Source: a virus
Length of the DNA stretch: 64,000 nucleotides
Direction: 5' to 3' (one strand)
Virus record (IMG/VR): IMGVR_UViG_3300012936_000001
Location: 1 to 64,000 of that record
In this document: one piece after another, positions 1-64,000 of the stretch
How the letters are laid out: each line of letters begins with the position of its first letter
Numbering within the stretch: the stretch's first letter is position 1
The notes under the pieces: generated by a model
What the model was told of the DNA's origin: nothing
Databases searched by the model: none
Seen by the model: only the letters and a program-made list of their open reading frames with translations
Program-made: the position numbers and the translations under genes

Positions 1-2
1 AA

Positions 3-68
3 CAGGAACAGATTGCAGTTGATAACGAAATCAGAAATAAAAAACCTTATAAGAGATACACAGAATGA
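3..68 (+). CDS. 3' end of an upstream CDS (partial), possibly a glycosyltransferase
   Basis: Open frame QEQIAVDNEIRNKKPYKRYTE* ends at TGA 66-68 and overlaps the next ATG (ATGA coupling). The function is a guess from context. Confidence 0.5.
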   Translation, partial: QEQIAVDNEIRNKKPYKRYTE

Positions 69-823
69 TTACTTTTTCTCAATTAGGAAAGTACGGCCGC
101 TTAGGAAATCAAATGTTTCAATACGCAGCACTGTATGGAACCGGTTTTATTAGAGGCTATGAAATAGGAATTCCAGATGACTGTGAACTAAGAGATGTTT
201 TTAATCTAGGTTCTGCAAAAAAGATACAATCTCCACAATTTGTTTATCAGGAACCTAGTTTTCATTATGACCCTCATGTATGGCTTATTAGGGACAAGAC
301 TGATCTCATAGGTTATTTTCAATCACCACGCTACTGGAAACATTGTATAAAGGACATCGGGAAAGAATTTGCTTTTCAAGAACACATAGAGACAAAAGCA
401 AACGATTGGATAGAACAAAATGTTGGTGACACTATATTTTGCAGTATACATGTCCGCAGAGGGGACTATGTAAATCTTGCTGATACACATACGAATCTTC
501 CAATAGAATGGTATCAAATAGCAGTCGATATAATAGAGGAAAACATCAAAGATCCAAATAAAAAATTCTTTATATTTTCTGATGATCCAGAATGGTGTAA
601 AAGAAAATTTGTTGGCGCAAATGTAGTTGAAGGAAATTCAGGCCCACTAGATCTTTGCATAATGAGCAAAGCAAAAATTCATATAATAGCAAACTCTTCT
701 TTTTCTTGGTGGGCGGCAACTTTAAGCGGGTCTCGAGCAGTCATAGCTCCAAAGCAATGGTTCGGTGCAAAAGGCCCAAACAACTGGGATTCGATATACA
801 TGAAGGAGTGGCTAAGACTATGA
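65..823 (+). CDS. GT11 alpha-1,2-fucosyl/colitosyltransferase
   Basis: GT11 motifs GRLGNQMFQYA, GYFQS, HVRRGDY, FSDD and IIANSSFSWWAA. Confidence 0.93.
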   Translation: MITFSQLGKYGRLGNQMFQYAALYGTGFIRGYEIGIPDDCELRDVFNLGSAKKIQSPQFVYQEPSFHYDPHVWLIRDKTDLIGYFQSPRYWKHCIKDIGKEFAFQEHIETKANDWIEQNVGDTIFCSIHVRRGDYVNLADTHTNLPIEWYQIAVDIIEENIKDPNKKFFIFSDDPEWCKRKFVGANVVEGNSGPLDLCIMSKAKIHIIANSSFSWWAATLSGSRAVIAPKQWFGAKGPNNWDSIYMKEWLRL

Positions 824-1545
824 AAACATGCATAGTATTTATTGGTACAAACAAATATTCTGATTTTTTTTCGGGATATTACAAGGCATGCAAAGACTAT
901 TTTTTGCCAAAACACGAAAAAACGTTTCTTGTATTTACTGATCAACCTAAGAAAGAATATTATCAAAAACCCGATGTACATGTTAATGAAATAACACATG
1001 TTGGATGGCCATGGATTACGTTACATAGATTCAAGTTCATGAATTCTAGAAATGAATTTTTGGCTAACTTTGATTATGTTTTTTTTATAGACGCAGATCT
1101 TTGGCCATGCTCAAAAATAGACGACAAAATATTAGATCATGATTACAGTTTTATAGGAGTTCAGCACCCAGGATTTGTTGATAGAATAGGCACCTTTGAA
1201 ACAAACACTAGATCAAATGCAAATATATTTGATTCTCAGTATGATCTTTCAAAATATAGGCAAGGCTGCTTTTGGGGAGGAAAAGCCGATAAAATTATAG
1301 AAATGATCGGCATTTTGGATAAAAAGGTTGATGAAGATACAGAAAACGACGTTGTCGCAATCTGGCATGATGAAAGCCACATGAATAAATATTTTTTGCA
1401 AAACAACAAAGATGTTTTTACCCTACATCCAGGCTATGCAACGCCGCAACAAGGATACGAAAATATCAAGTCAAATTATAAGACAATGATGGTTCATCTA
1501 CATAAAGACATTAATGAATTTCCTAGATTTGAAGGTGTAAAATGA
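820..1545 (+). CDS. GT6 (ABO-like) alpha-1,3-glycosyltransferase
   Basis: FIGTNKY N-terminus, VFTD, WPWITLHRF, DAD (DXD), QHPGF, QGCFWGG and WHDESHMNKYF. Start moved to ATG 820 (ATGA overlap with the GT11 stop). Confidence 0.92.
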   Translation: MKTCIVFIGTNKYSDFFSGYYKACKDYFLPKHEKTFLVFTDQPKKEYYQKPDVHVNEITHVGWPWITLHRFKFMNSRNEFLANFDYVFFIDADLWPCSKIDDKILDHDYSFIGVQHPGFVDRIGTFETNTRSNANIFDSQYDLSKYRQGCFWGGKADKIIEMIGILDKKVDEDTENDVVAIWHDESHMNKYFLQNNKDVFTLHPGYATPQQGYENIKSNYKTMMVHLHKDINEFPRFEGVK

Positions 1546-2477
1546 AAATATGTATTATTGGCCCTGGAATCTTACCTATCCCTCCTAGTGGTTGGGGAGC
1601 TGTAGAAATTCTGATAGATGATTACAGAAAAAATTTAGAAAAATTAGGACATGAAGTTTTTATAGTAAATACAACAGTACGTCAACACATTATTGGACTT
1701 ACTAACGCTTTGAGCCCGGATTTTGTACACATACAGTATGATGACTTTGTACACATTATTCCATACATTGAGTGCAAAAACGTTGCTATAACTAGTCACT
1801 ACGGATACATAGAACAACCTGATAGGTGGGATTCTCATTATAGAAAAATATTTTGGGACTTTGTAAATTCAACCGCAAAGTTGTTTTGCTTGTCTCCCGG
1901 TATTGCGGAAGTGTACCGAAAAGCAAACGTGCCAGAAGATCGTCTTTTTGTCACGCCAAATGGCGTTAGAACAGATCTATTTAGATTTGCAGACAAACCA
2001 AAACATTCAAATCGATCTATGTATCTTGCAAAAATAGACTATAGAAAAAGACAACACATATATCAGAATATTCCCGATTTGTACTTCGCCGGCGGTTGCC
2101 ATGATGATAGATTCGATAAAAACAACCCAAGGTATCTAGGTCACTGGAGCAAAGAAAAGTTATATAACTCTTTGACAGAATACGCAAATCTTGTTTTGTT
2201 ATCAGATGGGGAAGCTCATCCTCTGGTATGCATGGAAGCATTAGCTGCTGGATTAGGGTTAGTGATTAGTGAATGTGCAGCTGCAAATCTTGATTTGTCT
2301 CTACCATTTATCGATGTGATTCCTGATAAGCGCTTGGATGATACGGCGTATGTCGAACAAATTATAAATTCCAATAAAACAACAAGCATCTCAATGCGTC
2401 ACGATATACGAAAATATGCTGAGACTTTTAGTTGGGAAACCACAGTAGCTGGTGCTTACACAAGTTCTATACAATAA
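1542..2477 (+). CDS. GT4-family (GT-B) glycosyltransferase
   Basis: IPPSGWGAVE N-terminal motif, TPNGV, and an EAHPLVCMEALAAGL E-x7-E motif. Confidence 0.85.
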   Translation: MKICIIGPGILPIPPSGWGAVEILIDDYRKNLEKLGHEVFIVNTTVRQHIIGLTNALSPDFVHIQYDDFVHIIPYIECKNVAITSHYGYIEQPDRWDSHYRKIFWDFVNSTAKLFCLSPGIAEVYRKANVPEDRLFVTPNGVRTDLFRFADKPKHSNRSMYLAKIDYRKRQHIYQNIPDLYFAGGCHDDRFDKNNPRYLGHWSKEKLYNSLTEYANLVLLSDGEAHPLVCMEALAAGLGLVISECAAANLDLSLPFIDVIPDKRLDDTAYVEQIINSNKTTSISMRHDIRKYAETFSWETTVAGAYTSSIQ

Positions 2478-2487
2478 AGGAAAAAAT

Positions 2488-3333
2488 ATGGAAGGATATA
2501 TCTTAATGGGCTTCGGAAAGAAGTACGTCGATGAATGTAGAATGGCAGTGGACATGATTAACGTTTTTGATAAAAAACGTCCAAAGGCTATTATGACAAA
2601 TAAGTCAGATGAGGAATACGCAAGGTCTCTTGGTGTTTTTGATGATATTGTCATCGTTGATTTTGCAAAAGAACCATTGCTAGCTGCAGAAAATAATCCG
2701 CATAATTTGTACTGTGTAATTCCAAGAATATTAATGCCAAAGTATCTGCCATACGAAAAAACAATAGCTCTTGATTCCGATATCGTAACAATCAGTGATC
2801 CTTCTCATGTTTGGGATTTTTTCAATGCGACGAACCAGGCTTTTTCTTGCTGTGGTTATGACTATGAAAGAGTCTGGCATTGGGGAAGAATAGATGAGAT
2901 TATTGCAAAGTTTGGAAAATCTATTCCATCGATTCATGGCGGAGTTTTATATTTTAACAAATCACATCCAGATATGGGCAAATTTTTAAATGACTGTATC
3001 GATATATGTAAAAAATATGATCATTACGGTTGTCACAGATTTTTTAGAGGCGGAATGACTGATGAAGTAATATTCGCAATGGCCATGGCAAATCAGAATT
3101 ACAAGCCTTTGCACTACACAAAATTCCCAATAGTAAGTTTTAATTTGCCCCCAACCATATCTTTACCGTTTTATGGACAGACTCGAACGGGACATTCGCT
3201 CGATACAGTTACAAAAACAGAAAAGCCTACAGTTTTTAACCACATCTTTTTCCATGAAGCGGGTGGAGAACATTATTTTGAGTGGTATCTAAAATTTTAT
3301 GAACAAGTAACTGGAAAAAAACGTGAAGTATAA
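2488..3333 (+). CDS. GT-A fold (GT8-like) glycosyltransferase
   Basis: PYEKTIALDSD (DXD), HGGVLYF and TDE motifs. AAGGA SD before ATG 2488. Confidence 0.65.
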   Translation: MEGYILMGFGKKYVDECRMAVDMINVFDKKRPKAIMTNKSDEEYARSLGVFDDIVIVDFAKEPLLAAENNPHNLYCVIPRILMPKYLPYEKTIALDSDIVTISDPSHVWDFFNATNQAFSCCGYDYERVWHWGRIDEIIAKFGKSIPSIHGGVLYFNKSHPDMGKFLNDCIDICKKYDHYGCHRFFRGGMTDEVIFAMAMANQNYKPLHYTKFPIVSFNLPPTISLPFYGQTRTGHSLDTVTKTEKPTVFNHIFFHEAGGEHYFEWYLKFYEQVTGKKREV

Positions 3334-3901
3334 CGGCATATACGATAAAGTTGTATTTGTGTCGAAACCTAGGTGCGCCAGTACTGCAATATTCAATTAC
3401 ATATATGGTTGGGACGACGATTCAATGGGAACAAAACCATTATATCATCGTTCTGCAAAATATATGCGAAGCGCACTCGATGCAGATTGGAGTAATTTGG
3501 TAACTTTTGCTGTTGTGCGTTGTCCTATACAGTTAGTCACATCATGGTATGTTCATCATAAATTTGGACGGCCGCACAAACAGACAGGCCAATATTATCC
3601 AAGCGATATAAACAGATGGATTACAGATGGTTGTCCTACTCATTGGCAAGTAGATGAAAAAAATCCACTTATTCAGCATGTCTGGACACACGAAGATAAT
3701 GCTCAAATAGTCGATTATATTATCAGACTAGAAAATCCAGACTGGAAAGAATTTGAGAAAAAGACAGGCATTAACATGGAAAGTCTTCCAATAAGCAATG
3801 CCTCGCCAAAAATAAGTACAAAAAATTGTGTCTTAAGTGAAGAAAGTATAGGTAAAATAAAAAACTATTTTGAAAAAGACTTTGTGCTGTTTGGTTATTA
3901 G
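3323..3901 (+). CDS. Sulfotransferase (Sulfotransfer_2-like)
   Basis: 5'-PSB-like VFVSKPRCASTAI, 3'-PB-like FAVVRCPxxxxxSWY, VDYIIRLEN, and C-terminal FEKDFVLFGY. Confidence 0.75.
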   Translation: MKYNGIYDKVVFVSKPRCASTAIFNYIYGWDDDSMGTKPLYHRSAKYMRSALDADWSNLVTFAVVRCPIQLVTSWYVHHKFGRPHKQTGQYYPSDINRWITDGCPTHWQVDEKNPLIQHVWTHEDNAQIVDYIIRLENPDWKEFEKKTGINMESLPISNASPKISTKNCVLSEESIGKIKNYFEKDFVLFGY

Positions 3902-3911
3902 TATACTACAA

Positions 3912-3940
3912 TTGTACATCGAATGTTTTTACATTATAAT
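3912..3940 (+). promoter_or_regulatory. Sigma70-type promoter TTGTAC-N17-TATAAT
   Basis: Near-consensus -35, 17-nt spacer and perfect -10 in the gap before the second sulfotransferase. Confidence 0.7.
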
Positions 3941-3964
3941 TTTATCATTAAAAAGAGATGGCAT

Positions 3965-4600
3965 ATGTTAATGAGCAAAGATGCAAAAATATTCAATGAT
4001 CAAGGATTTGTTTTCATTTCTATTCCGAAAACAGCAACAAATAGTATTTGGAACACAGTACTAAGTGACCCTTCTTACAAACCGTTTCAGCATGCTTATG
4101 CAAAAAAAATTAAGCCAATTATTGAAAATCATTATCCATCTAGATGGGAAAGTCTTTACAAATTTGCCTGTGTAAGACATCCATACAGTATGCTAGTGTC
4201 ATGGTACAAATATCATAAATATCACGATGACATTAGTCAAAACGTAAAAAATTTCTATAACTGCACGTTTGATGAGTGGGCTAATGACAGAAATTTTGTT
4301 ACTCATTGGGAATGGGATATACACAGAAATTGGAATCCATTATGGACAGGCGAAAATCCATTGCATCAATGGAAATGGGTATATGAAAACGATAAGTGCA
4401 TAGTTGATAAGATTATACGTTATGAAAATTTAGAAAAAGATCTTGCTGATGTCGGTAAAAAAATACCGCTAATCAGGTCTCTGCAGAAACTTAACTATAG
4501 TAACAATAAAAAAATAGTATTATCAAAAAGAACAAAACAAAAAATAAACGACATGTTTAATAAAGACTTTGTAATTTTTGACTTTAAGGTGGAAGAATAA
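3965..4600 (+). CDS. Sulfotransferase (Sulfotransfer_2-like), paralog of the previous gene
   Basis: FISIPKTATNSI, FACVRHPYSMLVSWY, VDKIIRYENL and FNKDFVIFDF. Start at 3965 or 3971, downstream of the promoter. Confidence 0.8.
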   Translation: MLMSKDAKIFNDQGFVFISIPKTATNSIWNTVLSDPSYKPFQHAYAKKIKPIIENHYPSRWESLYKFACVRHPYSMLVSWYKYHKYHDDISQNVKNFYNCTFDEWANDRNFVTHWEWDIHRNWNPLWTGENPLHQWKWVYENDKCIVDKIIRYENLEKDLADVGKKIPLIRSLQKLNYSNNKKIVLSKRTKQKINDMFNKDFVIFDFKVEE

Positions 4601-4601
4601 A

Positions 4602-5390
4602 ATGAAAACTATGCTTGTTACAGCGCTTTTTGATATAGACAGACAACACCGCGGAGATGGCAGAAGTATTGTAAATTATCTTGAATGGTTTGCAAAAACA
4701 CTTGAGCTTCAGTGCGACATGACTGTTTATACAGAAAAAAGATTCAAAAATTTTGTACTAGACCATAGAAAGAACAACGGTTACACAACAAAAATAGTTG
4801 TACAAAAATTTAATGAAATACCTTTTTATAAGAACAAGGCAACAATCGATGACATAATTAGTACTGCACAATATAAAAACAGAATGGCATACGCCGGCCG
4901 ATTAGAATGCATTTTAGGTAATTATAACGTCGTTATATACTCTAAGTACGGTTGGCTATCTAGGGCTGTAGATGAAAATCCACAACATGATTATTTTTTG
5001 TGGGTTGACGCTGGTATTAGTAGATTCTTCGAAGGTTTTGACACCAGTCTTCCATGGCCAAACAGAAAAGCACTTGATAATAGTAAGTTTCTTATACAAG
5101 CAAATACAGAACACTTTGAAAATTTGCATGACAAACTTAGCATTGCATCCCACATGTGGGATGGCAGATCTATATTAGTTGCTACTTTGTTTGGTGGAGG
5201 CCGCGACATAATAAAAAACATGGAATACTTAATAAACGATTATTGTGCAAATGTACTTTTTAAGGACAATTGCATAAATAATGAACAGATCTGTATGGGA
5301 CTCATATGGCTTGATAATCCGGATATATTCGATGTTAGGAAGTTTTCCGGAAAAACATGGCTTCCTCTTTTCTTGGAATTAAGTAAGTGA
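4602..5390 (+). CDS. HtrL/YibB (WlaTC)-like glycosyltransferase
   Basis: TMLVTALFDIDR, YLEWF, YNVVIYSK, FLWVDAG, LFGG and NNEQ pattern. Confidence 0.65.
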   Translation: MKTMLVTALFDIDRQHRGDGRSIVNYLEWFAKTLELQCDMTVYTEKRFKNFVLDHRKNNGYTTKIVVQKFNEIPFYKNKATIDDIISTAQYKNRMAYAGRLECILGNYNVVIYSKYGWLSRAVDENPQHDYFLWVDAGISRFFEGFDTSLPWPNRKALDNSKFLIQANTEHFENLHDKLSIASHMWDGRSILVATLFGGGRDIIKNMEYLINDYCANVLFKDNCINNEQICMGLIWLDNPDIFDVRKFSGKTWLPLFLELSK

Positions 5391-6319
5391 GAATTCTAGT
5401 CACCGGTGGCACAGGAATGGTTGGTTCTGCTTTTACAAGAATAGAGACAGAACACGAACTTTTGTTGTATGGATCAAACGCTTATGATTTGCGCAGAGAG
5501 CAAGATGTATGTGATATGATATACCGCGCACATCCAGACGCAATTATTCATCTCGCAGCAAAAGTTGGAGGAGTTAAGGGAAACACCGATTATGTTGCAG
5601 ACTATTTTTATGACAACATGATCATGAATCTGAACATACTGAATACTGCTCGTATATATAAGATTCCAAAAGTTCTATCTTTGCTTTCAACATGTATATA
5701 TCCTGATAATGTTGAATACCCTTTAACGGAAGATCAGATACATACCGGAGAACCTCATGCCAGCAGTTTTGGATATGCCTATGCAAAAAGAATGTTGGAA
5801 ATTCATTCAAGGGCAATAAGAAGACAATATGGAATAAATTATATTACGGCTGTTCCAAACAACATATATGGACCTAATGATAACTTTGATTTAGAAAACT
5901 CTCACGTAGTTCCTGCTATTATAAGAAAACTGTATGACAAAAAACATAATCAAAAAACTCCAGTTTTTTGGGGATCTGGTAAGTCATTGAGAGAATTTAC
6001 TTATTCTGAAGACATTGCTCGAGCATTATTAATGCTGCTAGAAAATTATGATGGCGAAGAACCTATCAATATTGGTAACCCAAATGAAATAGCAATATTT
6101 GATCTGGTCGGACTGATATCCAATGTTATGGGCGTTGACTTTCCGGATGAATCTTGGGATACTTCTATGCCAGAAGGCCAGTACAGAAAGCCGTCTTGTA
6201 ACAAAAAATTTATAAACATGTTTCCCGACTTTGAATATACGACCCTATCAGACGGGATTAGTATGACAATAGATTGGTTTAACAAAAATTACCCAGATGT
6301 TAGAGGTGTACGTGATTGA
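5387..6319 (+). CDS. GDP-4-keto-6-deoxymannose epimerase-reductase (Fcl/WcaG family; possibly ColC GDP-colitose synthase)
   Basis: GGTGMVG, HLAAKVGG, LSTCIYP, YAYAK, NIYGPNDNF, SHVVPA and WGSGKSLREF. Confidence 0.9.
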   Translation: MRILVTGGTGMVGSAFTRIETEHELLLYGSNAYDLRREQDVCDMIYRAHPDAIIHLAAKVGGVKGNTDYVADYFYDNMIMNLNILNTARIYKIPKVLSLLSTCIYPDNVEYPLTEDQIHTGEPHASSFGYAYAKRMLEIHSRAIRRQYGINYITAVPNNIYGPNDNFDLENSHVVPAIIRKLYDKKHNQKTPVFWGSGKSLREFTYSEDIARALLMLLENYDGEEPINIGNPNEIAIFDLVGLISNVMGVDFPDESWDTSMPEGQYRKPSCNKKFINMFPDFEYTTLSDGISMTIDWFNKNYPDVRGVRD

Positions 6320-7460
6320 CTTGGTAAAAGATACTATTACAAAGGAAGATCGAGAAGCTTTGGCAGGTTGGATTCTATCAGACCCTAAACTGACCAAGGG
6401 AGATCTTACTGTTCAATTTGAAGAAGAGTGGTCATCTTGGTTGGGAACAAAACATTCCGTATTCGTAAATTCTGGTTCCAGTGCAAATCTTCTAATGGCA
6501 TCAGTTCTGTTAGAGTCTGGAAAACTGCGCAATAAAAAAATAATTGTGCCGGCCGTTAGTTGGGCTACGACCGTCGCACCATTTATTCAGCTTGGATTTG
6601 AGCCAATAATGTGTGACTGCGACATGGCCAATCTAGGATTAGATGTAAATCATTTTGAAAGATTAGTCAAAGAGCATAATCCATCATCAGTTATAATTGT
6701 TCATGTTCTAGGTTATCCTAATAACATGAAAAAAATAATGGATACATGCAAAAAATACGATATTTTCCTTTTGGAAGATTGTTGTGAAGCTCATGGTTGT
6801 GAATATGACGGACAAAAAGTAGGAACATTTGGATGCATGTCTTCGTTTTCATTCTACTATGGTCACCACATGTCTACAATAGAAGGTGGTATGGTTTCTA
6901 TGAACAGCAAAGAATTTTTAGATCTGTCTCTTATGATAAGATCCCATGGGTGGATTCGAGACTTAGACGAATATTCCAAAAATTCGTGCATAGAAAATTA
7001 CGGCCTAGATGATTTCGAGGCCCTTTATTCTTTTCTTGTTCCTGGATATAATATTAGATCGACAGACCTAAATGCTTTTTTGGGTATTAGGCAACTGAAG
7101 AGATTAGATGAAACAATCGCCGCAAGAAGAAAAATTCTTTCTGTATACAGCAAAAATTTATCGGAGAAAATCTGGACACAGAGTTGCAAATTATCGAATC
7201 CTTCCCCTTTGGCTTTCGGTATTATATCAGCAGCAAAGGATAACATTGTCAAAAATTTACAAAAAGACAACATCGCATGTCGTCCCCTTATTTGTGGATC
7301 CATAGCAGAACATCCGTTTTGGTATATGAGATACGGCAGCGACAACGATTGTGAGAACGCAAAATCTGTGCATAAAAACGGTCTATATATTCCTTGTCAT
7401 CAATCTATGACTTTGGAAGAAACGGAATTTATTTGCAAAATAATACTGGAGAGTATATGA
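6312..7460 (+). CDS. colD: ColD-like GDP-4-keto-6-deoxy-D-mannose 3-dehydratase (DegT/DnrJ PLP family)
   Basis: FVNSGSSANL and LEDCCEAHG. SFYYGHHMSTIEGG has His in place of the PLP lysine. RSHGWIRDL is present and the Fe-S Cys cluster of RfbH/E1 is absent. GTG 6312 has a GAGG SD. Confidence 0.75.
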   Translation: MIDLVKDTITKEDREALAGWILSDPKLTKGDLTVQFEEEWSSWLGTKHSVFVNSGSSANLLMASVLLESGKLRNKKIIVPAVSWATTVAPFIQLGFEPIMCDCDMANLGLDVNHFERLVKEHNPSSVIIVHVLGYPNNMKKIMDTCKKYDIFLLEDCCEAHGCEYDGQKVGTFGCMSSFSFYYGHHMSTIEGGMVSMNSKEFLDLSLMIRSHGWIRDLDEYSKNSCIENYGLDDFEALYSFLVPGYNIRSTDLNAFLGIRQLKRLDETIAARRKILSVYSKNLSEKIWTQSCKLSNPSPLAFGIISAAKDNIVKNLQKDNIACRPLICGSIAEHPFWYMRYGSDNDCENAKSVHKNGLYIPCHQSMTLEETEFICKIILESI

Positions 7461-8356
7461 AATATTTAGTAACCGGTGGATGCGGATTTATCGGAAGCAA
7501 CTTGATAAAATCCCTTATTATGGACGACACCACGTTCGTTTATTGTGTTGACAACGAGTCGGGAGGAGATCAAAAATTAGATCATCCTAAAGTAAGATAT
7601 TTCAAAGAGGATATATCAGATTACAAAACGATGGATGTTATTTTCAATGCTCTACGGCCAGATTATGTTTTTCACATGGCCGCTGAGTCTCGTGTTGGAA
7701 CGTGTGAAGAGACCCCAGAAAAAGCAATTAACACTAACATACTAGGCACACTCAATGTATTGAGATTAGCAAAAAAATACGGTACAAAAAGAGTAATATA
7801 CTCTTCCACGTCTGCAACATACGGCAGAACAAAAGAACTTCCTACTTCCGAACATCAACCATCTGATAATTTGGGAGTGTATTCTGTGACAAAAATAGCG
7901 GGAGAAGATCTTTGCATGATGTATTATAAGACCCACGGACTGGATACGGTTGCTTTACGATACTTTAATGTTTTTGGAGAAGGCATGCCAGAAAAGGGAC
8001 AATATGCTCCGGTAATTGCAATATTTTTAAAGCAACGAAGAGAAGGCAAGGATCTCACGGTTGTAGGCGACGGAAGCCAAACAAGAGATTTTGTTTATGT
8101 AAAAGATGTAGTTAATGCCAATATTTTATCTGCATATGCTCCATCGATTCAGGTATCTGGAAAAATAATGAACGTTGGCACTTCTACCTCTTATAGTGTA
8201 CTGCAGATTGCAGAAGCTATATCTGATAAAATAAAATATATTCCACCTAGACCCGGAGAAAGTCCAAATACCCTTGCAGATTCAACGTTGCTCAGATCTG
8301 CCACTGGATGGAAATCAACTGTAGACGTCATCGATTGGATAAAGGATACCAAATGA
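7457..8356 (+). CDS. NAD-dependent nucleotide-sugar epimerase/dehydratase (extended SDR)
   Basis: GGCGFIG, YSSTSATYG, YSVTK (YxxxK), LRYFNVFG and GDGSQTRDFVYV. Confidence 0.9.
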   Translation: MKYLVTGGCGFIGSNLIKSLIMDDTTFVYCVDNESGGDQKLDHPKVRYFKEDISDYKTMDVIFNALRPDYVFHMAAESRVGTCEETPEKAINTNILGTLNVLRLAKKYGTKRVIYSSTSATYGRTKELPTSEHQPSDNLGVYSVTKIAGEDLCMMYYKTHGLDTVALRYFNVFGEGMPEKGQYAPVIAIFLKQRREGKDLTVVGDGSQTRDFVYVKDVVNANILSAYAPSIQVSGKIMNVGTSTSYSVLQIAEAISDKIKYIPPRPGESPNTLADSTLLRSATGWKSTVDVIDWIKDTK

Positions 8357-8535
8357 ATAAAGAAGACATAAATAAATTACTCAATATAAGAAACAAAATA
8401 ATCGGTTCTTATAATGCACTCGAACATAAAAACGAACCGCATGCAATTATTTCACAGAAAAAAGTCGCACAAGAATTTGAACTTTTGATTAAAATGATTG
8501 ATAATATACTAGAAGGAAAAGTTAAATTTACATAA
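8353..8535 (+). CDS. Small hypothetical protein
   Basis: ATGA-coupled, AAGGA SD, and fills the gap between the epimerase and gmd. Confidence 0.6.
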   Translation: MNKEDINKLLNIRNKIIGSYNALEHKNEPHAIISQKKVAQEFELLIKMIDNILEGKVKFT

Positions 8536-8544
8536 GGCTTTATA

Positions 8545-9576
8545 ATGAAAACTGCTCTAATTACCGGGATCACAGGTCAAGATGGATCTTATCTATGTGA
8601 TCTCCTACTTTCAAAAGGATATAGAGTCATTGGAATAAAAAGAAGGACCAGTATATTGTCAACCAATAGAATAGACAAAAATTTTACTGACCCAAATCTT
8701 ATAATTCACTATGGCTCCTTGCATGAATCAAGTTGGATGTATAGGCTATTGTCCGAGTATAAACCAGATGAAATATATAACTTGGCTGCGCAAAGCCACG
8801 TAAAAGTTTCTTTCGAGTGTCCGCTAGAGACAGTTGACATTGTTGCAAACGGTACCCTAAGGCTATTGGAGGCGGTCCGCCAAGTATGCCCAACTGCAAA
8901 ATTCTATCAGGCTTCTTCTTCAGAAATGTTTGGCGATAATCCAGAGAATCCTCAAAATGAATCAACCGTATTGATGCCAGCGTCTCCATATGCATGTGCA
9001 AAAGTCTTTTCACATAATCTAATAAGAAATTATAGAAAGTCGTATGGTATGTTCTGTTGCTCCGGAATATTATTTAATCATGAGTCTCCGAGAAGAGGTG
9101 AGACTTTTGTTACTAGGAAAATAACAACAGCGGCTGCAAGAATAAAACTCGGTCTACAAGACAAATTATACCTAGGTAACCTAGATGCCAAGCGTGATTG
9201 GGGTCACGCCAAGGATTATGTCAAAGCAATGTGGTTGATGTTGCAACAGGAGACCCCGGAAGATTTTGTAATTGCGACAGGAAAAACACATTCGGTAAGA
9301 GAATTTCTAGAACTGACTTTTAAGCATGCCGTGCTAGATATCGATAAATACGTAGAGATAGACTCTAGGTTATTTAGACCACATGAGGTACCGCTTTTGT
9401 TGGGAGACTCATCAAAGGCTAGAGAAAAATTAGGATGGGAACCTTATTACGATTTGCCAAAGCTAGTTACAGAAATGTATTCTTCAGATTTTAAGGAACA
9501 GTGTGCTGTTAAGATCGGACCAGATGGATTTGGTAGAATAGATCCTCTCGCTAGCTTGACAGAGCCAATATTTTAA
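8545..9576 (+). CDS. gmd: GDP-mannose 4,6-dehydratase
   Basis: [56 protein letters not shown] and [13 protein letters not shown]. Confidence 0.97.
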
Positions 9577-9618
9577 CATAAAGACACACTGATGTATGAT
9601 TATCAACAAGAGGTGAGA

Positions 9619-10461
9619 ATGAATGATTTTCCTACCGGGAAACCCCATGTTTCCTATTCAGAAATAAAAAATTGGAAAGAATGTTCATATAGGCACAAAC
9701 TACTCTACGTTGATGGTCTACAAGAATATAACCCAAGTCCTTATGCTGATTTCGGTACAGCGCTACATAATGCAATAGAATTGTTTTTGAAAACAAAAAA
9801 AATGGATATAGAAAAGTGTTTAAGCGAGATTGACAATGCTTGGAAGACCAATCTCTATGAAGGGCCAGAATACTTAGAAAAGATGAAAGATCACTCTTGG
9901 TACAAGAATGAACCTGTGGAAACATGGAAATCATACGCAAAAACTATTCTAGAAAGTTTTCCAAGCTGGATAGATAATGAGTTTCTTGAGTGGGAACTAG
10001 TTGACGCGGAACATGAGTTATATGAAAAGATTCAAGGCGAATCTATATCATTCAAGGGTTTTGTTGATTGTATCATAAAAGCGAAGTCAAAAAGAGGAAA
10101 AGACCTTCTGTGGATTATCGATTGGAAAACAACTGGTAAATACGGATGGATTCCGAAGAAAAAAAGAGATTTCTTGACTACAGCTCAAGTTGGATTTTAC
10201 AAAAAATATATTTCAAAGAAACTAGAAATAGAAATGAAAGATATTCGGTGCGCTTACGTCTTCTTAAAAAGAGGCGCATTACCAGAAAAATGTATCGAAT
10301 CCTTTACAGTTTCTGTTGGACCTAAATTCCTAGAAAAAATAGACAAGTTATTGAATTCTATGATAAAATCGGTCAGAAAAGGCATGGCTCTTAAAAACTA
10401 TAGTTCGTGTAAGTTCTGTCCATTTACAAATACGGAGCATTGCAGTGGCAAAGGATGGTAA
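9619..10461 (+). CDS. PD-(D/E)XK RecB/Cas4-like exonuclease with a probable Fe-S cluster
   Basis: SYSE..WKEC, FGTALH, E..GFVD..IIDWKT, QxxxY and C-terminal CKFCPFTNTEHC. GAGG SD before ATG 9619. Confidence 0.82.
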   Translation: MNDFPTGKPHVSYSEIKNWKECSYRHKLLYVDGLQEYNPSPYADFGTALHNAIELFLKTKKMDIEKCLSEIDNAWKTNLYEGPEYLEKMKDHSWYKNEPVETWKSYAKTILESFPSWIDNEFLEWELVDAEHELYEKIQGESISFKGFVDCIIKAKSKRGKDLLWIIDWKTTGKYGWIPKKKRDFLTTAQVGFYKKYISKKLEIEMKDIRCAYVFLKRGALPEKCIESFTVSVGPKFLEKIDKLLNSMIKSVRKGMALKNYSSCKFCPFTNTEHCSGKGW

Positions 10462-11701
10462 GAAAAAAATAATAGTTTTGTCCGATCACGCGTTGAGTAC
10501 ATCAGGCGTCGGCACACAAACAAGACATCTTATAAATGGCCTTTTAGAGAAAGGGTGCTGGACTTTTAGGCAGCTCGGCGCAGCTGTCAAGCATGATAAC
10601 TATGATACAGTCGTAGTTAATCCAGACTTTATCATAAAGCCAGTTGATGGTTTTGGAAACCCGGAAATGATTAGAGTCATTCTTGCAACCGAAAAGCCGG
10701 ATGCCATACTGATCTTTACTGATCCCAGGTTTTTTACCTGGTTGTTTGAGATAGAAGACGAAATACACCAGACATGTCCTATATTTTGGTGGCATGTATG
10801 GGACAATAAACCATATCCAGATTTCAATGATCGATACTATAAAGCAACTGACTTGATTAATTGCCACTCTCATCACACGTATATGCAAATAGTAGAAAAA
10901 TATCCCAAAAAGACAAATTTTATTCCCCATGCACTACCAGATAATGTTTTTTTCGAAATCGATGAACAGCAAAAGAAAAACATTAAGAGACAAATCTTAG
11001 GTTCTGACAGAATAGATCACTTTGTCGGCTTCTGGATGAATAGAAATGCAAAAAGAAAAAGGCCAGGCGATTTGTTGTGGGCTTGGAAGATTTTCATAGA
11101 CAAATTAGAGGAATCTACAGGAAATAAAAAAGCGACGTTACTTCTTCATACTGATCCGCTAGACCGAGAAGGTCCTAATCTATATTCTATAATTGAAAAA
11201 CTGGAAATCAAAGATAGTGTTGTTTTCTCAAAAGAAAGAGTCTCTTTCGATGTCGTAAATGCAATGCATAATATTGCTGATTTTACAATAAATGTTTCTA
11301 ATGCAGAAGGATTTGGTCTTTCCACTCTGGAAGCCATGCAGACTGGTACTCCGATTATTGCCCCTAAAACAGGCGGTCAAACAAGACAGGTTGTGGATCA
11401 TAGAGATGGTTCTGAAAATGGATTTGCACTACCAATAGAGCTTCAGACGCTAGTTGGAAGCCAAAATGTGCCTTATATTTTTGAAGATTATTGCTCTACC
11501 GGTACAATCGCAAATGCAATTTGGTCTATGTATGAGCTTGGTCCGGACGGAAGAAAGCAACTAGGTCAAAAAGCAAAAGAGTATGTCAGATCTGAATTTT
11601 CTTACCAAAAAACTATTGATCTTTGGCATGAAACTATGCTAGAAAAAATAAAAAATTGGAAAAAATCTTACGAAAGATATATTATTAAGGAAATAAAATG
11701 A
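10445..11701 (+). CDS. GT4-family glycosyltransferase
   Basis: LSDHALSTSGVG, NRNAKRKRPG, EGFGLSTLEAMQTGTPII. Confidence 0.88.
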   Translation: MAKDGKKKIIVLSDHALSTSGVGTQTRHLINGLLEKGCWTFRQLGAAVKHDNYDTVVVNPDFIIKPVDGFGNPEMIRVILATEKPDAILIFTDPRFFTWLFEIEDEIHQTCPIFWWHVWDNKPYPDFNDRYYKATDLINCHSHHTYMQIVEKYPKKTNFIPHALPDNVFFEIDEQQKKNIKRQILGSDRIDHFVGFWMNRNAKRKRPGDLLWAWKIFIDKLEESTGNKKATLLLHTDPLDREGPNLYSIIEKLEIKDSVVFSKERVSFDVVNAMHNIADFTINVSNAEGFGLSTLEAMQTGTPIIAPKTGGQTRQVVDHRDGSENGFALPIELQTLVGSQNVPYIFEDYCSTGTIANAIWSMYELGPDGRKQLGQKAKEYVRSEFSYQKTIDLWHETMLEKIKNWKKSYERYIIKEIK

Positions 11702-12855
11702 AAAATGTTTTTATTAGAGGGCCATTGCTCACTCAATCTGGGTACGGTGTTCATTCACGGCAAATTTTTAAGTGGGCGAAATCAAAAGGCTATAATATCA
11801 CCGTACAATTACTTCCATGGGGAATTACGCCATGGTATACTTCCGGAGAAGAACTAGATGGTCTTATTGGCGAAATTATGATGTGTTCAAAGCCGCCTGT
11901 TCAAAAGCCTGATTTGTCCATCCAGATTCAGTTACCGCATGAGTGGGATCCAAGTATAGGAATAAAAAATATCGGCGTCACAGCCGGAATTGAGGCAACT
12001 TCTTGTAATCTGGAATGGATCTCTGCATGCGATAATATGGATCTAGTAATTACACCATCTAAGTTTGCGCAAGACACTCTAGTACAGTCGGGATTAAGTC
12101 CTGAAAAAATAACAGTCATCCCGGAGTCTTTTCCGCAGTGTTTTTTTGAAAAAGAATTACCTGAATTTGAGCTAAATTTGCCTACCGATTTTAATTTTTT
12201 AATTCTAGGACAAATTACTGGAGATCCAGATTGCGATAGAAAAAGAACTATAGAAACTATTGCAAATTTTCTTAATGCATTTAGAGGAGACCCAACAGTT
12301 GGTCTAATTGTAAAAACAAATATGGGCAAAAATTGTTCCATAGATCGCGAAATTACCGAACATTCATTAAGAAATTTTATAAAAACACAAAATCTAAGCA
12401 AAATAGATCCAAAGGTGTATTTATTACATGGTTATCTCCATGAGCGAGAGATCTGTGCGTTATACCGGAGCAAGAATATCAAAGCCCTTATTAGTGGAAC
12501 TAGAGGAGAAGGCTTTGGACTGCCTTTATTGGAGGCGGCTGCCTGTGATTTACCGGTCATCGCAACCGGTTATTCGGCACACACCGAGTTTCTAAATTTA
12601 GGAAAATGGATAAAAATCAATTCGAGTTTGCAACAAATCCCAGATCGAAAAGCAGATGGAAAAATATGGGTAAAAGGCTCAAAATGGGCCAATATAGACT
12701 CCAATGATTTTATTGACAAGATAAAAAAGTTTAAGAAAAAAGGCACATCCATTCCTAACGAATGGGCAAAAAATTTAGGAAGTAAAATCAGAGACAAATA
12801 CTCTGAAAAATCTATTTTTTGTATCTATGATCAAAAATTAGGTGTTTTTTTATGA
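11698..12855 (+). CDS. GT4-family glycosyltransferase
   Basis: GPLLTQSGYGVHSR, DRK, TRGEGFGLPLLEAAACDLPVIAT. Confidence 0.88.
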   Translation: MKNVFIRGPLLTQSGYGVHSRQIFKWAKSKGYNITVQLLPWGITPWYTSGEELDGLIGEIMMCSKPPVQKPDLSIQIQLPHEWDPSIGIKNIGVTAGIEATSCNLEWISACDNMDLVITPSKFAQDTLVQSGLSPEKITVIPESFPQCFFEKELPEFELNLPTDFNFLILGQITGDPDCDRKRTIETIANFLNAFRGDPTVGLIVKTNMGKNCSIDREITEHSLRNFIKTQNLSKIDPKVYLLHGYLHEREICALYRSKNIKALISGTRGEGFGLPLLEAAACDLPVIATGYSAHTEFLNLGKWIKINSSLQQIPDRKADGKIWVKGSKWANIDSNDFIDKIKKFKKKGTSIPNEWAKNLGSKIRDKYSEKSIFCIYDQKLGVFL

Positions 12856-13145
12856 TTTTATCGTTAGTAATATGTTTTTTAACATTAGCGTTGGCAGTTT
12901 CGTTATATTATAACTACAAGTTTGCAACAACAATAATAAAATTTGAAGACAGCATATCGGATGCTCTCGATATACTGGATGAAAGATACGCAAGTATATC
13001 AAAAGTGTTAGAAATACCACTTTTTTATGACTCTCCACAAATTAGACAAGTCGTAAAAGATATGCAAGTATCTCGAGATTCTATACTAAGAGCTGCTAAT
13101 GAAATATCAAACGATAACGTTGTCGAGGAGTCCAACAATGCCTAA
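12852..13145 (+). CDS. Small N-terminally membrane-anchored hypothetical protein
   Basis: Hydrophobic N-terminal helix (ILSLVICFLTLALAVSLYY) followed by a helical region. ATGA-coupled. Confidence 0.65.
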   Translation: MILSLVICFLTLALAVSLYYNYKFATTIIKFEDSISDALDILDERYASISKVLEIPLFYDSPQIRQVVKDMQVSRDSILRAANEISNDNVVEESNNA

Positions 13146-13875
13146 AATGGTAAAAAAAAGAGTCAAGATCAAGCGTCCTAGCTCAGGAAAAAAGCCGTAT
13201 TTTACAAAAGATACTCAAGAAGCAATCGAAAGTTTCTGTAAGTCTGATTGCTACGACTTTCGTAACAAGGTGTATAATCAGTCTATAAAGCCAGCGCTGG
13301 AAAAATTAGCTGAAAACTTAATTTTTATCTATGGATTCCACAAACAATTTGACGATATCGACCTATTAAAGCACAATTGCGTTATAAACCTATATGAAAC
13401 ATTGCACAAATTTGATCACACAAGAAACAAAAAAGCTTTTTCTTATTTTAATGTCGTCGGGAAACACTGGTTAATAGTACAGGCTAGAAAAGCCAAAAAA
13501 TATAAAGATAGAAATATTTCTATAAATTCTGGCGATGAAAATTTTAATTTTGAATCGTTATTATTAAAAGCTGGTAAAGAAATAAAAATGCCAGATTACA
13601 ATATGATTGTAGAACAAAACAAAACAACAACTACGGATATGCTCTTTGCAATTCGAAAAAAAGTAAAATCAGATGCAGAGATACGATGTATAGAGGCAAT
13701 TATCAAGATTTTTGAATCCGTCGATGAGTTAGACTTTTTGAACAAACGCGCAATTTTTGTATACGTAAGAGAAATATCGGGCCTCAATTCCAAACAATTG
13801 TCGACATGTATGAGTTCCATCAGGCGAATATATAGAGACATAGCTGGACCTGGAAAGGAGTTTGACATACTATGA
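13138..13875 (+). CDS. T4 gp55-like late-transcription sigma factor
   Basis: YF...KLAENLI...LHKFDHTRNKKAFSYFNVV resembles sigma region 2 of gp55-type proteins (FDP.K..N.FAYFT.I). GAGGAG SD before ATG 13138. Confidence 0.6.
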   Translation: MPKMVKKRVKIKRPSSGKKPYFTKDTQEAIESFCKSDCYDFRNKVYNQSIKPALEKLAENLIFIYGFHKQFDDIDLLKHNCVINLYETLHKFDHTRNKKAFSYFNVVGKHWLIVQARKAKKYKDRNISINSGDENFNFESLLLKAGKEIKMPDYNMIVEQNKTTTTDMLFAIRKKVKSDAEIRCIEAIIKIFESVDELDFLNKRAIFVYVREISGLNSKQLSTCMSSIRRIYRDIAGPGKEFDIL

Positions 13876-14213
13876 CAACAAACGACGACATACAAAAGAA
13901 AGTAGAGGCTTTTTCTGAACTTCTAGACTCGATTACCAATCTTGAAACTAAGAAAAAACAATTATGGAAAGAGATATACGAGAATGCCTTTGTGGACCGC
14001 ATGAACGCATACACGCTTTTCACGGATGCATATACTAGCATGACAGGGAATGCCAATGACCACGTACAACTGGGATCACTTATGGCAAAATATATTGAAA
14101 GAATGAACAAAGCGAATGATCAATTAATAAAATTAGCAGAAATTATTTCCAGGGAAGAAGAAAAAGAATCTAAAATTAATCCGGATGATCTTTTCAAGGA
14201 GATTTCTGGATGA
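13872..14213 (+). CDS. Helical hypothetical protein (weak possibility of a small terminase subunit)
   Basis: 113 aa, predicted helical, ATGA-coupled to the sigma-like gene. Confidence 0.55.
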   Translation: MTTNDDIQKKVEAFSELLDSITNLETKKKQLWKEIYENAFVDRMNAYTLFTDAYTSMTGNANDHVQLGSLMAKYIERMNKANDQLIKLAEIISREEEKESKINPDDLFKEISG

Positions 14214-15709
14214 GCGATGCTTCGAATGCAGCAACTGGACTGACCCTTGATGCCAGGGTAGAATATAACCATACCAGAATACAAGAATTAAGTTTCAAAA
14301 ATACATTTAGAAGGGGAATCTGTGTTGACGTAATTACGGATCCTAATAATTACGATTTAGAAATTTTTGCAACCATAGAATCAGAAAAAGCAGAAGAACC
14401 CGCGGAAATAGCTGACAATTCTTTATATGACGTGCTTTCTCGCATCAACATCCCTCGCAATACTGTAATATACACAGAAACAGAGACAAAGAGTGACGAC
14501 TTGAAATTTGCCATGCCGTTTTTTCCGGAACATTTAATGATGCCAATTAAACCTGGAGAATCAATATGGTATTTTACTTTAGATGAAGCATCTTACTGGC
14601 TTACAAGAGCTTCGGGCGATTCAATATCCGAAGATGTAAATTATTCTCATTTTGATAGAAAATTTCTTTCTTCGGATCAAGAACCTCAAAACGCTGCCGA
14701 AACTGCAGATAACCAAGAAGAAGAACCAGACCCACCAGGATTTAACGATGGAAATGAAGACGAAGATGGAAAGTCTTTATTGAATCTAACATATGAAAAA
14801 ATAATAAAAGGAACTTGGAAAAATAGCGAATCAGAAAATATAAAGTTGCGGTTTGAACCCGTGCCAGTGTATAGAAAACTACCCGGAGACTTAGTATTAC
14901 AAGGTTCCAATAATTCAGCCATAGTATTAGGGCAAGAAAGAATAACAGATACACAAGAAGATTCGAGTGTTTCTTCTTCTGAATATGCATTTCAGTCACA
15001 AGGAATGATTGATATAGTAGTAGGAAGAGGAAATAAATTTCCGACGTCGGAAATAGAAAACGAGTTAGGGTTTTTAGAAAGAGACAAAACATCTGAGGCT
15101 GTCGACGTTCAACCAACCTGTGAGGGAGATCCTCATATTTCTGATTCATCTAGAATTATTTTATCACAAGTAGAACCAATTGCATTTTTGTTCCCAGAAG
15201 ATAGACATACAGTTTTCGGAGAGAAAGAGCCAAAAGAAACACCGGAAGCTTCTGTTAATATTATATCAGATCATATAAAAATATATTCTAGGTATGACAC
15301 GGAAAGAGAAGAAGAAGTACAAGGCACAATACAGCTTATCAGACAGGGAAAAGACAAAAGCCAAGGTTCTTCAATTATCCTAGGTCATGACGGAATAATT
15401 CAAATGTCTGGTGAAAAAATATTTATTGGAAAGTCCAAAACAGACGGCGGTTCTTTTCCAAGCTCAGGCTCTGAGCTTGGACCGGATAATTCACAGCCAT
15501 ATATTCTTTACAACGAACTAAAACAATTATTAGAAAGATTAATTTCTGATATAGAAAGCTTTTGCAACCAAGCTCAGGCCCAAGTAGGAGTTCCTCCTGG
15601 CGCTCCCCTCGCGCCTTTATCTACAGCAGCTGTAACACTAAGTACAAATTTAAAACAAAGAAAAAATGAAATTACAAAAATAGCGTCAAAAAGAATATTT
15701 GGAGAGTAA
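14210..15709 (+). CDS. Putative baseplate hub/central spike (gp5/GpV-like)
   Basis: OB-like P..GE.IW N-terminal region, PGDLVLQGSNNSAIVLG beta-repeat region, and position just upstream of the gp25/gp6 genes. Confidence 0.5.
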   Translation: MSDASNAATGLTLDARVEYNHTRIQELSFKNTFRRGICVDVITDPNNYDLEIFATIESEKAEEPAEIADNSLYDVLSRINIPRNTVIYTETETKSDDLKFAMPFFPEHLMMPIKPGESIWYFTLDEASYWLTRASGDSISEDVNYSHFDRKFLSSDQEPQNAAETADNQEEEPDPPGFNDGNEDEDGKSLLNLTYEKIIKGTWKNSESENIKLRFEPVPVYRKLPGDLVLQGSNNSAIVLGQERITDTQEDSSVSSSEYAFQSQGMIDIVVGRGNKFPTSEIENELGFLERDKTSEAVDVQPTCEGDPHISDSSRIILSQVEPIAFLFPEDRHTVFGEKEPKETPEASVNIISDHIKIYSRYDTEREEEVQGTIQLIRQGKDKSQGSSIILGHDGIIQMSGEKIFIGKSKTDGGSFPSSGSELGPDNSQPYILYNELKQLLERLISDIESFCNQAQAQVGVPPGAPLAPLSTAAVTLSTNLKQRKNEITKIASKRIFGE

Positions 15710-15710
15710 A

Positions 15711-16007
15711 ATGGCAAAAGACGATGAAAAACCAAAATCATTAGAAAAGGCAAAGCCATTTTTGTTGCTAGCTATTCAAGATGCTTTTGCTGCACAATTA
15801 AAGTTATTTGAGGAAGCGGAAAATCCCTCGGACGTCACTCCGGAAAACGCTATATTAGTACTTGCCGAAGGTTTATCATCTGCAATACATGAATATGTTA
15901 CTAGTGCATCCGTGATAGTCGAAGAAGGTATAGAAGTTTCTACCGAAGGTTCCGAAACGGCTCAAAAAGGCACAACTACTTCTCCAGGTACAGGTAATTT
16001 GACGTAA
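15711..16007 (+). CDS. Small baseplate-associated hypothetical protein
   Basis: GGAG SD before ATG 15711. C-terminus TEGSETAQKGTTTSPGTG. Lies between the spike-like gene and gp25. Confidence 0.6.
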   Translation: MAKDDEKPKSLEKAKPFLLLAIQDAFAAQLKLFEEAENPSDVTPENAILVLAEGLSSAIHEYVTSASVIVEEGIEVSTEGSETAQKGTTTSPGTGNLT

Positions 16008-16021
16008 TTTTTCTCTAATGG

Positions 16022-16028
16022 ATATTTA
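16022..16028 (+). promoter_or_regulatory. Candidate late promoter ATATTTA
   Basis: Member of the ATA[ACT]TTA family, 18 nt before the gp25-like start. Confidence 0.55.
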
Positions 16029-16046
16029 TCTTCAAGGAGATATCAA

Positions 16047-16538
16047 ATGGCAAAGGTCAGAGAAAGAAAAGTATATTCTTTTAAGTCTGTTGGGGAAAAA
16101 CAGGAAGAATTCGAAGCAAAAATAAAAGGCAGGCTTGCAACAGATAAGCCTCCTATAGGAATTAAGACTCCGTTAGAGCTTGGCGAACAATCTTTGTTCA
16201 AAATGCACACAGACTTAGGTAAAAATATTTCTGATAACCTAAGAAACCTGATTCTTACAAATCATGGCGAAAGATTAGGCATGTATGACTTTGGTGCAAA
16301 CCTACTTCCTTTGTCTATGGAATTTGGAACAGAAAATTTTGATTCTGCTGCCATCCAGAGAATATCCCGAGCCGTTCGGAGATACATGCCATTTATAGAT
16401 TTGGGTACTTTTGAGTCTTTTTCTGAAAGGACCGATAATAAAGTTGTTGCGAAAGCAGGTATTCGGATAACGTATACTATACCCAACATAGATAACAATC
16501 CAAGAATGTTGGAAGTAATAATATATTCCGGAGCATAA
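16047..16538 (+). CDS. Baseplate wedge protein, gp25/GpW-like
   Basis: IGIKTPL and NLRNLILTNHGERLGMYDFGANL...YMPFI. Confidence 0.85.
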   Translation: MAKVRERKVYSFKSVGEKQEEFEAKIKGRLATDKPPIGIKTPLELGEQSLFKMHTDLGKNISDNLRNLILTNHGERLGMYDFGANLLPLSMEFGTENFDSAAIQRISRAVRRYMPFIDLGTFESFSERTDNKVVAKAGIRITYTIPNIDNNPRMLEVIIYSGA

Positions 16539-16539
16539 A

Positions 16540-18348
16540 ATGAAATTAAAGGCAAAAAAACAAAGAAAGTATCTGAATAGAGATTTTGACGGATTTCGAA
16601 AAGAGTTATTGGATTATGCAAGAATATATTTTCCTGATAAGATTCAAGATTTTTCCGAAGCGTCAGTGGGTGGTATGCTCTTAGACCTTGCTTCTTATGT
16701 GGGTGATAATTTATCTTATTATTTAGATCATCAATTCCATGAACTAAATCCGCTAACAGCGGTAGAATCACAGAATATCGAAATGCATGCAAAAAATTCT
16801 GGAGTAAAAATATCTGGAGCAGCCCCATCTGTTGTTGATGTTGACTTTTACATTGAAGTAGGAACGACAACAGTCAACAATAAGATCTTGCCTGATAGAA
16901 ATAGCTTACCAAGAATTCTCAAGAACACCGAACTGTTGGCCGATAACGGAACAACATTCAGTCTTATTGAGAATATAGACTTTGCTGAAACAGATTCCGC
17001 CGGCAACCTTTTAGCAAAAGTAAAACCTATTTCTCAGCCTGGATCGCAAGCAACGTCATTTGTTTTGGTTAGGCCCGGAAAGTGCATATCCGGAAAAATA
17101 ACAACCGAAACATTTACAGTCGGAAATTTTTCTCCTTTTTTGACTGTAAATTTGTCTAATCCGGACGTTTCTTCTATTCTTTCTATATCTGATACTCGAG
17201 GTAACCAATACTATGAAGTAGAACACTTAGGGCAAGACACCGTATTTAGGAAAGTATATAACCCATCTCAGCCAGAACATTCTCTCGAGATCATTTCGGC
17301 ACCATATAGATTTACCGCTGCCACTAGCCTGAATACAAGAACAACCTCGATTACTTTTGGAGCAGGAAACGAAATGTCTCTAGAAGATACAAATATTGCG
17401 GATCCTTCTCAATTGGCTATCCCGTTATATGGAAAATCAACATTTTCTACGTTTTCTCAAGACCCACTAAAATTATTGAGCTCCAGAACTTTAGGTGTAG
17501 CTCCAGAAAACACTAATATAAGCGTTGTATATCGCTACGGAGGAGGCGCCAGCCATAATGTTTCCTCAAGGAACATAAATACTGTCTCATCGTTAGAAAT
17601 AAATTTTCCAGACACAGCCTCTCCACAAGAGGCAATAAATATAAGAGGTTCTCTTGCTGTAAGAAATGAATTAGAGGCTCAGGGAGGAGCTGCTGCTCCC
17701 ACGATCGACGAAATTAAATCTTTTATACCTGTTGCAAAATCATCTCAAAACAGAATTGTCTCAAAAGAAGATCTTCTTTCCAGGATCTATACACTACCAA
17801 ATGAATTTGGCCGCGTTTTTAGAGCTTCGGTTGCACCAAACCCGAATAATCTTTTATCGTCTGTTCTTTATATAATTTCTAGAAATGCTTCCGGAAAATT
17901 GGTGCAGTGTTCGGACATATTAAAATCAAATATATCTACTTATCTAAACGAATATAGACTGATAGGCGACAGTATGGATATATTGGATGTTGCTGTTATA
18001 AATTACAGAGTCAAAATAACAATTGTTGCTCAACTTGGTGCAAATAAGCAAAATTTGCAAATAGAGTTAATCGGCAGAATAAGAGAAATAATTAAGATAC
18101 AAAATTATCAAATTGGCCAACCAATAAATGAATCAGATTTTTTATCTGAAGTACTTAGCGTTCCGGGAGTGCTGTCTTTATCTAGTATCTCTTTTGAAAA
18201 CGTGTATGGGACCATAATTAATTCAACATATAGTGATTATTCTGTAGAATTAGATAATCGATATGTAAATGGTAATTTTTTCGCTCAACCTAATGAAATA
18301 TTCGAGTGTAGATTTCCCGAAACAGACATTTCAGTAGAAGTTATATAA
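16540..18348 (+). CDS. Baseplate wedge protein, T4 gp6 / baseplate J-like
   Basis: YLNRDFDGFRKEL...DFSEASVGGMLLDLASYVGDNLSYYLD, ITFGAG, YRYGGG, QNRIVSKED. Confidence 0.88.
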   Translation: MKLKAKKQRKYLNRDFDGFRKELLDYARIYFPDKIQDFSEASVGGMLLDLASYVGDNLSYYLDHQFHELNPLTAVESQNIEMHAKNSGVKISGAAPSVVDVDFYIEVGTTTVNNKILPDRNSLPRILKNTELLADNGTTFSLIENIDFAETDSAGNLLAKVKPISQPGSQATSFVLVRPGKCISGKITTETFTVGNFSPFLTVNLSNPDVSSILSISDTRGNQYYEVEHLGQDTVFRKVYNPSQPEHSLEIISAPYRFTAATSLNTRTTSITFGAGNEMSLEDTNIADPSQLAIPLYGKSTFSTFSQDPLKLLSSRTLGVAPENTNISVVYRYGGGASHNVSSRNINTVSSLEINFPDTASPQEAINIRGSLAVRNELEAQGGAAAPTIDEIKSFIPVAKSSQNRIVSKEDLLSRIYTLPNEFGRVFRASVAPNPNNLLSSVLYIISRNASGKLVQCSDILKSNISTYLNEYRLIGDSMDILDVAVINYRVKITIVAQLGANKQNLQIELIGRIREIIKIQNYQIGQPINESDFLSEVLSVPGVLSLSSISFENVYGTIINSTYSDYSVELDNRYVNGNFFAQPNEIFECRFPETDISVEVI

Positions 18349-18358
18349 GGAATCAGTC

Positions 18359-19882
18359 ATGATATTACAATTTACAGCCAGTAAAGACACATACATAACC
18401 AATAAAATAGTTGGTTCATCATACAGGGCAACAGATGGCAACGTAGGTCAGGCTAGTACGCTGGATTTGTTTAAGTTGTATGACGAATCTAAGATTTCTG
18501 GTGAAACTAGACCAATTGAATTATCACGGTTGTTAATCAAATTTCCTTTGTCTGAAGTTTCTGCTTCCCTAAAAGACAAAGTTTCATTCGATGACGCTTC
18601 ATTTAAAGTAAAATTGGAATTGTTTGATGTACAAGGTACACATGTTGCTCCTGAGAATTTTAAAGTTGTAGTTTATCCTCTTTCTAAGTCTTTTGATGAA
18701 GGTATTGGTACTGACTTATATTCTTTTAATGATCTTGGCAGAGCAAATTGGGTTACAGCGTCCTATTCTTCGTCAACCAACAACACGTGGAATCTCACAG
18801 GCGCAAGATCTTCCGGATCCTTGGGTTCATCGGACATCGATGTAATATCTTCGGGTTCGATCGCCGGTGGAAGCATAATAAATTTGTCCGGCGAACAAAC
18901 TTTTTTATCGGGAAGAGAAGATCTTTCCATTGACATAACGACAATTGCTTCTGCAAGCATGTGTGGCTTTCTACCTGACCATGGTTTTCTAATAGCTTTT
19001 TCGGGATCACAAGAGTGGGATACCGAATCTAGGTTTGTGAAGAGATTTGCTAGTCGTCATACAAAGAATCCCTATCTTAGGCCAAGAGTAAAAATAGCAT
19101 ACGATGATTTTTTGATTGATTCATCAAACATGTTTGAATACAATGTAACCGGGTCTTTATATCTTAGAAGTTACAGAGGCAATTCTCCCTTCAATGTACT
19201 TTCAGGGTCTTCTAATACTCAATTGACCGGCGAAAATTGTATGAAATTAATTGTTTCAACCGGTTCATTTGCTCTTACTGAATCAGTCAGTCAAATAATA
19301 CAAACAGGTTATCGTAAAACAGGCATTTACTCGGCATCTTTTGCAATCGACGCTTTCCTAACAACCAATGTCAATAACTCAAATACGTTTCATGACTGTG
19401 TTTTTGCATCATCTTCAATTTCTTTTGACGTTGGATGGTATGACAATTCACAGCAGGTAAAGTTTGCATCTCAAACATTGAAAGTCAAACGTTCGGATAT
19501 ATTAAATAATTTTTCAAGAAGAGATATCAGGATATCACTGGTGGATCTTCGAACAAGTTATATTTCATCATATCCGTCGCGAGTTCGACTGTTTGCCCGA
19601 GATAGAAATGAGATCAATGAGCCAGTAAAAAGACCAATATCGTTACCGTCAAAGACATTTGATCTTGCGTATTATAGAATAAAAGATGCAGATAACGGTA
19701 AAATTGTTGTAGCAATCGATAAAAATGCAACCAGAATTTCGACTGACAGCCAAGGAATGTATTTTGATTTACCGGTAAAACTTTTGCCACATGGAAGAGC
19801 TTATACGATAGATATATTGATTAATGATCGCGGATCGGAAACAATACATGAAACAAATTCAAGATTTAGAGTAGACAAATGA
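18359..19882 (+). CDS. Virion structural (baseplate) protein
   Basis: ASKDTYI N-terminus, SRLLIKF and GFLIAF...RFASR...PRV pattern. Ser/Gly-rich and in baseplate context. Confidence 0.55.
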   Translation: MILQFTASKDTYITNKIVGSSYRATDGNVGQASTLDLFKLYDESKISGETRPIELSRLLIKFPLSEVSASLKDKVSFDDASFKVKLELFDVQGTHVAPENFKVVVYPLSKSFDEGIGTDLYSFNDLGRANWVTASYSSSTNNTWNLTGARSSGSLGSSDIDVISSGSIAGGSIINLSGEQTFLSGREDLSIDITTIASASMCGFLPDHGFLIAFSGSQEWDTESRFVKRFASRHTKNPYLRPRVKIAYDDFLIDSSNMFEYNVTGSLYLRSYRGNSPFNVLSGSSNTQLTGENCMKLIVSTGSFALTESVSQIIQTGYRKTGIYSASFAIDAFLTTNVNNSNTFHDCVFASSSISFDVGWYDNSQQVKFASQTLKVKRSDILNNFSRRDIRISLVDLRTSYISSYPSRVRLFARDRNEINEPVKRPISLPSKTFDLAYYRIKDADNGKIVVAIDKNATRISTDSQGMYFDLPVKLLPHGRAYTIDILINDRGSETIHETNSRFRVDK

Positions 19883-22800
19883 GCACAAGAAAGAAAAATC
19901 TTTGGGGTTATTCCGAATACGAAAGAGCACTCAAGTCCGGTAATTCAAAATTATCCGCTAATAAAGACTCATTATCAAAAAAATACGGAATTAATTCAAT
20001 AAGTTCATGGAAAAATTCTGAGTTAGAATCTGGATTGCAGAATACACAACAATTAAATGTTAATTGGTCTGATTTTTCTCAACACACTTTTTTTAATTCG
20101 GCAGAAGCTAAGGTTAATGTTGCATTTGACAAAATAATAAACCAGTTTCCTTTTGATGGGACGCAACAGGAAGTGCAAGAATACTTGGCTTCTCTTTCTG
20201 GATACGAATCTCACGTCTTGCAAAAGTTTCCAAAAAATATTGGTTACATAACATTTATGTCTTCAAGCAAAAACTATATAAAAGTAACTGATCAGAGAGG
20301 GTATGTTTTTCCTTCAATAACAAAAAATGCAGATTTAAAATCTAGCGTTTTTGACAAACTAGGAGGAAATAATTCGTTGTCGATAGAGTTCTATTATGCT
20401 CACCCGACAGGAAGTATTGGCACAACACAAGAAATGGTCATTTTTCAGGCCCTGAATAACACCGGCACCTCCGGTATCTCTATTTTTGTTTCCCAAACAA
20501 CTGAAATTACACCGGACTTTTCTATAACATCAGTTATAACAGATTCAACAGGGATTCAGCTGCTATCTCAGGTTTCCGGTATAAAAAAAGGAAAATTTCA
20601 TCACTTTGTTATTAATTTTGAACAAGGGACTTCAAATAAATTAAAAACATACGTAAATCAAATATTAAAAGATTCTTCTATAGAACAGAGCGAATTGTCT
20701 TTGCTGTTTGAAGACAATAATGTTTTTTATGTAGGATACGGGAAGCCGCACACATATTATAACGGAGGATTAGTTACATCTGTAGCTACAACTTCATATT
20801 TGACCGGGTCTATGAAGGACTTTAGAATTTGGAATAAAACATTTGCCACTACTGGCGACATGAAATACGTTGCAGAAAATGGTTCATTTGCGCAAGACGA
20901 TCTAAGACTTCAGTTAAAATTTAACGAACCTTCTGGAAGCCATGCTAATTCTACTGTGGTCATAGATTCTTCCGGAAACGGTGTACACGGTCTGTTTTTT
21001 ACAAATGGATCTCAAGCTATCGTAAATAAAAATAGAGAAAAAGAAACGTATAGTTCTCCGGTCATATATGAAAATCCTTTATTGTGTCCAATATTATTTC
21101 CTTCTTTCCCTTCTGTTGTATCCCTAAATCAATTAATGCTTCAAAATGCATTTCAGTATGACATCAATAATCCTAATCTTATTACAAAACTAATACCTGC
21201 ACATTATTTTAGAGAAGCAGAATTTTTTGAAGGATTTTCTCTAGAAGATGTCGGAAACGATTATGAAACTCTTAAGAATTTCCCGGGTGGCGGAAAGATT
21301 CCACAAGCGCAGTTAATAACATTGTTTTTATTTGTGTGGGCAAGATTTTTTGACGAAATGAAACTCTATATCGATAATTTCAGATCTCTTCGTTTAGCAA
21401 ATTATGAAATGAAAGATTCTATTCCGCTTCAGTTTATGCCATTTCTTGCAAGGTATTACGGATTTGAACTACCTAATCCTTTTTCTAATTCTAATATTAA
21501 TCAATATCTAGACTCTGTAGATATTGATATTCAAAACGGAAGGACAACAACATCCTTGCAGTCTAGCCTTGAGCAGATGTGGAATAGAATGTTGGTAGAA
21601 ATGCCTTATGTTATTAGATCAAAAGGCACAAAGTCAGCTATAAAATCTCTAATGAATGCTGCTGGCATAAACATGGAATCAACTTTTCGAATAAAAGAGT
21701 ACGGAGGCTCTACAAAGAAAAAAATATTAAGATCCAGAAAGAAAAAAGAATCTCAATATAGGTATATCGATTTTGTTACAGCTAGTCACATGCAGTCTAA
21801 GCCCCTCAAAGCATTCAGACATGAGCCTGGTGCCCCAGATCCAGCCTCGGGGCCGTCTGAATCAACTGTTCTTATTGAAGCCGGAGATATTAAGATAGTA
21901 AAGCCAGGAAATCCTCCTACACTCACGCAAATTACTTCTGGGTCTTGGACATGGGAAGGCCATTATAAATTTAATGCCGATACAAAAAATTATAATCAGT
22001 CTATATTTAGGCTTGAAGCACAAAGATCAACAGGAACCGCAAAGAACCTTCTTGTTAATTTAATAGCCGCCAGATCACCAGATTTTGCTAGCAATTCCAA
22101 TAGCTTGACTTTACATGTCGATGCTGCAAACACTGGATCAACAAGCATTTCTATAGAAGACATACAACTTTGGGACGGCTCAAGATGGTATATCAACGTA
22201 TCCCATGAATTTGGATTTGTATCATCAAGCTATTATCTTTATGCTTCTAAGCCAGGAATAGATAATATCATATCAGAATATTCTGGTTCTTTTACATACC
22301 CTAACACTTCGGCTAACTTGCTTAGTACATTTAATGCAACAGAAAACCCTGTTAATTCAGGTTCGAGAATAGCAATCGGTGAACCATCCACCCCGACGAC
22401 TTACACCACTAATTATTTGGGATCATCGCTAGCATTAGGGTCAAATGGGTCTACGCAATTCTTTGATGGGGAACTAGGACAATTCAGAATATGGTCAAAA
22501 TTTCTTTCTGGATCAGAAATAACCGAGCACGCAATAAACCCTTTCTCTGTTGGCGTTACTGATCCGATAGTAAATTATAATTTTATTACAGATGTAAATC
22601 TAGACATAGCGAATACGTCGACGCAGCTGGATGTTGGCCTTCCTGTTGGGTCATGGCAAAGAATAAGAGGTCAGTATGAGCTATATCAGAGTGTATCATC
22701 TTCTAATTCATCTGGTCACCTAGAGATTGAGGATGTGTCCAGAAACGAAATATCGTTTTTTGTAACGGGCTCTATTTCCTCAAGAATGATAAAAAGCAAA

Positions 22801-23376
22801 CCAATATCATATACCATAGTAAATCCGTATTTCGCAGACTATACGGAGCAAAATAAAATTAGAGTTCATTCTTATCTTACGCAGTCGAATGCAGAAAAAA
22901 ATTCTGGATTTCACGGATCAGTTTACGACATTAACGAAATAGAAACATTTGATGACAACAGATTTTCAATCGATATGTCTTCTGTACAGTCCATAGACGA
23001 AGATATTATGAATCTCATGCCTTCTACGGATATTCTGAACGAGTATCTAGGTTCTCCGGAAATGCAATATTCGGTGAATTATCCAAAACTAGATAAATTA
23101 TCAGACGTATACTTCAATCGTCTTACTGGGAAAATGAATTATACCCAGTTGTTTGAATTTTTCAAATGGTTCAGAGTTAATTTCGCACCTATAATAGAAA
23201 AATTACTACCATCAAACGTAAATTTCCTTGGAGTTAATTTTGTAATCGAATCACATTTCCTTGAAAGAAATAAGTATGAATATAAGCAAGGTGATGTTCA
23301 TGTTGATTTAAATTCTCGTGTGGCAGCAGAGTTAACACCGTTACCATTTGAGGGTACATTCAAAAAGGAGATTTAA
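19879..23376 (+). CDS. Large baseplate protein with LamG-like domains (gp7/tail-I-like segment)
   Basis: LamG-type motifs (SIEFY, FHHFVI, FRIWNK, DGELGQFRIWSK) and an LARYYGFE...IRSKGTKSAIKSLM gp7/P2-I-like segment. Confidence 0.6.
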   Translation: MSTRKKNLWGYSEYERALKSGNSKLSANKDSLSKKYGINSISSWKNSELESGLQNTQQLNVNWSDFSQHTFFNSAEAKVNVAFDKIINQFPFDGTQQEVQEYLASLSGYESHVLQKFPKNIGYITFMSSSKNYIKVTDQRGYVFPSITKNADLKSSVFDKLGGNNSLSIEFYYAHPTGSIGTTQEMVIFQALNNTGTSGISIFVSQTTEITPDFSITSVITDSTGIQLLSQVSGIKKGKFHHFVINFEQGTSNKLKTYVNQILKDSSIEQSELSLLFEDNNVFYVGYGKPHTYYNGGLVTSVATTSYLTGSMKDFRIWNKTFATTGDMKYVAENGSFAQDDLRLQLKFNEPSGSHANSTVVIDSSGNGVHGLFFTNGSQAIVNKNREKETYSSPVIYENPLLCPILFPSFPSVVSLNQLMLQNAFQYDINNPNLITKLIPAHYFREAEFFEGFSLEDVGNDYETLKNFPGGGKIPQAQLITLFLFVWARFFDEMKLYIDNFRSLRLANYEMKDSIPLQFMPFLARYYGFELPNPFSNSNINQYLDSVDIDIQNGRTTTSLQSSLEQMWNRMLVEMPYVIRSKGTKSAIKSLMNAAGINMESTFRIKEYGGSTKKKILRSRKKKESQYRYIDFVTASHMQSKPLKAFRHEPGAPDPASGPSESTVLIEAGDIKIVKPGNPPTLTQITSGSWTWEGHYKFNADTKNYNQSIFRLEAQRSTGTAKNLLVNLIAARSPDFASNSNSLTLHVDAANTGSTSISIEDIQLWDGSRWYINVSHEFGFVSSSYYLYASKPGIDNIISEYSGSFTYPNTSANLLSTFNATENPVNSGSRIAIGEPSTPTTYTTNYLGSSLALGSNGSTQFFDGELGQFRIWSKFLSGSEITEHAINPFSVGVTDPIVNYNFITDVNLDIANTSTQLDVGLPVGSWQRIRGQYELYQSVSSSNSSGHLEIEDVSRNEISFFVTGSISSRMIKSKPISYTIVNPYFADYTEQNKIRVHSYLTQSNAEKNSGFHGSVYDINEIETFDDNRFSIDMSSVQSIDEDIMNLMPSTDILNEYLGSPEMQYSVNYPKLDKLSDVYFNRLTGKMNYTQLFEFFKWFRVNFAPIIEKLLPSNVNFLGVNFVIESHFLERNKYEYKQGDVHVDLNSRVAAELTPLPFEGTFKKEI

Positions 23377-23378
23377 AG

Positions 23379-24866
23379 ATGGCAAAAGACACAACAAGAT
23401 CATCAAGGTTCTCGCAAAAAAGAGGTACCCAGATAGGACTTGATTCTTATTCAAAAGGACAAGAACTTCCGACGCAAAGAATCCTGCATGCAGGTCTTGT
23501 ATCAATCGGTAGATCTCGAAGTCAGTTTGTAAGAAAAAGATATGATGTTGTACCGGCTGACGCCACCAACAATATACCTCATGAGTCATTTAGGGTAATA
23601 AATTTTCACGAATCTGCTTGGGACGACACAACTTTTGATGCTTATGGTTATAATCCATTCCATTCGGCGAGAAACAACGAGGTATTCATTGCGAGCATTC
23701 TGGACAATGTAAAAGATGGCACCGTTTTTAGATCAGAGGCTGTATTTGATCCTGTCTTTTATAAACACTATAAAGATCATCACGACAGAGAAAGTGTGTA
23801 TCTTGAAAAAGAAGACGTTTCAATGTCAGCTTTCAACGTGCTTGATTTTATGTCCGGATCAAAATATTTTGATTTACCTTTTGATGAAAACATATATTCC
23901 CACAGAATGGGAATTCAAAAAGAATGGATGCTAGAATTGCTAGCAAAACAAACATTTAATTTACGGCAAGAACATCCTATGTCTGCTGCCACAGGTATAC
24001 AAAGAAAATTTGTTCGCACTGATTATTCTGGAGAAATAAGAAATAGCAATATACGAGAGTTGTATTTCGAAGACTGGCCTGTTCTAATAAGTTTTGAGCT
24101 TACTGGCTCTCGTGTAGATGCAGATTATGTTCGGGCAGCAGAGTCTGTCCTGAATGAAGAAATATTTTTTGAAGAAAATGATATAAACATTAATCCTTTA
24201 ATAGATGATCCAATCAACATTCCAAACGCTCATGATCCTGAAATTATGAATCAGCTGTATACGTTCCGGGGAGAATTTGATCATTCTTCGAATCCGACAC
24301 CTATATATTTTGTAAAAAACAGCGAAGGAATATTTGAATTGGCTTTATTAAACGCGGCCAATGCTTCTAAGTCTGATCTAGGTAAATTTGATAGTTCCAT
24401 CATAATTGATCAGTCACACGTGTCGAATCACGGACGTCCTCTAACACTTTTCTTGAACGACGGAACTTACTATGACACAAAGACTGTCCCATCAAACCAT
24501 GCTGCCACAGCTGACTCTGTCCTCAATTACACCGGTACTTTCTCTGTTGGCTATGAGATAAATGGTAGTTCAGTTACGAGGTCTTCATACTTTGCATCTG
24601 TAAAAGCCGGTACATATAGCAAAGCTCAAATAAAATTGGACGCTTCCTTCTCCGGTGACTTGATTATTTTTGTCGACAAAGACGTTAACAGGCAACATCG
24701 CTTAGAAATAGAACCATATTACGTATCTCGTGGCCTGCCAGGAGAAGCACCGTTAACTCCATTCAATTTATATAACAAGAAGAATCATATAAATGGTCAT
24801 TCCGGTCATATAGCAGAGCCATCACAAAGATATGATTCTATTGCGTTCAGAGGTCTAAAAAGATAA
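23379..24866 (+). CDS. Hypothetical virion protein
   Basis: 495-aa ORF inside the tail module, coupled to its neighbours. Confidence 0.55.
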   Translation: MAKDTTRSSRFSQKRGTQIGLDSYSKGQELPTQRILHAGLVSIGRSRSQFVRKRYDVVPADATNNIPHESFRVINFHESAWDDTTFDAYGYNPFHSARNNEVFIASILDNVKDGTVFRSEAVFDPVFYKHYKDHHDRESVYLEKEDVSMSAFNVLDFMSGSKYFDLPFDENIYSHRMGIQKEWMLELLAKQTFNLRQEHPMSAATGIQRKFVRTDYSGEIRNSNIRELYFEDWPVLISFELTGSRVDADYVRAAESVLNEEIFFEENDININPLIDDPINIPNAHDPEIMNQLYTFRGEFDHSSNPTPIYFVKNSEGIFELALLNAANASKSDLGKFDSSIIIDQSHVSNHGRPLTLFLNDGTYYDTKTVPSNHAATADSVLNYTGTFSVGYEINGSSVTRSSYFASVKAGTYSKAQIKLDASFSGDLIIFVDKDVNRQHRLEIEPYYVSRGLPGEAPLTPFNLYNKKNHINGHSGHIAEPSQRYDSIAFRGLKR

Positions 24867-27800
24867 TGCCTACTTATTCTAGAGACAGATTACCATACAA
24901 CTTATTGAAAAAACAGTACCTTCGTCCAGGCGAAAATGCTTATACCTATTTTGATAATTTGGCAGCATGGATCAGAGCCGGAAGCGCAACTTCGAAGAAT
25001 TATAGTGTTTCTACTACCAGCGGAGGAGTAGTTCAGAACGAATTCGCTCCAACAAGATTCCAGTTCCCAGCTTTCTATGTAAATGAGGGATCTGCTGGGG
25101 GTGGACCAGAGTTTAGGATAACACATACTTCCAATTTTTCTAACACTTTTGCACCGGGACCCACTTTCGATAGTGGCTTCTTGATATCTTTTTGGTTCAA
25201 ACTAACAGAATTTTCTCACGCAGACGCGTCATCTTCAGGGTCCAATATAATTTGCATTACCGATGGTACTAGCGGACAGAGAATAGTTGAGATTTTTTGT
25301 TCTGAATCTGGAGCTAGCCTTCCGCAAGTCGGCATTAGATTTTATGATTCGGTAAGCCCTTCTACCAAATTTGTCGAAATGAAAAGTGCTTTTGGAGTAG
25401 ACGTTACAAAATGGAACCATATAGCCTTTTGGTGTGACGGATCTTCCTTTGGAAACACAATAAAAAATCCGGATTTTAATTTTATTCTAAATGGAGAATA
25501 TCCTAACAGGGCAGGTTGGCAAGAGAGTGAAACTTTTTCCGCGGCTGCCGGCACTCAAATATCAACAGCTCATGCATCTACATCCGTAGTCGTAAAATTT
25601 GGAAATGGAGGTGGATCTTCTGTTCCTTCTTCTAATACCGTTGATGATTCTTATATGAATGGATATATCGCTGATGTTGCTATTTATAACCACGGTGTTC
25701 CACACTTGACGTTTAGTTCCGCTACCGCTAATCCTACAGACGTCAGTTTGCTATATAGACTTTCACTTCTAGGTGCATTCCAGGAACAATCTGGATTCTT
25801 AAATAACCCAGAAAGAATCATGAGAAACACTCTTGATGAAAGATCTTATTGGCCATCGACAGTAAAGGGCGGAGACCAAAGAAGATTAGGAAATCCATCG
25901 ATAAAATGGGACGATGCAAAGCGACCAGAATATACAACCACACAAGTCAGTTATCCATCGTTATTGCACAGAAACGATTCTTTACTTACTTCTTCTATCT
26001 ATCAAACATACGTTGACGGCCAATTAAATGTTCCTACGGGTGCCAGGACGATTCCAAGATACGCATATGATATGTTTTATGAAAGAGAAGATGAAGTATC
26101 TCTGTCGCCGTTTGAAGACTCTAGAGTATACATTGATCGAAGTAGTAATTTTTACCTGAGCGGTTCTGATATTTCTGGTTTCACAGGTTCGCTAGCCGGC
26201 AAGGATGTTGTCGTTATGGAATTTCCTGTACAAAACAGTATTACGTTTATCAAAGGAAATTATAACACGACCACTGGTGACGAAGAACATTATATGGCCT
26301 ACTATAATGTAGCAGAAGAAAAATTAACTTTTCAACCAGGCGCAAGAATAATTAGTAATTCTTTTCCAGATACTAATTCTTCGTTCACCCTAAAGAGTGG
26401 CCAAAGAGCTAACGCAAAGAATTTTGACATTGCCAGACATGCATGCTTCGGCTTTACGCCGTTTCCAAAGACGATATCAACTGGTTCGAGCGTAACCGAT
26501 TTTAACGCATATCCAGCTGCTTACTATTCTGGCAGTGGCAGCCCTACAGAAATAGCAGGTTTTCCGTCCGATTCTAGATATGAACCAGCTTCAGGATCTC
26601 AATCGTTTATCTTGGCTTCAGATTATATAAATGCTCCATTCCTGGTTGAAAAGATCGTTATTTCGCCTACGCAACAGGTTGCTGACACTGCCGGCAATGC
26701 ATCTAGTGCATTCTTGCATTTGTACAACTCGGGTGTAAACCCTTCGACAACTGAAAGAATAAGCGAAGCTGGAGCAAGCGACATCACTCTAATGGCAAAC
26801 TACAGCACTATTTTTATGATGAGGCATTACGACTGCCCGGTTGATGACAACAAAACTATTACTTCCGTTGGTAAAATATTTGATTATGAACAGCCCGGAA
26901 TTACCGGCTCATATGCTGCGTATATCGGTTATCAGATACTACCATACACAGATAGAAACCCGTCATACCCAAATGGTACAATCCCTGGAGCCAGTAGACA
27001 CTCTCAAACGAATGTGACAGGTTCAACAAACAGAGAATTGGTTTTCTATGCTAACATCGGTTTTATAAATGACTTAGACCTTACTCCCTTACACACTAAT
27101 GCAAATCAAGGACTAAGGGAATCGATAGGCATGGAAAACTATTTTGACTTTGCAGTAACAGACGGAAACAAGGATGACTTTCTTCTTTATTTGTCTTCAT
27201 CTGTTTTAATAGAAACTACGCCCAGAGCAATTCAGCAATCAAACCATTTGGGTAGCATCGATCTAGGTAATATTAAGACAACAACCCCCACTGGACAATC
27301 CGCGCGCGGTGGTTGGAACTTAAGATGGACTGGTGGACCAACGACACTTTCGCAAGGCTTCTCATCACGACTTTTCGAAAACCACGTTGCTACAGCTCCC
27401 GAAAAGACAGTTATTGCAGTTAGGCCTGCAGATGAACCCATTGCCCCAGTCGACGTTGAGTTTAATGTTGGCACTCAAAATTCAACTAGTTTTTTATTAT
27501 TTCCTGAAGACAAATTGATATTAGGCATACAAGGTGGAAACATAAATGGAGGTATGTCACTGAGAGTAGATCCTGGTAACATTAAGATACAATTGTTCGG
27601 TTCTTACGTCGAAAACTCTAGACCCAAATTACCTATGCTGAATCAATCCCATGGATACACGGAGGCTGTACATGGTGCAATAGGTGAAATTTCCATACAT
27701 GATCAGTTTGACATATCATATAGACAAGAGTTTTCTGGTTCAAACCCTGATACCTTTATGGGGATAGCTGAATTTATTAACCCTTCAACCGTAAGTGCAG

Positions 27801-28795
27801 CATTTTTTCCGTCGAATGTGGTTAATTTTGAATTGCCAAATCGGGATCGATCCAAGCCGTTTGTCGTCGCCAGTAACGCTACAGCGAATTCTCATCTAGG
27901 AATTGAATCATTAAATAGAGCAAGAGCCGGACTTGCTTCAGATGGAACGGTTGGTGATTATGCTTCGCTTAGAAGGAATACACGAGTATCAGAAAATGGG
28001 TTATTTGATAAGGATTCTATTGTTTTTTCTTTGCCAGATATTTGGGATGTCGATGGGGCAACAGGTGTTACGAATACAGGCACAGCGTCTATTTTCTCAA
28101 TTGGAGATCATGCCGCCTCAAATACGAAATGGGCTTTTGCATTTCCTTTTGAAGACAGATATAACTCTGTTGATAGGGTCTATAAGAGAATTCCAGGTTT
28201 CCCTCTACCGATAATTTCAGACGGATCAAGCAGGCCGACTCATACAATAGGGTCTACTGGCGGAGGCACAGGAAATATGATCTATCCTAAAGCTTGGTTT
28301 TTTAGAGATTCGTATTCTGCTTTTGATAATGCCGCTGATACTGAAGACTGGGCCGCATTCGGAATGTTTTTTGGATTTGGATCTGGACCTAGAGGAATGC
28401 ATAATGCAATCCGGTTAACCATAAACAGTTTGCCTGTTGATTATGGCGATTGCCCAAGAGGAGCAAAATATGGGCTTTCTAATTGGTGGCCAACATCTCG
28501 ATCCGCGGTCTTTCGAAGAACCTCACATGGCCAATTCAGGGATATGCTAGAACCTAGACTATACGGACCAACGCTTGATGACACTTTAACACAAATAGAC
28601 GACTCAATAGTTTCCAGAGTACTAATTAGTAATGGGGCAGTAGAATTCTTGGATGCCGCTGATTCTGTCATTGGAAATAAGGATGAAAACTACAAAGTAA
28701 AAGTTCCTTTTTTCGATATAGATAAAGTCGTGCCTACCACGAACCCTCTGCCTCCGACTAACAATGTTGTCACTACAGTTATCGATTCGTTATAG
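24866..28795 (+). CDS. Large virion protein with an N-terminal LamG-like domain
   Basis: ISFWFK, WNHIAF and GYIADVAIYN LamG signature. Ser/Thr/Gly-rich. Confidence 0.6.
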   Translation: MPTYSRDRLPYNLLKKQYLRPGENAYTYFDNLAAWIRAGSATSKNYSVSTTSGGVVQNEFAPTRFQFPAFYVNEGSAGGGPEFRITHTSNFSNTFAPGPTFDSGFLISFWFKLTEFSHADASSSGSNIICITDGTSGQRIVEIFCSESGASLPQVGIRFYDSVSPSTKFVEMKSAFGVDVTKWNHIAFWCDGSSFGNTIKNPDFNFILNGEYPNRAGWQESETFSAAAGTQISTAHASTSVVVKFGNGGGSSVPSSNTVDDSYMNGYIADVAIYNHGVPHLTFSSATANPTDVSLLYRLSLLGAFQEQSGFLNNPERIMRNTLDERSYWPSTVKGGDQRRLGNPSIKWDDAKRPEYTTTQVSYPSLLHRNDSLLTSSIYQTYVDGQLNVPTGARTIPRYAYDMFYEREDEVSLSPFEDSRVYIDRSSNFYLSGSDISGFTGSLAGKDVVVMEFPVQNSITFIKGNYNTTTGDEEHYMAYYNVAEEKLTFQPGARIISNSFPDTNSSFTLKSGQRANAKNFDIARHACFGFTPFPKTISTGSSVTDFNAYPAAYYSGSGSPTEIAGFPSDSRYEPASGSQSFILASDYINAPFLVEKIVISPTQQVADTAGNASSAFLHLYNSGVNPSTTERISEAGASDITLMANYSTIFMMRHYDCPVDDNKTITSVGKIFDYEQPGITGSYAAYIGYQILPYTDRNPSYPNGTIPGASRHSQTNVTGSTNRELVFYANIGFINDLDLTPLHTNANQGLRESIGMENYFDFAVTDGNKDDFLLYLSSSVLIETTPRAIQQSNHLGSIDLGNIKTTTPTGQSARGGWNLRWTGGPTTLSQGFSSRLFENHVATAPEKTVIAVRPADEPIAPVDVEFNVGTQNSTSFLLFPEDKLILGIQGGNINGGMSLRVDPGNIKIQLFGSYVENSRPKLPMLNQSHGYTEAVHGAIGEISIHDQFDISYRQEFSGSNPDTFMGIAEFINPSTVSAAFFPSNVVNFELPNRDRSKPFVVASNATANSHLGIESLNRARAGLASDGTVGDYASLRRNTRVSENGLFDKDSIVFSLPDIWDVDGATGVTNTGTASIFSIGDHAASNTKWAFAFPFEDRYNSVDRVYKRIPGFPLPIISDGSSRPTHTIGSTGGGTGNMIYPKAWFFRDSYSAFDNAADTEDWAAFGMFFGFGSGPRGMHNAIRLTINSLPVDYGDCPRGAKYGLSNWWPTSRSAVFRRTSHGQFRDMLEPRLYGPTLDDTLTQIDDSIVSRVLISNGAVEFLDAADSVIGNKDENYKVKVPFFDIDKVVPTTNPLPPTNNVVTTVIDSL

Positions 28796-28797
28796 TT

Positions 28798-31700
28798 ATG
28801 CCACCAAAAAAAATATTATCAGTATCAAACAAACCAAATCATCAGTATACTAAGGCACAGCTAGAGGTTACTGATTTTATTGTTCTTAGGAAGTCTAACA
28901 ATAGACATATTATCAAAATCGTTTCCCCTAACGATTATCAGATAGGTCTAAATCAATCCGGCTTCGAGGCCTCCTTAAATGTAATAGGTGACATAACTGG
29001 ATCAACAGTAGAGGCAAAAAATGAATTCAGGGGTTCATTAACTAAATTAACTGATGGCACTGCCTATCTCTTAGCAGGCTCAAATATTACTATAACGACC
29101 GGTTCATCTGGTGCAATAACTATTGCAACTAGTACGGCGACAGGAACAACGACAAACGCACTTACTATATCTGATGGTCTTCAGTTGAATTCTGGTACAA
29201 CGTTCGACGGATCTGCAGCGGTAACACTTTCTGCAGACTTAAAATCTTCTGGTGGCCTAAAAATTGATTCTGGAGAATTAGCAATAGAGCCTGCAGACTT
29301 TGCCGGCGCCGGTCTGACCGATGATGGTTCTGACAATTTGGCTATTGATATTTCCGGACAAACTCTGGTTTCCGCCACGACTTCTGACCATGTACTTATA
29401 CTTGATGCTACAGATGGAGCATTGAAAAAGGCAACTGTCGCCACGATACAGGCCGCTGGAGCAACTCTAGATATTGCCGGATTGTCCAATACACTTACCG
29501 AATCTACGCTCGCCACAGGGGACTTGATAGCTGTTGCAGATATCAATGCGTCAAATGAGGTGAAAAAAATTACAGTAGAAGACGTTGGACAATATCTCGC
29601 ATCCGCAACTAATTCCGGAATAGGTGAATCCTCAGGTAAATTAAAAATTGATGCTAATGACCTCGCGACATCTTCTAATATAAACGTTGCTGCAGACTCC
29701 ATTATTTTTGTTGATGCCGATGATAATGTGTCTTATAAAGACTCTATAGCTGATCTTGTCACCGGAATAGCCGGTACAGTAACAGCAACTGGACTTGCGT
29801 CATCTTCTGGTACCCTTGTCTTAGATATAACAAATCAATCAAGCGTAGGGTCGCTGAGTAATAGTGACGAGATAATAATATATGATGTTGATGCTGCCGC
29901 TCTCAAGAAAACCACGATTGCAGATGTCCAGTCTGCTTCTGCTGCCCCAACAACTGCACAGTATATAGTACTAACAACAGACTCCACTCTTTCAAACGAG
30001 CGAGTATTAACAGCTGGCGACGGCTTGGACCTGGCAGACGGAGGAGCAGGTTCCTCAGCAACTTTGGCTGTTGATGTAACTGATTTTATTGACACAAGCT
30101 ACGGTTTGACAGAATCGTCTAACAATATTAGGCTAAATTTAAAGTCCTCGGCAGGACTAAAATTTGATTCTGGTGCGCTATCTATTGAACCAAATGATTT
30201 TGCAGGTACCGGACTGCAGGATGATGGAGCCGATAATTTGGCTGTCGTGTACGGTACATCAGCCTCAAGCGCTGCAAAGGGATCAAATACAATTTCTGTT
30301 AACGCTGGAGATGGTCTATCTGGTGGCGGAACAATGACGATTGGTCATACATCGGACTCTGTTACTTTGAACATAAGGCCTTCTGATTTTGCCGGTACTG
30401 GAACATCTGTATTCAACTCAAATATATCGACATATATTCAAGGAGGATCGAATATTACAGTTACCACCGGTTCGGACAATCAGCTTGTTATTGCAGCTAC
30501 ATCAGGAGGCGGTGGTTCCTCTATCGGGTCAATGAGTTCATTTACGGTTACAGCCGACTCAGGCGTCAATCAAGTAATAGAAGACTCAAATACTCTTAGG
30601 ATTTCTGGCGGCACTGGAATCACAACCGCGGTGTCTGCAACCGATACAATCACAGCAACAATCAATGATTCTGTTGTCGCGACCCTAACCGGGTCTCAAT
30701 TTTCTGGAAACATTGGAGTAACCGGTTCAATAGAAGCAACATCCCATATTAGCGGATCAGTTATAAGTGGATCTGTTATAATAGGCCAAGCTCTTTCCGG
30801 ATCTTTGACGAAACTTCAATCTGGCGGTGATTATCTTATAGCCGGTTCAAATATTACGATTTCTACCGGTTCTTCTGGAGCGATTACAATTGCTTCTCTT
30901 GATGGAGGTACAATCGGTGTTGCCGAAGACGGAACGTATGAAGATGGTATTTTTACAGACTTTGTTGCAACGACTCCTACTGGTACAGCTATAGATAGAT
31001 TCAATGAATTATTTAAACTTATGGCGCCTGCTCCGGCTCCGGACCTTGACAATTTTGATGTCGACACACCAGATGGCATAACTGCCTTTCTTTCCTTTGG
31101 CGCAAGCAACAATCAATTTTTTGCAACACCCAGCTATGCGTCGAGTAGTGCAGAGGCCGGATTCAGCGCTGTTGATGTAAATGGATCGTATGCACCAGGC
31201 ACATCTGGTACGAACATAAGAAAAGGAATTTATACTGGGACTGATATTATAAGCGGAACCTTGAATGAAGATGTAGCAATCGCACAACACAATTCCGGAG
31301 TGACCAATCATGTTGCAAATGCTTTTGGAAACGCAAATGAGGGAACTTTGCGATTACATGTAAATGGAGTAGTTGTACACAGCGTTGACTTGTCATTGGC
31401 TTCTGCCGGTACAGGCGTTCCTGGTTCTGGCACCGGCACTCAATTAAACAGTAATGCTTCAGGATTCGTAACACTATCTCAGACTGGATCTGCAGTTCAA
31501 TCAACTGGTGTAGATTTTGATACTTTTCAACACAGAACAGGACAATTTCAGGTTGGTACAGCTGATCAAAGAAATGGATGGAATTATGCGCAAGTCGTTC
31601 ACGATAAAGGTGGAACTAGTGTCACAACAAACTATGTTGAATGGATAAACGATTCTAATTCAGATGTTCTTGCCGCAGCAGGAAATTCAATTAGTTTTGA

Positions 31701-34500
31701 AGGTTCCGGATCTATACATCTTTCCGGAGTTGAATACTTTCAGAGTGGATCAATAGAATACAAAACACGCGTCACAAACGCATACCGATATGTTTTTGAT
31801 AATACCGCAATTGTTTTTCCTACGTCTGATTCGGCATCATCTCAATCAGGTCTGAGTTTTTCTCTTGCAAATCAAGCAAAGCCTACAATTAATTTTGCCG
31901 GAGGTGAAGATCATACAAAGGTTTTACACCTTACTTCTTCGGCTGCAATAACAGCAAACTATTTCTTGAGTGGAACCATCACTGCGGGAGCAACTGTTAC
32001 ACATCCCCTAAAATCTGATCTTGTAAATTCGGGCCAGTCAACGTTATCGCCTGTCTTGATGTATAATCTATCAAATAATTCAACCGCTTTGGTTGAAAAT
32101 TTTCGAAGAGAAAACTATAGAATTGTTTCTGGTTCTTATGATACACAGACATCTGTAACCGCAAGTGCAAATGTTTGGGATTCTACGGTTTACATGACAG
32201 CCTCCAATGGAGGACATTCAGATGGTTTGCAATTTTATGATGAAAAATTATTGTCACCCATCAACACAATTAATTCTGGTAATTTCTCTTTATTTTCAAA
32301 CGGACCCAGTCAAAATCCTGATTATTCTGGCCAGACAGGTACGAGAACTTTTATTAGGTGGTTTAAAAACGAGACAGGCAATCCACAAACTGATTTGTCC
32401 TTGGCAATCAATGGATCATCAACAATTGTATCAGATGGCACTTCGTTAACATCTTCTAGAATATCAGTATTATTAAAGTTTCCAGGCACTACTGGATGGA
32501 TGGACCTAGCACTGCCTTACGTCCTAGATTCCATTTCTGACTCTTCCGGGGCCCATATTGATAATTCGATATTAGATTTTGATGATAGTCTCAACGCAAC
32601 CAACTACGTAAATTTTGGTAACGTCGCGATTCCAAATAATCATTACGTAATCATAAAGGTGCTAGCAGATGAATCATGGACAGGAAATATTTCTCAAATT
32701 ACTGTTGATTTTGGTGCCGGAACAGGAACTCTAACAGCCGTTCCAGATCTTGATGATATAGATTCTGATAACACTGGTGCGTCTGCTAATTTATCTTTTG
32801 GATCATTAAAGTCAATATCTGGTTATTCTGATCCGACAACAGGAGCTGGCTTCACGGCAGCCAACCTGAATGATCTTTATCAAGTAAGTGAAAATAGTAA
32901 TAATCTTCGAAGAGCTGTGTTTAATGGATCTCAAACAATGGAAGGAGATCTCAACGAAGATGTAGTTTCTCCTGGAAATGATTTTGTTGCAAACGCTTTT
33001 TCCGACGCAAACAGCGGTAGTATTAAGCTTGAGGTAAACGGTGCCGTAATACATACGTTGGAAATCACCGGCTCACAGTCGTTAGTTGGCTCAGGAGTCC
33101 CAGGATCGGGAACTGGAACTAGTTTAAATAATGATGGATCTGGATTTATTGCTCTGTCTCAGTGGAGTCCTGGATTATTTGATAATGGAGTTCCAAAATT
33201 TTCTGAAATACAAAGAACAGGAAGATATAGAATAACGCCAACAAATCAAAGGCCAGGTTGGAATTACGCACGAGTAATTCACACAGTTGGTGGTTCTGAC
33301 AGAGAAACAAACTACATCGAATGGGTGAATGATTCAGAGGCAACCGCTCTATCTTCTAGTTCTGGACTAAGTGCTTTTGGAGACGATTCTTTCTCCTATA
33401 TAAGCGGAGTTAAATATTTTAACTCACCGTCTGGCTCAATTGAATTGACTGTTGACCATATATATAAAAATGTTTATTCTGATAGTTCTAGTGCCATAGG
33501 CTTTACAAGCCTTACGAACGCAACGGCTATACAAATTGTACAATCAGGCTCCGGATTATCTTCTACAAAAACAACCGCGGCTTCGACTGATTCTCTTCAG
33601 ACGCTGAGCATCAACAACAATTCTCAAAACGAAACTCTTCACATAACTGGCACAATAAACTTTACTCAATCAAAGTCGTTGCCTGGAACATATACCACTG
33701 CTTACGGGTGTGGCGGTGCAATGACGTTTGACCACCCGCTGAAGTCGCCTCATACGTCCGCTACTGTGAACACGACAAATTTACTGGTCTGGACACCTTC
33801 AGATACTTCAAATGCAAATACTAATGAGTACTTTACCGGAGAGTCTTATAGGCTTGTTTCTGCAACATACTCGGCACAATCTGATGTTTCGGGAGGTTCA
33901 TATAACTGGAATTCTCAAAGATCAATAAACGATCAGGCAAGTTATCCAGAACACGCCACCGGTTTGCTGATATACGACACATACTTGATTCCTCCGAAAG
34001 ATGGAGGAGTAAACGGAAATTTTAGAAATCATAAGGAAGCCGGAAGTATAGAGTCACCTTTGGGAAATGTAAACTATACGTCTTTGACAAATACAACAAG
34101 AGATTATTATCGTTCTTTTTTAAATAATACGTCTGATGACAGGCCAAGCGTTCAAATAACATTATACGGAGACGCTACTATAGTAGGACGAGTAGGAGCA
34201 AATTCCGGAACGTTAGGATCAAACAAGAATATATTTGTTGAAGTTGGAATACCAGGAAAAACAGGGTTACTTGATCTAGGAAGGCCTTCGGCTGGATCAG
34301 GAAACTATAATGATGGCGATGGTTCGTTATCCGGAGATCTAACGTCAGCTGTTACAGGAGGAGGCGCAACAAACACCTGTACATTTAATGGTCAAACCGT
34401 TAATGGAACATCTGGAACTGCCGAATACTTAATTATAAGAATATCCGCATCTGAAAACTGGACTGGTTACTTAGATCGGATTGATGTAAGTTGGAGTTAG
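28798..34500 (+). CDS. 1900-aa tail fibre/appendage-like protein with internal repeats
   Basis: Fibre-like short repeats in the N-terminal third and two roughly 570-aa homologous C-terminal units. S/T/G-rich. Confidence 0.7.
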   Translation: MPPKKILSVSNKPNHQYTKAQLEVTDFIVLRKSNNRHIIKIVSPNDYQIGLNQSGFEASLNVIGDITGSTVEAKNEFRGSLTKLTDGTAYLLAGSNITITTGSSGAITIATSTATGTTTNALTISDGLQLNSGTTFDGSAAVTLSADLKSSGGLKIDSGELAIEPADFAGAGLTDDGSDNLAIDISGQTLVSATTSDHVLILDATDGALKKATVATIQAAGATLDIAGLSNTLTESTLATGDLIAVADINASNEVKKITVEDVGQYLASATNSGIGESSGKLKIDANDLATSSNINVAADSIIFVDADDNVSYKDSIADLVTGIAGTVTATGLASSSGTLVLDITNQSSVGSLSNSDEIIIYDVDAAALKKTTIADVQSASAAPTTAQYIVLTTDSTLSNERVLTAGDGLDLADGGAGSSATLAVDVTDFIDTSYGLTESSNNIRLNLKSSAGLKFDSGALSIEPNDFAGTGLQDDGADNLAVVYGTSASSAAKGSNTISVNAGDGLSGGGTMTIGHTSDSVTLNIRPSDFAGTGTSVFNSNISTYIQGGSNITVTTGSDNQLVIAATSGGGGSSIGSMSSFTVTADSGVNQVIEDSNTLRISGGTGITTAVSATDTITATINDSVVATLTGSQFSGNIGVTGSIEATSHISGSVISGSVIIGQALSGSLTKLQSGGDYLIAGSNITISTGSSGAITIASLDGGTIGVAEDGTYEDGIFTDFVATTPTGTAIDRFNELFKLMAPAPAPDLDNFDVDTPDGITAFLSFGASNNQFFATPSYASSSAEAGFSAVDVNGSYAPGTSGTNIRKGIYTGTDIISGTLNEDVAIAQHNSGVTNHVANAFGNANEGTLRLHVNGVVVHSVDLSLASAGTGVPGSGTGTQLNSNASGFVTLSQTGSAVQSTGVDFDTFQHRTGQFQVGTADQRNGWNYAQVVHDKGGTSVTTNYVEWINDSNSDVLAAAGNSISFEGSGSIHLSGVEYFQSGSIEYKTRVTNAYRYVFDNTAIVFPTSDSASSQSGLSFSLANQAKPTINFAGGEDHTKVLHLTSSAAITANYFLSGTITAGATVTHPLKSDLVNSGQSTLSPVLMYNLSNNSTALVENFRRENYRIVSGSYDTQTSVTASANVWDSTVYMTASNGGHSDGLQFYDEKLLSPINTINSGNFSLFSNGPSQNPDYSGQTGTRTFIRWFKNETGNPQTDLSLAINGSSTIVSDGTSLTSSRISVLLKFPGTTGWMDLALPYVLDSISDSSGAHIDNSILDFDDSLNATNYVNFGNVAIPNNHYVIIKVLADESWTGNISQITVDFGAGTGTLTAVPDLDDIDSDNTGASANLSFGSLKSISGYSDPTTGAGFTAANLNDLYQVSENSNNLRRAVFNGSQTMEGDLNEDVVSPGNDFVANAFSDANSGSIKLEVNGAVIHTLEITGSQSLVGSGVPGSGTGTSLNNDGSGFIALSQWSPGLFDNGVPKFSEIQRTGRYRITPTNQRPGWNYARVIHTVGGSDRETNYIEWVNDSEATALSSSSGLSAFGDDSFSYISGVKYFNSPSGSIELTVDHIYKNVYSDSSSAIGFTSLTNATAIQIVQSGSGLSSTKTTAASTDSLQTLSINNNSQNETLHITGTINFTQSKSLPGTYTTAYGCGGAMTFDHPLKSPHTSATVNTTNLLVWTPSDTSNANTNEYFTGESYRLVSATYSAQSDVSGGSYNWNSQRSINDQASYPEHATGLLIYDTYLIPPKDGGVNGNFRNHKEAGSIESPLGNVNYTSLTNTTRDYYRSFLNNTSDDRPSVQITLYGDATIVGRVGANSGTLGSNKNIFVEVGIPGKTGLLDLGRPSAGSGNYNDGDGSLSGDLTSAVTGGGATNTCTFNGQTVNGTSGTAEYLIIRISASENWTGYLDRIDVSWS

Positions 34501-34507
34501 TTTTAAT

Positions 34508-35698
34508 ATGGCTGGTAAAAGTAATACATCAGCAACCTTCTTTGCACAAAAGAAGCTACTGGGAAAGGCTCATACCTCGAATCTGAAGGTCGATGGTGAA
34601 GAAGTCATTGGTTCAAATATCCAGGCGGCAACCAATTTGCTATTTGGGGAATCAATTCCGACGTCGCCAACTCTCACACTCAACACTGTGCAATCAGCAT
34701 CCAATGGTGCCCCGGCAACAGTAGAATATATACAATTCGACTTGGTAGAATATCCAGGCACAAGATACGATGCGAATGCTACGGGAGGTGGTTCAGGTAC
34801 TGACTCCGGAGAATCTTCACAAATATCAGGACCTCATACTTATCAATTCAGGTTACCGTCCAATTATGAAAGCGCTAGTAATAATTCTAGAGCTGGAAAC
34901 GGAGTATTCGATAACAGTAAAATAGTCCATGAAACCCTAGGCTCTCTTCAACTAATTCCTCCTTTCTTTTCTAGAGATGCGCCAAATCCTTATATTGTCA
35001 AGATATATAAAGACAACGGCAGTGGCGGCCTCGGAGATGAAATACCATTATTAGATAACATTGACTGGAATGTAGACTTTTATAACGGCATCCTTTTCCT
35101 TCAAGATTATGTTGCTAGTAAAGTTCCTGCTTTTGCGAAAGCTTTTGCTTACGTAGGTAAAATGGCAGAAGAAGTCATTACTTCTGGATCTGGAGGGGGT
35201 GGCGGTGGAACCCCTGGTGGTTCAAATACGCAAATACAATTTAATGATTCTAATTCTTTTGCGGGAGATAGCAATCTTACGTTCAACAAAACAACGGATA
35301 CGTTATCAACTGTAAATCTTTCTGGTTCATTGACTAAACTTTCCGATGGTTCTTCGTATTTGATAGCAGGGAATAATATAACAATTACTTCTGCCTCGAA
35401 CGGTTCTGTTACAATCGCCTCTTCTGCTGGTGATTCAAACGGAAATTTGGTTTTCAACGAATATGTTGGAATGGGAAATGGCTCGAACACTTTGTTTTCA
35501 TTAGACAATACTCCAACTACAAATAACAATGTTTCTATATTCGTTAATGGTCTTTTGCAGATGCCGGCAACCTCTCTCACGGGCGCTCCATTCCAGGATT
35601 ATTCAGTAACCGGCTCTTTAGTTTATTTTACAACATCATCTCTCCCAGACGAAGGTAGCATAGTTATGGCAAATTATACGACAAATGATGCAATTTAA
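34508..35698 (+). CDS. Tail fibre-associated structural protein
   Basis: GGSNTQIQFND...FAGDSNLTF fibre motif, the shared GSLTKL module, and a C-terminal VNGLLQ..DY domain. Confidence 0.65.
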   Translation: MAGKSNTSATFFAQKKLLGKAHTSNLKVDGEEVIGSNIQAATNLLFGESIPTSPTLTLNTVQSASNGAPATVEYIQFDLVEYPGTRYDANATGGGSGTDSGESSQISGPHTYQFRLPSNYESASNNSRAGNGVFDNSKIVHETLGSLQLIPPFFSRDAPNPYIVKIYKDNGSGGLGDEIPLLDNIDWNVDFYNGILFLQDYVASKVPAFAKAFAYVGKMAEEVITSGSGGGGGGTPGGSNTQIQFNDSNSFAGDSNLTFNKTTDTLSTVNLSGSLTKLSDGSSYLIAGNNITITSASNGSVTIASSAGDSNGNLVFNEYVGMGNGSNTLFSLDNTPTTNNNVSIFVNGLLQMPATSLTGAPFQDYSVTGSLVYFTTSSLPDEGSIVMANYTTNDAI

Positions 35699-35747
35699 AT
35701 TGTTGTAATTCTAGGCATCAATTTAAGGTTTCAAACTTTTTTACAAC

Positions 35748-35754
35748 ATATTTA
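35748..35754 (+). promoter_or_regulatory. Candidate late promoter ATATTTA
   Basis: 20 nt before ATG 35775. Confidence 0.5.
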
Positions 35755-35774
35755 AGAATATGACAGGAAATAAT

Positions 35775-35990
35775 ATGTACAAAACATCCGATTTATCAAT
35801 TGCCGCTTTCCTAATGATGAAAGGAATGTCTCTCATCAACGCATACAGGATGCAAAGCGGCCAGTTTATGTTTGAGTTTAATGACCCTGATCAAAAAGGA
35901 GTCCAGTTCGCAATTGAGTTTGCTTCTTCGGAGTGCGCAACCTACGATAATCACGTCCGAAATTTAAAGAAAATTTTATATCGAAATTAA
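35775..35990 (+). CDS. DUF5659-like small protein
   Basis: YKTSDLSIAAFLMMKG..L.......FMFEF pattern. AGGA SD favours the start at 35775. Confidence 0.65.
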   Translation: MYKTSDLSIAAFLMMKGMSLINAYRMQSGQFMFEFNDPDQKGVQFAIEFASSECATYDNHVRNLKKILYRN

Positions 35991-36012
35991 ATTTAAGTTT
36001 GAGACAGACGTT

Positions 36013-36019
36013 ATACTTA
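36013..36019 (+). promoter_or_regulatory. Candidate late promoter ATACTTA
   Basis: In the intergenic gap, 73 nt before ATG 36093. Confidence 0.45.
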
Positions 36020-36092
36020 TAGACAAGTTCAGTCAGTTCAGCTCCGGTTGGTTTCTTAAAAGTATTTCAATTATAGCCACAAGGAGAAAATA

Positions 36093-37913
36093 ATGGCAAT
36101 AAAAACACAAATCAGATTAGCACAGCTTACCGGATCTATTGACGACGGTTCTGCAGCTAACGATCCAACGTCAACCAATAAGTCACTTGCTGCAGATAGT
36201 TTGCAAGGTGTTCTTGATGCGGTTGGTGCTGGACTTCAAAAAATTCACGGCGCGGCTTCTTTTAACTTGGCTTCTGCTGGTGAATTCTCACACTCAATCA
36301 CACCAAACGCTGCTAGCAGTGAAATTGCTCTTGGTTCTGCCTCTAAAGAATGGGCTGATCTATACCTTGGTGACGGCGCTGTTATCAACTTGGGTGATGA
36401 TCAAGATGTAACACTTACTCACGTTGCGGACACTGGAATTTTGTTAAACAGCACTAGAGCGATTGCGTTTTCAGACGGAAACTCTGCTATTTCTAATCCA
36501 GGCGCTGGTCTCAAACTTGAAGATCACGCTGTAATTGAGGTTGAGGCTGCAACATCAATCCAGCTGGACTCACCAATCGTCGACTTTGAAGACGACGGAG
36601 TTGCTTTACAATTTGGCGACGGTGACGATGTTGTATTGACACACATCCATGACGTTGGACTTCGTTTGACTGGTGGAGCATCTGGACAACACCCTAAGTT
36701 GCAGTTGAGAGATAGTGATATCGCTCTTGAAAGTACTGCTGACGGCGAAGTTGGATTGCAGGCAGATCTTAATGTAAACATTGGTACACGAGCTTCTGGG
36801 GTTGCGATTGCAATTGGTCACGGAACATCTGAAGTTACTGTTGGCGATAACCTTACTGTTGAAGGTGATTTGACTGTAAACGGTACTACCACAACTGTTA
36901 ATTCAGCAAACTTGACTATTGATGATGCTATCATTCTTTTGGGACAAGGAAACAATGCAAACCTCAAAGACTTGGGTATGATTCTTGAGCGCGGCGGAAA
37001 CAACGTTGCTCTTTTCCTCGATGAAACAGATGACGTTTTCAAACTCGGGTTTACTGCTGAAACAGCAAGTGATGACGAAATCACCGTTGCTGATGGAGCT
37101 TTGACAACACAAGTTGACAAACTTCAGATTACTGGATCTGCTCACTTTATCTCTTTTGAGAACAGAGGCGGTGGTGACACTTTCAATATCAAATCTTCCG
37201 GAGACTTCTTTTTTGATGCTGACGGCGGAAAAATAATGTATACAGATCTTAGTGCACAAACGACTAACGCCGTTGCCTATGTTCTTGATATGGGAACTGA
37301 TCAGCAGGCAAAATTCAAAGATGGCAATGAGTCAATTGACTTCTTCACCTTGGATTCTGCAAACTCAAGAATGGATATTGATAGCACTATTCGTATCGCA
37401 AACGGTGGTTCCTCTACCGGTGGAACAATCACATTCCTCGAAGATTCAGACAACGGAACAAACTTTTCTGTGTTGCGAGGACCAAGACAGCTAGCTGACG
37501 ACAATACGGTTTTTGAACTTCCTGCAGATAACGGTATAAGCGGATATGTTCTCCAGACCGATGGATCTGGTCTTACTTCCTGGGTTGCAAAAGGTTCTGC
37601 TGGAAACTCGGTCAAGACTTATGCAACAATTCAAGCCGCGGTTGCTGCAGACGCAAACCTCTCGTCAGACGGTGGTTACTCTGTAACAAACTTCAGTGCA
37701 ATCTCTACAGAGAACGCTGCAAAAGCTATTGACGTATACGTAAATGGCCAATTGTTGCAGTCAGGATCTGGTCCATATACGACAGATGTATCTGCTGGTA
37801 GTTTTACTTCCGGTGATTACCTTGCAAAGACTCTTACAATGAACGCGTTGGATATCAAGTTTGCTTTTGCTCTTGAAGCTGATGATGTTGTTTGTATTAT
37901 TGGTCGTGCATAA
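36093..37913 (+). CDS. Fibre/whisker-like structural protein
   Basis: GDLTVNGTTTTVNS..LTIDD.II.L fibre motif, duplicated GDDQDVTLTHVADTG/GDGDDVVLTHIHDVG, LPADNG..GYVLQTDGSG..SW, and a strong AAGGAG SD. Confidence 0.7.
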   Translation: MAIKTQIRLAQLTGSIDDGSAANDPTSTNKSLAADSLQGVLDAVGAGLQKIHGAASFNLASAGEFSHSITPNAASSEIALGSASKEWADLYLGDGAVINLGDDQDVTLTHVADTGILLNSTRAIAFSDGNSAISNPGAGLKLEDHAVIEVEAATSIQLDSPIVDFEDDGVALQFGDGDDVVLTHIHDVGLRLTGGASGQHPKLQLRDSDIALESTADGEVGLQADLNVNIGTRASGVAIAIGHGTSEVTVGDNLTVEGDLTVNGTTTTVNSANLTIDDAIILLGQGNNANLKDLGMILERGGNNVALFLDETDDVFKLGFTAETASDDEITVADGALTTQVDKLQITGSAHFISFENRGGGDTFNIKSSGDFFFDADGGKIMYTDLSAQTTNAVAYVLDMGTDQQAKFKDGNESIDFFTLDSANSRMDIDSTIRIANGGSSTGGTITFLEDSDNGTNFSVLRGPRQLADDNTVFELPADNGISGYVLQTDGSGLTSWVAKGSAGNSVKTYATIQAAVAADANLSSDGGYSVTNFSAISTENAAKAIDVYVNGQLLQSGSGPYTTDVSAGSFTSGDYLAKTLTMNALDIKFAFALEADDVVCIIGRA

Positions 37914-37936
37914 TATAAAATAGGTACTAAATACCG

Positions 37937-37969
37937 GGTCGGCATTTACATGCCGACCTTTTTTGTTTT
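37937..37969 (+). terminator. Rho-independent terminator
   Basis: Stem GGTCGGCAT / loop TTAC / ATGCCGACC followed by TTTTTTGTTTT. Confidence 0.9.
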
Positions 37970-38001
37970 AATTAGAGTGAACACAACAAAAGGAGATAAA
38001 C

Positions 38002-38373
38002 ATGCCTGACGTTACCAAGTCTGTTTTACAAAAAGAGATACGCCAATGCGATCAAGATTTGTCTGAGCACAACGATGCTTCGAAACTTATCACAAAGATA
38101 AAATCTGAAGTTACAAAACTAATAAAATCATCGATTCAATCTGCCAATAGTACTAGTTCGATAGACGAAAGATTAAAATGCCTAATCGATGGTCTTCAAG
38201 CTATTATGAATTTTGTTGAAGAATCTGAAAGGCTTCATCTTTTGAAATATGATCAAATCACAGCCAATGCTCAGTTACTAAGAGAGATTCTACAAAAAGT
38301 CGATAAAAAAATCGAAGAGGAAAAAAAAGACAATAAGTCTAATAAACCAGAACAAGGGCCAAAGGATATTTAA
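38002..38373 (+). CDS. Helical hypothetical protein (possible +1-frame extension to 38467)
   Basis: AAGGAG SD, coiled-coil-like. The +1 frame stays open to 38467. Confidence 0.65.
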   Translation: MPDVTKSVLQKEIRQCDQDLSEHNDASKLITKIKSEVTKLIKSSIQSANSTSSIDERLKCLIDGLQAIMNFVEESERLHLLKYDQITANAQLLREILQKVDKKIEEEKKDNKSNKPEQGPKDI

Positions 38374-38463
38374 AACCAGACAAAAAGTTGGAGAAAGACC
38401 GATATCCTTGAAGGAACAGAGGAGATTGAAAAAGAAACTTCTCGAGACAAAAGGGTCAACAAC

Positions 38464-38470
38464 ATAATTA
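38464..38470 (+). promoter_or_regulatory. Candidate late promoter ATAATTA
   Basis: 16 nt before ATG 38487. Confidence 0.5.
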
Positions 38471-38486
38471 GTATCTGGAGAATGTT

Positions 38487-39440
38487 ATGGCAGGTATACT
38501 AGACCCTAAACAAAGAATATTTGATATAATTTTGACTACTCATGGAAGGGCAAAAATAAAAGACGGAAATTTTGATATAAAATATATCAGTTTTTCCGAT
38601 TCTTGTGTTGACTATAAACCGGACAGAAGTCTAGATGAGCCGGACCAGGATATAAAAAATAACTTGGTCCAACCGGATGGATTACAACTAGAGGCTTTTT
38701 CATCTTCAAGAGATATACTCTTTCCGGAAATTGATAGAAATGGCGGTAATACATCTCTGGACGCAAGAATAGATAATTCTTTTACGATAAGAAAAAATAA
38801 AATATATAAAAAATTAGGTCAATCTAAAACAATTGATCGTTTTCTCTTAGTCACAGGATCTGTCGATCTTTTTTCTTCGTCTGTTTCTTTAACAGAAAAA
38901 GCGCTGAACAATTATAAAGATCTTCAGTTAGTAAGATCGAAAGAGAATAACAGCAATCTTTCGCTATCTATGAACGAGGTTATTTTCGATCAAAAATTTT
39001 CTAATGTTGCAGATTTTAAGCTTGAGTCTTTAGATCCCATTACATTGGATACTAGATTTTCCAATTCTTTAAGATTAGATTATCTTCCTCCGGTAGTAAA
39101 CGACCAAGGAACAATGAAAAATATAGGGATTTTTCCAAAGTATACGGAAGAAATAACTGATCAATATTCAAACTACATTGATGAACAGTCAAAAATCTGG
39201 CAAAATCAAACCGTTAAATTTTACAAATCAAAGCTTACAACGCTAGATATATTTGGTCAAGTTTTTGAAGTAGCAGGTTCAGAAGTAAAAAAACTAGTTA
39301 TTGCAGAGATCGGGCCTCTATATGAAAGAAATATCCCCGTAGGAAAGCTATTCTATTTGGGCCATATTTTTCGAGACAAATATGATATTCCTAAGTTTGT
39401 CAGATTATTCACTTTAGTTACGAGGACGAAGAATGTCTAG
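38487..39440 (+). CDS. Virion structural protein; N-terminus paralogous to 46288..46935
   Basis: MAGILD...DIILTTHGRAKIKDGNFDIKYISFSDSCVDY. Confidence 0.6.
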   Translation: MAGILDPKQRIFDIILTTHGRAKIKDGNFDIKYISFSDSCVDYKPDRSLDEPDQDIKNNLVQPDGLQLEAFSSSRDILFPEIDRNGGNTSLDARIDNSFTIRKNKIYKKLGQSKTIDRFLLVTGSVDLFSSSVSLTEKALNNYKDLQLVRSKENNSNLSLSMNEVIFDQKFSNVADFKLESLDPITLDTRFSNSLRLDYLPPVVNDQGTMKNIGIFPKYTEEITDQYSNYIDEQSKIWQNQTVKFYKSKLTTLDIFGQVFEVAGSEVKKLVIAEIGPLYERNIPVGKLFYLGHIFRDKYDIPKFVRLFTLVTRTKNV

Positions 39441-41781
39441 TGTTCTTAAAATAAAAAAAGGAGAACAATCATTTTTGTTTTTATCTAGAGGCGGATTGAT
39501 AGTACTCGATATTCAGGTAGATTACAGTCAGATTATGCCGGGTGTTCAGCCCACGGTACAAATACAGACTGTATTTATTTCAGAAAAATTTGGAAACTTA
39601 GCAAACTCAACTCTTGCAGTTGGAACTCCGACACCACAGGAAAATAAATTAGTAGCCTTCTCCGTTCCTGGTCAAAAAAAGATCTTAGAAGAAGGAATTT
39701 TAACTGCTGACTTTTCGAACTATATAAAAATAGAGGAACTTTCTAAGCTAGAAAGGTACTATCTAGGAATGCTAAAATTACAAGAAGGAGTATGTAGAGA
39801 TGACCCGAATTTGTTTTCGATAGATGATTTGTCATTTATGCCAAAGAAGTTTATGTTAGCCGCCGATTATAACGGTGGATTAAATAGTTTAGATCAACCG
39901 ACATTTTATTCTCTTTTTGAATGCAGTAAGAACAATGACTGGTTTTCTCAAGTTCCCGGTGCTTTTTTATCTCAAGAAAGAGCAAAAATTATTTCTGTAA
40001 AATTAGAAGAAAAAAATTATTCTATACTAGCAGACTGGGACGAAAACTTAGTAGACGAGTGTGACATAGTCCAAAGAGAAGTCTTAATAAAAACTAGAAT
40101 CGGTCCTGAGCAAATTTTTGTTCCAACAATCAAAACCGGCACGATAACAAGCCCGTCTGATCAACTGATAGAATCGGCAGACGTCTCAAAATATTTTATG
40201 ATTCAGCCTAAAATCGATGGATTTGCAGTAAATAATTTTTTTAAGATAGGAAACCAGGGCACATTTGTCGGCTCTCCGTTCTTAAATCAGCTTGGAATAG
40301 ATGTTTTTATCGACTGCTTTAATTTAGATGGTGTAAATGAATTTGTGGTGTATTATAGATTACTAAACTCATCACAAGACAAAGAATATTCGATAAACAT
40401 TTACGACTCGAATACTTTGATTTATCATGGCGAAATTTCTTCAAGCGGGGATAAAATAATAATATCGGAATACTTGAAAAAACCAAATTTTTTATACGTT
40501 GAAGTTCTTGAAAATAAAAATAAAAAAATATTTCAAAAAGAACTAGTGTCCTATCGATATACTGGAAAAGGATATGGGGGAATATCATTGCGAGACCAAC
40601 GAGAGGCATTCGGCGAATTTGAGTTTGATATAGAACTGAATGTTCGCAGTGAAGATATCTGGACTCCGATAGAAAAATCCCTAGATGATATTGATCTTTC
40701 GAATCCTGCCACCGATGAACAAATAAAAAACGCACAACTTACCTATCAGGTCGTAATAACAAAAATATTTGACGGCAAGTTCTTTGATGAAGAAATTATA
40801 TTCGTAAATAGAAACTCAAACGGCTTTTTTATTGAAGGAGCAGATGGATCGGACTTTGAAATTATAAAAGAAAGCTCCAATAAAAGACTAGTTAAATATA
40901 AAACAAAACTTCCGGCCGGTGGTTCTGTTGTGTTGTTAGCAAACGTCAGAGTCTATCCTGTATCTATGTACCTATATGAGAAAAAAGATTTTTTTCTAGA
41001 ATACATCGACTTGATCGAAAGAGGGAATACGGTTATTCCTAAAAGAAAAAAATTATACTTTAGAGATCATCCTTCTAATGCAATCAAAGTGTCTCCACAT
41101 TTTAACACCGACACTAGAGAAAACGTTAGATTTTTACAAAAAACTGGCACATCTAAAAAAGGAATAGTCTTGTATGAAAATCACGAATCCAGTTACGCAG
41201 CTATTCCGGCTTCTTCGGACCAAAGATTTGAAGAATTAGTGAATATTTCAATTGTACAAAAAAATCTGTATTATGAGTCAAACATAGCTGGGTCGATACA
41301 TCCGCAAGTATTGCCTTATCAAATAATCGACATAGAAGTAGATGACGAATTAAAACCACAAATTACAAAAATAGAATTATATTCTTGTGTCCATGAGAAT
41401 AATGTTGCTCGCAAACTAAGATTAATTGGTAGTTTTATTCCAACAGCTACGATAAGAGCGGTTGATTTTTCTTCAGCTGCGATTATGTATTCGGTACAAA
41501 TTAATCATTCTGAATTGCCTTTCGAGCAAGATAACCCACCCGAAGCCCTTGAGGCTGTAATCGGTGATTCATTTCTCTCAAAAAGAAGAGTATTCAGTCA
41601 GTTCAACCCAACCGATAGACACACCATATCTTATAAGGTAGTCATACAAAGGGACTCAATCGCCACACCAATCGAGGTCGATTCTAGCAAAATTGAACTG
41701 CCATCGATAAGGCTTCCCGAGCCTATTATCTATAACCGTATAGAAAAGATGGGACCATCCTTCGAATTACAGTCGGAATAA
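39433..41781 (+). CDS. Hypothetical protein (tail module)
   Basis: 782-aa ORF overlapping the upstream gene. No motif recognised. Confidence 0.6.
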   Translation: MSSVLKIKKGEQSFLFLSRGGLIVLDIQVDYSQIMPGVQPTVQIQTVFISEKFGNLANSTLAVGTPTPQENKLVAFSVPGQKKILEEGILTADFSNYIKIEELSKLERYYLGMLKLQEGVCRDDPNLFSIDDLSFMPKKFMLAADYNGGLNSLDQPTFYSLFECSKNNDWFSQVPGAFLSQERAKIISVKLEEKNYSILADWDENLVDECDIVQREVLIKTRIGPEQIFVPTIKTGTITSPSDQLIESADVSKYFMIQPKIDGFAVNNFFKIGNQGTFVGSPFLNQLGIDVFIDCFNLDGVNEFVVYYRLLNSSQDKEYSINIYDSNTLIYHGEISSSGDKIIISEYLKKPNFLYVEVLENKNKKIFQKELVSYRYTGKGYGGISLRDQREAFGEFEFDIELNVRSEDIWTPIEKSLDDIDLSNPATDEQIKNAQLTYQVVITKIFDGKFFDEEIIFVNRNSNGFFIEGADGSDFEIIKESSNKRLVKYKTKLPAGGSVVLLANVRVYPVSMYLYEKKDFFLEYIDLIERGNTVIPKRKKLYFRDHPSNAIKVSPHFNTDTRENVRFLQKTGTSKKGIVLYENHESSYAAIPASSDQRFEELVNISIVQKNLYYESNIAGSIHPQVLPYQIIDIEVDDELKPQITKIELYSCVHENNVARKLRLIGSFIPTATIRAVDFSSAAIMYSVQINHSELPFEQDNPPEALEAVIGDSFLSKRRVFSQFNPTDRHTISYKVVIQRDSIATPIEVDSSKIELPSIRLPEPIIYNRIEKMGPSFELQSE

Positions 41782-41793
41782 AAGGAAAATTAA

Positions 41794-44517
41794 ATGCCAA
41801 CAAATATCGAAACAGTAGAAATATCAGGTGATTACGAGTCCATAAGTTCGTTTTCAGCTTTTAAGAAATTGCTAAGAAATATTTTTACGACTCCTGCGCC
41901 AATGTTTGCATTTCTCGATGCTAACAACATATCAAAAGGCAACTTTGATTCTGGTTACATTTCTGGAAACAGAGTATATGTTTCTATAGTGGCGGGTGCT
42001 AGTTATCTTTTTGAAATAAATAATGACTCATACACTGATATAACAAATGTTCCTTTCGTTCCACAAGAGCCGCCAGCCATCGAAGTTCCGTCTACGGGTA
42101 GATTGATAACAAAGATTTCGCCTGTATCTACAAATGTATCGCTGACCTCTGCAACCAACTACATCGTCACTGATCCTATAGAGTCACCTATCATAGAGGA
42201 CGAAACGCTTTCTTCACTAGGGATATATTCCGATCGGCCGGCCCTTTTGTCTGTAATACAGCATGCATATTCAGAGGATTTGTTCGACCTGGTAAAAGAG
42301 TACAGATTGTCAAAGATACAAGAATGCAAAAGCAAAATAGATGGACTAGATTCAAAAATTAGAATCAAGCTACAGGAAGAATACTCGGAAGAAATACAAA
42401 AAGTAAATGATCTTATTGCTTATTCAAATGACTACCTAGATATTAAAGATAGGTTGCGACAAAAAAAGAAAAAATTATTCCGAAGAAAAAAACAATTAAG
42501 GGATCTTGACGAGATAATAGAAAAGTTATCGCAAAAAAACGAGTTAATAAAACTAGAAGACGGCGCTATATTAACAACTCTGAATCCACAGGTTGAGCCA
42601 TCAGCTATAGAGGCTTGGATTCTCCAACAAGGAAATGCAAATCCTCCAGGTATTGAAGTGCCGATAGTGGCCTTGTCGCAGCTCGATGCCCTATTGGAAA
42701 TCCCCGCGGTCAATGAAAATGACGACACAAATACCGTCGGAGATAAAATAAGCAGAATAGACACGATTTTATCATATTTTGACCTTACTAAGATATATAA
42801 TTATTATTATACCGATCCCGCAAAGATACTATCCGAGTACGCTGTCAAATACGAAGCGTTAGAAGTTATAACCGATATTGGACTTACGACGTGGACAGCT
42901 GGGGTTCTTCAAGGCGTCAAAGGTTTTCTCACGTTTCTTGAATATGTTGATAACCAAGGATTGTTTGTGCAAGCCGGCTTTCCAAATTTTGGATCTCTGC
43001 AACTTGACGTCGACGAAATATTTGAAAACAATAATGGAGACGGCCCCGGACATGTCGCAAAAATAGCTGTCTTAGAAAAATTAGAAGGCCTAGTCAAGGA
43101 AAGAAGACAAAACCTAGTAAAAATACTAGAAATTCTAGAACTTGAACTTGAATTACCAAGTACAGACAGAAAAAACCTTGAAGAAAATATACAGTCGTTA
43201 GAAGAAGAAATACAATTTTTAGAAAAGGTAGTTATTGACTTAGACATAACAGGATACACAGGAGTAGAAGAGATCTTTGAACTTTCAGGTTTCGATCTAC
43301 CTAGATTTACTTCGTTCCTGTCCGAACAAGAATTGATTACAATCCAAAGGCAAAAGCAGATGTATCTACCAAATTCTGCCATTGGGTTTCTTCCAAAAAA
43401 AGAACTGCAAGTATATAATGAGGCACAGTGGTATCTCCTAAGGAGATTCGCTGAATTTCTTTCAAATCTAGATAATCCTAGATTGATAACTTTTGGCATA
43501 CCATCAAACGCAGAGGAAGAATTTGGTGACTTAATAGCCGCAGAGATAAGAATAGAGCCAGAAGATCCTGCTCCTGCTGGCACTACTGTAAAATTTGAAG
43601 GGCCTATGTTCCTGTATAGCAAAGATGCCTTCCTAGTTATGAAAGACGATTTTACTACTCAGAAGGTTGATGATTTATTTAACGTGACCAATCTTACCTT
43701 TACTAAGTTTAGAAAGCGACTTTATGATAAGCTTGGAGACTTCTTTTCTAGACATTTCATGAGAAAAACCGGCCCAAAGACGAGGCCTGCTGCCTCTTCT
43801 TTCGTTCCAGGAAGCGTTTTAACTGCTTTCCGCAATAACATTATAGACTTTTATGATGGAAATGGAGAAGAGCCTCCTTTATCAACAGACAACACCGGTT
43901 ACATAACGACGTATAAGAAGCTTCCTAATCATGCCAACTTAACCGGTCACCAACCATTCAGTCAAAAAGCAATATTTGTTAATCACGGAATAGACTTTTT
44001 AACTAAGGAGTTGCAGCGAGTATACGCTGGCATAAACCTAGATGAAGATTCGTTCCCGCTCGATGACGAGTCTCAAAATTTTATTATATCATCAACAGCC
44101 ATAGAGTCGATAGAATCATTGGCTCCGGATGGTTTTGACGGGAATATACCTCTGCCTGAAACATACAGCGAACCTGTTCTTTCGTCTCAATTAGTTTCGC
44201 CCGAATATTCATTAAGAAAGATATGCTCTGATAAAATTTTCTCAAGGACTTTTTCTACTTTTGTAGATGAACAAATGTTTCCCGTAACAACAAGAACCCC
44301 ATCACTATACCAACATCAGGCTTCTGGCCTTTTTGGCACCGCGCCAAAATGGCAGCGTGTTCTAGACGTTAGTAAAATTAAATACAAATCAGGCGCTGAG
44401 TCCGGACAAAACAAGTTCGTGTTTTTTAAGGTGAAAAATAGTTCTAATAATAAAAGAACCGGAAACCTAAAAGTGATTATTTATCATAACGGATCAAACG
44501 GTGTCGGGGTACCATAA
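41794..44517 (+). CDS. Hypothetical protein with coiled-coil segments
   Basis: 907-aa ORF, AAGGA SD, heptad-rich stretches. Confidence 0.6.
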   Translation: MPTNIETVEISGDYESISSFSAFKKLLRNIFTTPAPMFAFLDANNISKGNFDSGYISGNRVYVSIVAGASYLFEINNDSYTDITNVPFVPQEPPAIEVPSTGRLITKISPVSTNVSLTSATNYIVTDPIESPIIEDETLSSLGIYSDRPALLSVIQHAYSEDLFDLVKEYRLSKIQECKSKIDGLDSKIRIKLQEEYSEEIQKVNDLIAYSNDYLDIKDRLRQKKKKLFRRKKQLRDLDEIIEKLSQKNELIKLEDGAILTTLNPQVEPSAIEAWILQQGNANPPGIEVPIVALSQLDALLEIPAVNENDDTNTVGDKISRIDTILSYFDLTKIYNYYYTDPAKILSEYAVKYEALEVITDIGLTTWTAGVLQGVKGFLTFLEYVDNQGLFVQAGFPNFGSLQLDVDEIFENNNGDGPGHVAKIAVLEKLEGLVKERRQNLVKILEILELELELPSTDRKNLEENIQSLEEEIQFLEKVVIDLDITGYTGVEEIFELSGFDLPRFTSFLSEQELITIQRQKQMYLPNSAIGFLPKKELQVYNEAQWYLLRRFAEFLSNLDNPRLITFGIPSNAEEEFGDLIAAEIRIEPEDPAPAGTTVKFEGPMFLYSKDAFLVMKDDFTTQKVDDLFNVTNLTFTKFRKRLYDKLGDFFSRHFMRKTGPKTRPAASSFVPGSVLTAFRNNIIDFYDGNGEEPPLSTDNTGYITTYKKLPNHANLTGHQPFSQKAIFVNHGIDFLTKELQRVYAGINLDEDSFPLDDESQNFIISSTAIESIESLAPDGFDGNIPLPETYSEPVLSSQLVSPEYSLRKICSDKIFSRTFSTFVDEQMFPVTTRTPSLYQHQASGLFGTAPKWQRVLDVSKIKYKSGAESGQNKFVFFKVKNSSNNKRTGNLKVIIYHNGSNGVGVP

Positions 44518-46232
44518 TGCTAATTCCTTCTAATAATTCAGTACACATAAATCCAGAAGGCCCAATTGAAATTATTGGCCAATTTGAATATAATTATTTT
44601 ACGGAAGATGAAAGATCGGACGAACTAAATACGTTTTTTGAAAATCAGTCTGAAAGATATAAAACTTTGATAGGGGAACCTAGAAGAGTTTTACTGAATG
44701 TTACAATGCCCTCTTTTATCAGGCAGCCAACCATATTTACAGTTCCTCCAAATGTTCTAGAAATAATTAACGAATGTTCTGAGAATTTTTTTGAATATTC
44801 AGATGGACAAAATATAGAAAACGCAGATGCTGTATTTTCCGACGCAATCAACTCCGGATTTTTTACATTAAACCTTTTCCCTCAAGATCTCGAACAGAAT
44901 ATCGTTACACAGTTTTCTGAACCTGGAGAACTAACAAAAAACAGGTTAGAGAGATTTTTAGTCGGCAATTACGGAGAAAACTCTGGAGAATCATTGGAGG
45001 CTTCGATAAGAAATTCTGAAAGTTTTGTCCCTGTCATTAATCAATCTTCTGGCACAAAGATAAAATCTTCTTTTGCCCCAATGCAAGATAAATCTCCAAT
45101 TAGTCAATTGTCTATGGATTTTGGAAGCTCTATTGTAAAAGCCTCTCTGAATCCGTTAAATCCATACCTAGATGAGTTGTTGTCAGTCACGCAAGAAACA
45201 GAAAAGTTACAGCAAAACAGCAGAGGGAGCAATCTTACTTCTGTTTTTGAACCGCAAACGCTCGATGATTTTGGGTCTGTTGCAATTCCAAAGGCAAAGG
45301 AATATAACGAAGTTGGAACAACTCAGCAATATCGGCACGAAGGTCTTTGGTTTATCGGATACTTTGTTATAAAACAAGACGTCACGGTTGTTCCGACAAG
45401 AATAGTAAATTATTCTTTTTATTCCTCACTGTCTCTTTCTATTGACATTGACGATCCGTATGTAGCGTATGGCAGAAATTACCGCTACTCTGTTCATGCA
45501 GTGTACGCTAGGGTGACATATTCCGCACTCGGTTATTCTGCATCAACGGTTATATCACAAGACTGTGAGAGGATAGAAATAAAGACAAAAGAATTTATTC
45601 CTCCACTTCCTCCAGAAAATCTTAGAGTTAGAAAAGATGGCCGATCAACCAGGTTATCGTGGCAGAGAAATATAAGAGAAAGACAAGTAGGTGAGAGATT
45701 TGTAAAATCAGATGATACGGCAGCCACCATGGTCTATTTAAGAAACTCGGTCAGTGAGCCATACGAACTAGTTTGTTACGTAATCAATACAAAAATAAAA
45801 AACTATACGATGCCGGCCGAGATCATACCTGAAAACATAATAAAATATTCTGCAGACCCCGATATAGAAATAGGGCTTTCAGAGAATAGAAATTATTACG
45901 TAGCGTTGGCAGAAGTAGACGTGCATGGTAATATTTCAAACCTATCAGAACAAATATTAGTTTACAGAGACAAATTGAGAAATACTTTTATATATGAACT
46001 GACTTCTAAAGCAGGCGCACCTAGGGCTTATCCAAACATGTATTTTGAAGATGTTTTGTTAAAAGATATAATCGATACTGACGACATAAAAGAAATGACG
46101 ATTTTTTATTCGCCAGATCTTCCTCAATATGAAAATGTAAATGACGAAGTTCCTTCTTATAGAATGCAGCTGATAGATATTAATTCACAATTGTCTAAGA
46201 CTATCGATATCAAGGTAAAATTCAAAACCTAA
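44517..46232 (+). CDS. Hypothetical structural protein with an FN3/Ig-like C-terminal region
   Basis: D..VAYGRNYRYSV, PPLPPENLRV...RLSWQ and YYV...VDVHGNISNLS resemble FN3 signatures. Confidence 0.55.
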   Translation: MLIPSNNSVHINPEGPIEIIGQFEYNYFTEDERSDELNTFFENQSERYKTLIGEPRRVLLNVTMPSFIRQPTIFTVPPNVLEIINECSENFFEYSDGQNIENADAVFSDAINSGFFTLNLFPQDLEQNIVTQFSEPGELTKNRLERFLVGNYGENSGESLEASIRNSESFVPVINQSSGTKIKSSFAPMQDKSPISQLSMDFGSSIVKASLNPLNPYLDELLSVTQETEKLQQNSRGSNLTSVFEPQTLDDFGSVAIPKAKEYNEVGTTQQYRHEGLWFIGYFVIKQDVTVVPTRIVNYSFYSSLSLSIDIDDPYVAYGRNYRYSVHAVYARVTYSALGYSASTVISQDCERIEIKTKEFIPPLPPENLRVRKDGRSTRLSWQRNIRERQVGERFVKSDDTAATMVYLRNSVSEPYELVCYVINTKIKNYTMPAEIIPENIIKYSADPDIEIGLSENRNYYVALAEVDVHGNISNLSEQILVYRDKLRNTFIYELTSKAGAPRAYPNMYFEDVLLKDIIDTDDIKEMTIFYSPDLPQYENVNDEVPSYRMQLIDINSQLSKTIDIKVKFKT

Positions 46233-46257
46233 ATACTATTGATAATTTTTGTTAGGC

Positions 46258-46264
46258 ATAATTA
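46258..46264 (+). promoter_or_regulatory. Candidate late promoter ATAATTA
   Basis: 23 nt before ATG 46288. Confidence 0.55.
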
Positions 46265-46287
46265 TGATCATGATTAGGAGATAACAG

Positions 46288-46935
46288 ATGGGATTTTTGA
46301 ACCACAGCACCAATAACATAGTTATTGATGCAGTATTAACAAATGAAGGAAGGAATGCTATAGCTGAGGGCGGTCTTGACATTACAAAATTTGCTTTATC
46401 TGATGACGAAGTAGATTATACAATTATAAAAAAATACGGAAGAATTGTTGGAAAAGAAAAAATAGAAAAAAATACTCCAATATTCGAAGCATCAACGGCG
46501 GCTGATCTAGGATTAAAATATTTTCTCAACAACGGAGATACGGAGCAGGTTGGTCAAATATTGCAAACTTTTACTTTGGCGCTCTCCTCCGGGGATGGTA
46601 TTACTGCCGGTAATAATATTGCTTATAATCAAAATTCTTCAAGCGGAAATACAACAAACACGTTTCAGATTCGTATTGACGCAACTGGAGTCCTTTCAGA
46701 GACACTTACAAACGTCGCACTAATCGAAGACGGCTATGAATTTCAATTTAGCAGCACCTTTTTATCACATGACGGTTCGTCTAGCATGCCGGCCCAGTTT
46801 GGAATAAAAGCAGCCGCAAAAAATCTGCCCGCGTATCATAATGCCAATCAAAAATTGGTTCTTCCAATAACGATAAAAAATCAAAATGGATTTGAACAGA
46901 CAATCTTTATAACAATCGACCCGTTCGCAGCATAG
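46288..46935 (+). CDS. Virion structural protein
   Basis: MGFLNHS..NIVIDAVLTNEGRNAIAEG.LDITKFALSDDEVDY...IEKNTPIFEA. AGGAG SD. Confidence 0.65.
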   Translation: MGFLNHSTNNIVIDAVLTNEGRNAIAEGGLDITKFALSDDEVDYTIIKKYGRIVGKEKIEKNTPIFEASTAADLGLKYFLNNGDTEQVGQILQTFTLALSSGDGITAGNNIAYNQNSSSGNTTNTFQIRIDATGVLSETLTNVALIEDGYEFQFSSTFLSHDGSSSMPAQFGIKAAAKNLPAYHNANQKLVLPITIKNQNGFEQTIFITIDPFAA

Positions 46936-46944
46936 GAAACAAAA

Positions 46945-48531
46945 ATGGCCATAATAACTAAAACTGTAAATACTACAACTGCAAAACCGTCTAATTTAAA
47001 TCAATTGATAGATGTTGTGCAAGAAGACGTGTCGTCATCAGTTTCTAGAAAAAAATATCAAGTATTCGTTACCGGTGGTATAGGGCCGGGAATTACTTCC
47101 TCTCTTTATCAGACAGTATTCGATCAAGATTTTTCGCTCCAAACAGCAAACCCTATTATGGACATGACCATCGGGTTATTTTGGAACGAACATTTCACGG
47201 CAACCAGTCCAACCGACGCCAATGGAAAATCCTCTACAGCCAACATCGTGTCAACAGCACCAGGATTTTCAACTTCTGGTGATAGTGGAGCAAAGAGATT
47301 GTCTTTTGCAAAGAATGCAGTGATGATGCGCGAAAAAGTAAATAACTATCGTCAAATGGCTGCGCACCTCTTAGGAAACGCTGATCTTTGTTTTTCTCTT
47401 GCAGATAATACATGGCCTGGGGCAACTTCTACGAACGACATAAGTTCATTGTCGACAACCAACAGTTTATCAAATGGGACCGGGCTAGGAGCCATTATTC
47501 ATGAAGCTCTATTTATTAACATAAAAAGACTTTTTGCACGAGATGGCATAAGAAAAGAAACTTTTGCAATGCGAGTACACAGATCGGCTTCTCTTACTGG
47601 ATTTGACGATCTTGTAACTGCAGATTCGGACGGTATACAAAGAAATCATTTTTCCAGTTTTTATCACGCCGGTGTACTACAATCTTCGGTTCAAGTACAT
47701 CCAGATCTCGCTGGTCTTGATGGATATGCGGCAAACTTTCCAGTTGTAACTGGATCAAATGTTAGTTATCTTTCTGATGAAATGGCAGCAGGGACTTTTA
47801 TGCCGTTCCTGCCAGATATTATCGCCGATATAGGAGCTCAACAAAATCTACGAGTTTCAAAGGCGGGTGATGTGGCAAGAATTCTGACCGCAAATGGTCA
47901 AGACCCGGTAGGTCTTTTATTCTATGAGGCAGGTGTGGCTGTATTTGATATGCGAAAGTTATTCTGGTCAGATCAACATGTATATGGTCGTATTGACGCT
48001 ATGACAGCAACAACAATGGCTAATACAGTGTACAAGCAAGGCAACACAGCCAACGCTGGAGATTTTGGTACGATACCAGCTGGCCAGACTGTAATAGGTT
48101 GCGATGGCACCGCGGCTTATAACCTGGGAAGTGGTGTTGAAAATACGCAGGCCAAGTTTATACCTGACTTCTTAGTATCTGCGTCCATAGATAACATTGT
48201 TGACCATATTGCAAAAGTAAGATTCGGCTCTGGTTCCCTAACTGCGATGGCATTCCAGAATCAAACCAAGATTCAGTCAAACATATACTTCTGCAGAGCC
48301 GAAGCCTCAGAATTTAATTTTAGCGGCAATCCTACTTTTACTGACTCAACGGGTAAGATAAATACCCTTGAAAATGTCACGGTAGATTCTACAGAAACTA
48401 GCTTTACTTTTATCACTGGTGTTGGTCTAATGAACGATGCAGGCGACCTCCTAGCTGTTGCAAAATTAAACAGACCTATAGAAAAGAACGATGAGACGGA
48501 ATTGACCTTGAGGATCCGCCTTGACTTCTAA
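46945..48531 (+). CDS. Virion structural protein with a C-terminal collar-like motif
   Basis: YFCRA..SEFNFS.NPTF...FITGVGLMNDAGDLLAVAKLNRPIEK...RIRLDF. Confidence 0.65.
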   Translation: MAIITKTVNTTTAKPSNLNQLIDVVQEDVSSSVSRKKYQVFVTGGIGPGITSSLYQTVFDQDFSLQTANPIMDMTIGLFWNEHFTATSPTDANGKSSTANIVSTAPGFSTSGDSGAKRLSFAKNAVMMREKVNNYRQMAAHLLGNADLCFSLADNTWPGATSTNDISSLSTTNSLSNGTGLGAIIHEALFINIKRLFARDGIRKETFAMRVHRSASLTGFDDLVTADSDGIQRNHFSSFYHAGVLQSSVQVHPDLAGLDGYAANFPVVTGSNVSYLSDEMAAGTFMPFLPDIIADIGAQQNLRVSKAGDVARILTANGQDPVGLLFYEAGVAVFDMRKLFWSDQHVYGRIDAMTATTMANTVYKQGNTANAGDFGTIPAGQTVIGCDGTAAYNLGSGVENTQAKFIPDFLVSASIDNIVDHIAKVRFGSGSLTAMAFQNQTKIQSNIYFCRAEASEFNFSGNPTFTDSTGKINTLENVTVDSTETSFTFITGVGLMNDAGDLLAVAKLNRPIEKNDETELTLRIRLDF

Positions 48532-48542
48532 GGAGATCCGAA

Positions 48543-51014
48543 TTGTCTTTTTTCAAATTTCAACCAGAATTTGCGAAGATCACCACGGTAGAACTTAACG
48601 CAAAAAGAAAGTTTATATCTGGCTCCAGTGGAATAACTGGGTCAGTTTTTGTATTTCCAAACAGATCGGATACACAAAAAGACAATATAGACGAAAGATT
48701 AGAATTCTCCGAGTTGCAACCTTTCAGTGGGTTATCTTTTGAAGCTAGAAGAATAGAGATATATGGAGGACAGAATCCTATATTCGGCTCGGGTGGACCT
48801 TTTGCCGATCGCGCAGCAGGAGAATCCTTTCCGACGGGAAATTTTGAACCTGCTTTGGCACTTCTCTTGGATGGTGCCCATCCTTATGACGGCGCTGACG
48901 ATCACCCTCCGGAAGTAACAAAACCAGGAGTAGTAGCACTAAATTTGAATCTTGCGCATCAAGGCTACTCAGATCTATCTACGCATCCTAGAAATGCAAC
49001 TAAGAAGAACATTCGAATGTTAAAAGCTGACGGAAACACTTTTTCTTCGGCCTCAAACGCTGTGCAAATGTTCGCGAGAACTCTGTCAAAAGCACAACAG
49101 TCTTATAACAATAGATCAGGAAATTATTATGATAATTTTCATTGTCTCAACTTCTTTCAGGTATCCCAGACTGCTCCGACCTTTATTAACTATCCCAATA
49201 GGAATGATCAGTACACACTGAACTATACAAAAGGATTTACGATAGAATTTTGGATAAAACCAACAACACACCAAGTATCAAAAGGAATAATTGCACAACA
49301 TCACGGATTATATGCGATTGCAATCGAACCGGCCAAATATAACAAATCAGGAGAGCCTTCTGAATTTAAAATGATATATCACCATACCTCTTCTGGTCTT
49401 CCCGGTACAGGTACATATGAATCACTAACGACTATTCCTGTAGACGAATGGTCACATGTTGCTTTTCGATATGGCCCAAACTACAACAAAGATAATTCTA
49501 CTCAGAACGGAAAGTTATCTATTATCTTGAATCACTCAGCATCTCTAGAATCGATAATGACATCCGGGTCGATATCGAACATAGGGCACGTGTTGACGCT
49601 TGGCGCATGGACGTCAACAGGTTCTGCCTCGCAATTCAACAGAAGCGTCACATATAATCATCAGAACTTAACAAATATGACATTAGGGGCCTTTGGACAC
49701 TCCGTAAGTCAAACAACAACAGGCATTCTAGGCACATTCTATAGTGGGTCAAGCTGCGAAATTCAGGAAGTGCGATTCTGGAAAGAACCAAAAACAATTC
49801 CGTTCTTAAAAAATAATTCTTCTGGATCGTTGACGTCATCACTTTCTTCGGAGCTGTATTTATATCTTCCTTTTTTCTATTCTTCTTCTCTTCCCGGGAC
49901 GGAAAAATATTATGTGTTTGAACCAACCGACTCCAGCGATTTATCGTATTCGAATTATGAAGGAACGATTGTAGGTTCTTCCGAAACTTTCGCCACATCT
50001 TCCGGATTTGGTAATGCTCATTATGCTCATGTTCTCGGGTATAACAGCTTGAATGTTCATCGGTACCTAAAAGATTTTGTGAGAGACGAGTACCCTTTTC
50101 TTGTACATCTTTCTTCTAGTTTTAATGCAGTCGACACAAGAAATAATTCAGCCGCAAAATACAATTTGGCAGATGTCTCTGGTTCCTATAGAAACTTTTC
50201 TCAAAACATTCTACGAAACACGCTTTTACTTCCGTGTGATAACTCCAAGTTTTCTCCAAGGTACAATCTGATTCCAAGCGGTTCAGAGTATTTTGCCAGG
50301 AATAGTTCGATGATCTCTTTGTTGAATATTGGTTCTTCCGACTCAAAAGGCGACACTCTCAACGCTTGGAATGACGATCTTTCCACCATGTCTGCATATG
50401 AATCAGAAAATGGTCAACCAGCATCCGAGTCTGTAATTCCGGACCCAGAGACTTTTATTAACAGGCTGGATTCCATAGACAAAATATGGCCATTTCAGAT
50501 TGCTATTGATATACCAATTATTTTTTATGGGGAAAAAATACAACCAGAATCTCTTAAGATTACTAGTAGAATTCTAGAGTCGAAAAACAAAAAGATAATA
50601 ATAAAAGACGATGGATTTGGAAACCTTTATAGGGCCAATACAAAAAACCCAAATAAAAAGAACAAGATAGGCCAAATAATATATGAGTCCGGTCTCATAA
50701 TAATTCAGAACCCTCATCTATACGATCTTTTTGACATAGAAATAGAATTTGCCGGAACCAATACATTGCCTATTTTGGAATTGGCTGTTCCTATGCCAGA
50801 AGGGAAAATAAATGATCCTAAGAACCCTACTTATCGAGGCGATTCTATCTCTTCATTAAATGCTAACCAGGATCCTGATGAAGCCTTTGCCTACATATCA
50901 GAGGTTTACTTGCACGACGAAAATCTTAATATAGTAGGTAAGATAAAGCTTGCGAATCCTTTGTTGAAGAAATCAAACGATTCGTACCTTTTGCGTGCAA
51001 GGATAGATTTATGA
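48543..51014 (+). CDS. LamG-domain virion protein; C-terminus paralogous to the previous gene
   Basis: FTIEFWIKP, WSHVAFRY and IQEVRFW (LamG), plus YISEVYLHDENLNIVGKIKLANPLLK...RARIDL. TTG start with AAGGAG SD. Confidence 0.65.
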   Translation: MSFFKFQPEFAKITTVELNAKRKFISGSSGITGSVFVFPNRSDTQKDNIDERLEFSELQPFSGLSFEARRIEIYGGQNPIFGSGGPFADRAAGESFPTGNFEPALALLLDGAHPYDGADDHPPEVTKPGVVALNLNLAHQGYSDLSTHPRNATKKNIRMLKADGNTFSSASNAVQMFARTLSKAQQSYNNRSGNYYDNFHCLNFFQVSQTAPTFINYPNRNDQYTLNYTKGFTIEFWIKPTTHQVSKGIIAQHHGLYAIAIEPAKYNKSGEPSEFKMIYHHTSSGLPGTGTYESLTTIPVDEWSHVAFRYGPNYNKDNSTQNGKLSIILNHSASLESIMTSGSISNIGHVLTLGAWTSTGSASQFNRSVTYNHQNLTNMTLGAFGHSVSQTTTGILGTFYSGSSCEIQEVRFWKEPKTIPFLKNNSSGSLTSSLSSELYLYLPFFYSSSLPGTEKYYVFEPTDSSDLSYSNYEGTIVGSSETFATSSGFGNAHYAHVLGYNSLNVHRYLKDFVRDEYPFLVHLSSSFNAVDTRNNSAAKYNLADVSGSYRNFSQNILRNTLLLPCDNSKFSPRYNLIPSGSEYFARNSSMISLLNIGSSDSKGDTLNAWNDDLSTMSAYESENGQPASESVIPDPETFINRLDSIDKIWPFQIAIDIPIIFYGEKIQPESLKITSRILESKNKKIIIKDDGFGNLYRANTKNPNKKNKIGQIIYESGLIIIQNPHLYDLFDIEIEFAGTNTLPILELAVPMPEGKINDPKNPTYRGDSISSLNANQDPDEAFAYISEVYLHDENLNIVGKIKLANPLLKKSNDSYLLRARIDL

Positions 51015-51547
51015 TATTAGGATTAGATGTTTCAACTTCAACAACCGGCTACTGTATCCTCACTGATAATGGTGTAATAAAAGAGATAGGCTATGTGTCG
51101 TTGTCCAAAGAGCCAGAATTATCCATCAAAGGTGTTCTGTTTCAAGAAAAGTTAAGAGATATACTGAAAAAATTTGACATAGACAGGATCATCATTGAGA
51201 AGATCTTTACAAGATATGGAAAGGGGATGTCGTCTGCACAAACTATTACAAGACTAGCGTCCTTCAATGGCATCGTACAATTCATATGTCATCAGCAGAC
51301 AGGAAAAATACCAGAGTTAATCCCAGTCTCGGAAGCAAGAAAACTAGTTGGCATAAAAACAACCACAAAAAAGAAAGCCGGAAAAACTGTCAAGGAACAA
51401 GTGTTCGAATGGGCGCTTGAAAACGTAAATTATCAGTGGCCCACAAAGGTCTTGAAAAGCGGGCCTAGAAAAGGCCAAACCACTTATCTTAACGAAGCCT
51501 ACGATATGTGTGACGCCTGGGTTGTTGCTAAGTCTGGTTGTAAATAA
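51011..51547 (+). CDS. RuvC-like Holliday junction resolvase
   Basis: MILGLDVSTSTTGY, IIIEK and DMCDAWVVA supply the RNase H-fold acidic residues. Confidence 0.85.
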   Translation: MILGLDVSTSTTGYCILTDNGVIKEIGYVSLSKEPELSIKGVLFQEKLRDILKKFDIDRIIIEKIFTRYGKGMSSAQTITRLASFNGIVQFICHQQTGKIPELIPVSEARKLVGIKTTTKKKAGKTVKEQVFEWALENVNYQWPTKVLKSGPRKGQTTYLNEAYDMCDAWVVAKSGCK

Positions 51548-51566
51548 TAAGCATTACTGATATAAT
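51538..51566 (+). promoter_or_regulatory. Sigma70-type promoter TTGTAA-N17-TATAAT with extended -10 (TGn)
   Basis: TTGTAA 51538-43, 17-nt spacer, TGA-TATAAT. The primase ATG lies 6 nt downstream. Confidence 0.75.
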
Positions 51567-51572
51567 CTATGC

Positions 51573-52508
51573 ATGCAAGATAAGATAGATTTTTTAACAA
51601 AAGTATTTGGTAGAAGCAAGGTGCAAAACAACGGCATCGAGCTTATGGTTCCCTGCCCGGTCTGTAAAAGTGCCGACAAGATGAAGATGAATATTCGTCT
51701 AGATAACGGATTATATCATTGTTGGGTCTGTAATACAAAAGGCAGAAGTGTAGCTAGGCTTATAAAACACAAAAGACCAGACCTCGTTTCTACATGGTTT
51801 GACAAATATCAGTCTAGCTTTGCTTACAATAATTTGTCTGAATTGCAGCAAATACAAGAGCCAATAGTCATACCAGAAGACTTCGGTCTTATCATGGAAT
51901 CACTCAAAGATCCGGACGCAAAGGCTATACGTTCCTATGCAAATTCACGCGGCATAAATGATGACCTACTGTGGCGATATAGAATGGGCTATTCATCAGA
52001 ATGGCGACTCAAAAGACGGCTGATCATACCTTCATTTGACGATGAGGGAAACTTGAATTACTGGACAGGGAGAACAATAGATCCGGATAATTCTTATCGA
52101 TACTTCAACTCTCCTGGAAACAAGAAACAGATCATATTCAATGAGATCGATATAGACTGGACCAAGCCTATCTATCTGGTAGAGGGTCCTTTGGATCTGG
52201 TCAAGTGTGTCAAGCTTAATGCCACCTGCTTATTAGGTTCTTCCCTTACGGAAGACTCTCTCTTATTTTATAAGCTAGTACTATTTGCCGATGAGATTAT
52301 CCTTTGCATGGATAAGGACGCTCGAGCCAAGCAGGACAAGATAGCAGAACTTTTGATGTCTTACGATAAAGAGATATGGTGGGTCGATCCTCCCCAGGGA
52401 GACAAAGACTGGGGTGATATGAGCCCGCAAAAAGTATATGATGCCATGCAACAAAAAAACAAATACGGTCGTGATACAAAACTTTTAAGAATGATTTCGG
52501 AATTTTAG
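51573..52508 (+). CDS. DNA primase (DnaG-type, Zn finger + TOPRIM)
   Basis: CPVC...HCWVC zinc finger, RLIIP, GRTI, LVEGPLD, CMDKDA and KDWGDM. Confidence 0.88.
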   Translation: MQDKIDFLTKVFGRSKVQNNGIELMVPCPVCKSADKMKMNIRLDNGLYHCWVCNTKGRSVARLIKHKRPDLVSTWFDKYQSSFAYNNLSELQQIQEPIVIPEDFGLIMESLKDPDAKAIRSYANSRGINDDLLWRYRMGYSSEWRLKRRLIIPSFDDEGNLNYWTGRTIDPDNSYRYFNSPGNKKQIIFNEIDIDWTKPIYLVEGPLDLVKCVKLNATCLLGSSLTEDSLLFYKLVLFADEIILCMDKDARAKQDKIAELLMSYDKEIWWVDPPQGDKDWGDMSPQKVYDAMQQKNKYGRDTKLLRMISEF

Positions 52509-52510
52509 TT

Positions 52511-52517
52511 ATATTTA
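52511..52517 (+). promoter_or_regulatory. Candidate late promoter ATATTTA
   Basis: 22 nt before GTG 52540. Confidence 0.55.
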
Positions 52518-52539
52518 TTCTCGACTACAGGGGATTCAT

Positions 52540-53340
52540 GTGAAGATTACCAAAAGAAACCTCAGAAGAATTATTTCAGAAGCGATTGAGTCGAGTATGT
52601 TGTTAGAAAGTGCAAGAACATTTTGGCAATACACCGCGGTAATTACGCTGAACAATGTTGACCTATCGTCTCCCGTTGCACCTCGAAACAACAGGCTATA
52701 TCTTGTTATGGAGAGCGCTGATTGGTTTCATATGCCAAAGTATGCAAGGCTCATAAGTTCTGGTATGTTTGATAACTCTTATAAGATTGCCGAAATGGCA
52801 TCAAAAGAACGCAAGATCCTAGGAATGATGGTTGTGAAGAACCCTGATTCTGGTAGAGCCTATGGCGCAGCAGAAGTCGTTCAGGCAGCCGCAAAAAGAG
52901 GATATGGCCCAGCTCTCTATGACTTGGTGATTGGCGATCAACCGGTTGGAATATATGGCGACAGAGATTCAATTGATCCACGTGCATATGATATTTATGA
53001 TTATTACCTCAATAAAAGAGACGACATTGAAAAACTTCCGTTAGATGATCCAGAACAAAGATACACAAAAGATACAATTGATGACATGATTGCATCAACC
53101 GGTGGAAGTTATTTACCATGGAATTATATCGAAGAACCATCACATTCTCTGTGGCTTCAGGATGCAGCAAATCATGTGTATAAAGGCCCAAGACATCCTA
53201 ATATGCAAGAATATTTACAGGCTGGAGAACTTGCAAAAGAATCATTTGCAGAAAGGTGGAAGATATCCATCAAAGACGTTAACGATTTTTTTGCGAAATT
53301 AGCTTTAGATTTCTTTGATGTAAGAGATAATGAAGGCTAA
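52540..53340 (+). CDS. Hypothetical protein with an MKITKRNLRRIISE leader and a GNAT-like motif
   Basis: Leader shared with 53385. AEVVQAAAKRGYGPALYD resembles acetyl-CoA-binding motif A. Confidence 0.6.
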   Translation: MKITKRNLRRIISEAIESSMLLESARTFWQYTAVITLNNVDLSSPVAPRNNRLYLVMESADWFHMPKYARLISSGMFDNSYKIAEMASKERKILGMMVVKNPDSGRAYGAAEVVQAAAKRGYGPALYDLVIGDQPVGIYGDRDSIDPRAYDIYDYYLNKRDDIEKLPLDDPEQRYTKDTIDDMIASTGGSYLPWNYIEEPSHSLWLQDAANHVYKGPRHPNMQEYLQAGELAKESFAERWKISIKDVNDFFAKLALDFFDVRDNEG

Positions 53341-53354
53341 TAAAAGGTTATGTG

Positions 53355-53361
53355 ATACTTA
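53355..53361 (+). promoter_or_regulatory. Candidate late promoter ATACTTA
   Basis: 23 nt before ATG 53385. Confidence 0.55.
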
Positions 53362-53384
53362 TAATAAGACTTAGGAGACTACCG

Positions 53385-53795
53385 ATGAAAATCACCAAAA
53401 GACAGTTAAGAAGAATTATAAAAGAATCCATGAACAGCATGGAGCAAAGCTATATATCCAAGATAAACGAACTTCTTTCGGCCGGCGATTACGAAACACA
53501 CATGCAGGGCATTGAACTCATTAAAGCCCTCAGTGAAGAAATACCAGGATTAAAGAATCATCCGGATCTCATGATTCACTCTGCCCACGACGACGATGGT
53601 GAAGTATTTCAAATTAAACATCCTGTTTATAGATCTACTTTGACAAAAGCAGAAGCAGAATCATTCACAGAATATGATGGGGAAAAAGTATACATAGTCG
53701 ATATACACGAGTCTTCAGACGGAATTGGTACTCGTGTCGAATATGGTTATTCTTTTCCAGGTATGGACAAAGTTTATAATCTACGCCGAAGATAA
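53385..53795 (+). CDS. Hypothetical protein with an MKITKRQLRRIIKE leader
   Basis: AGGAG SD before ATG 53385. Leader shared with 52540. Confidence 0.7.
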   Translation: MKITKRQLRRIIKESMNSMEQSYISKINELLSAGDYETHMQGIELIKALSEEIPGLKNHPDLMIHSAHDDDGEVFQIKHPVYRSTLTKAEAESFTEYDGEKVYIVDIHESSDGIGTRVEYGYSFPGMDKVYNLRRR

Positions 53796-53848
53796 ATTAT
53801 AAACCTTTGTAAATTATATTATAATAAGACTATCTTACAGGAGATTCG

Positions 53849-56800
53849 ATGAAGATAGTACATATTGCTGATGTTCATTGGCGTGGTCTTACCCGTCATG
53901 AGGAATACAAAAGCTGTTTTAGAGATATGTTTGAGAAGTGTCGAGAATTAGAACCCGATGCAATAGTAATAGCTGGAGATATAGTCCATTCAAAGACACA
54001 GGGCATATCTCCAGAGCTAATTGATTGCCTTAACTGGTGGTTTACAGAGCTGAGTAGAATAAGTCGTGTACATGTACTTCTTGGAAATCATGATGGTCTT
54101 ATTCTTAATTCAGATCGACAAGACGCAATATCTCCTATTCTTAATGCCCTCAATCTTCCAAATGTACATTTGTACAAAGATTCAGATGTATACAAAGATC
54201 CAGACTTTCCGGATGTAAGATGGTGTGCGTTTTCTCCTTTTGACGAAAAAGGCTATTCGAACGTAGTACCAAGGCGTGGAAAAATAAATATTGCACTGTA
54301 TCATGGCGCAGTATGGGGATCACACACTGACATGAACTTTATGTTGGATGGTGATTGCAAAATGGACTTCTTCCGCGGGTTTGATTATGTAATGCTAGGA
54401 GATATACACAAACGTCAGCAATTAGATAAGGACGGAAGAATATGGTATTGCGGTTCTCCTATTCAGCAAAATTATGGAGAATCTGGAGAAAAAGGCTTCT
54501 TGCTATGGGACATAAAGTCAAATTCTGATTTTACTGTCGAGTTTCATCCTATTACTCACAATAATCCATTTGTAACAGTACTTTGGAAAGGATCTGTACA
54601 AGCAACCGTAATGGAATGTATGTCAGTCTGGCCAGCTGGTGCAAGATACAGAATAAGATCCACTACAGAACTAGATCCAAAATCAAAAAGAAAACTAGCA
54701 ACGGTTCTTCGGAGAGAACACGACGCACATGAAGTGGTCTATCAAATTAAATCTAATTCGAAAAATTCAGAAAGAATTAAATCCGAAAAGGTAAAAATAG
54801 AAAACCTATCGGATCCTCATACACATAAAAAGTTATTGAGAGAGTGGTGTGATGATATAGTTGAAGAAAATGGATTCTGGAAAGAGGTCGATAGAATTGT
54901 AGACGAGACCGTTCCAAAGCTATCCGTGCCAGAAGAACAAAAAGGAAATATTTGGTCAATAAGAGAAATGAACTTTGATAATACCTTTGGCTACGGAAAA
55001 GACAATATAATTAATTTTATAAAACTGCAAGGAATTGTTGGGCTGTTTGGAAGAAATAGAAGCGGAAAGTCTTCAATCCCGGGCACAATGATGTATGCTT
55101 TGTATAACTCAAATGATAGAGGTATATCGTCTGTTCAACACGTAATCAACACTAGAAAATCGAACTGTTCTGCTGATATAACTTTTTCTGTTAACGGAAA
55201 ATTATACAGGCTCGAAAGACATTCTGTAAGATACGCTGCGCGCGGAGGAAAAAACGAAGGAGCCATGTCATATCTTTCTCTCTTTGAAGTAAACGACGAA
55301 GGGCAAATAATAAAAGACCTTTCAGGAGAACAAAGAAGAGATACTGAGAAAGTATTAAGGTCACTTATAGGCGCACCAGAAGACTTTATGATGACATCTT
55401 TTGCAGCCCAAGGAAACATGAATTCCTTTATCGGTCAAGGCCCAACAGAAAGAAAAAAGACAATCTCTGGATTTATGGGCCTTGATGTATATGACCAATT
55501 TCAATCTATAGTCAGAGAAGAATCTGCTGGCGTAAAGACCATGTTAAAAAGATTGGCAGAAAAAGACTGGGTAGCGCTTATAAGATCTGAAAGATTAGAT
55601 ATATCAAATCTAGAAGAAAGTATTGAGTACCTAAATGAAAAAATACATACTTTGCAAGAAGAATATGTGTCTCTTCGAGACAAAGCGTCACATGAATCTA
55701 ATGGTGATTTTGTAGATCCTGCCGTGCTGTCTAGAAAAAAGAAGTGGGTAGAGTCAAAAAAAGATTCAATTTTAGATTCTAATCAAAAACTAGAGTCGTT
55801 GAAAGAATCGCTAAATCATAAAAAAACAATTCTTGAAAAATACGAAAATAAAAGAGACAATTTTCCTTTGGAATCATATCAGAGAAGACTAGACCTGCTT
55901 AATTCGTTAAGAAATTCAATGCAGAAAATGCAGTCAAATCTAAAGCAAGAAAAAACAATACTAAGCGGTCAAAAAAATTCTGTTTCCTTACTGAAAGAGG
56001 TGCCGTGCGGAGACGCTTTTCCAACATGTAAATTTATTGCCGAATCACACAGAAACAAGCAGTTAATCAAGGAACAAAAGATTTTAGTTCAAGATCTTGG
56101 AAAGGAAATAAAGCAAGCAAAAGAAAACCTAAAACAATTAGAAGACGAAGGCCTAAGGCAAAAGATCGAAAGATATAATGAACTATGTTCCGCCATTCAG
56201 GATATAAAACTGGATATTGTTGTGAAAGAATCGAAAATACAAAAAGAACAATCTATTGTTGAGACGACGCAAAGAGAGATAGAAAGATTGTCTGATGAAA
56301 TAACAGATATGGAATTAAGAACAGATGAAAAAAAATCAGCTGCCTTGAGAAGGCTACAGCAAAAAATGAAATCTATTAATGTAGAAATAGAGACTGGAAA
56401 GTCTGAATTGAGAAGTTATTCGCAGAAAATAGGTGAAAAGAAAGCAAAAATAAATCAATTACAAAAAGAATCTGAAGAATATGACAGGTTACAAGTAGAA
56501 TGGCAGGTATACGATTATCTTTTGAAAGCCACTAGCTGGAGAGGTATTCCGACCTATATTATGAAGAAACAATTGCCGATAATAAACGAAGAGATTTCAA
56601 ATATATTACAAGATATAGTTGGTTTTACAGTAGAGTTAGACATAACAGATAAAAAGACAGATGTGTTTATCAATTATGGAGATTCAATGCGTCCTATCGA
56701 ATGTGCGTCAGGAATGGAAAAAATGGTTTCATCCATGGCTTTGAGAGTAGCTCTTGGAAATGTTTCTAATTTGAACAAGTCTGACATGTTCATAGTCGAC

Positions 56801-56980
56801 GAAGGATTCGGGGCATTAGATCCCCAGAATCTAGAATCTGTGACTAGCCTATTAAAGAAACTTAAGTCTTATTATCGTCTAATCTTGGTGATTTCTCATG
56901 TTGATGTTATCAAAGATTCTGTTGATGATATAATAGAGATAAGAAAGTCTAGCAACGATTCAAAGGTAGTCTATGAGTGA
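53849..56980 (+). CDS. Fused Mre11/SbcD nuclease - Rad50/SbcC ATPase (gp47-gp46-like)
   Basis: Phosphoesterase motifs DVH, GDIVH, GNHD, HG and GDIH. Walker A GRNRSGKSS, coiled coil, signature ASGMEK, Walker B FIVDEGFGALD and ISH, all in one ORF. Confidence 0.92.
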   Translation: MKIVHIADVHWRGLTRHEEYKSCFRDMFEKCRELEPDAIVIAGDIVHSKTQGISPELIDCLNWWFTELSRISRVHVLLGNHDGLILNSDRQDAISPILNALNLPNVHLYKDSDVYKDPDFPDVRWCAFSPFDEKGYSNVVPRRGKINIALYHGAVWGSHTDMNFMLDGDCKMDFFRGFDYVMLGDIHKRQQLDKDGRIWYCGSPIQQNYGESGEKGFLLWDIKSNSDFTVEFHPITHNNPFVTVLWKGSVQATVMECMSVWPAGARYRIRSTTELDPKSKRKLATVLRREHDAHEVVYQIKSNSKNSERIKSEKVKIENLSDPHTHKKLLREWCDDIVEENGFWKEVDRIVDETVPKLSVPEEQKGNIWSIREMNFDNTFGYGKDNIINFIKLQGIVGLFGRNRSGKSSIPGTMMYALYNSNDRGISSVQHVINTRKSNCSADITFSVNGKLYRLERHSVRYAARGGKNEGAMSYLSLFEVNDEGQIIKDLSGEQRRDTEKVLRSLIGAPEDFMMTSFAAQGNMNSFIGQGPTERKKTISGFMGLDVYDQFQSIVREESAGVKTMLKRLAEKDWVALIRSERLDISNLEESIEYLNEKIHTLQEEYVSLRDKASHESNGDFVDPAVLSRKKKWVESKKDSILDSNQKLESLKESLNHKKTILEKYENKRDNFPLESYQRRLDLLNSLRNSMQKMQSNLKQEKTILSGQKNSVSLLKEVPCGDAFPTCKFIAESHRNKQLIKEQKILVQDLGKEIKQAKENLKQLEDEGLRQKIERYNELCSAIQDIKLDIVVKESKIQKEQSIVETTQREIERLSDEITDMELRTDEKKSAALRRLQQKMKSINVEIETGKSELRSYSQKIGEKKAKINQLQKESEEYDRLQVEWQVYDYLLKATSWRGIPTYIMKKQLPIINEEISNILQDIVGFTVELDITDKKTDVFINYGDSMRPIECASGMEKMVSSMALRVALGNVSNLNKSDMFIVDEGFGALDPQNLESVTSLLKKLKSYYRLILVISHVDVIKDSVDDIIEIRKSSNDSKVVYE

Positions 56981-57179
56981 TAGAATAGTGAAAAAAATAT
57001 CGGAAGATTTGATAGTGACCTATCCTAAAGACTGGAAAGAGAAAAAGAAAGATTGTCCTCAGTGTGGCTACGCTTTTAGAGATAAATCTGATGTTATCTC
57101 ATATTTACAATATGGTGTTTGTACAGATTGTAGACTCGAAAATTACAAAAAAGAGTATACTTATAAAGAAAAGGAGTAA
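56973..57179 (+). CDS. Small zinc-finger protein
   Basis: CPQC...CTDC. Confidence 0.7.
   Translation: MSDRIVKKISEDLIVTYPKDWKEKKKDCPQCGYAFRDKSDVISYLQYGVCTDCRLENYKKEYTYKEKE
57157..57163 (+). promoter_or_regulatory. Candidate late promoter ATACTTA (start of the packaging operon)
   Basis: Inside the 3' end of the zinc-finger gene, 20 nt before ATG 57184. Confidence 0.5.
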
Positions 57180-57183
57180 GAAA

Positions 57184-57597
57184 ATGCCTCTAACAATGGA
57201 AGATTATAACGTTTTGGGTTCTGTGGTTGATTCATCATTTGCAAACAGTTCTGCTAATCAGAAAGGGTATTACGTAAAGGTAAAATTTGCTGGAACAAAA
57301 TCAGACTCTAGAGTCGAAGATAAAGTTAATCCAATGCTCGAAATATACTTTTCTCATGTTGTCAACTTTAATCCCAGGCATGGCATGGATCAACAGAAAA
57401 AAGAACTCGATCGAGTTTCTATGCAGATGTTGAATGATAAATTGTCAGAAGTAAAGAAAGATTATCGAGATTTGGCAGGAAAAACTTTGACTACAAAGCT
57501 ATTCAAGGAAGTAGACCATCCAATGGAACATATTTCACACAACCCTTCCCTGATTCGCGCAGTATACAAGAAGTCTATACTGGTAGAAATAACTTAA
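57184..57597 (+). CDS. Hypothetical protein immediately upstream of the terminase
   Basis: AAGGAG SD before ATG 57184. Confidence 0.65.
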   Translation: MPLTMEDYNVLGSVVDSSFANSSANQKGYYVKVKFAGTKSDSRVEDKVNPMLEIYFSHVVNFNPRHGMDQQKKELDRVSMQMLNDKLSEVKKDYRDLAGKTLTTKLFKEVDHPMEHISHNPSLIRAVYKKSILVEIT

Positions 57598-57598
57598 G

Positions 57599-59179
57599 AT
57601 GGCAGTAACTACAAAGCAAAGACAAATAAAAGAAATAATTAAGTGTGGAAAAGATCCGTCTTACTTCTTTAATAGATATTGCAAAATACAGCATCCAATC
57701 AAAGGTGCCATTCCTTTTAAGACATATCAGTTTCAAGATGATTGCGTCAAAGACTTCGAAGAACATCGGTTCAACATAGTCTTAAAGTCTAGACAGTTAG
57801 GCCTGTCAACGATTTCTGCTGCATACAGTGCTTGGCTGGCTATTTTTCACAAAGACAAAAACATACTTGTTATTGCAACGAAGCTAGCTGTAGCACAAAA
57901 TTTTATAAGAAAGGTAAAATTTCTTATAAAGTCCATGCCTAATTGGCTTCTGCTTCCAGAGATAGTAAATAATAACAAACAGGCTCTAGAGTTTTCGAAT
58001 GGATCGACGATAAAAGCCATTCCAACGTCGGAAGATGCAGGTCGTTCAGAAGCTTTGACACTTCTAATTGTCGACGAGGCTGCTTTTGTAAGAAATTTTG
58101 ATACATTGTGGACTGGTTTGTATCCAACCCTATCAACTGGTGGTCGAGCAATTATTCTGTCTACGCCGAATGGAGTCGGCGGGCAATATTATGATCTGTG
58201 GATGCAGGCAGTTTCAAAAGAGAATATATTCAATCCAATTAAATTGGCTTGGGACGTTCACCCAGAAAGAAATGATGAATGGTATGAAAAAGAAACCAAA
58301 AATATGTCTAGACAACAGATTGCGCAAGAATTATTGTGTGACTTTCAAGCTTCTGGCGACACATTCTTGCAAGTTGAGGATATAGAGTACATCAGAAATT
58401 GGATTCGGCCACCAACAGACAAATGGGGTCCTGATATGAACGTCTGGGTTTGGGATTATCCTCTATCTTCCAAGAAATACGTCATATCAGCTGATGTTTC
58501 GCGGGGCGATGCTAGCGATTATTCCACATTTTACGTAATAGACACAGAATCTTCTTCTGTTGCTGCAGAATATAGAGGAAAATTACCTCCAGATAAATTT
58601 GCGCAGGTCTTAGCAGAAGCTGGAAGAAGATATAACGAAGCATTAATATGCCCAGAAAATAATTCTTATGGATACGCGGTAATTATGAAATTATCTGAGA
58701 TGAATTATAGAAATCTTTGGTTTCAAAACGAAAAAGACCGATATTCTTACATGTACGGCAATAAAGAATTAGGAAAGATAGGATTTCAAACAAATGCAAA
58801 GACTAGAAATCAAATTCTTACAAAACTAGAAGAAGTTTTACGTACAAAGCAAGTAATGATAAAATCAAGTCGACTATACGAAGAACTTAAGACTTTTGTT
58901 TGGAAAAATGGAAAGGCGCAAGCTCAAAAAGGGCAAAACGATGACCTTATTATGGCTCTTGCAATTGGAGTATGGTTATATGACACTAGTCCTCAACTAA
59001 ATAAACACTCATACGATATCAATAAAGCAATGTTACAAGCCTTTTCTGTAAATTCAAACAAATTAAAAGATTCAGTTATTGATCCAAATCCAAAATATGA
59101 TAAAGATGGAAATAACGAAAGAAAAATATGGGGAAAGAACAATCCTTATTACTCGAATTTTAAGTGGGTAATAGAGTAG
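57599..59179 (+). CDS. terL: Terminase large subunit (T4 gp17-like)
   Basis: KCGKDPSYF, LKSRQLGLST (Walker A), LLIVDEAAF (Walker B), STPNG, ADVSRG..DYS and DDLIMALAI nuclease motif. Confidence 0.95.
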   Translation: MAVTTKQRQIKEIIKCGKDPSYFFNRYCKIQHPIKGAIPFKTYQFQDDCVKDFEEHRFNIVLKSRQLGLSTISAAYSAWLAIFHKDKNILVIATKLAVAQNFIRKVKFLIKSMPNWLLLPEIVNNNKQALEFSNGSTIKAIPTSEDAGRSEALTLLIVDEAAFVRNFDTLWTGLYPTLSTGGRAIILSTPNGVGGQYYDLWMQAVSKENIFNPIKLAWDVHPERNDEWYEKETKNMSRQQIAQELLCDFQASGDTFLQVEDIEYIRNWIRPPTDKWGPDMNVWVWDYPLSSKKYVISADVSRGDASDYSTFYVIDTESSSVAAEYRGKLPPDKFAQVLAEAGRRYNEALICPENNSYGYAVIMKLSEMNYRNLWFQNEKDRYSYMYGNKELGKIGFQTNAKTRNQILTKLEEVLRTKQVMIKSSRLYEELKTFVWKNGKAQAQKGQNDDLIMALAIGVWLYDTSPQLNKHSYDINKAMLQAFSVNSNKLKDSVIDPNPKYDKDGNNERKIWGKNNPYYSNFKWVIE

Positions 59180-59184
59180 ACCAC

Positions 59185-59191
59185 ATAATTA
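59185..59191 (+). promoter_or_regulatory. Candidate late promoter ATAATTA
   Basis: 21 nt before the portal ATG. Confidence 0.55.
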
Positions 59192-59212
59192 AAGTTACCC
59201 AGAGGAAAAATT

Positions 59213-61237
59213 ATGGCAGAAGAATCTCTTTTTAGAAGGTTAACGAAGTTATTTCGTTCCGGGCCTACTATCAAAAGAAAAGTGAGAAACATTTCAAAGC
59301 AGGAGCAAAATGCATCTTCTGCCGTTGAATTATTTAAGAAGCACCATTCAGATGTATACAATTCGACCCTCAGTGCCTATGGCACTTTTGATAGAATGGC
59401 AAGATATTCAGACTTTTCCGAAATGGAAGCAACTCCGGAGATAGCTTCAGCACTTGATATTTATTCTGAAGAGTGTGTATCTCCAGATGTAGAAGGAAAG
59501 TGTCTACACATTACTAGCGACAACAGAAAAATAAAAGAACTATTAGAAACTTTGTTCTATGACACTTTAAATATTGATTTCAATCTAGTAATGTGGACCA
59601 GAAACCTTTGTAAATACGGTGATTTTTTCATGTTTAATGATGTGCATCCCGAATATGGAGTAATTAATGCCTATCCGATTCCCATCACAGAAATGGAAAG
59701 AGAAGAAGGGTTTGATAAAGATGACCCATCAGCAATACGATTTAGATGGATCACACAGGGAAATCAGGTTCTGGAAAATTGGCAAATATGTCATTTTCGG
59801 CTACTTGGTAATGATGCTTTTTTACCTTATGGTTCTTCCGTTTTGGAGTCTGCTAGAAGAATATGGCGGCAGCTCATTCTTATCGAAGATGCAATGCTGG
59901 TATATAGGGTTGTGCGTTCTCCTGAACGCCGTGTATTTTATATCGATGTTGGTAATGTCCCTCCAGAAGACGTAGCAAATTATATTGAACAAGCAAAAAC
60001 AGCGTTAAGAAGAGACATGGTTGTAGCCAAAGGATCTGGAACTGTTGACCTTAGATATAATCCAATGGCTGTCGATGAAGATTACTACATTCCTGTTCGT
60101 GGCGGAGATTCTGGTACAAGAATAGATAATTTGGCAGGCGGTCAGAATACTTCGGCTATTGAAGACGTTGAATACATACAGAAAAAATTATTTGCCGCGT
60201 TGAAAATACCAAAAGCTTACTTGGGATACGATGAAGAGATCGGAGCAAAAGCAACCCTTGCACAAGAAGATATAAGGTTCAGTCGTACAATACAAAGAAT
60301 ACAGAAGACCATAATTTCAGAACTCAACAAATTGGCAATGATCCATCTCTACGCACACGGTTTTGAGGGTGAACAATTGCTTGATTTTTCCTTGGGATTG
60401 TCTAACCCATCATCCTTAGCTCAACAGCAAAAATTAGAGTTAATAAGAACAAAATTTGACATTGCCGGCGCAGCTCCAGAGGGAATGGTTTCTCGATCAT
60501 GGATATATCGCAACATATTCTCTTTTACAAGGGACGAAATCGAAAGAATACAAAGAGAGAAGGTCGAGGATAAAATATCAGATGCAGAGCTTGAAAAAGC
60601 CGGTAAAGAACCAGAAGGCGGAGAAGAAGGCGGAGACGCCGGGGGCGGAGGACTTTTTGCCGGTGATTATGTTTCTGGAGATATATTAGATGCAAATAGC
60701 GGTGCAGTTCCTACTGCCGCATTAAAAGAACTCGACGAAGATGATTCGCTAGACGAGTTCGACGTTGATGATTTGGACGAAATAGACCTAGAAGGTATTC
60801 AGTCTAACAATTCTAAAATTAAAGCATCGTCATCCGCGAAGAATGCTTTTGGCGGAAATCTAAAAAAGAAAAGAGACAGAACAGTAAGAGATGGTCCTGC
60901 AAGTACTCATATGCCAGATTTTAAGAAAATGGTTCTAACTGGTAAAGCAGGAAGATCGCAAGATACACTGAATAAACCATATGATAGTGATTTTCTAAAA
61001 AATCCGTTTGGAAACACTTTCTTAGAAACAAAAGATCCAAAATCTCTGGCTGATTACATATTGGGACTCGAGTCAAATGACGAGCCCGTTTACAGAGGCT
61101 ATCGTCCAGTAATGACAAAAGAACTACAGAATATGTTTGAAAGATTAGGAAGCAAATTAGGGAAAAGGTCTATAATTAATGAAACACGGGAATTCTTAAC
61201 TGAAGAATTCGATATTGAACTCGAAGAAGACGAATAG
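59213..61237 (+). CDS. Portal protein (T4 gp20-like) with a long C-terminal extension
   Basis: LIEDAMLVYRVVRSPERRVFYIDVGNVP, EDYYIPVRG, DVEYIQKKLFAALKIPKAYL and DIRFSRTIQRIQ. Confidence 0.95.
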   Translation: MAEESLFRRLTKLFRSGPTIKRKVRNISKQEQNASSAVELFKKHHSDVYNSTLSAYGTFDRMARYSDFSEMEATPEIASALDIYSEECVSPDVEGKCLHITSDNRKIKELLETLFYDTLNIDFNLVMWTRNLCKYGDFFMFNDVHPEYGVINAYPIPITEMEREEGFDKDDPSAIRFRWITQGNQVLENWQICHFRLLGNDAFLPYGSSVLESARRIWRQLILIEDAMLVYRVVRSPERRVFYIDVGNVPPEDVANYIEQAKTALRRDMVVAKGSGTVDLRYNPMAVDEDYYIPVRGGDSGTRIDNLAGGQNTSAIEDVEYIQKKLFAALKIPKAYLGYDEEIGAKATLAQEDIRFSRTIQRIQKTIISELNKLAMIHLYAHGFEGEQLLDFSLGLSNPSSLAQQQKLELIRTKFDIAGAAPEGMVSRSWIYRNIFSFTRDEIERIQREKVEDKISDAELEKAGKEPEGGEEGGDAGGGGLFAGDYVSGDILDANSGAVPTAALKELDEDDSLDEFDVDDLDEIDLEGIQSNNSKIKASSSAKNAFGGNLKKKRDRTVRDGPASTHMPDFKKMVLTGKAGRSQDTLNKPYDSDFLKNPFGNTFLETKDPKSLADYILGLESNDEPVYRGYRPVMTKELQNMFERLGSKLGKRSIINETREFLTEEFDIELEEDE

Positions 61238-61246
61238 GAGCAAAAA

Positions 61247-62086
61247 ATGTCAAAAAAATCCCACAACAAAAAAAGAAATGTCGGGATTATATACGAGCAA
61301 CTGATACAATATATATCTGATCGCCTCGTCAATAATCAGACCACTAGTGCTAACAAGGCAAAGAGAATAGTAAAAAAGCATTTTGTCAAAGATAGTCAGT
61401 TGTATAAAGAGTATAGGTTGTTTATGGCTCTATCAGATACTCATTCGGTAGATCCATCTTTGGCAACACAGATAATTTCAGAAGCTCGAAGAGGTTCTAG
61501 AATACACGACAAAGAAAGATTAAAGAAAGAAAAGTCTATTTTAATAAGAGATATAAATTATCATCTAGGCCAAGATTTTTATAAAAGAAAAATAAAAGAA
61601 TATAAAAAGTTTGCTACAATTCAAGTGCTCTTGAACGAATGGCGATGCGGAAATATATGTGTTGAATATGAAAAAAAATTACACGAAATGCTTACAGAAA
61701 AAAAATCAATTACAAGCTTAGAAGAAGAGAAAAATAAAGATGTTAATAGACTAGTATTGAAATTGGCAGAAGAAAAATTCAATAAAAAGTATTCGAGTTT
61801 GTTAAATGAACAACAAAAAGCAATATTGAACGAATATGTTTTTTCTCAATCCAGCAAAGACTATACAAAGATAAAATCTTCTATCAAAAAAATAAAAGAA
61901 AAAACTGTCGACGCATTGACCAAATATTCTATAGATTGTAAAAATGAAACAGTCAGCAAAAAGATTCAGCCAGTTATAACAGAAGTTCGAAATTTAAGTG
62001 AAAAAAATATAAACGACGAAACTATAAAAAAAGTTTTATCTATAGTTCAATTAAGAAATGAACTTTTGGAGAATAACAATGAGTGA
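61247..62086 (+). CDS. Head-module hypothetical protein
   Basis: HNKKRNVGIIYEQL...F.K.S.LYKEYRLF. Lies between portal and protease. Confidence 0.65.
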   Translation: MSKKSHNKKRNVGIIYEQLIQYISDRLVNNQTTSANKAKRIVKKHFVKDSQLYKEYRLFMALSDTHSVDPSLATQIISEARRGSRIHDKERLKKEKSILIRDINYHLGQDFYKRKIKEYKKFATIQVLLNEWRCGNICVEYEKKLHEMLTEKKSITSLEEEKNKDVNRLVLKLAEEKFNKKYSSLLNEQQKAILNEYVFSQSSKDYTKIKSSIKKIKEKTVDALTKYSIDCKNETVSKKIQPVITEVRNLSEKNINDETIKKVLSIVQLRNELLENNNE

Positions 62087-62684
62087 TTTGAAATTATTAA
62101 CTGAGTTTAATGCATGGGAATTTGACAAAGAAAAAATGTTGAACGAAAGAACCAGTTCAAACAGATACGTTATGAAAGGTATTCTTCAAAAGGCAGACAC
62201 TCTAAACCAAAATGGAAGAATATATCCGCAGGATATCTTGGAAAGAGAGGTGCGAAATTATCAAAAATTTATTGCCGAAAATAGAGCGCTTGGCGAATTG
62301 GATCACCCGGATTCTTCTGTAGTAGAGTTGAAAAATGCTTCCCATATTGTTCGAGAAGCTTATATGGACGGAAAGATATGTTATGGAACAGTAGAAATTC
62401 TTGATACTCCTGCTGGCAAGATTCTTAAGTCTTTGGTTGACAACGGAGTGACATTAGGTATATCGTCCAGAGGCGTAGGGTCTACGAGATCTGAAGGAGA
62501 TTATCAGGTTGTTCAAGACGATTTTCAACTTATCTGCTGGGATTTCGTGTCGGAACCATCAACCCCCGGCGCCTTCATGATGAAAGAAGCAAAAGAAATA
62601 AAGCCATCCGATCTTAAGAAAGTATTTAATAAATCGGATAGAATTGATAGAATATTCAACAACATATTAGATTGGAGAAAGTAA
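62079..62684 (+). CDS. Prohead core protease (T4 gp21-like)
   Basis: NQNGRIYP, ALGELDHP (His), ILDTPAG, GISSRGVGS (Ser) and DFVSEPSTPGA. GGAG SD before 62079. Confidence 0.93.
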   Translation: MSDLKLLTEFNAWEFDKEKMLNERTSSNRYVMKGILQKADTLNQNGRIYPQDILEREVRNYQKFIAENRALGELDHPDSSVVELKNASHIVREAYMDGKICYGTVEILDTPAGKILKSLVDNGVTLGISSRGVGSTRSEGDYQVVQDDFQLICWDFVSEPSTPGAFMMKEAKEIKPSDLKKVFNKSDRIDRIFNNILDWRK

Positions 62685-63167
62685 ATGGCAAATTATTGGA
62701 GAGACTACGATAGAAGAAATGGAGCCGGCTCTACTCAAACCGCCCAACAATCAGGCCTACAGTGGCAAGGACCAGGTCTTAATTTCGCAGCAGAATATCA
62801 GGTTGCAGGAATTCCAGCCGTATATACTATAACAACTTCAACGGGCGCAAGCGATCCTATTGTTTTTCCAGGTGTTACACAATGGATCATGATATCTCAC
62901 AAAGGAACTAGTGACTCTTTTATTTCTTTCACTGCAAATGCTTATGATGGCGATAAAAAGTCTGATGAAAACACAACAAATGGAAATGCGCTATCTGCTT
63001 GGATGCTTCCACGATCCGCAACTATAGAATCAACAGGAAGAATTCCTATCAAGTGCACAAAATTGTATGTCGAAGTAGGATCTTCTTGTACAGTATCTAT
63101 TATCGCTGGAATCACAAATATACAAACCCATCACATGCCGGTCCTCACGGGATCAGGAGTAGGATAA
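62685..63167 (+). CDS. Hypothetical, probably virion (head decoration-like) protein
   Basis: PGL...EYQVAGIP, FPGVTQWI and C-terminal LTGSGVG. Head-module context. Confidence 0.55.
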   Translation: MANYWRDYDRRNGAGSTQTAQQSGLQWQGPGLNFAAEYQVAGIPAVYTITTSTGASDPIVFPGVTQWIMISHKGTSDSFISFTANAYDGDKKSDENTTNGNALSAWMLPRSATIESTGRIPIKCTKLYVEVGSSCTVSIIAGITNIQTHHMPVLTGSGVG

Positions 63168-63170
63168 AAA

Positions 63171-63587
63171 ATGAAATTAAAACGTTCAGTTCTAAAACAG
63201 CTAATAAAAGAATGCCTAGTAGAGATTCTCATAGAGGGAATAGATTCCGAAGGACAAGAAGACCGTTTGGTTGAAGCAGCTGTCTCTTCTAGAAAACAGC
63301 AATTCAAAAAACCTCAAAACGACTATGTACCAGCATCATCTAAGAGTCAAAGAAAACCTATGATTAATGAACATGCTGTCTCTGCCATGGCCGGCGGTGA
63401 CAGCATTATGGCAGATATATTTCGTGACACCGCCTCAACGACCCTGCGAAATCAAGGCATGAAGAACGAAAACGCAAGAATACCTGCCGACAATGCCGCC
63501 GCTGTCGTTGCAGATCACGATCCAACAGAACTTTTCGAAGGTGCAGGAAACTGGGCAAAATTAGCATTTATGGGATCAGAAAAATAA
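63171..63587 (+). CDS. Hypothetical head-module protein with an MKLKRSVLKQLIKE leader
   Basis: Leader related to the MKITKRxLRRIIxE motif. Contains several L/I-x-E sites. Confidence 0.65.
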   Translation: MKLKRSVLKQLIKECLVEILIEGIDSEGQEDRLVEAAVSSRKQQFKKPQNDYVPASSKSQRKPMINEHAVSAMAGGDSIMADIFRDTASTTLRNQGMKNENARIPADNAAAVVADHDPTELFEGAGNWAKLAFMGSEK

Positions 63588-63611
63588 ATTGCAATAATAT
63601 ATTTCTGTCTC

Positions 63612-63618
63612 ATAATTA
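63612..63618 (+). promoter_or_regulatory. Candidate late promoter ATAATTA
   Basis: 32 nt before ATG 63651. Confidence 0.5.
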
Positions 63619-63650
63619 GATTTATAGTCAAAAATTGTTAGGAGAAAACA

Positions 63651-63947
63651 ATGAGAAGAAAAAGATCCATGAGTGCAAAAGCATTCCGAAATTTTGTTAT
63701 TAGAGAAGCCAGAAAACTTCAAAAAGAAGCGGTATCTGGAAAGATCGAAGACGTTTCAAAAGTTAAGGCAAAAGAAGTTGATGCAGATGGATATGCTGAT
63801 ACGTTAGAGCAAGATATAGATTATATTAAAGCACTGAAAATCAAAGAAAATAAGATACGTAGACAGCATGCAAGAATGAAGCGCCAATTGAAAATGATCC
63901 AAGAAAGAAAAAGAAGATTGCGTGCTAGAGTTCTTAAGAACATATAA
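63651..63947 (+). CDS. Basic coiled-coil hypothetical protein (head module)
   Basis: AGGAG SD. SAKAFRNFVIRE is a degenerate version of the leader. Confidence 0.65.
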   Translation: MRRKRSMSAKAFRNFVIREARKLQKEAVSGKIEDVSKVKAKEVDADGYADTLEQDIDYIKALKIKENKIRRQHARMKRQLKMIQERKRRLRARVLKNI

Positions 63948-63958
63948 GGAGACTATAG

Positions 63959-64000
63959 ATGTCAAAAAATTTTAGCACAATAAATTACAGAGGTGAGCCG
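63959..64000 (+). CDS. 5' end of the next CDS (partial)
   Basis: AAGGAG SD, then ATG 63959 with an open frame to the window end. Confidence 0.55.
   Translation, partial: MSKNFSTINYRGEP

What the first reader, a model, noticed from the sequence alone, without database searches (positions are those of the whole stretch)
65..51014. Candidate phage virion O-glycosylation system: glycan cassette plus [ST]-G-S motifs concentrated in tail proteins
Seen: about 13 kb of glycosyltransferases, nucleotide-sugar enzymes and sulfotransferases runs directly into the late sigma gene and the tail module. Many tail/baseplate proteins carry repeated hydrophobic-[ST]-G-S or [ST]-A-S tripeptides (VTGS, ISGS, LSGS, FTAS, YSAS). 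By hand count there are 6 [ST]GS and 5 [ST]AS in the 507-aa protein at 18359, 8 [ST]GS in the 823-aa protein at 48543, and many in the 1165-, 1309- and 1900-aa proteins. I saw no [ST]GS in Mre11-Rad50 (1043 aa), terminase, portal or the gp6-like wedge. The motifs are dispersed through unrelated domains, not confined to tandem repeats. Inference: they may be acceptor sequons for a phage GT (the GT4s at 10445 and 11698 next to the late module are candidates). The result would be a glycan-coated virion. No flippase, polymerase or Und-P transferase is visible in the window, which favours a cytoplasmic protein or DNA acceptor over host O-antigen conversion.
Basis: partly seen in the sequence, partly recalled or inferred. 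Interest (0 to 1): 0.85.

Follow-up and report, generated by a model that had tools for sequence, protein, structure and literature searches.

The report
Ser/Thr-Gly-Ser motif on phage tails
The outer tail, fibre, neck, sheath and head proteins of this uncultured marine T4-like phage carry the tripeptide Ser/Thr-Gly-Ser about four times more often than chance. A 13-kb block of sugar-building genes lies next to them, but nothing yet shows that the tripeptide is where sugars are attached.

Summary
The hand counts are exact. SGS and TGS are the two most over-represented of all tripeptides in nine tail proteins (35 vs 9.2 and 25 vs 6.8 expected). Virion proteins carry 75 [ST]GS against 22 expected; all other proteins carry 14 against 20.7.

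The signal is not a DNA motif, not repeats or paralogy (11 of 75 sites), and not diffuse Ser/Gly clustering. The sites are conserved columns, hydrophobic-[T/S]-G-S-hydrophobic, across about 40%-identical relatives.

All four tested phages of this lineage (this one, immuto, Mel-JY01, RM378) show the excess and carry a conserved nuclease-GT4-GT4 trio. Seven other large phages lack both, or nearly so. No lineage member lacks the GT4 pair, so the proposed refutation test cannot be run.

In two AlphaFold models the motifs sit mostly at strand starts, tight hairpins and helix N-caps. My best reading (about 0.5) is a structural capping element of beta-sandwich surface domains. The sequon reading stays open (about 0.2). 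Published LC-MS reports only dA, dC, dT and a formyl-deazaguanine nucleoside in immuto DNA, so bulk DNA glycosylation is unlikely there.

Earlier notes of this scan report similar motif-plus-glycosyltransferase findings in other phage genomes.

The parts
65..823 (+). GT11-family glycosyltransferase (fucosyl/colitosyl-transferase type)
   Evidence: Pfam PF01531, 87 bits
655..1545 (+). GT6-family glycosyltransferase
   Evidence: Pfam PF03414, 69 bits. NCBIfam Gltr_6, 176 bits, below its cut-off
1542..2477 (+). GT4-like glycosyltransferase of the variable island
   Evidence: Pfam PF13439, 34.8 bits
2452..3333 (+). Island gene of unknown family
   Evidence: No Pfam or NCBIfam hit
3323..4600 (+). 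Two sulfotransferase-like genes (3323-3901 weak; 3923-4600 above the cut-off)
   Evidence: Pfam PF03567, 19.3 and 29.8 bits; cut-off 22
4578..5390 (+). HtrL/YibB-family protein
   Evidence: Pfam PF09612, 70.9 bits
5387..9576 (+). Nucleotide-sugar enzymes: SDR epimerase/reductase, DegT/RfbH-like PLP enzyme, SDR epimerase/dehydratase, GDP-mannose 4,6-dehydratase
   Evidence: Pfam PF01370, PF01041 (242 bits), PF16363 (438 bits). Best NCBIfam hit for the DegT gene is RfbH, below its cut-off
9592..10461 (+). PD-(D/E)XK nuclease, first gene of the lineage-wide conserved trio
   Evidence: Pfam PF12705, 83 bits. Homologues precede the GT4 pair in IMG/VR relatives, immuto and Mel-JY01
10445..11701 (+). 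Core GT4 glycosyltransferase; the best-conserved gene of the region (58-65% identity in relatives)
   Evidence: Pfam PF00534, 46 bits. Synteny. More than 5,235 homologous 90%-identity clusters. In the phage collection it is found only in immuto, Mel-JY01, LR756508 and RM378
11698..12855 (+). Second core GT4 glycosyltransferase; its start overlaps the stop of the first
   Evidence: Pfam PF00534, 35 bits. Conserved next to the first GT4
12852..13145 (+). 97-aa ORF with an N-terminal hydrophobic helix; bridges the GT4 pair and the next gene by overlaps
   Evidence: ORF list and translation
13099..13875 (+).
   Evidence: Homologues in relatives, immuto and Mel-JY01. No Pfam or PHROG hit
16047..18348 (+). 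gp25-like and gp6-like baseplate wedge proteins, with no [ST]GS excess (0 motifs; the gp6-like family is 0.5x)
   Evidence: Pfam PF04965 and PHROG 219. Counts
18359..19882 (+). 507-aa multi-beta-sandwich baseplate/tail protein: 6 [ST]GS and 5 [ST]AS. The family of 80 relatives averages 7.1x expectation
   Evidence: AlphaFold model, pLDDT 87. Foldseek gives CBM/lectin-like and Ig-like hits
19879..23376 (+). 1165-aa tail protein with Laminin_G_3 domains: 9 [ST]GS. The family of 55 relatives averages 5.7x
   Evidence: Pfam PF13385, 43.8 bits.. AlphaFold model, pLDDT 70
23379..24866 (+). 495-aa tail protein: 2 [ST]GS against 0.4 expected
24866..28795 (+). 1309-aa tail protein: 10 [ST]GS against 2.3 expected; weak LamG match
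28798..35698 (+). 1900-aa and 396-aa fibre proteins: 17 and 3 [ST]GS. They share a short fibre repeat holding some of the motifs
   Evidence: PHROG 9942 tail fibre for the 396-aa protein
36093..37913 (+). 606-aa tail-region protein: 3 [ST]GS against 1.1 expected
39433..46232 (+). Three large tail-region proteins (782, 907 and 571 aa) with no [ST]GS at all; internal counter-examples
   Evidence: No family hits
46945..48531 (+). 528-aa tail protein: 2 [ST]GS and 2 [ST]AS
48543..51014 (+). 823-aa tail protein with a Laminin_G_3 domain: 8 [ST]GS against 1.2 expected

Best explanation
Two real features lie side by side, and no demonstrated link joins them.

(1) The glycan cassette. It is a soluble, export-less glycan-synthesis island. 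Its core is a PD-(D/E)XK nuclease plus two GT4 glycosyltransferases, conserved in every tested member of a very large marine, freshwater and thermophilic T4-like lineage. The acceptor is unknown.

(2) The motif. The tripeptide in its context, hydrophobic-[T/S]-G-S-hydrophobic, is most likely a structural capping element of the beta-sandwich (LamG/CBM/Ig-like) surface domains that build this lineage's outward-facing virion proteins.
- The Ser/Thr closes the preceding loop or caps a helix.
- The Gly takes the tight-turn conformation.
- The Ser opens the next strand or fills the second position of a two-residue hairpin.

Shown: the enrichment, its restriction to virion proteins, the column conservation and the secondary-structure contexts. 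Inferred: that the capping role alone is what selection preserves, and that the glycosyltransferases act on something else, or on sites not defined by this tripeptide.
For: Secondary structure and fold:
- In the pLDDT-87 model of the 507-aa protein and the pLDDT-70 model of the 1165-aa protein, the motifs fall on a few contexts. These are the last loop residue plus first strand residues (264, 133, 309, 634, 827), two-residue hairpin turns (T301-G-S-F, T6-A-S-K), helix N-caps (215, 877, the latter an S-x-x-E capping box) and a few mid-strand sites.
- Several sites coincide with fold-conserved Gly positions of Laminin_G_3 domains, for example L-[ST]-G-S-x-D/E-x-R-x-W.
- Foldseek shows the 507-aa protein to be a chain of lectin/CBM-like and Ig-like sandwiches.

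Substitution pattern:
- In the 507-aa family Gly is the most conserved motif position (0.94 retained). In the 1165-aa family it is no better conserved than other glycines (0.49 vs 0.51).
- Position 3 tolerates T, A and N in relatives that keep the fold.
- Counts per protein are narrowly distributed (4-7 in 73 of 80 homologues) and do not co-vary between two proteins of the same genome (rho 0.15), as expected for fixed structural sites.

Outside the lineage:
- A weaker excess of the same kind (1.3-2.1x) occurs in marine T4-like phages without the GT4 pair.
- HTVC008M, which has only a sub-threshold GT2 hit and no GT1 or GT8 hit, shows it too.

The GT4 pair:
- It has only generic GT-B donor-domain similarity.
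- In deeper relatives it lies away from the late genes.
Against: - A 3.7-7x excess of one ordered tripeptide in non-homologous, non-repetitive proteins is large for a capping motif. The classical turn formers N-G, D-G and G-N are not enriched.
- The contexts are heterogeneous (turn, strand start, mid-strand, helix cap), so no single structural role explains all sites.
- The full tripeptide is conserved as a unit, whereas Ser/Thr next to Gly outside a full motif is not (0.36-0.37 retained, against 0.55-0.85 within the motif).
- T4, KVP40 and phiKZ tail proteins show no excess. All four lineage members with the GT4 pair show 2-7 individually significant proteins.
- Three large tail-region proteins of the same phage have none.
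Confidence: 0.5

Rival explanations
1. Sequon reading. The tripeptide is the acceptor signal for cytoplasmic O-glycosylation of outward-facing virion domains. The conserved GT4 pair adds the first sugars to a phage-encoded acceptor that is the same whatever the host. The strain-specific island (GT11, GT6, GDP-deoxyhexose enzymes, sulfotransferases) builds the outer, variable part of the glycan.
For: - SGS and TGS are the top two of all tripeptides, and only in virion proteins.
- The adjacency is sharp, and the unit is order-specific and conserved.
- The signal is not due to repeats, paralogy or DNA motifs.
- In the head and sheath proteins the motifs lie mostly outside the segments that match the conserved major-head and sheath families.
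- The excess co-occurs with the GT4 pair in 4 of 4 lineage members whose hosts span Cyanobacteria, Flavobacterium and Rhodothermus. Among 7 other phages, 0-1 proteins per phage are enriched.
- A conserved core plus a variable island fits a conserved acceptor with a variable outer glycan.
- Only canonical dA, dC, dT and fdPreQ1 were reported in immuto DNA. Mel-JY01 and RM378 lack a PF00303 hydroxymethylase or thymidylate-synthase homologue.
- No Wzx/Wzy/WecA-like membrane protein is present.
Against: - There is no chemistry.
- The phylogenetic contrast is effectively a single lineage.
- The GT4s show no specific similarity to GtfA/B, SdgA or other protein O-glycosyltransferases.
- In deeper relatives the trio sits beside DNA-metabolism genes rather than late genes.
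- Many sites are strand starts, hairpins or helix caps, as for ordinary capping residues.
- Position 3 can be Ala or Asn.
- HTVC008M shows a 2x excess with only a sub-threshold GT2 hit.
- P-SSM2, which has a large glycan gene set, shows only 1.4x.
Confidence: 0.2
2. The cassette remodels the host envelope. The soluble GTs act at the cytoplasmic face on host Und-PP-linked O-antigen, capsule or LPS-core intermediates and use the host's own flippase, polymerase and ligase. This could, for example, block superinfection or stop progeny adsorbing to infected cells. The tripeptide is unrelated.
For: - GT11, GT6, HtrL/YibB, Gmd and DegT/RfbH-type enzymes are typical O-antigen genes.
- Bacterial GT11 and GT6 O-antigen enzymes are themselves soluble or peripheral. 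The absence of a flippase therefore does not exclude this reading (established knowledge of Wzx/Wzy-dependent pathways).
- The published interpretation of similar islands in pelagimyophages and cyanomyophages is O-chain modification (PMC7029224).
Against: - The GT4 pair is conserved at 58-65% identity across thousands of relatives. It persists in phages of hosts from different phyla, which would not share one envelope acceptor.
- No initiating phosphoglycosyl transferase is encoded.
- This reading does not explain the virion-specific motif.
Confidence: 0.2
3. The glycosyltransferases hypermodify phage DNA by glycosylating hydroxymethyl-pyrimidines. The neighbouring PD-(D/E)XK nuclease spares modified DNA. 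The tripeptide is unrelated.
For: - This contig encodes a weak PF00303 member scoring like T4 gp42 dCMP hydroxymethylase (56.7 vs 58.3 bits).
- Phage GT-A and GT-B enzymes are known to build diverse glycans on 5hmC (bioRxiv 10.1101/2023.12.21.572611).
- A nuclease is coupled to the GT4 pair. In RM378 the trio lies beside ribonucleotide reductase.
Against: - Immuto carries the trio and its own glycan island, yet its virion DNA gave only dA, dC, dT and fdPreQ1 by LC-UV-MS/MS.
- Mel-JY01 and RM378 have no PF00303 homologue.
- A 14-gene island with GT11, GT6 and sulfotransferases has no counterpart among the DNA glycans I read about.
Confidence: 0.1

Closest known systems
Mycobacteriophage virion glycosylation (Freeman et al. 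2023, Cell Host Microbe). Known here only through citing papers; the paper itself is not held.
   Same: Phage-encoded glycosyltransferases lie near structural genes. The idea is the same: a cytoplasmic, phage-made glycan coat on virion proteins.
   Different: There the glycans are reported at the C-termini of capsid and tail-tube subunits. Here the candidate sites are internal tripeptides dispersed through tail, fibre, neck, sheath and head-extension domains. No chemistry exists for this lineage, and the enzymes were not compared.
LPS-like / 'host recognition cluster' glycan islands of marine T4-like myophages (P-SSM2; pelagimyophages, PMC7029224)
   Same: A large block of soluble glycosyltransferases and deoxy-sugar enzymes lies beside tail-fibre genes. 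It varies between relatives and has no export machinery.
   Different: This island is anchored on a nuclease-GT4-GT4 trio, absent from S-PM2, Syn9, HTVC008M and T4. The trio is conserved from marine jumbo phages to immuto, Mel-JY01 and RM378. P-SSM2 shows only a 1.4x tripeptide excess.
GtfA/GtfB O-GlcNAcylation of serine-rich-repeat adhesins in Gram-positive bacteria
   Same: It is a cytoplasmic O-glycosylation started by a pair of adjacent GT4-fold proteins and extended by further transferases. The acceptor is rich in S-A-S / S-x-S.
   Different: There is no specific sequence similarity (Gtf1, 5e9t, E 0.17). The acceptors here are isolated tripeptides in folded beta-sandwich domains, not long disordered Ser-rich repeats.
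Beta-turn and capping motifs of beta-sandwich proteins (type II' Gly-Ser/Thr two-residue hairpins, ST-turns, Ser/Thr helix N-caps)
   Same: Several motif sites are exactly such elements in the AlphaFold models. Gly is the most conserved motif position in the 507-aa family.
   Different: The size of the excess, its restriction to one phage lineage, the lack of any N-G or D-G excess, and the conservation of the whole tripeptide as a unit all exceed what I would expect from generic capping (own expectation, not tested here).
T4 alpha/beta-glucosyltransferases and metavirome 5hmC DNA glycosyltransferases (bioRxiv 10.1101/2023.12.21.572611)
   Same: They are phage GT-B enzymes in a genome that probably makes hydroxymethyl-cytosine.
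   Different: The GT4 pair is conserved in relatives without a hydroxymethylase homologue. The cultured relative immuto has no reported glycosylated nucleoside.

Membership tests
Phage virion protein glycosylation (mycobacteriophage type) | Phage-encoded glycosyltransferases genetically linked to virion structural genes | tested here: inconclusive
   The GT4 pair lies directly upstream of the tail module here and in all 34+ IMG/VR relatives with enough flank. It lies 30-200 kb away in immuto, Mel-JY01, RM378 and LR756508.
Phage virion protein glycosylation (mycobacteriophage type) | Glycans demonstrated on virion proteins (reported at C-termini of capsid and tail-tube subunits) | not testable with these tools
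   This needs glycoprotein staining or mass spectrometry. The candidate sites here are internal, not C-terminal.
GtfA/GtfB serine-rich-repeat O-GlcNAc system | Sequence homology of the GT4 pair to GtfA/GtfB | tested here: not met
   The best PDB hits are TreT, BshA, MshA and PBCV-1 B736L, over the donor-binding domain only. Gtf1 (5e9t) scores E 0.17; the second GT4 has no such hit.
GtfA/GtfB serine-rich-repeat O-GlcNAc system | Long Ser-rich repeat region as acceptor | tested here: not met
   The motifs are single tripeptides in non-repetitive sequence; only 11 of 75 lie in repeats or paralogous stretches.
Wzx/Wzy- or ABC-dependent O-antigen/capsule locus | Initiating phosphoglycosyl transferase, flippase and polymerase (multi-pass membrane proteins) | tested here: not met
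   A hydropathy scan of all 175 ORFs finds one protein with 3 or more TM-like segments. It is 1459 aa, has no Pfam hit and lies after the sheath genes. The contig is estimated 62% complete, so absence from the whole genome is not proven.
Marine myophage LPS-like glycan island / host recognition cluster | Block of soluble GTs and nucleotide-sugar enzymes beside tail-fibre genes, with content that varies between relatives | tested here: met
   Pfam content. Relatives differ upstream of the trio: Gmd in L004, an epimerase in others. The islands in immuto and Mel-JY01 differ. Described in PMC7029224.
DNA base glycosylation (T4 alpha/beta-GT, 5hmC glycan hypermodification) | Hydroxymethyl-pyrimidine supply gene co-occurring with the GTs | tested here: inconclusive
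   A PF00303 member at gp42-like score is present in this contig. None is found in Mel-JY01 or RM378, which keep the GT4 pair.
DNA base glycosylation (T4 alpha/beta-GT, 5hmC glycan hypermodification) | Glycosylated nucleosides in virion DNA | not testable with these tools
   Not measurable here. For the relative immuto_2-6A, published LC-UV-MS/MS reports dA, dC, dT and fdPreQ1 only.
Laminin_G_3 / ConA-like lectin domain (for the 1165- and 823-aa proteins) | Pfam PF13385 match above the gathering score | tested here: met
   43.8 and 32.1 bits against a cut-off of 27.6. The 1309-aa protein scores 20 bits, below the cut-off.

The most novel reading that the evidence does not exclude
Hydrophobic-[T/S]-G-S-hydrophobic is the acceptor signal of a cytoplasmic O-glycosylation system for virion proteins, shared by a very abundant lineage of large aquatic T4-like phages (more than 5,000 GT4 clusters). 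The conserved GT4 pair primes Ser/Thr on outward-facing beta-sandwich domains. A swappable island then builds a strain-specific outer glycan, here deoxyhexose-rich and possibly sulfated. Each phage would thus carry its own sugar coat.
Probability: 0.2. Interest if true: 0.85.

Novelty: new variant of a known kind. Interest (0 to 1): 0.55.

Why it matters
Glycan-gene islands beside tail genes are common in marine T4-like phages, and their acceptor has never been determined. This work narrows the question for one very abundant lineage:
- The island's core is a nuclease plus two GT4s that stay the same across hosts from different phyla.
- Bulk DNA glycosylation is unlikely in the cultured relative immuto.
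- The outward-facing virion proteins carry a conserved, lineage-specific Ser/Thr-Gly-Ser signature.

If the two features are linked, this would be the first sequon-defined glycosylation of virions in phages of Gram-negative hosts. It would bear on phage stability, host recognition and grazing or defence evasion in the sea. If they are not linked, the tripeptide is still a clear and unexplained structural signature of this lineage's surface domains. Three cultured relatives (immuto, Mel-JY01, RM378) make the question directly testable.

Tried and rejected
Explanations tested and rejected:
- **DNA-level signal.** All Ser, Thr and Gly codons are used at the motif.
- **Tandem repeats or paralogous domains.** Only 11 of 75 motifs lie in BLAST-detectable repeated or paralogous regions.
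- **Diffuse Ser/Thr/Gly-rich loops.** The Ser/Thr excess around Gly is 1.5x at positions -1 and +1 only, and about 1.0-1.15x at 2-6 residues away.
- **A generic property of phage tail proteins.** The excess is 0.83x in T4, 1.44x in KVP40 and 1.76x in phiKZ (only 4 motifs observed), and none of their proteins is individually significant.
- **A conserved hmC-DNA glycosylation role for the GT4 pair.** This is weakened.
- **GtfA/GtfB or SdgA homology.** Not found.
- **T4-type late promoter TATAAATA as a timing marker.** There are 2 sites against 6.7 expected, none informative.

Steps that could not be completed:
- A relative lacking the GT4 pair. None is in the phage collection. L003 has no GT4 within 10 kb upstream of its baseplate genes, but the rest of its 461-kb record is not held, so this could not be checked.
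- The Freeman et al. paper is not held.
- Near-identical DNA search of the phage collection found nothing, and the 823-aa protein has no tblastn match there.

Full report
**What the window is**

The window is the first 64 kb of a 167,118-bp single-contig virus record, which CheckV rates at about 62% complete. Almost all genes are on the + strand.

The terminase, portal, prohead protease, gp25-like, gp6-like, primase and fused SbcD/SbcC proteins mark it as a divergent T4-like myovirus. The nearest cultured relatives by portal protein are Microcystis phage Mel-JY01 (41%), the Flavobacterium 'immuto' phages (37%) and Rhodothermus phage RM378 (35%). Many tail proteins have no PHROG or Pfam family.

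**The cassette**

Pfam confirms the cassette:
- GT11, GT6, a GT4-like gene and one unknown gene;
- two sulfotransferase-like genes (one below the cut-off);
- HtrL/YibB;
- an SDR epimerase/reductase, a DegT-family PLP enzyme, a second SDR and GDP-mannose 4,6-dehydratase;
- a PD-(D/E)XK nuclease;
- two GT4 genes with overlapping stop and start codons.

A 97-aa ORF with a hydrophobic N-terminus bridges the second GT4 and the 258-aa gene at 13099 by overlaps. That 258-aa protein has homologues in relatives but no Pfam or PHROG hit, so I could not verify its 'late sigma' label.

A hydropathy scan of all 175 ORFs finds no Wzx/Wzy/WecA-like protein. The only multi-pass protein is a 1459-aa protein after the sheath genes, with no Pfam match.

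**The motif: is it real?**

The hand counts are exact. Composition-preserving shuffles, both global and in 20-residue blocks, give P <= 0.003 for the five main proteins.

In an unbiased scan of all tripeptides, SGS and TGS rank first and second in the nine tail proteins (35 vs 9.2 and 25 vs 6.8). They are at expectation in the rest of the proteome. [ST]AS is weak.

Over the whole contig, every protein with three or more motifs is a virion protein. Beyond the window these include the major head protein, a neck/adaptor protein and two sheath paralogues. There the motifs lie mostly outside the segments matching the conserved head and sheath families. The totals are 75 vs 22.0 expected for virion proteins and 14 vs 20.7 for the others.

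The order matters. The five other arrangements of the same residues give 26-45 sites against 60.

Further properties:
- Codons are diverse, so this is not a DNA motif.
- Only 11 of 75 sites lie in BLAST-detectable repeats or paralogues.
- The Ser/Thr excess around Gly is confined to the two adjacent positions.
- It partly decomposes into dipeptide preferences, leaving a 1.41-fold tripeptide-specific residue.
- The flanks are hydrophobic (53% at -1, 47% at +3, against 31% background). No charged residue occurs at -1.
- Three large tail-region proteins at 39433-46232 have none.

**Relatives**

IMG/VR holds 245 relatives of the 507-aa protein at 40-50% identity. Wherever enough upstream DNA is present, the gene order is conserved: nuclease, GT4, GT4, 258-aa protein, gp25, gp6, 507-aa protein, 1165-aa protein. 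The first GT4 is the best-conserved gene, at 58-65% identity. It has more than 5,235 homologous 90%-identity clusters on contigs up to about 290 kb.

The tripeptide excess is conserved. It is 7.1x in 80 homologues of the 507-aa protein and 5.7x in 55 homologues of the 1165-aa protein, but 0.5x in the gp6-like family.

The sites are conserved alignment columns of the form hydrophobic-[T/S]-[G>A]-[S>T]-hydrophobic. Motif hydroxyls are retained more often than other Ser/Thr (0.85/0.71 vs 0.52, and 0.67/0.55 vs 0.38). Ser/Thr next to Gly outside a full motif is not.

Counts are narrowly distributed and do not co-vary between the two proteins across genomes. In one relative, position 3 has drifted to T, A or N at several sites.

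**Controls**

I fetched ten complete phage genomes and scored them in the same way. The measure is the number of proteins with at least 4 motifs and P < 1e-3.

| Group | Phage | Proteins enriched |
|---|---|---|
| Lineage | this phage | 6 |
| Lineage | immuto | 6 |
| Lineage | Mel-JY01 | 7 |
| Lineage | RM378 | 2 |
| Other | P-SSM2 | 1 |
| Other | HTVC008M, S-PM2, Syn9, KVP40, T4, phiKZ | 0 each |

For long Ser/Thr/Gly-rich proteins the observed/expected ratios are:

| Phage | Ratio |
|---|---|
| this phage | 3.8 |
| immuto | 3.3 |
| RM378 | 3.2 |
| Mel-JY01 | 2.5 |
| HTVC008M | 2.1 |
| phiKZ | 1.8 |
| S-PM2 | 1.6 |
| KVP40 | 1.4 |
| P-SSM2 | 1.4 |
| Syn9 | 1.3 |
| T4 | 0.8 |

The four enriched phages are exactly those carrying homologues of the nuclease-GT4-GT4 trio. 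The uncultured record LR756508 also carries the GT4 but was not scored. In these deeper relatives the trio is not next to the tail module:
- In immuto it lies about 30 kb from the baseplate genes and is followed by a different glycan island.
- In Mel-JY01 it sits among clamp-loader, SAM-synthase and GuaB genes, and the first GT4 is annotated as two ORFs.
- In RM378 it lies beside ribonucleotide reductase.

HTVC008M, S-PM2 and Syn9 have no GT1-family or GT8 hit. HTVC008M has only a sub-threshold GT2 hit. The excess is therefore not generic to phage tails. Its link to the GT4 pair rests on one lineage, with a weaker background trend in other marine T4-like phages.

**Structure**

The AlphaFold model of the 507-aa protein (67 sequences, pLDDT 87) is a chain of beta-sandwiches. 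Foldseek finds lectin/CBM-like jelly rolls, the SraP ligand-binding region and Ig/FN3-like domains. The 1165-aa model (pLDDT 70) contains the two LamG domains.

On the DSSP strings the motifs fall in four contexts:
- the last loop residue plus the first two strand residues;
- two-residue hairpin turns;
- helix N-caps, one a textbook S-x-x-E capping box;
- a few mid-strand sites.

Two of the [ST]AS sites are inside helices. Some sites coincide with the fold-conserved Gly before the D/E-x-R-x-W strand of LamG domains. These are ordinary places for Ser/Thr-Gly, which favours a structural role. They are not one single structural context, though, and I could not compute exposure.

**What the glycosyltransferases act on**

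The two GT4s match only the generic donor-binding half of GT-B enzymes such as TreT, BshA, MshA and PBCV-1 B736L. They show no specific relation to protein O-glycosyltransferases.

DNA is a natural rival. This contig has a PF00303 member scoring like T4 gp42, and phage GTs are known to build glycans on 5hmC. Against this, Mel-JY01 and RM378 lack any PF00303 homologue. Published LC-UV-MS/MS of immuto_2-6A DNA found only dA, dC, dT and formyl-preQ1.

Host-envelope remodelling is the published guess for similar islands. It is not excluded by the lack of a flippase. It fits poorly, however, with a GT4 pair that stays constant across hosts from different phyla.

**Verdict**

The sequon interpretation passes the refutation tests that can be run in silico, but it has only correlative, phylogenetically confounded support.

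I rate the readings of the motif as follows:
- a structural capping role, about 0.5;
- the sequon, about 0.2;
- the remainder goes to other functional readings of the motif (another modification, or recognition in assembly), which I did not test.

The host-envelope (0.2) and DNA (0.1) readings concern what the glycosyltransferases act on. They are compatible with the structural reading of the motif.

Earlier notes of this scan describe similar motif-plus-GT findings, and the same swappable island, in other genomes. I treated them as leads only. My own tests agree on the conserved GT4 pair and the variable island. I could not test a note reporting SGS motifs in relatives of another phage that lack the enzymes.

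Noticed in passing
window 53849-56980: The SbcD/Mre11-like domain (residues 1-257) and the SbcC/Rad50-like domain (300-1042) are fused in one 1043-aa ORF. T4 has two separate genes, gp47 and gp46. Mel-JY01 has a similar 1066-aa protein.
   Followed up: partly
window 12852-13145: A 97-aa ORF with an N-terminal hydrophobic helix overlaps the stop of the second GT4 and the start of the 258-aa gene. It makes one unbroken chain: GT4, GT4, membrane protein, 258-aa protein.
   Followed up: partly
genome 66950-68920 (L159:2950-4920): The major head protein is 656 aa. Only residues 390-638 match the T4-type major head family. The roughly 390-residue N-terminal part is extra and holds 3 of its 4 [ST]GS motifs.
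   Followed up: partly
genome 73247-79500 (L159:9247-15500): Two adjacent tail-sheath paralogues (1053 and 1018 aa, 34% identical) each carry about 700 extra residues ahead of the conserved sheath core.
   Followed up: no
genome 82973-87352 (L160:973-5352): A 1459-aa protein with about 11 hydrophobic segments and no Pfam hit. Immuto (1006 aa, 9 segments) and Mel-JY01 (1348 aa, 7 segments) also encode one large multi-TM protein each, but homology was not tested.
   Followed up: partly
Mel-JY01 (PP395634.1) 83441-84932, L120: The homologue of the first core GT4 is annotated as two consecutive ORFs (573 and 909 nt). This is either a split GT-B enzyme or a broken gene, yet the tripeptide excess persists in that phage.
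   Followed up: no
window, whole: The T4 late-promoter consensus TATAAATA is not enriched: 2 sites, both on the minus strand, against 6.7 expected. Late transcription signals must differ from T4.
   Followed up: no
window 39433-46232: Three large tail-region proteins (782, 907 and 571 aa) have no family match and no [ST]GS motif, unlike their neighbours.
   Followed up: no
IMG/VR relatives G001-G005 (loci L023, L044, L036, L035, L011): Relatives reach 236-267 kb at 70-78% estimated completeness, so the clade consists of jumbo phages of about 300 kb or more. G001 and G002 carry further GT1-family genes about 20 kb from the core pair.
   Followed up: no

Follow-up and report, generated by a model that had tools for sequence, protein, structure and literature searches.

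A putative GDP-L-colitose gene set in an uncultured marine T4-like phage and its recurrence among viral contigs

Introduction

The 3,6-dideoxyhexoses are strongly antigenic sugars of O-antigens and capsules, and their place in surface glycans suggests that they may matter as phage receptors. The chemistry by which bacteria convert GDP-mannose into colitose is established. Whether a phage could encode the same conversion is the question raised by a run of genes close to one end of a 167-kb IMG/VR contig, where an apparently complete Gmd, ColD and ColC/Fcl set had been predicted at 5387-9576. The contig belongs to a tailed phage, with genes for a gp25-like protein, a baseplate wedge, TerL, a portal and a primase, and the carrier of the sugar cassette is an uncultured marine T4-like phage of lytic type. 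The record is linear, with a completeness of about 62%, and the sugar cluster lies at its very start, within the 64,000-nucleotide stretch analysed here (the window).

The explanation that best accounts for the locus, to which we give a probability of roughly 0.6, is a route from Gmd through a ColD-like enzyme and an Fcl-type enzyme to GDP-L-colitose, and to GDP-L-fucose too, feeding a glycan built by the phage. As part of that explanation, the tightly packed plus-strand run at 5387-9576 would redirect the GDP-mannose pool of the host. The bacterial pathway is already known; a gene set of this type is present, without having been recognised, in hundreds of phage contigs. Our literature search found no published description of this cassette in a phage.

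The sugar cassette and its genes

The genes that concern us are the following.

65..823, plus strand: GT11 glycosyltransferase (alpha-1,2-fucosyl/colitosyl-transferase family; Pfam Glyco_transf_11, 1e-24)
655..1545, plus strand: GT6 glycosyltransferase (alpha-1,3-Gal/GalNAc-transferase family; Pfam Glyco_transf_6, 3e-19), its true start probably near 820
1542-2477, plus strand: GT4 glycosyltransferase, upstream cassette
2452-3333, plus strand: phrog_1903 protein, upstream cassette
3323-3901 and 3923-4600, plus strand: two sulfotransferase-like genes, upstream cassette
4578-5390, plus strand: HtrL/YibB-family protein, upstream cassette
5387..6319, plus strand: Fcl-family (GMER-type) extended SDR, P0002, 310 aa (Pfam Epimerase 171 bits, PDB matches, catalytic residues)
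6297..7460, plus strand: predicted ColD-family PLP/PMP-dependent GDP-4-keto-6-deoxy-D-mannose 3-dehydratase, P0001, 387 aa (PDB match, tree, fold, no Fe-S insert)
6864..6866, plus strand: codon of His190, the predicted catalytic His replacing the PLP-binding Lys and equivalent to ColD His188 (alignment, conservation)
7457..8356, plus strand: GalE/WbgU/WbpP-like NAD-dependent UDP-hexose (or UDP-HexNAc) 4-epimerase, SDR, P0003 (PDB match 4zrm)
8545..9576, plus strand: GDP-mannose 4,6-dehydratase (Gmd), P0004, 343 aa (TIGR01472, PDB matches)
9592-10461: phage-type PD-(D/E)XK exonuclease, between Gmd and the downstream GT4 pair
10445..12855, plus strand: two GT4 glycosyltransferases, downstream

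The three genes of the original prediction are real, but a fourth, the GalE-like gene at 7457-8356, had been overlooked. Gmd lies on the same strand as the ColD-like gene, about 1.1 kb downstream, and scores 448.3 bits against TIGR01472, above the curated equivalog cut-off of 415; its PDB Gmd matches have E values of 1e-112 to 1e-93. The start codon of P0003 overlaps the stop codon of the ColD-like gene (ATGA). Its best PDB match is the Thermotoga UDP-glucose 4-epimerase 4zrm (E = 5e-47), followed by WbgU and WbpP, and its homologues are found in viral loci whether or not these carry ColD. The probable role of P0003 is to provide the transferases with UDP-Gal or UDP-GalNAc, and it stands outside the GDP pathway.

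The GT11 enzyme is a candidate user of the GDP-sugar. It matches, over its full length, the GT11 of the E. coli O55 colitose O-antigen cluster (29% identity, E = 2e-27), which we take to be the colitosyltransferase WbgN and which RefSeq labels an alpha-1,2-fucosyltransferase. Viral loci that include ColD have GT11 homologues about twice as often as loci that lack it. ManB and ManC are absent from the window, as are Wzx and Wzy, and no flippase or polymerase was found.

A ColD-type dehydratase

The DegT-family gene at 6297-7460 contains SFYYGHHMSTIEGG as well as RSHGWIRDL, which had been reported from it. The DNA at 6840-6899 encodes SSFSFYYGHHMSTIEGG, and its two adjacent His codons (cac cac, following ggt) lie exactly at 6864-6869, where they had been placed. 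The first of them, His190, aligns with the catalytic His188 of E. coli ColD, and the ColD mutants H188K and H188N in the PDB alter precisely this column. Since Gly-His is invariant here in 30 homologues, and the catalytic His is retained in all ColD-like genes of 80 viral loci, a His at the Lys site is not a product of chance. At the position of ColD Ser187, P0001 has Gly.

The Fe-S cysteine motif is missing, as had been claimed: the WGRxCxC...C insert is deleted in P0001 and in E. coli ColD alike, and is present in the E1-like comparators. P0001 scores 242 bits against Pfam PF01041 (DegT) and 215 bits against the RfbH model, whose cut-off is 423. By sequence, its nearest PDB entry is ColD/WbdK (2gms, E = 5e-65), at about 34-36% identity and on a deep branch. 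Phylogeny, which the original prediction had proposed as a check, did not place P0001 among Lys-type aminotransferases: it forms one clade with E. coli O55 ColD (SH-aLRT 98, starred), in which P0001 sits in a separate "G-H-x" (GHx) subclade, with the E1-like clade as sister, and all His-types are split from the Lys-type outgroup at 99 (starred). An AlphaFold2 (AF2) model of P0001 reached a pLDDT of 94, and the top 10 PDB matches by Foldseek were all ColD, with TM scores of 0.88-0.91. The predicted ColD identity is thus backed by the His, the missing insert, phylogeny, fold and linkage to Gmd, and the assignment of P0001 as a ColD-type 3-dehydratase is strongly supported by homology.

That automated annotation would call such a gene an aminotransferase is borne out by the labels of its relatives. 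RefSeq lists E. coli O55 ColD as a "DegT/DnrJ/EryC1/StrS family aminotransferase" and gp225 of Synechococcus phage ACG-2014f as an "aminotransferase", and JGI labels homologues as CDP-sugar E1. With the cassette hidden under "aminotransferase" and "epimerase", surveys of auxiliary genes have probably taken it for a pathway to fucose, an amino sugar or a CDP-sugar.

Occurrence in viral loci

Far from being unusual, the cassette is widespread: 586 IMG/VR contigs at a minimum carry it, as does the cultured Synechococcus phage ACG-2014f. Linkage was counted in the 62 viral loci that were anchored on ColD and had 3.5 kb or more of sequence on each flank. Gmd, an Fcl-like gene or both lie no more than 3 kb from ColD in 45 of them; 30 have the two together, and Gmd is that close in 36. 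Across viral loci, ColD is repeatedly found right beside Fcl-like genes from many clades.

The Fcl-like enzyme and the final step

P0002 is proposed to act as a 5-(3,5-)epimerase/4-reductase, converting the ColD product to GDP-L-colitose and the Gmd product to GDP-L-fucose. All catalytic residues of GMER are kept: Ser101, Cys103, Tyr130, Lys134 and His173 align with E. coli GMER Ser107, Cys109, Tyr136, Lys140 and His179, which we take to be the Ser/Tyr/Lys triad and the Cys/His epimerisation pair, and they are invariant within the clade. Against the NCBIfam GDP-L-fucose synthase model (NF047922) P0002 scores 239.9 bits, under the curated equivalog cut-off of 500, and its best PDB matches are GDP-L-fucose synthases of eukaryote type (231 bits).

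The suggestion that this gene may be ColC holds as a matter of plausible function only. Its 23-nt overlap with the ColD-like gene reproduces the colC-colD order of E. coli O55; orthology to E. coli O55 ColC (WbdJ) was nonetheless rejected, since P0002 is 32% identical to ColC and 33% to E. coli Fcl and falls in a different starred clade, with ColC itself nested among ordinary Fcl sequences. A single origin of all ColD-linked Fcl-like genes was likewise rejected (AU p = 2e-38), their linkage being scattered over the Fcl tree. P0002 belongs to a mostly viral clade, with identities of up to 63% in viral contigs and at most 52% in any prokaryote species genome. For 52 of the 62 members of that clade, Gmd but not ColD lies within 8 kb; of the 80 viral loci closest to P0002, 66 have Gmd and lack ColD, and a ColD-family gene adjoins the Fcl-like gene in only 9. 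No residue signature separating ColD-linked from unlinked clade members was found. With a viral clade that is mostly free of ColD and ColD-linked relatives that are polyphyletic, colitose "as well as" fucose, rather than instead of it, is the better reading. It is plausible that the last step is carried out by an ordinary enzyme of the fucose-synthase type, with no dedicated colitose synthase; colitose synthesis then assumes that P0002 accepts the 3-deoxy intermediate.

If it did not, fucose would be the real end product and P0002 an ordinary GDP-L-fucose synthase, with the ColD product a dead end or converted by P0003 or a host reductase to some other 3,6-dideoxyhexose, perhaps of D configuration. 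The predominance of Gmd-Fcl pairs without ColD around P0002, the failure to find a ColC-like signature and the translational coupling of a second SDR to the ColD-like gene all favour this account. We nevertheless consider it unlikely: P0003 resembles a UDP-hexose 4-epimerase rather than a 4-ketoreductase, and the occurrence of its homologues does not depend on ColD, while the recurrence of ColD beside Fcl-like genes of many clades would be hard to explain if those enzymes could not use its product. Related GDP-sugar enzymes also tolerate such substrates, in that C4-reductases and C3/C5-epimerases of GDP-heptose pathways without a 3-deoxy step accepted 3-deoxy substrates (PMC10440746).

Alternative substrates, activities and origins

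P0001 might instead deoxygenate another nucleotide sugar: a CDP-sugar, a dTDP-sugar or, following the example of Campylobacter jejuni HS:5, a GDP-6-deoxy-4-keto-heptose. C3-dehydratases of ColD type that act on GDP-heptose exist (PMC10440746), no enzyme of the GHx subclade has been characterised, and the JGI labels point towards CDP-sugars. This is improbable given a neighbouring canonical Gmd above its equivalog cut-off, the fact that most viral loci link Gmd with the ColD-like gene and the missing E1/SpnQ-type Fe-S motif; in the 167-kb record, moreover, no heptose-pathway gene, nucleotidyltransferase or further SDR was found.

A sugar aminotransferase, for instance one like GDP-perosamine synthase, would share the DegT Pfam family and a fold common to aminotransferases, but it is very hard to reconcile with a Schiff-base Lys replaced by a His that is invariant across the clade, with the split from Lys-type enzymes and with the absence of transaminase activity in wild-type ColD (PMC8987622). 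That the cluster is host DNA brought in by misassembly or a prophage flank, as its position at the start of a linear, incomplete contig could suggest, is scarcely credible when it shares its strand and its 34-38% GC with the adjoining baseplate genes, has a phage-type exonuclease embedded in it, recurs in so many viral contigs and a cultured phage, and has its closer P0002 relatives in viral contigs rather than prokaryote genomes.

Proposed pathway and its meaning

For the colitose route, the first two steps are strongly supported by homology. Gmd would oxidise and dehydrate GDP-mannose to GDP-4-keto-6-deoxy-D-mannose. P0001, acting like ColD in its PMP form, would then form a Schiff base with the 4-keto sugar; His190 would abstract a proton, the 3-OH would leave, and hydrolysis would give GDP-4-keto-3,6-dideoxy-D-mannose and ammonia, with PMP recharged by L-glutamate and neither an Fe-S centre nor a reductase partner required. 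In the third step, which we infer from its intact triad and Cys/His pair, P0002 would epimerise C5 and reduce C4 of the 3-deoxy intermediate to yield GDP-L-colitose, while any Gmd product escaping ColD would pass through P0002 to GDP-L-fucose. GDP-fucose is thus probably made as well, and an enzyme handling both substrates would probably give a mixture whose ratio is set by flux through ColD. Finally, the GT11, the GT6, the three GT4 enzymes and the two sulfotransferase-like enzymes may assemble a glycan that bears colitose or fucose, is possibly sulfated and is attached during infection to a target on the host envelope or on the phage. Viral Gmd-Fcl modules would have gained or lost ColD genes repeatedly, and phages carrying Gmd-Fcl-ColD modules would lack a specialised ColC lineage.

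A bolder form of this model is tentative, and we hold it more doubtful than otherwise. Throughout aquatic phages, any Fcl-type GDP-fucose synthase might finish the ColD product with no dedicated ColC, so that gain or loss of the single gene colD, at least 8 times, would switch a fucose module to a colitose or mixed one; here the GT11/GT6/GT4/sulfotransferase line might decorate the infected cell or the virion with a sulfated, blood-group-like glycan capped by colitose. The pairing of ColD with unrelated Fcl lineages predicts that ordinary GDP-fucose synthases act as colitose synthases. If lytic aquatic phages do make GDP-colitose, they may repaint the surface of the infected cell, which could block superinfection or stop the loss of progeny on debris; alternatively, the phage particles themselves may be glycosylated. 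A possible laboratory system is ACG-2014f with its host WH7803.

Comparison with known systems

Among the closest counterparts is the E. coli O55:H7 / O111 pathway (Gmd, ColD = WbdK, ColC = WbdJ), for which ColD structures are available (2gms, 2r0t, 3b8x, 3gr9). The three enzyme families are common to both sets, the overlapping colC-then-colD order of O55 recurs in the phage, each cluster has a GT11 transferase, and both dehydratases have His for the PLP Lys, no Fe-S motif and the same fold (TM about 0.9). The differences lie in sequence and setting. P0001 shares about 34-36% identity with ColD, has Gly for Ser187 and belongs to the uncharacterised G-H-x subclade, apart from ColD; P0002, at 32% identity to ColC, sits in another Fcl clade, nearest to eukaryote-type GDP-fucose synthases; and the phage window, encoded by a lytic-type T4-like phage, has no ManB/ManC and no Wzx/Wzy.

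Among phages, the Gmd + Fcl (GDP-L-fucose) modules of aquatic phages, such as that of Synechococcus phage S-SKS1 with its "GDP-L-fucose synthase", fall in the same clades as P0002 (up to 63% identity) and P0004 (up to 74%). They usually lack ColD, whereas here a ColD-family gene is inserted beside the Fcl-like gene. In a single run of the cultured cyanomyovirus ACG-2014f, gp223-gp225, Gmd (55% identity) stands together with an Fcl-like gene and with a ColD-like gene of His type (39% identity, motif FSFYFGHHMTTIEGG); glycosyltransferases and a sulfotransferase follow. Its Fcl-like and ColD-like genes are labelled only as epimerases and aminotransferase. Unlike P0002, its gp224 clusters with E. 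coli Fcl and ColC, and unlike P0001, its gp225 lies outside the GHx clade.

E1 (AscC/RfbH, CDP-6-deoxy-L-threo-D-glycero-4-hexulose 3-dehydrase) and SpnQ are also His-type 3-dehydratases of the DegT fold, in the sister clade to ColD, but they carry a [2Fe-2S] Cys motif and need a reductase partner (PMC8987622), and their Fe-S insert is absent in P0001. The GDP-3,6-dideoxy-heptose pathway of C. jejuni HS:5 / HS:11 likewise runs from a GDP-sugar 4,6-dehydratase to a PLP/glutamate C3-dehydratase, with 3-deoxy substrates tolerated downstream (PMC10440746). It uses a heptose substrate, a separate C5-epimerase and a C4-reductase, whereas the phage has a canonical Gmd and one bifunctional Fcl-type enzyme.

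Gene layout of the phage and its sugar cassette

The window is from a tailed phage and forms the first 64 kb of a linear, 167-kb IMG/VR record with an estimated completeness of ~62%. Its sugar genes form a single plus-strand run over the first 13 kb, with a GC content of 34–38% equal to that of the neighbouring tail genes.

Features of the window (coordinates, strand where assigned, product)
65–823, +, GT11 glycosyltransferase
~820–1545, +, GT6 glycosyltransferase
1542–2477, +, GT4 glycosyltransferase
2452–3333, +, phrog_1903 protein
3323–4600, +, two sulfotransferase-like genes in tandem (phrog_3347 Galactose-3-O-sulfotransferase; Pfam Sulfotransfer_2)
4578–5390, +, HtrL/YibB-family protein
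5387–6319, +, Fcl-like SDR (P0002)
6297–7460, +, DegT-family protein (P0001)
7457–8356, +, GalE-like SDR (P0003)
8545–9576, +, Gmd (P0004)
9592–10461, +, PD-(D/E)XK / Cas4-like exonuclease
10445–12855, +, two GT4 genes
16047–18348, gp25-like protein and baseplate wedge
51573–52508, primase
57599–59179, TerL
59213–61237, portal

Gene overlaps are the sole basis for reading the sugar genes as an operon; a promoter and terminator scan did not outperform shuffled sequence. Sizeable intergenic space occurs at one place in the cassette, the 188 nt that part the GalE-like gene from Gmd (8357–8544), which are partly covered by a 75-aa ORF (8308–8535) without a family match. The exonuclease lies mid-cassette, with Gmd on one side and the two GT4 genes on the other. 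The nearest relatives of TerL are found in Flavobacterium 'immuto' phages and Microcystis phage Mel-JY01 (~42% each); the immuto phages lack the cassette and hold only a distant DegT protein with 24% identity. Searched against phage records by megablast, the region gave no match.

A predicted ColD-type dehydratase

The DegT-family protein P0001 is well supported as a ColD-type enzyme, a GDP-4-keto-6-deoxymannose 3-dehydratase, as originally predicted. Its sequence includes SFYYGHHMSTIEGG and the predicted RSHGWIRDL, and the two His codons claimed at 6864–6869 are exactly placed in DNA 6840–6899. In PDB alignments the first His aligns with ColD residue 188, the site of the crystal mutants H188K and H188N. 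Gly189-His190 of P0001 is invariant in 30 homologues, and in 80 viral loci all ColD-like genes have His at the catalytic site, followed by H, T, Q, A or I. The His-type character is thus confirmed and not a chance feature.

The Fe-S motif of E1, the Fe-S-dependent CDP-sugar 3-dehydrases, is a WGRxCxC...C-type insert (PMC8987622). In our alignment this insert is carried by the E1-like proteins of the loci compared, whose 'PAHH' genes served as E1 comparators, and is missing from P0001, its homologues, cyanophage gp225 and E. coli ColD, which bears out the predicted lack of the cysteine motif. An RfbH model run against control genomes found no full-scoring E1.

By PDB sequence search P0001 is closest to the four ColD (WbdK) entries from E. 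coli O55 (E = 5e-65, 223 bits), followed by E1 at 137 bits and by perosamine synthase and other aminotransferases at no more than 117 bits. We placed 64 DegT-family proteins in an IQ-TREE phylogeny, with Lys-type enzymes including E. coli ArnB as the root. All His-type proteins form one clade (SH-aLRT 99), within which an E1-like group (99) is the sister of a group (98) holding E. coli O55 ColD, gp225 of phage ACG-2014f and a large 'G-H-x' subclade with P0001. Placed with ColD, P0001 therefore does not cluster with Lys-type aminotransferases, the outcome named beforehand as speaking against the call. An AlphaFold2 model built with 30 homologues as input (pLDDT 94.2) points the same way: ColD chains take all ten top places among its PDB fold matches (TM 0.88–0.91), and aminotransferases and E1 rank lower. 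P0001 shares only ~34–36% identity with E. coli ColD and has Gly where ColD has Ser187. To our knowledge, the G-H-x subclade has no characterised member.

Gmd and the source of GDP-mannose

P0004 scores 448 bits on the curated Gmd equivalog model, against a cut-off of 415. We considered the 62 ColD-anchored viral loci that extend 3.5 kb or more to either side: Gmd and an Fcl-like gene both lie within 3 kb of the ColD-like gene in 30 of them, Gmd alone in 6, an Fcl-like gene alone in 9 and neither in 17. From such gene context we infer the nucleotide moiety of the P0001 substrate. The 167-kb record holds only three SDR genes (P0002, P0003 and P0004) and no NTP_transferase or sugar nucleotidyltransferase, so a phage-encoded supply of GDP-mannose is ruled out and this precursor must be host-derived.

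The Fcl-like neighbour

The Fcl-like gene was originally suggested to be ColC, the Fcl homologue acting as GDP-colitose synthase. With the O-antigen region of E. coli O55:H7 CB9615 as reference for ColC and ColD, P0002 shares 32% identity with ColC and 33% with E. coli Fcl; between ColC and Fcl the value is 39%. Its best PDB matches are eukaryote-type (human-type) GDP-L-fucose synthases (231 bits; E. coli Fcl, GMER, 150 bits). The residues aligned with the GMER triad and the Cys/His epimerisation pair are retained, which leads us to expect an L-configured product.

The nearest relatives of P0002 are viral, with up to 63% identity in IMG/VR contigs and at most 52% in prokaryote species genomes. 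Within 8 kb, 66 of the best 80 viral loci by P0002 have Gmd without ColD, and 9 have both. In a 204-row FastTree phylogeny, the supported P0002 clade has 62 rows, of which 52 are unlinked and 8 linked to ColD, and E. coli ColC nests next to E. coli Fcl. On a 64-row IQ-TREE phylogeny the ColD-linked label needs 15 changes, at least 8 of them forced by supported branches, and a single clade of ColD-linked Fcl-like proteins is rejected (AU test, p = 2e-38). The histories of the two genes are discordant: locus L075 has the nearest Fcl-like gene (63–64%), but its ColD-like gene shares only 42% identity with P0001, and in L179 the values are 57% and 61%, respectively. No alignment column separates linked from unlinked Fcl-like proteins of the clade; the best candidate, Met80 (6/9 linked vs 5/44 unlinked), is not convincing.

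Viral kinship, label changes, the AU rejection, discordance and the lack of a separating column together argue that P0002 is a viral Fcl-type enzyme with a ColD neighbour and not a member of a ColC lineage. Identity, tree placement and the AU test all speak against orthology with E. coli ColC. The ColC suggestion is thus unsupported as a statement of orthology but functionally plausible.

The clade of P0002 (with L088 and L168–L247) is essentially viral, with metagenomic homologues up to 94% identical. The nearest prokaryote species genome is a Halobacteriovorax MAG (52%).

Proposed pathway

Gmd would act on host-derived GDP-mannose and P0001 would perform a ColD-type, glutamate-recycled C3 deoxygenation (mechanism summarised in PMC8987622), both steps being well supported by homology; P0002, as a single Fcl-type enzyme, may then finish the 3-deoxy intermediate to GDP-L-colitose. 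Such a ColC-like role is plausible because ColD repeatedly sits beside Fcl-like genes of many clades, because E. coli ColC is itself a diverged Fcl, and because GDP-heptose enzymes tolerate 3-deoxy substrates, C4-reductases and C3/C5-epimerases of non-3-deoxy pathways having accepted them (PMC10440746). GDP-L-fucose is probably made too, since the P0002 clade normally serves a Gmd-only (fucose) module.

P0003 is ruled out as a GDP-sugar 4-reductase, its best matches being UDP-glucose and UDP-GlcNAc 4-epimerases (including 4zrm, WbgU and WbpP), and elsewhere its homologues show no link to ColD. A more likely role is the supply of UDP-Gal or UDP-GalNAc for the transferases. In many viral Gmd-Fcl modules that lack ColD, Gmd is directly followed by a third SDR ~32–36% identical to P0003 (L170, L182, L183, L186, L188, L195–L197, L205, L213, L223 and L230; ~9.9–10.9 kb each), possibly a second GDP-sugar reductase or epimerase.

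Glycosyltransferases and the putative glycan

Over its full length, the GT11 of the window shares 29% identity with its counterpart in the colitose cluster of E. coli O55, which we take to be the colitosyltransferase WbgN. Of 80 ColD-anchored viral loci, 27 have a GT11 homologue; among Fcl-anchored loci the counts are 4/9 with ColD vs 11/71 without, a modest association. GT11 and GT6 adjoin at the contig start (65–1545). Enzymes of these two families are the pair that builds blood-group H and then A/B-type epitopes; by analogy, with a colitose or fucose donor nearby, a Col/Fuc-alpha1,2-Gal core with an alpha1,3 sugar extension could be formed. GT6 homologues are almost absent from 240 related loci (1 match). 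Given the tandem sulfotransferase-like genes, the product may be sulfated.

Distribution, annotation and comparison with known systems

An alignment-based scan found G-H-motif relatives in at least 586 IMG/VR contigs; a viral scan with a single protein as query gave no matches. The protein database holds thousands of homologues (~385 aa, 50–64% identity). In some viral contigs, an E1-like His-type dehydratase (SFYPAHHITMGEGG, with a CxC...C Fe-S insert) directly adjoins Fcl-like and Gmd-like genes (L236:6844–9844, L237, L245:8001–11159, L017:3777–4943, L233 and L235), which may represent a second, Fe-S-dependent kind of phage module for 3-deoxy sugars, perhaps with a GDP-sugar as substrate.

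That automated annotation would miss ColD is borne out by gene names. RefSeq calls E. coli O55 ColC a 'GDP-L-fucose synthase family protein' and ColD a 'DegT/DnrJ/EryC1/StrS family aminotransferase', JGI labels many P0001 homologues as CDP-sugar E1, and in the cultured Synechococcus phage ACG-2014f gp223–gp225 carry only epimerase and aminotransferase labels. A full-text literature search found no paper on colitose biosynthesis genes in phage.

The Fcl-like and ColD-like genes of the phage match colC and colD of E. coli O55:H7 in their order, and in both cases the two genes overlap. ACG-2014f has the same three gene types as the window, namely Gmd (gp223, 55% identical to that of the window), an Fcl-like gene (gp224) and a His-type ColD-like gene with FSFYFGHHMTTIEGG (gp225), followed by glycosyltransferases and a sulfotransferase. 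Because the pathway chemistry is already known, the phage-borne set is a further case of it, widespread and mis-annotated.

Follow-up and report, generated by a model that had tools for sequence, protein, structure and literature searches.

A conserved N-terminal leader on unrelated proteins of an uncultured marine T4-like phage: a candidate capsid-targeting propeptide

Two leader genes between primase and Mre11-Rad50

The window analysed here is a stretch of 64,000 nucleotides from the 167 kb genome of an uncultured marine T4-like phage. Two open reading frames, ORF1 and ORF2, were found where the first-pass annotation had placed them, between a DnaG-type primase gene and a gene for a fused Mre11-Rad50 (SbcCD-like) protein. 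The primase gene (51573..52508, plus strand, Pfam matches to DNAG_N, Toprim and zinc-ribbon) is the conserved left flank of a variable locus, and the Mre11-Rad50 gene (53849..56980, plus strand, Pfam matches to Metallophos and SMC_N/SbcC) is the conserved right flank, with synteny in relatives. Both ORFs are situated in the replication/recombination module.

ORF1 (52540..53340, plus strand) has a GTG start and encodes 266 amino acids, an acidic cargo belonging to a large uncharacterised viral family. Its leader, (M)KITKRNLRRIISE, is encoded by positions 52540..52581 on the plus strand and ends in I-S-E, with a further L-L-E at residues 21-23. ORF2 (53385..53795, plus strand) has an ATG start and encodes 136 amino acids, an acidic cargo without a known fold match, and its leader MKITKRQLRRIIKE (53385..53426, plus strand) ends in I-K-E. 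The two proteins had been described as otherwise unrelated with a near-identical 14-residue N-terminus, and this holds: the common part is only MKITKR(N/Q)LRRII(S/K)E, and the similarity detected by BLASTP is confined to residues 1-18, 13 of which are identical. Both cargos have a pI of 4.9. A 12-nt direct repeat, TATAATAAGACT, occurs just twice in the genome, at 53360..53371 and at 53820..53831 (plus strand), the latter copy lying in a sigma70-like promoter region before the Mre11-Rad50 gene; the two copies flank ORF2.

The gene order primase to Mre11-Rad50 was found in 17 IMG/VR relatives, and relatives hold 0, 1 or 2 leader cassettes between these genes. A single different leader gene, preceded by ATA[CT]TTAT, occupies the locus in L010, L011, L014, L016 and L018. 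Relatives with a primase approximately 40% identical keep the leader peptide, and ATA[CT]TTAT precedes a different leader gene at their locus.

The ORF1 leader is retained in L138, where the protein is 97% identical, and reads MKLAKTQLRKIIKE in L140. The ORF1 family comprises 593 representative clusters (E<=1e-3). Its consensus opens with MxxLRxxIRxxxxE, in which E14 is conserved in at least 90%, and most members have at their start a comparable helix with Glu as its last residue. The pattern h-h-x-E was present within residues 1-30 in 101 of 149 family representatives, compared with 13 in a control window. This leader-like helix persists to about 25% identity, and could therefore be integral to that fold. 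ORF1 had no match in Pfam, PHROGs or the PDB, a PDB profile search with the family alignment (A3) was also empty, and Pfam and PHROGs returned nothing for 55 family members. The single-sequence fold of ORF1 (pLDDT 34) was too poor for use. A GNAT acetyltransferase identity for the cargo, raised by a GYGPALYD motif and by ESM-Atlas feature neighbours (14-55% GNAT-labelled), was rejected, as searches from the 55 members gave no Acetyltransf family match even at E<=10.

Nine homologues of ORF2 were found with 66-93% identity, and the leader is kept wherever the gene call of the homologue reaches the N-terminus, down to 66% identity (alignment A1). No Pfam or PHROGs match was obtained for ORF2. 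An AF2 model (pLDDT 79) places the leader inside one continuous helix of residues 5-31 and predicts a folded alpha/beta body, for which Foldseek gave no significant match in the PDB or BFVD. The gene call of the source for ORF2 (P0004, 121 aa) omits the leader. This is of practical relevance: gene callers often pick an internal Met as start, here in ORF2 and also in homologues of both ORFs, and such starts hide the leader.

An ATA[CT]TTA motif had been reported 22-23 nt upstream of each ORF, and both copies are there: ATATTTA at 52511-52517, 22 nt before the GTG, and ATACTTA at 53355-53361, 23 nt before the ATG. In the extended form these are ATATTTAT (52511..52518, plus strand, 21 nt before the ORF1 start) and ATACTTAT (53355..53362, plus strand, 22 nt before the ORF2 start), the latter overlapping a TATAAT hexamer that also occurs in the Mre11-Rad50 promoter region. 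The 7-mer is common, with 46 plus-strand and 28 minus-strand copies. The extended ATA[CT]TTAT has 24 copies on the plus strand, 12 of which are followed at a distance of 5-45 nt by the start of a gene, mostly a structural one; its two variants hold ranks 1 and 2 among 336 composition-matched 8-mers (background 8.6%). ATA[CT]TTAT is a genuine upstream element, which also precedes a gp25-like baseplate gene, a scaffold-like gene, a head-tail adaptor and the tail sheath. Its association with structural genes would suggest late expression. The T4 late promoter TATAAATA was considered as the element used here and rejected, having just 6 occurrences in the genome. The idea that promoter and leader form a general cassette did not hold up: the motif stands upstream of only 3 of 190 IMG/VR leader genes, and most leader genes of this genome are found in operon-like arrays.

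Distribution and conservation of the leader

The leader opens at least nine genes in the 167 kb genome. A genome-wide scan, as had been proposed, was carried out in all six frames using a loose regular expression and gave 10 matches. All 10 fall at start codons close to where the open frame begins, and thus at the very N-terminus of the protein; the shared leader is not due to chance. In IMG/VR the leader opens about 190 distinct proteins. The view that it is a portable N-terminal module on interchangeable proteins agrees with the clustering of 198 leader proteins, which gave 146 unrelated cargo clusters. The median length of the leader proteins is 102 amino acids, a size akin to that of T4 internal proteins.

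Among 208 distinct IMG/VR copies matched on residues 1-12 only, 206 have Glu-14; the two exceptions carry Glu at position 15, and residue 13 is variable. A second h-h-x-E is found within residues 15-30 in 110 of the 208 copies. The motif [LI]-x-E is frequent by itself, occurring 1.28 times per 100 amino acids and in the first 30 residues of 68 of 175 proteins. Paralogous leaders are identical at 28-39 of 42 nucleotides, and as the differences are mostly synonymous and the peptide is kept, selection acts on the peptide. As read from the sequence, the leader is a basic amphipathic helix with a charge of +4 to +5, without a hydrophobic core or a signal-peptidase motif.

The cargo is acidic in 92% of cases (175 of 190 IMG/VR cargos with pI <6, median pI 4.6), compared with 32-39% of the proteins of the genome having a pI <6. 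No Pfam domain was found in the 80 longest leader cargos. This, together with the acidity of the cargos, unlike the basic internal proteins of T4, leaves the label 'effector', which had been attached to them, without a basis.

Literature searches on the leader sequence, and on capsid targeting sequences in combination with metagenomes, gave no description of this leader. Cultured phages were searched by tblastn with ORF1, P0017, P0020 and a 30-aa leader, which gave nothing, and by blastn with an 81-nt leader, which gave noise-level matches only. The cultured phage with the closest capsid protein, Flavobacterium phage immuto, had no match to the loose leader pattern; going by this capsid homologue, marine Bacteroidota are the probable hosts.

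Head module and interpretation

A gp21-like protease had been assigned at 62079, and a Pfam match to Peptidase_S77 (E 2e-26) confirms it. The gene (62079..62684, plus strand, open frame from 62058) encodes a T4 gp21-type prohead protease, also matching phrog_207, head maturation protease. Peptidase_S77 is encoded by five of five large leader-bearing contigs tested, 70-86% identical to the protease here, which is presumed to be the enzyme that removes the leader. A complex prediction for the protease (alignment A4) with residues 1-45 of ORF2 (A1) returned 'no answer' (score 0.02), which counts neither for nor against an interaction.

Related leaders had also been pointed out in two head-module genes, and both were recovered. 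The conserved gene at 63171..63587 (plus strand) has the N-terminus MKLKRSVLKQLIKE; its homologues adjoin the protease gene in five relatives and open with MAKxxRSxLKxLxKECLVEILxEG. The body of this protein is acidic, and we regard it as a candidate prohead-core protein. The small gene at 63651..63947 (plus strand) carries the weaker leader-like AKAFRNFVIRE (core AFRNFVIRE), and its positional counterparts in the five relatives carry e.g. LLKKLVLEE and LRALVLAE. A gp24-type vertex gene, sought for comparison of N-termini, was not found in this record (estimated completeness 62%).

The 14-residue leader is probably a T4-type capsid-targeting propeptide that is removed by a protease, and the interpretation as a packaging tag in the first-pass annotation is in this sense partly supported. 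In the proposed mechanism, the leader M-K-I-T-K-R-x-L-R-R-I-I-x-E would direct the attached protein into the core of the assembling prohead, where the gp21-type Peptidase_S77 would cut after the invariant Glu-14 of I-x-E and free the cargo from its leader. The later h-h-x-E a few residues on may act as a back-up cleavage site in many copies. ORF1 and ORF2 would then be two cargo genes in the variable slot between primase and Mre11-Rad50, each with its own ATA[CT]TTAT. Late timing, core binding, cleavage and retention in the virion are steps that we infer, and the cargo could be either injected with the DNA or a disposable component of the core.

Several observations count against a T4-type reading. 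The leader does not resemble the T4 capsid targeting sequence (CTS) beyond M-K and h-h-x-E, the cargos are acidic whereas the T4 internal proteins are basic, and the ORF2 leader is modelled within the continuous helix 5-31 rather than as a detached segment. Further such observations are the location in the replication module with TATAAT upstream of ORF2, the high background frequency of [LI]-x-E, and the leader-like helix that the ORF1 family keeps to about 25% identity.

Four other explanations were weighed. The leader might target the prohead and be cut off while the acidic cargos are accessory or disposable scaffold-like components of the core (cf. T4 gp67/gp68), not delivered to the host. 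The excess of proteins with pI <6 among the cargos (175 of 190) over the genome at large (32-39%) and the acidic body of the protein at 63171, with its related leader, would fit this, as would the cutting of T4 core proteins to fragments that exit the head (PMC9026906). However, structural parts of a core are expected to be conserved, whereas the 198 proteins form 146 unrelated clusters and the locus holds 0-2 copies among relatives, a pattern more typical of arms-race genes; the predicted folded alpha/beta body of ORF2 also speaks against it, and we consider this explanation unlikely. About equally improbable is that the proteins act in the cytoplasm and keep the N-terminal helix as a functional part, e.g. 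for oligomerisation or binding of nucleic acids or partners, with neither cleavage nor packaging. This explanation would account for the unbroken run of the ORF2 leader into the modelled helix, for the similar helix kept across about 25% identity in the ORF1 family, for a locus among replication genes, and for a TATAAT upstream of ORF2 that resembles the neighbouring sigma70-type promoter. It hardly explains one helix on more than 140 unrelated, mostly very small proteins, nor its co-occurrence with Peptidase_S77 and its resemblance to the N-terminus of a head-module protein. Moreover, the conserved block ends exactly in a near-absolute Glu that adjoins the variable residue 13, which suggests a processing site.

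The remaining two explanations are given far less weight. The conserved 5' segment could mainly be a recombination module at the DNA level, used for shuffling of cassettes, with a peptide that has no targeting role; the varying number of cassettes at the locus, the 12-nt repeat on either side of ORF2 and an ORF1 homologue in L140 with a different upstream neighbourhood agree with this. Against it, the leaders share only 28-39 of 42 nucleotides with mostly synonymous differences, the peptide is kept in relatives with primases about 40% identical, and the sole mappable recombination break at the locus (window versus L138) falls in the middle of ORF2, outside the leader. It is very improbable as the main role; a recombination role for the leader DNA could coexist with targeting. 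Basic amphipathic helices in general can bind membranes or nucleic acids, and a charge of +4 to +5 would suit a leader targeting another destination (membrane, nucleoid or an export route) instead of the capsid. The lack of a hydrophobic core or signal-peptidase motif, the ending in a gp21-type motif, the likeness to the head-module N-terminus and the co-occurrence with S77 make this alternative highly unlikely as well.

Should the tag function the way it does in T4, sequence alone identifies a very large, fast-changing set of capsid-carried proteins of marine phages, which are currently without any annotation. What has been a mechanism of three or four T4 proteins would then extend to hundreds of protein families, candidate anti-defence factors would be indicated, and a ready-made packaging tag would be available for engineering such phages. 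More speculatively, MKITKRQLRRIIxE and its looser relatives (MxxLRxxIRxxILE, LLKEYIxLLLxE) may mark a capsid-cargo system that is open-ended and belongs to uncultured T4-like and jumbo phages of the sea. Hundreds of small, acidic, domain-less families would be loaded into the head and enter the host together with the DNA, as a first wave of anti-defence or takeover factors that could be DNA mimics. Cassettes would come and go at hot spots, one of them the junction of primase and Mre11-Rad50. We hold this wider proposal to be tentative and rather doubtful; if it were true, virion-delivered proteins would become predictable from sequence alone.

Comparison with known systems

In T4, an N-terminal CTS of 10 residues is enough for a protein to be packaged, gp21 cleaves after the Glu of L/I-x-E, and the internal proteins of T-even phages are diverse outside the CTS (PMC9026906, PMC3012670). 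The T4 CTS is MKTYQEFIAE (PMC8442874), and the T4 internal proteins are basic (PMC9026906). The leader described here is known from sequence alone, unlike the T4 CTS of IPI, IPII, IPIII and Alt, which is removed by gp21. The two are alike in being short peptides at the extreme N-terminus with an L/I-x-E end, carried by small, mutually unrelated proteins that are little conserved and whose genes differ from one related phage to the next. Both kinds of genome also code for a Peptidase_S77 protease of the gp21 family, and head proteins bear related propeptides. They differ in length, the T4 CTS having 10 residues and the leader 14 (27 in one subclass), and in composition, the leader being strongly basic and sharing only M-K and the h-h-x-E ending with MKTYQEFIAE. 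About half of the leader copies have a second cut-type motif, unlike the T4 CTS. The cargos here are mostly acidic (pI 4.9 for ORF1 and ORF2), whereas T4 IPI-III are small, basic and accompany the DNA. ORF1 and ORF2 also differ from T4 CTS genes in having replication genes as neighbours and a promoter-like element of their own. The scale is also different, with at least nine genes here and about 190 distinct IMG/VR proteins, compared with 3-4 in T4.

The giant phages phiKZ, 201phi2-1 and SPN3US likewise have many head-internal proteins that are cut after Glu at a short motif, and their propeptides, cut by gp21-related proteases, carry redundant sites, as the leader may (PMC9026906). Their motifs, however, are of the S/A/G-x-E type on paralogous families, not one near-identical portable leader, and these phages do not belong to the T4-core group, which has Portal_T4 and gp23-like capsid genes.

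The slot used here, between primase and Mre11-Rad50, and the mapped recombination break inside ORF2 instead of the leader, are unlike the T-even ip loci. The likeness to those loci, as described in PMC3012670, PMC9026906 and general knowledge, is that the number and identity of cassettes vary between conserved flanks, each cassette having a conserved 5' leader.

Two genes and a shared leader

The window covers the opening 64 kb of a 167,118-bp source record, a single contig of 39% G+C. The record's gene content is that of a T4-core phage, with a Portal_T4 portal, a Peptidase_S77 prohead protease, a gp23-like capsid protein, a large terminase, a tail sheath, and gp25-like and gp6-like baseplate genes. 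The nearest cultured capsid homologue is that of Flavobacterium phage immuto (43.6% identity). ORF1 (52540-53340, 266 aa, GTG start), with the N-terminus (M)KITKRNLRRIISE, and ORF2 (53385-53795, 136 aa), with the N-terminus MKITKRQLRRIIKE, are flanked by a DnaG-type primase gene (51573-52508) on the left and one for a fused Mre11-Rad50 protein (53849-56980) on the right. BLASTP found no similarity between the two outside the leader region. The coordinates, flanks, protease and head-module examples of the first-pass annotation were all correct on re-check. In this phage and most relatives Mre11 and Rad50 are fused into a single protein (1043-1051 aa); the IMG/VR stretches L013 and L020 encode them separately, at about 203-215 and 859-894 aa.

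A loose regular expression run over the whole genome in six frames gave 10 leader matches, each at a start codon: 52540, 53385, 63171 (weaker), 107239, 134906 and five genes at 162-164 kb. In seven of the ten, the leader runs to 27 residues (...EEYSRLKRRGLIxE) and thereby gains a second L-I-x-E. The leader has a charge of +4 to +5. In codon alignment the paralogous leaders are identical at 28-39 of 42 nt and differ mainly synonymously, with varied codons for Leu (CTC/TTA/CTT/CTG) and Ile (ATT/ATC/ATA), so it is the peptide sequence that is conserved, and recent copying of the DNA is not the whole explanation.

A degenerate DNA pattern located the leader in 108 IMG/VR stretches, many in 100-290 kb contigs and often with as many as 10 leader genes in tandem. 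These stretches yielded 190 distinct complete leader proteins, 41-458 aa long with a median of 102. In a repeat scan that left residues 13-14 free, Glu was found at position 14 in 206 of 208 distinct leader copies and at position 15 in the remaining two, while position 13 was variable; 110 of the 208 carry an additional h-h-x-E in residues 15-30. Several leader copies also occur in L028, L067 and L092 (IMGVR_UViG_GVMAG-S-1030632-100_000001), labelled as giant-virus MAG; this record may be a misbinned jumbo-phage fragment.

Automatic gene calls often drop the leader, as at window 53385-53795, L138:1909-2271 and L140:833-1465. The source's call for ORF2 (P0004, 121 aa) begins at the internal Met-16, and two further calls, P0009 (an ORF2 homologue) and P0002 (the L140 homologue of ORF1), likewise begin downstream of the leader. 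Database proteins of this kind therefore under-report it.

Cargo proteins

The IMG/VR set together with the proteins of the window genome gave 198 cargos in 146 BLASTP clusters, and no convincing Pfam domain was found in the 80 longest leader proteins. Cargos are acidic, in contrast to the basic leader: the pI is below 6 in 175 of the 190 IMG/VR proteins (92%; median 4.6) and 4.9 for both ORF1 and ORF2, whereas only 32-39% of the window genome's proteins are as acidic as pI < 6. The term 'effector', proposed earlier for the cargos, is unsupported.

ORF2 has nine homologues (66-93% identity), which keep the leader wherever the gene call extends to the N-terminus. Its AF2 model (pLDDT 79) predicts two helices, one of them at residues 5-31, plus a small sheet; no fold match to the model was found.

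The ORF1 family comprises 593 representative clusters at E<=1e-3, viral and uncharacterised, with a conserved core around GYGPxLYD...DR...PLDD. It had no match in Pfam, PHROG or PDB; a GNAT identity, hinted at by ESM Atlas only, was rejected as unsupported. Most members open with a leader-like helix, MxxLRxxIRxxxxE, in which E14 is at least 90% conserved, and h-h-x-E occurs within residues 1-30 in 101 of 149 representatives versus 13 in a control window. The genes are found with tandem paralogues and with adjoining unrelated genes carrying the same local leader, LLKEYIxLLLxE in L141, MKITRKQLRRIILE and similar in L144. The latter, a Tara phage, encodes at L144:10635-13340 a 901-aa Phage_lysozyme-domain protein with the leader-like start MYLNENKIRQLIKE, near four MKITxxQLR-type leader genes; possibly this is a head-packaged wall-degrading protein.

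A variable slot and its upstream elements

Seventeen IMG/VR relatives (primases 34-41% identical) keep the gene order primase, Mre11-Rad50, large terminase, the last about 0.5-0.8 kb past Mre11-Rad50 and usually with 1-2 small genes between. The primase/Mre11-Rad50 locus is a variable slot. It is empty in 8 of the 17; in five (L010, L011, L014, L016, L018) it holds a single gene of another cargo family (127-144 aa, N-terminus MKISKSQLRRMIRE) with ATAATATTTAT 20-25 nt upstream, and Mre11-Rad50 there has its own sigma70-like promoter, TTGTAC-N17-ATAATA. L020 has a 349-aa gene in which a ITESQLRRIIYDE segment is internal.

The ORF1-ORF2 pair is present as in the window in L138, a Tara Oceans scaffold. 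DNA identity between the two is 98-99% from the primase to about 53561, falls to 65-70% over the rest of ORF2 (its 3' half, 53562-53795) and is about 85% in Mre11-Rad50, a mosaic pattern that puts a recombination break within ORF2. L140 carries an ORF1 homologue (89% identical, leader MKLAKTQLRKIIKE) followed by an ORF2 homologue; what precedes the ORF1 homologue is not the primase but further leader genes, one of them starting with TTG. The 12-mer TATAATAAGACT has only two copies in the 167-kb genome, at 53360-53371 before ORF2 and at 53820-53831 before Mre11-Rad50, each followed by an AGGAGA-type ribosome-binding site. The pair may be a duplicated promoter/5'UTR allowing gain or loss of ORF2; the gene could be lost by recombination across the copies.

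The motif ATA[CT]TTA, earlier taken as a late promoter, is common as a 7-mer (74 copies in the genome), but the 8-mer ATA[CT]TTAT is enriched before gene starts and qualifies as a true upstream element, with 12 of 24 plus-strand copies 5-45 nt ahead of a start; its two variants rank 1 and 2 of 336 composition-matched 8-mers (background 8.6%). Among the genes it precedes are those for a gp25-like baseplate protein, the scaffold-like protein, a head-tail adaptor, the tail sheath and a 1459-aa protein, as well as the gene that follows the capsid gene and an unassigned one of 162 aa lying downstream of the sheath genes; examples are at window 16022-16029 and at 65178, 68979, 69723, 70167, 73216, 79509 and 82935 of the full genome. 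Since it stands ahead of structural genes, 'late' expression is a reasonable inference, and in this phage group we regard the 8-mer as a candidate late-promoter element, distinct from the T4 late promoter, TATAAATA, of which the genome has only 6 copies. A separate sigma70-like class, TTGTAA-N17-TATAAT, lies ahead of other genes (e.g. 99305, 111815, 118245, 138877). A general pairing of motif and leader did not hold, the motif being upstream of only 3 of the 190 IMG/VR leader genes; the other leader genes of the window genome are mostly in operon-like arrays.

Head protease and proposed capsid targeting

Peptidase_S77 scored above the curated cut-off in all five large leader-bearing contigs tested, and their proteases are 70-86% identical to that of the window (62079-62684). 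Homologues of gene 63171 adjoin the protease in five relatives and start with MAKxxRSxLKxLxKECLVEILxEG, so a conserved head-module protein has an N-terminus similar to the cassette leader. The same relatives retain a small gene beside the protease with an N-terminal segment of LLKKLVLEE type. In the window capsid protein, LLRE/A precedes the conserved VRRVF block by about 27 residues and is plausibly a gp23-type maturation site. The protease itself begins MSDLKLLTE (62079-62105), and its L-T-E at residues 7-9 parallels LIE-9 of T4 gp21; this Glu is not conserved across all five relatives, where variants include LLQE, VITD and LLTS.

In T4, gp21 cleaves after the Glu of L/I-x-E, the 10 N-terminal residues of IPIII are enough for packaging, and T-even internal proteins are diverse outside the capsid-targeting sequence, CTS (PMC9026906; PMC3012670). 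On balance we lean towards the leader being a T4-type capsid-targeting propeptide removed by the protease. Our confidence is limited, because no sequence similarity was found between the leader and the T4 CTS (PMC8442874), because the cargos are acidic whereas T4 internal proteins are basic, and because the leader runs into a helix in the predicted ORF2 model. It is further limited since the N-terminal helix of the ORF1 family could instead be part of that family's own fold. If the leader is a targeting propeptide, the cargo could be injected or could be a disposable core component. No description of the leader, its scale, the acidic cargo or the variable slot was found in the literature searched; the packaging principle is already known from T4.
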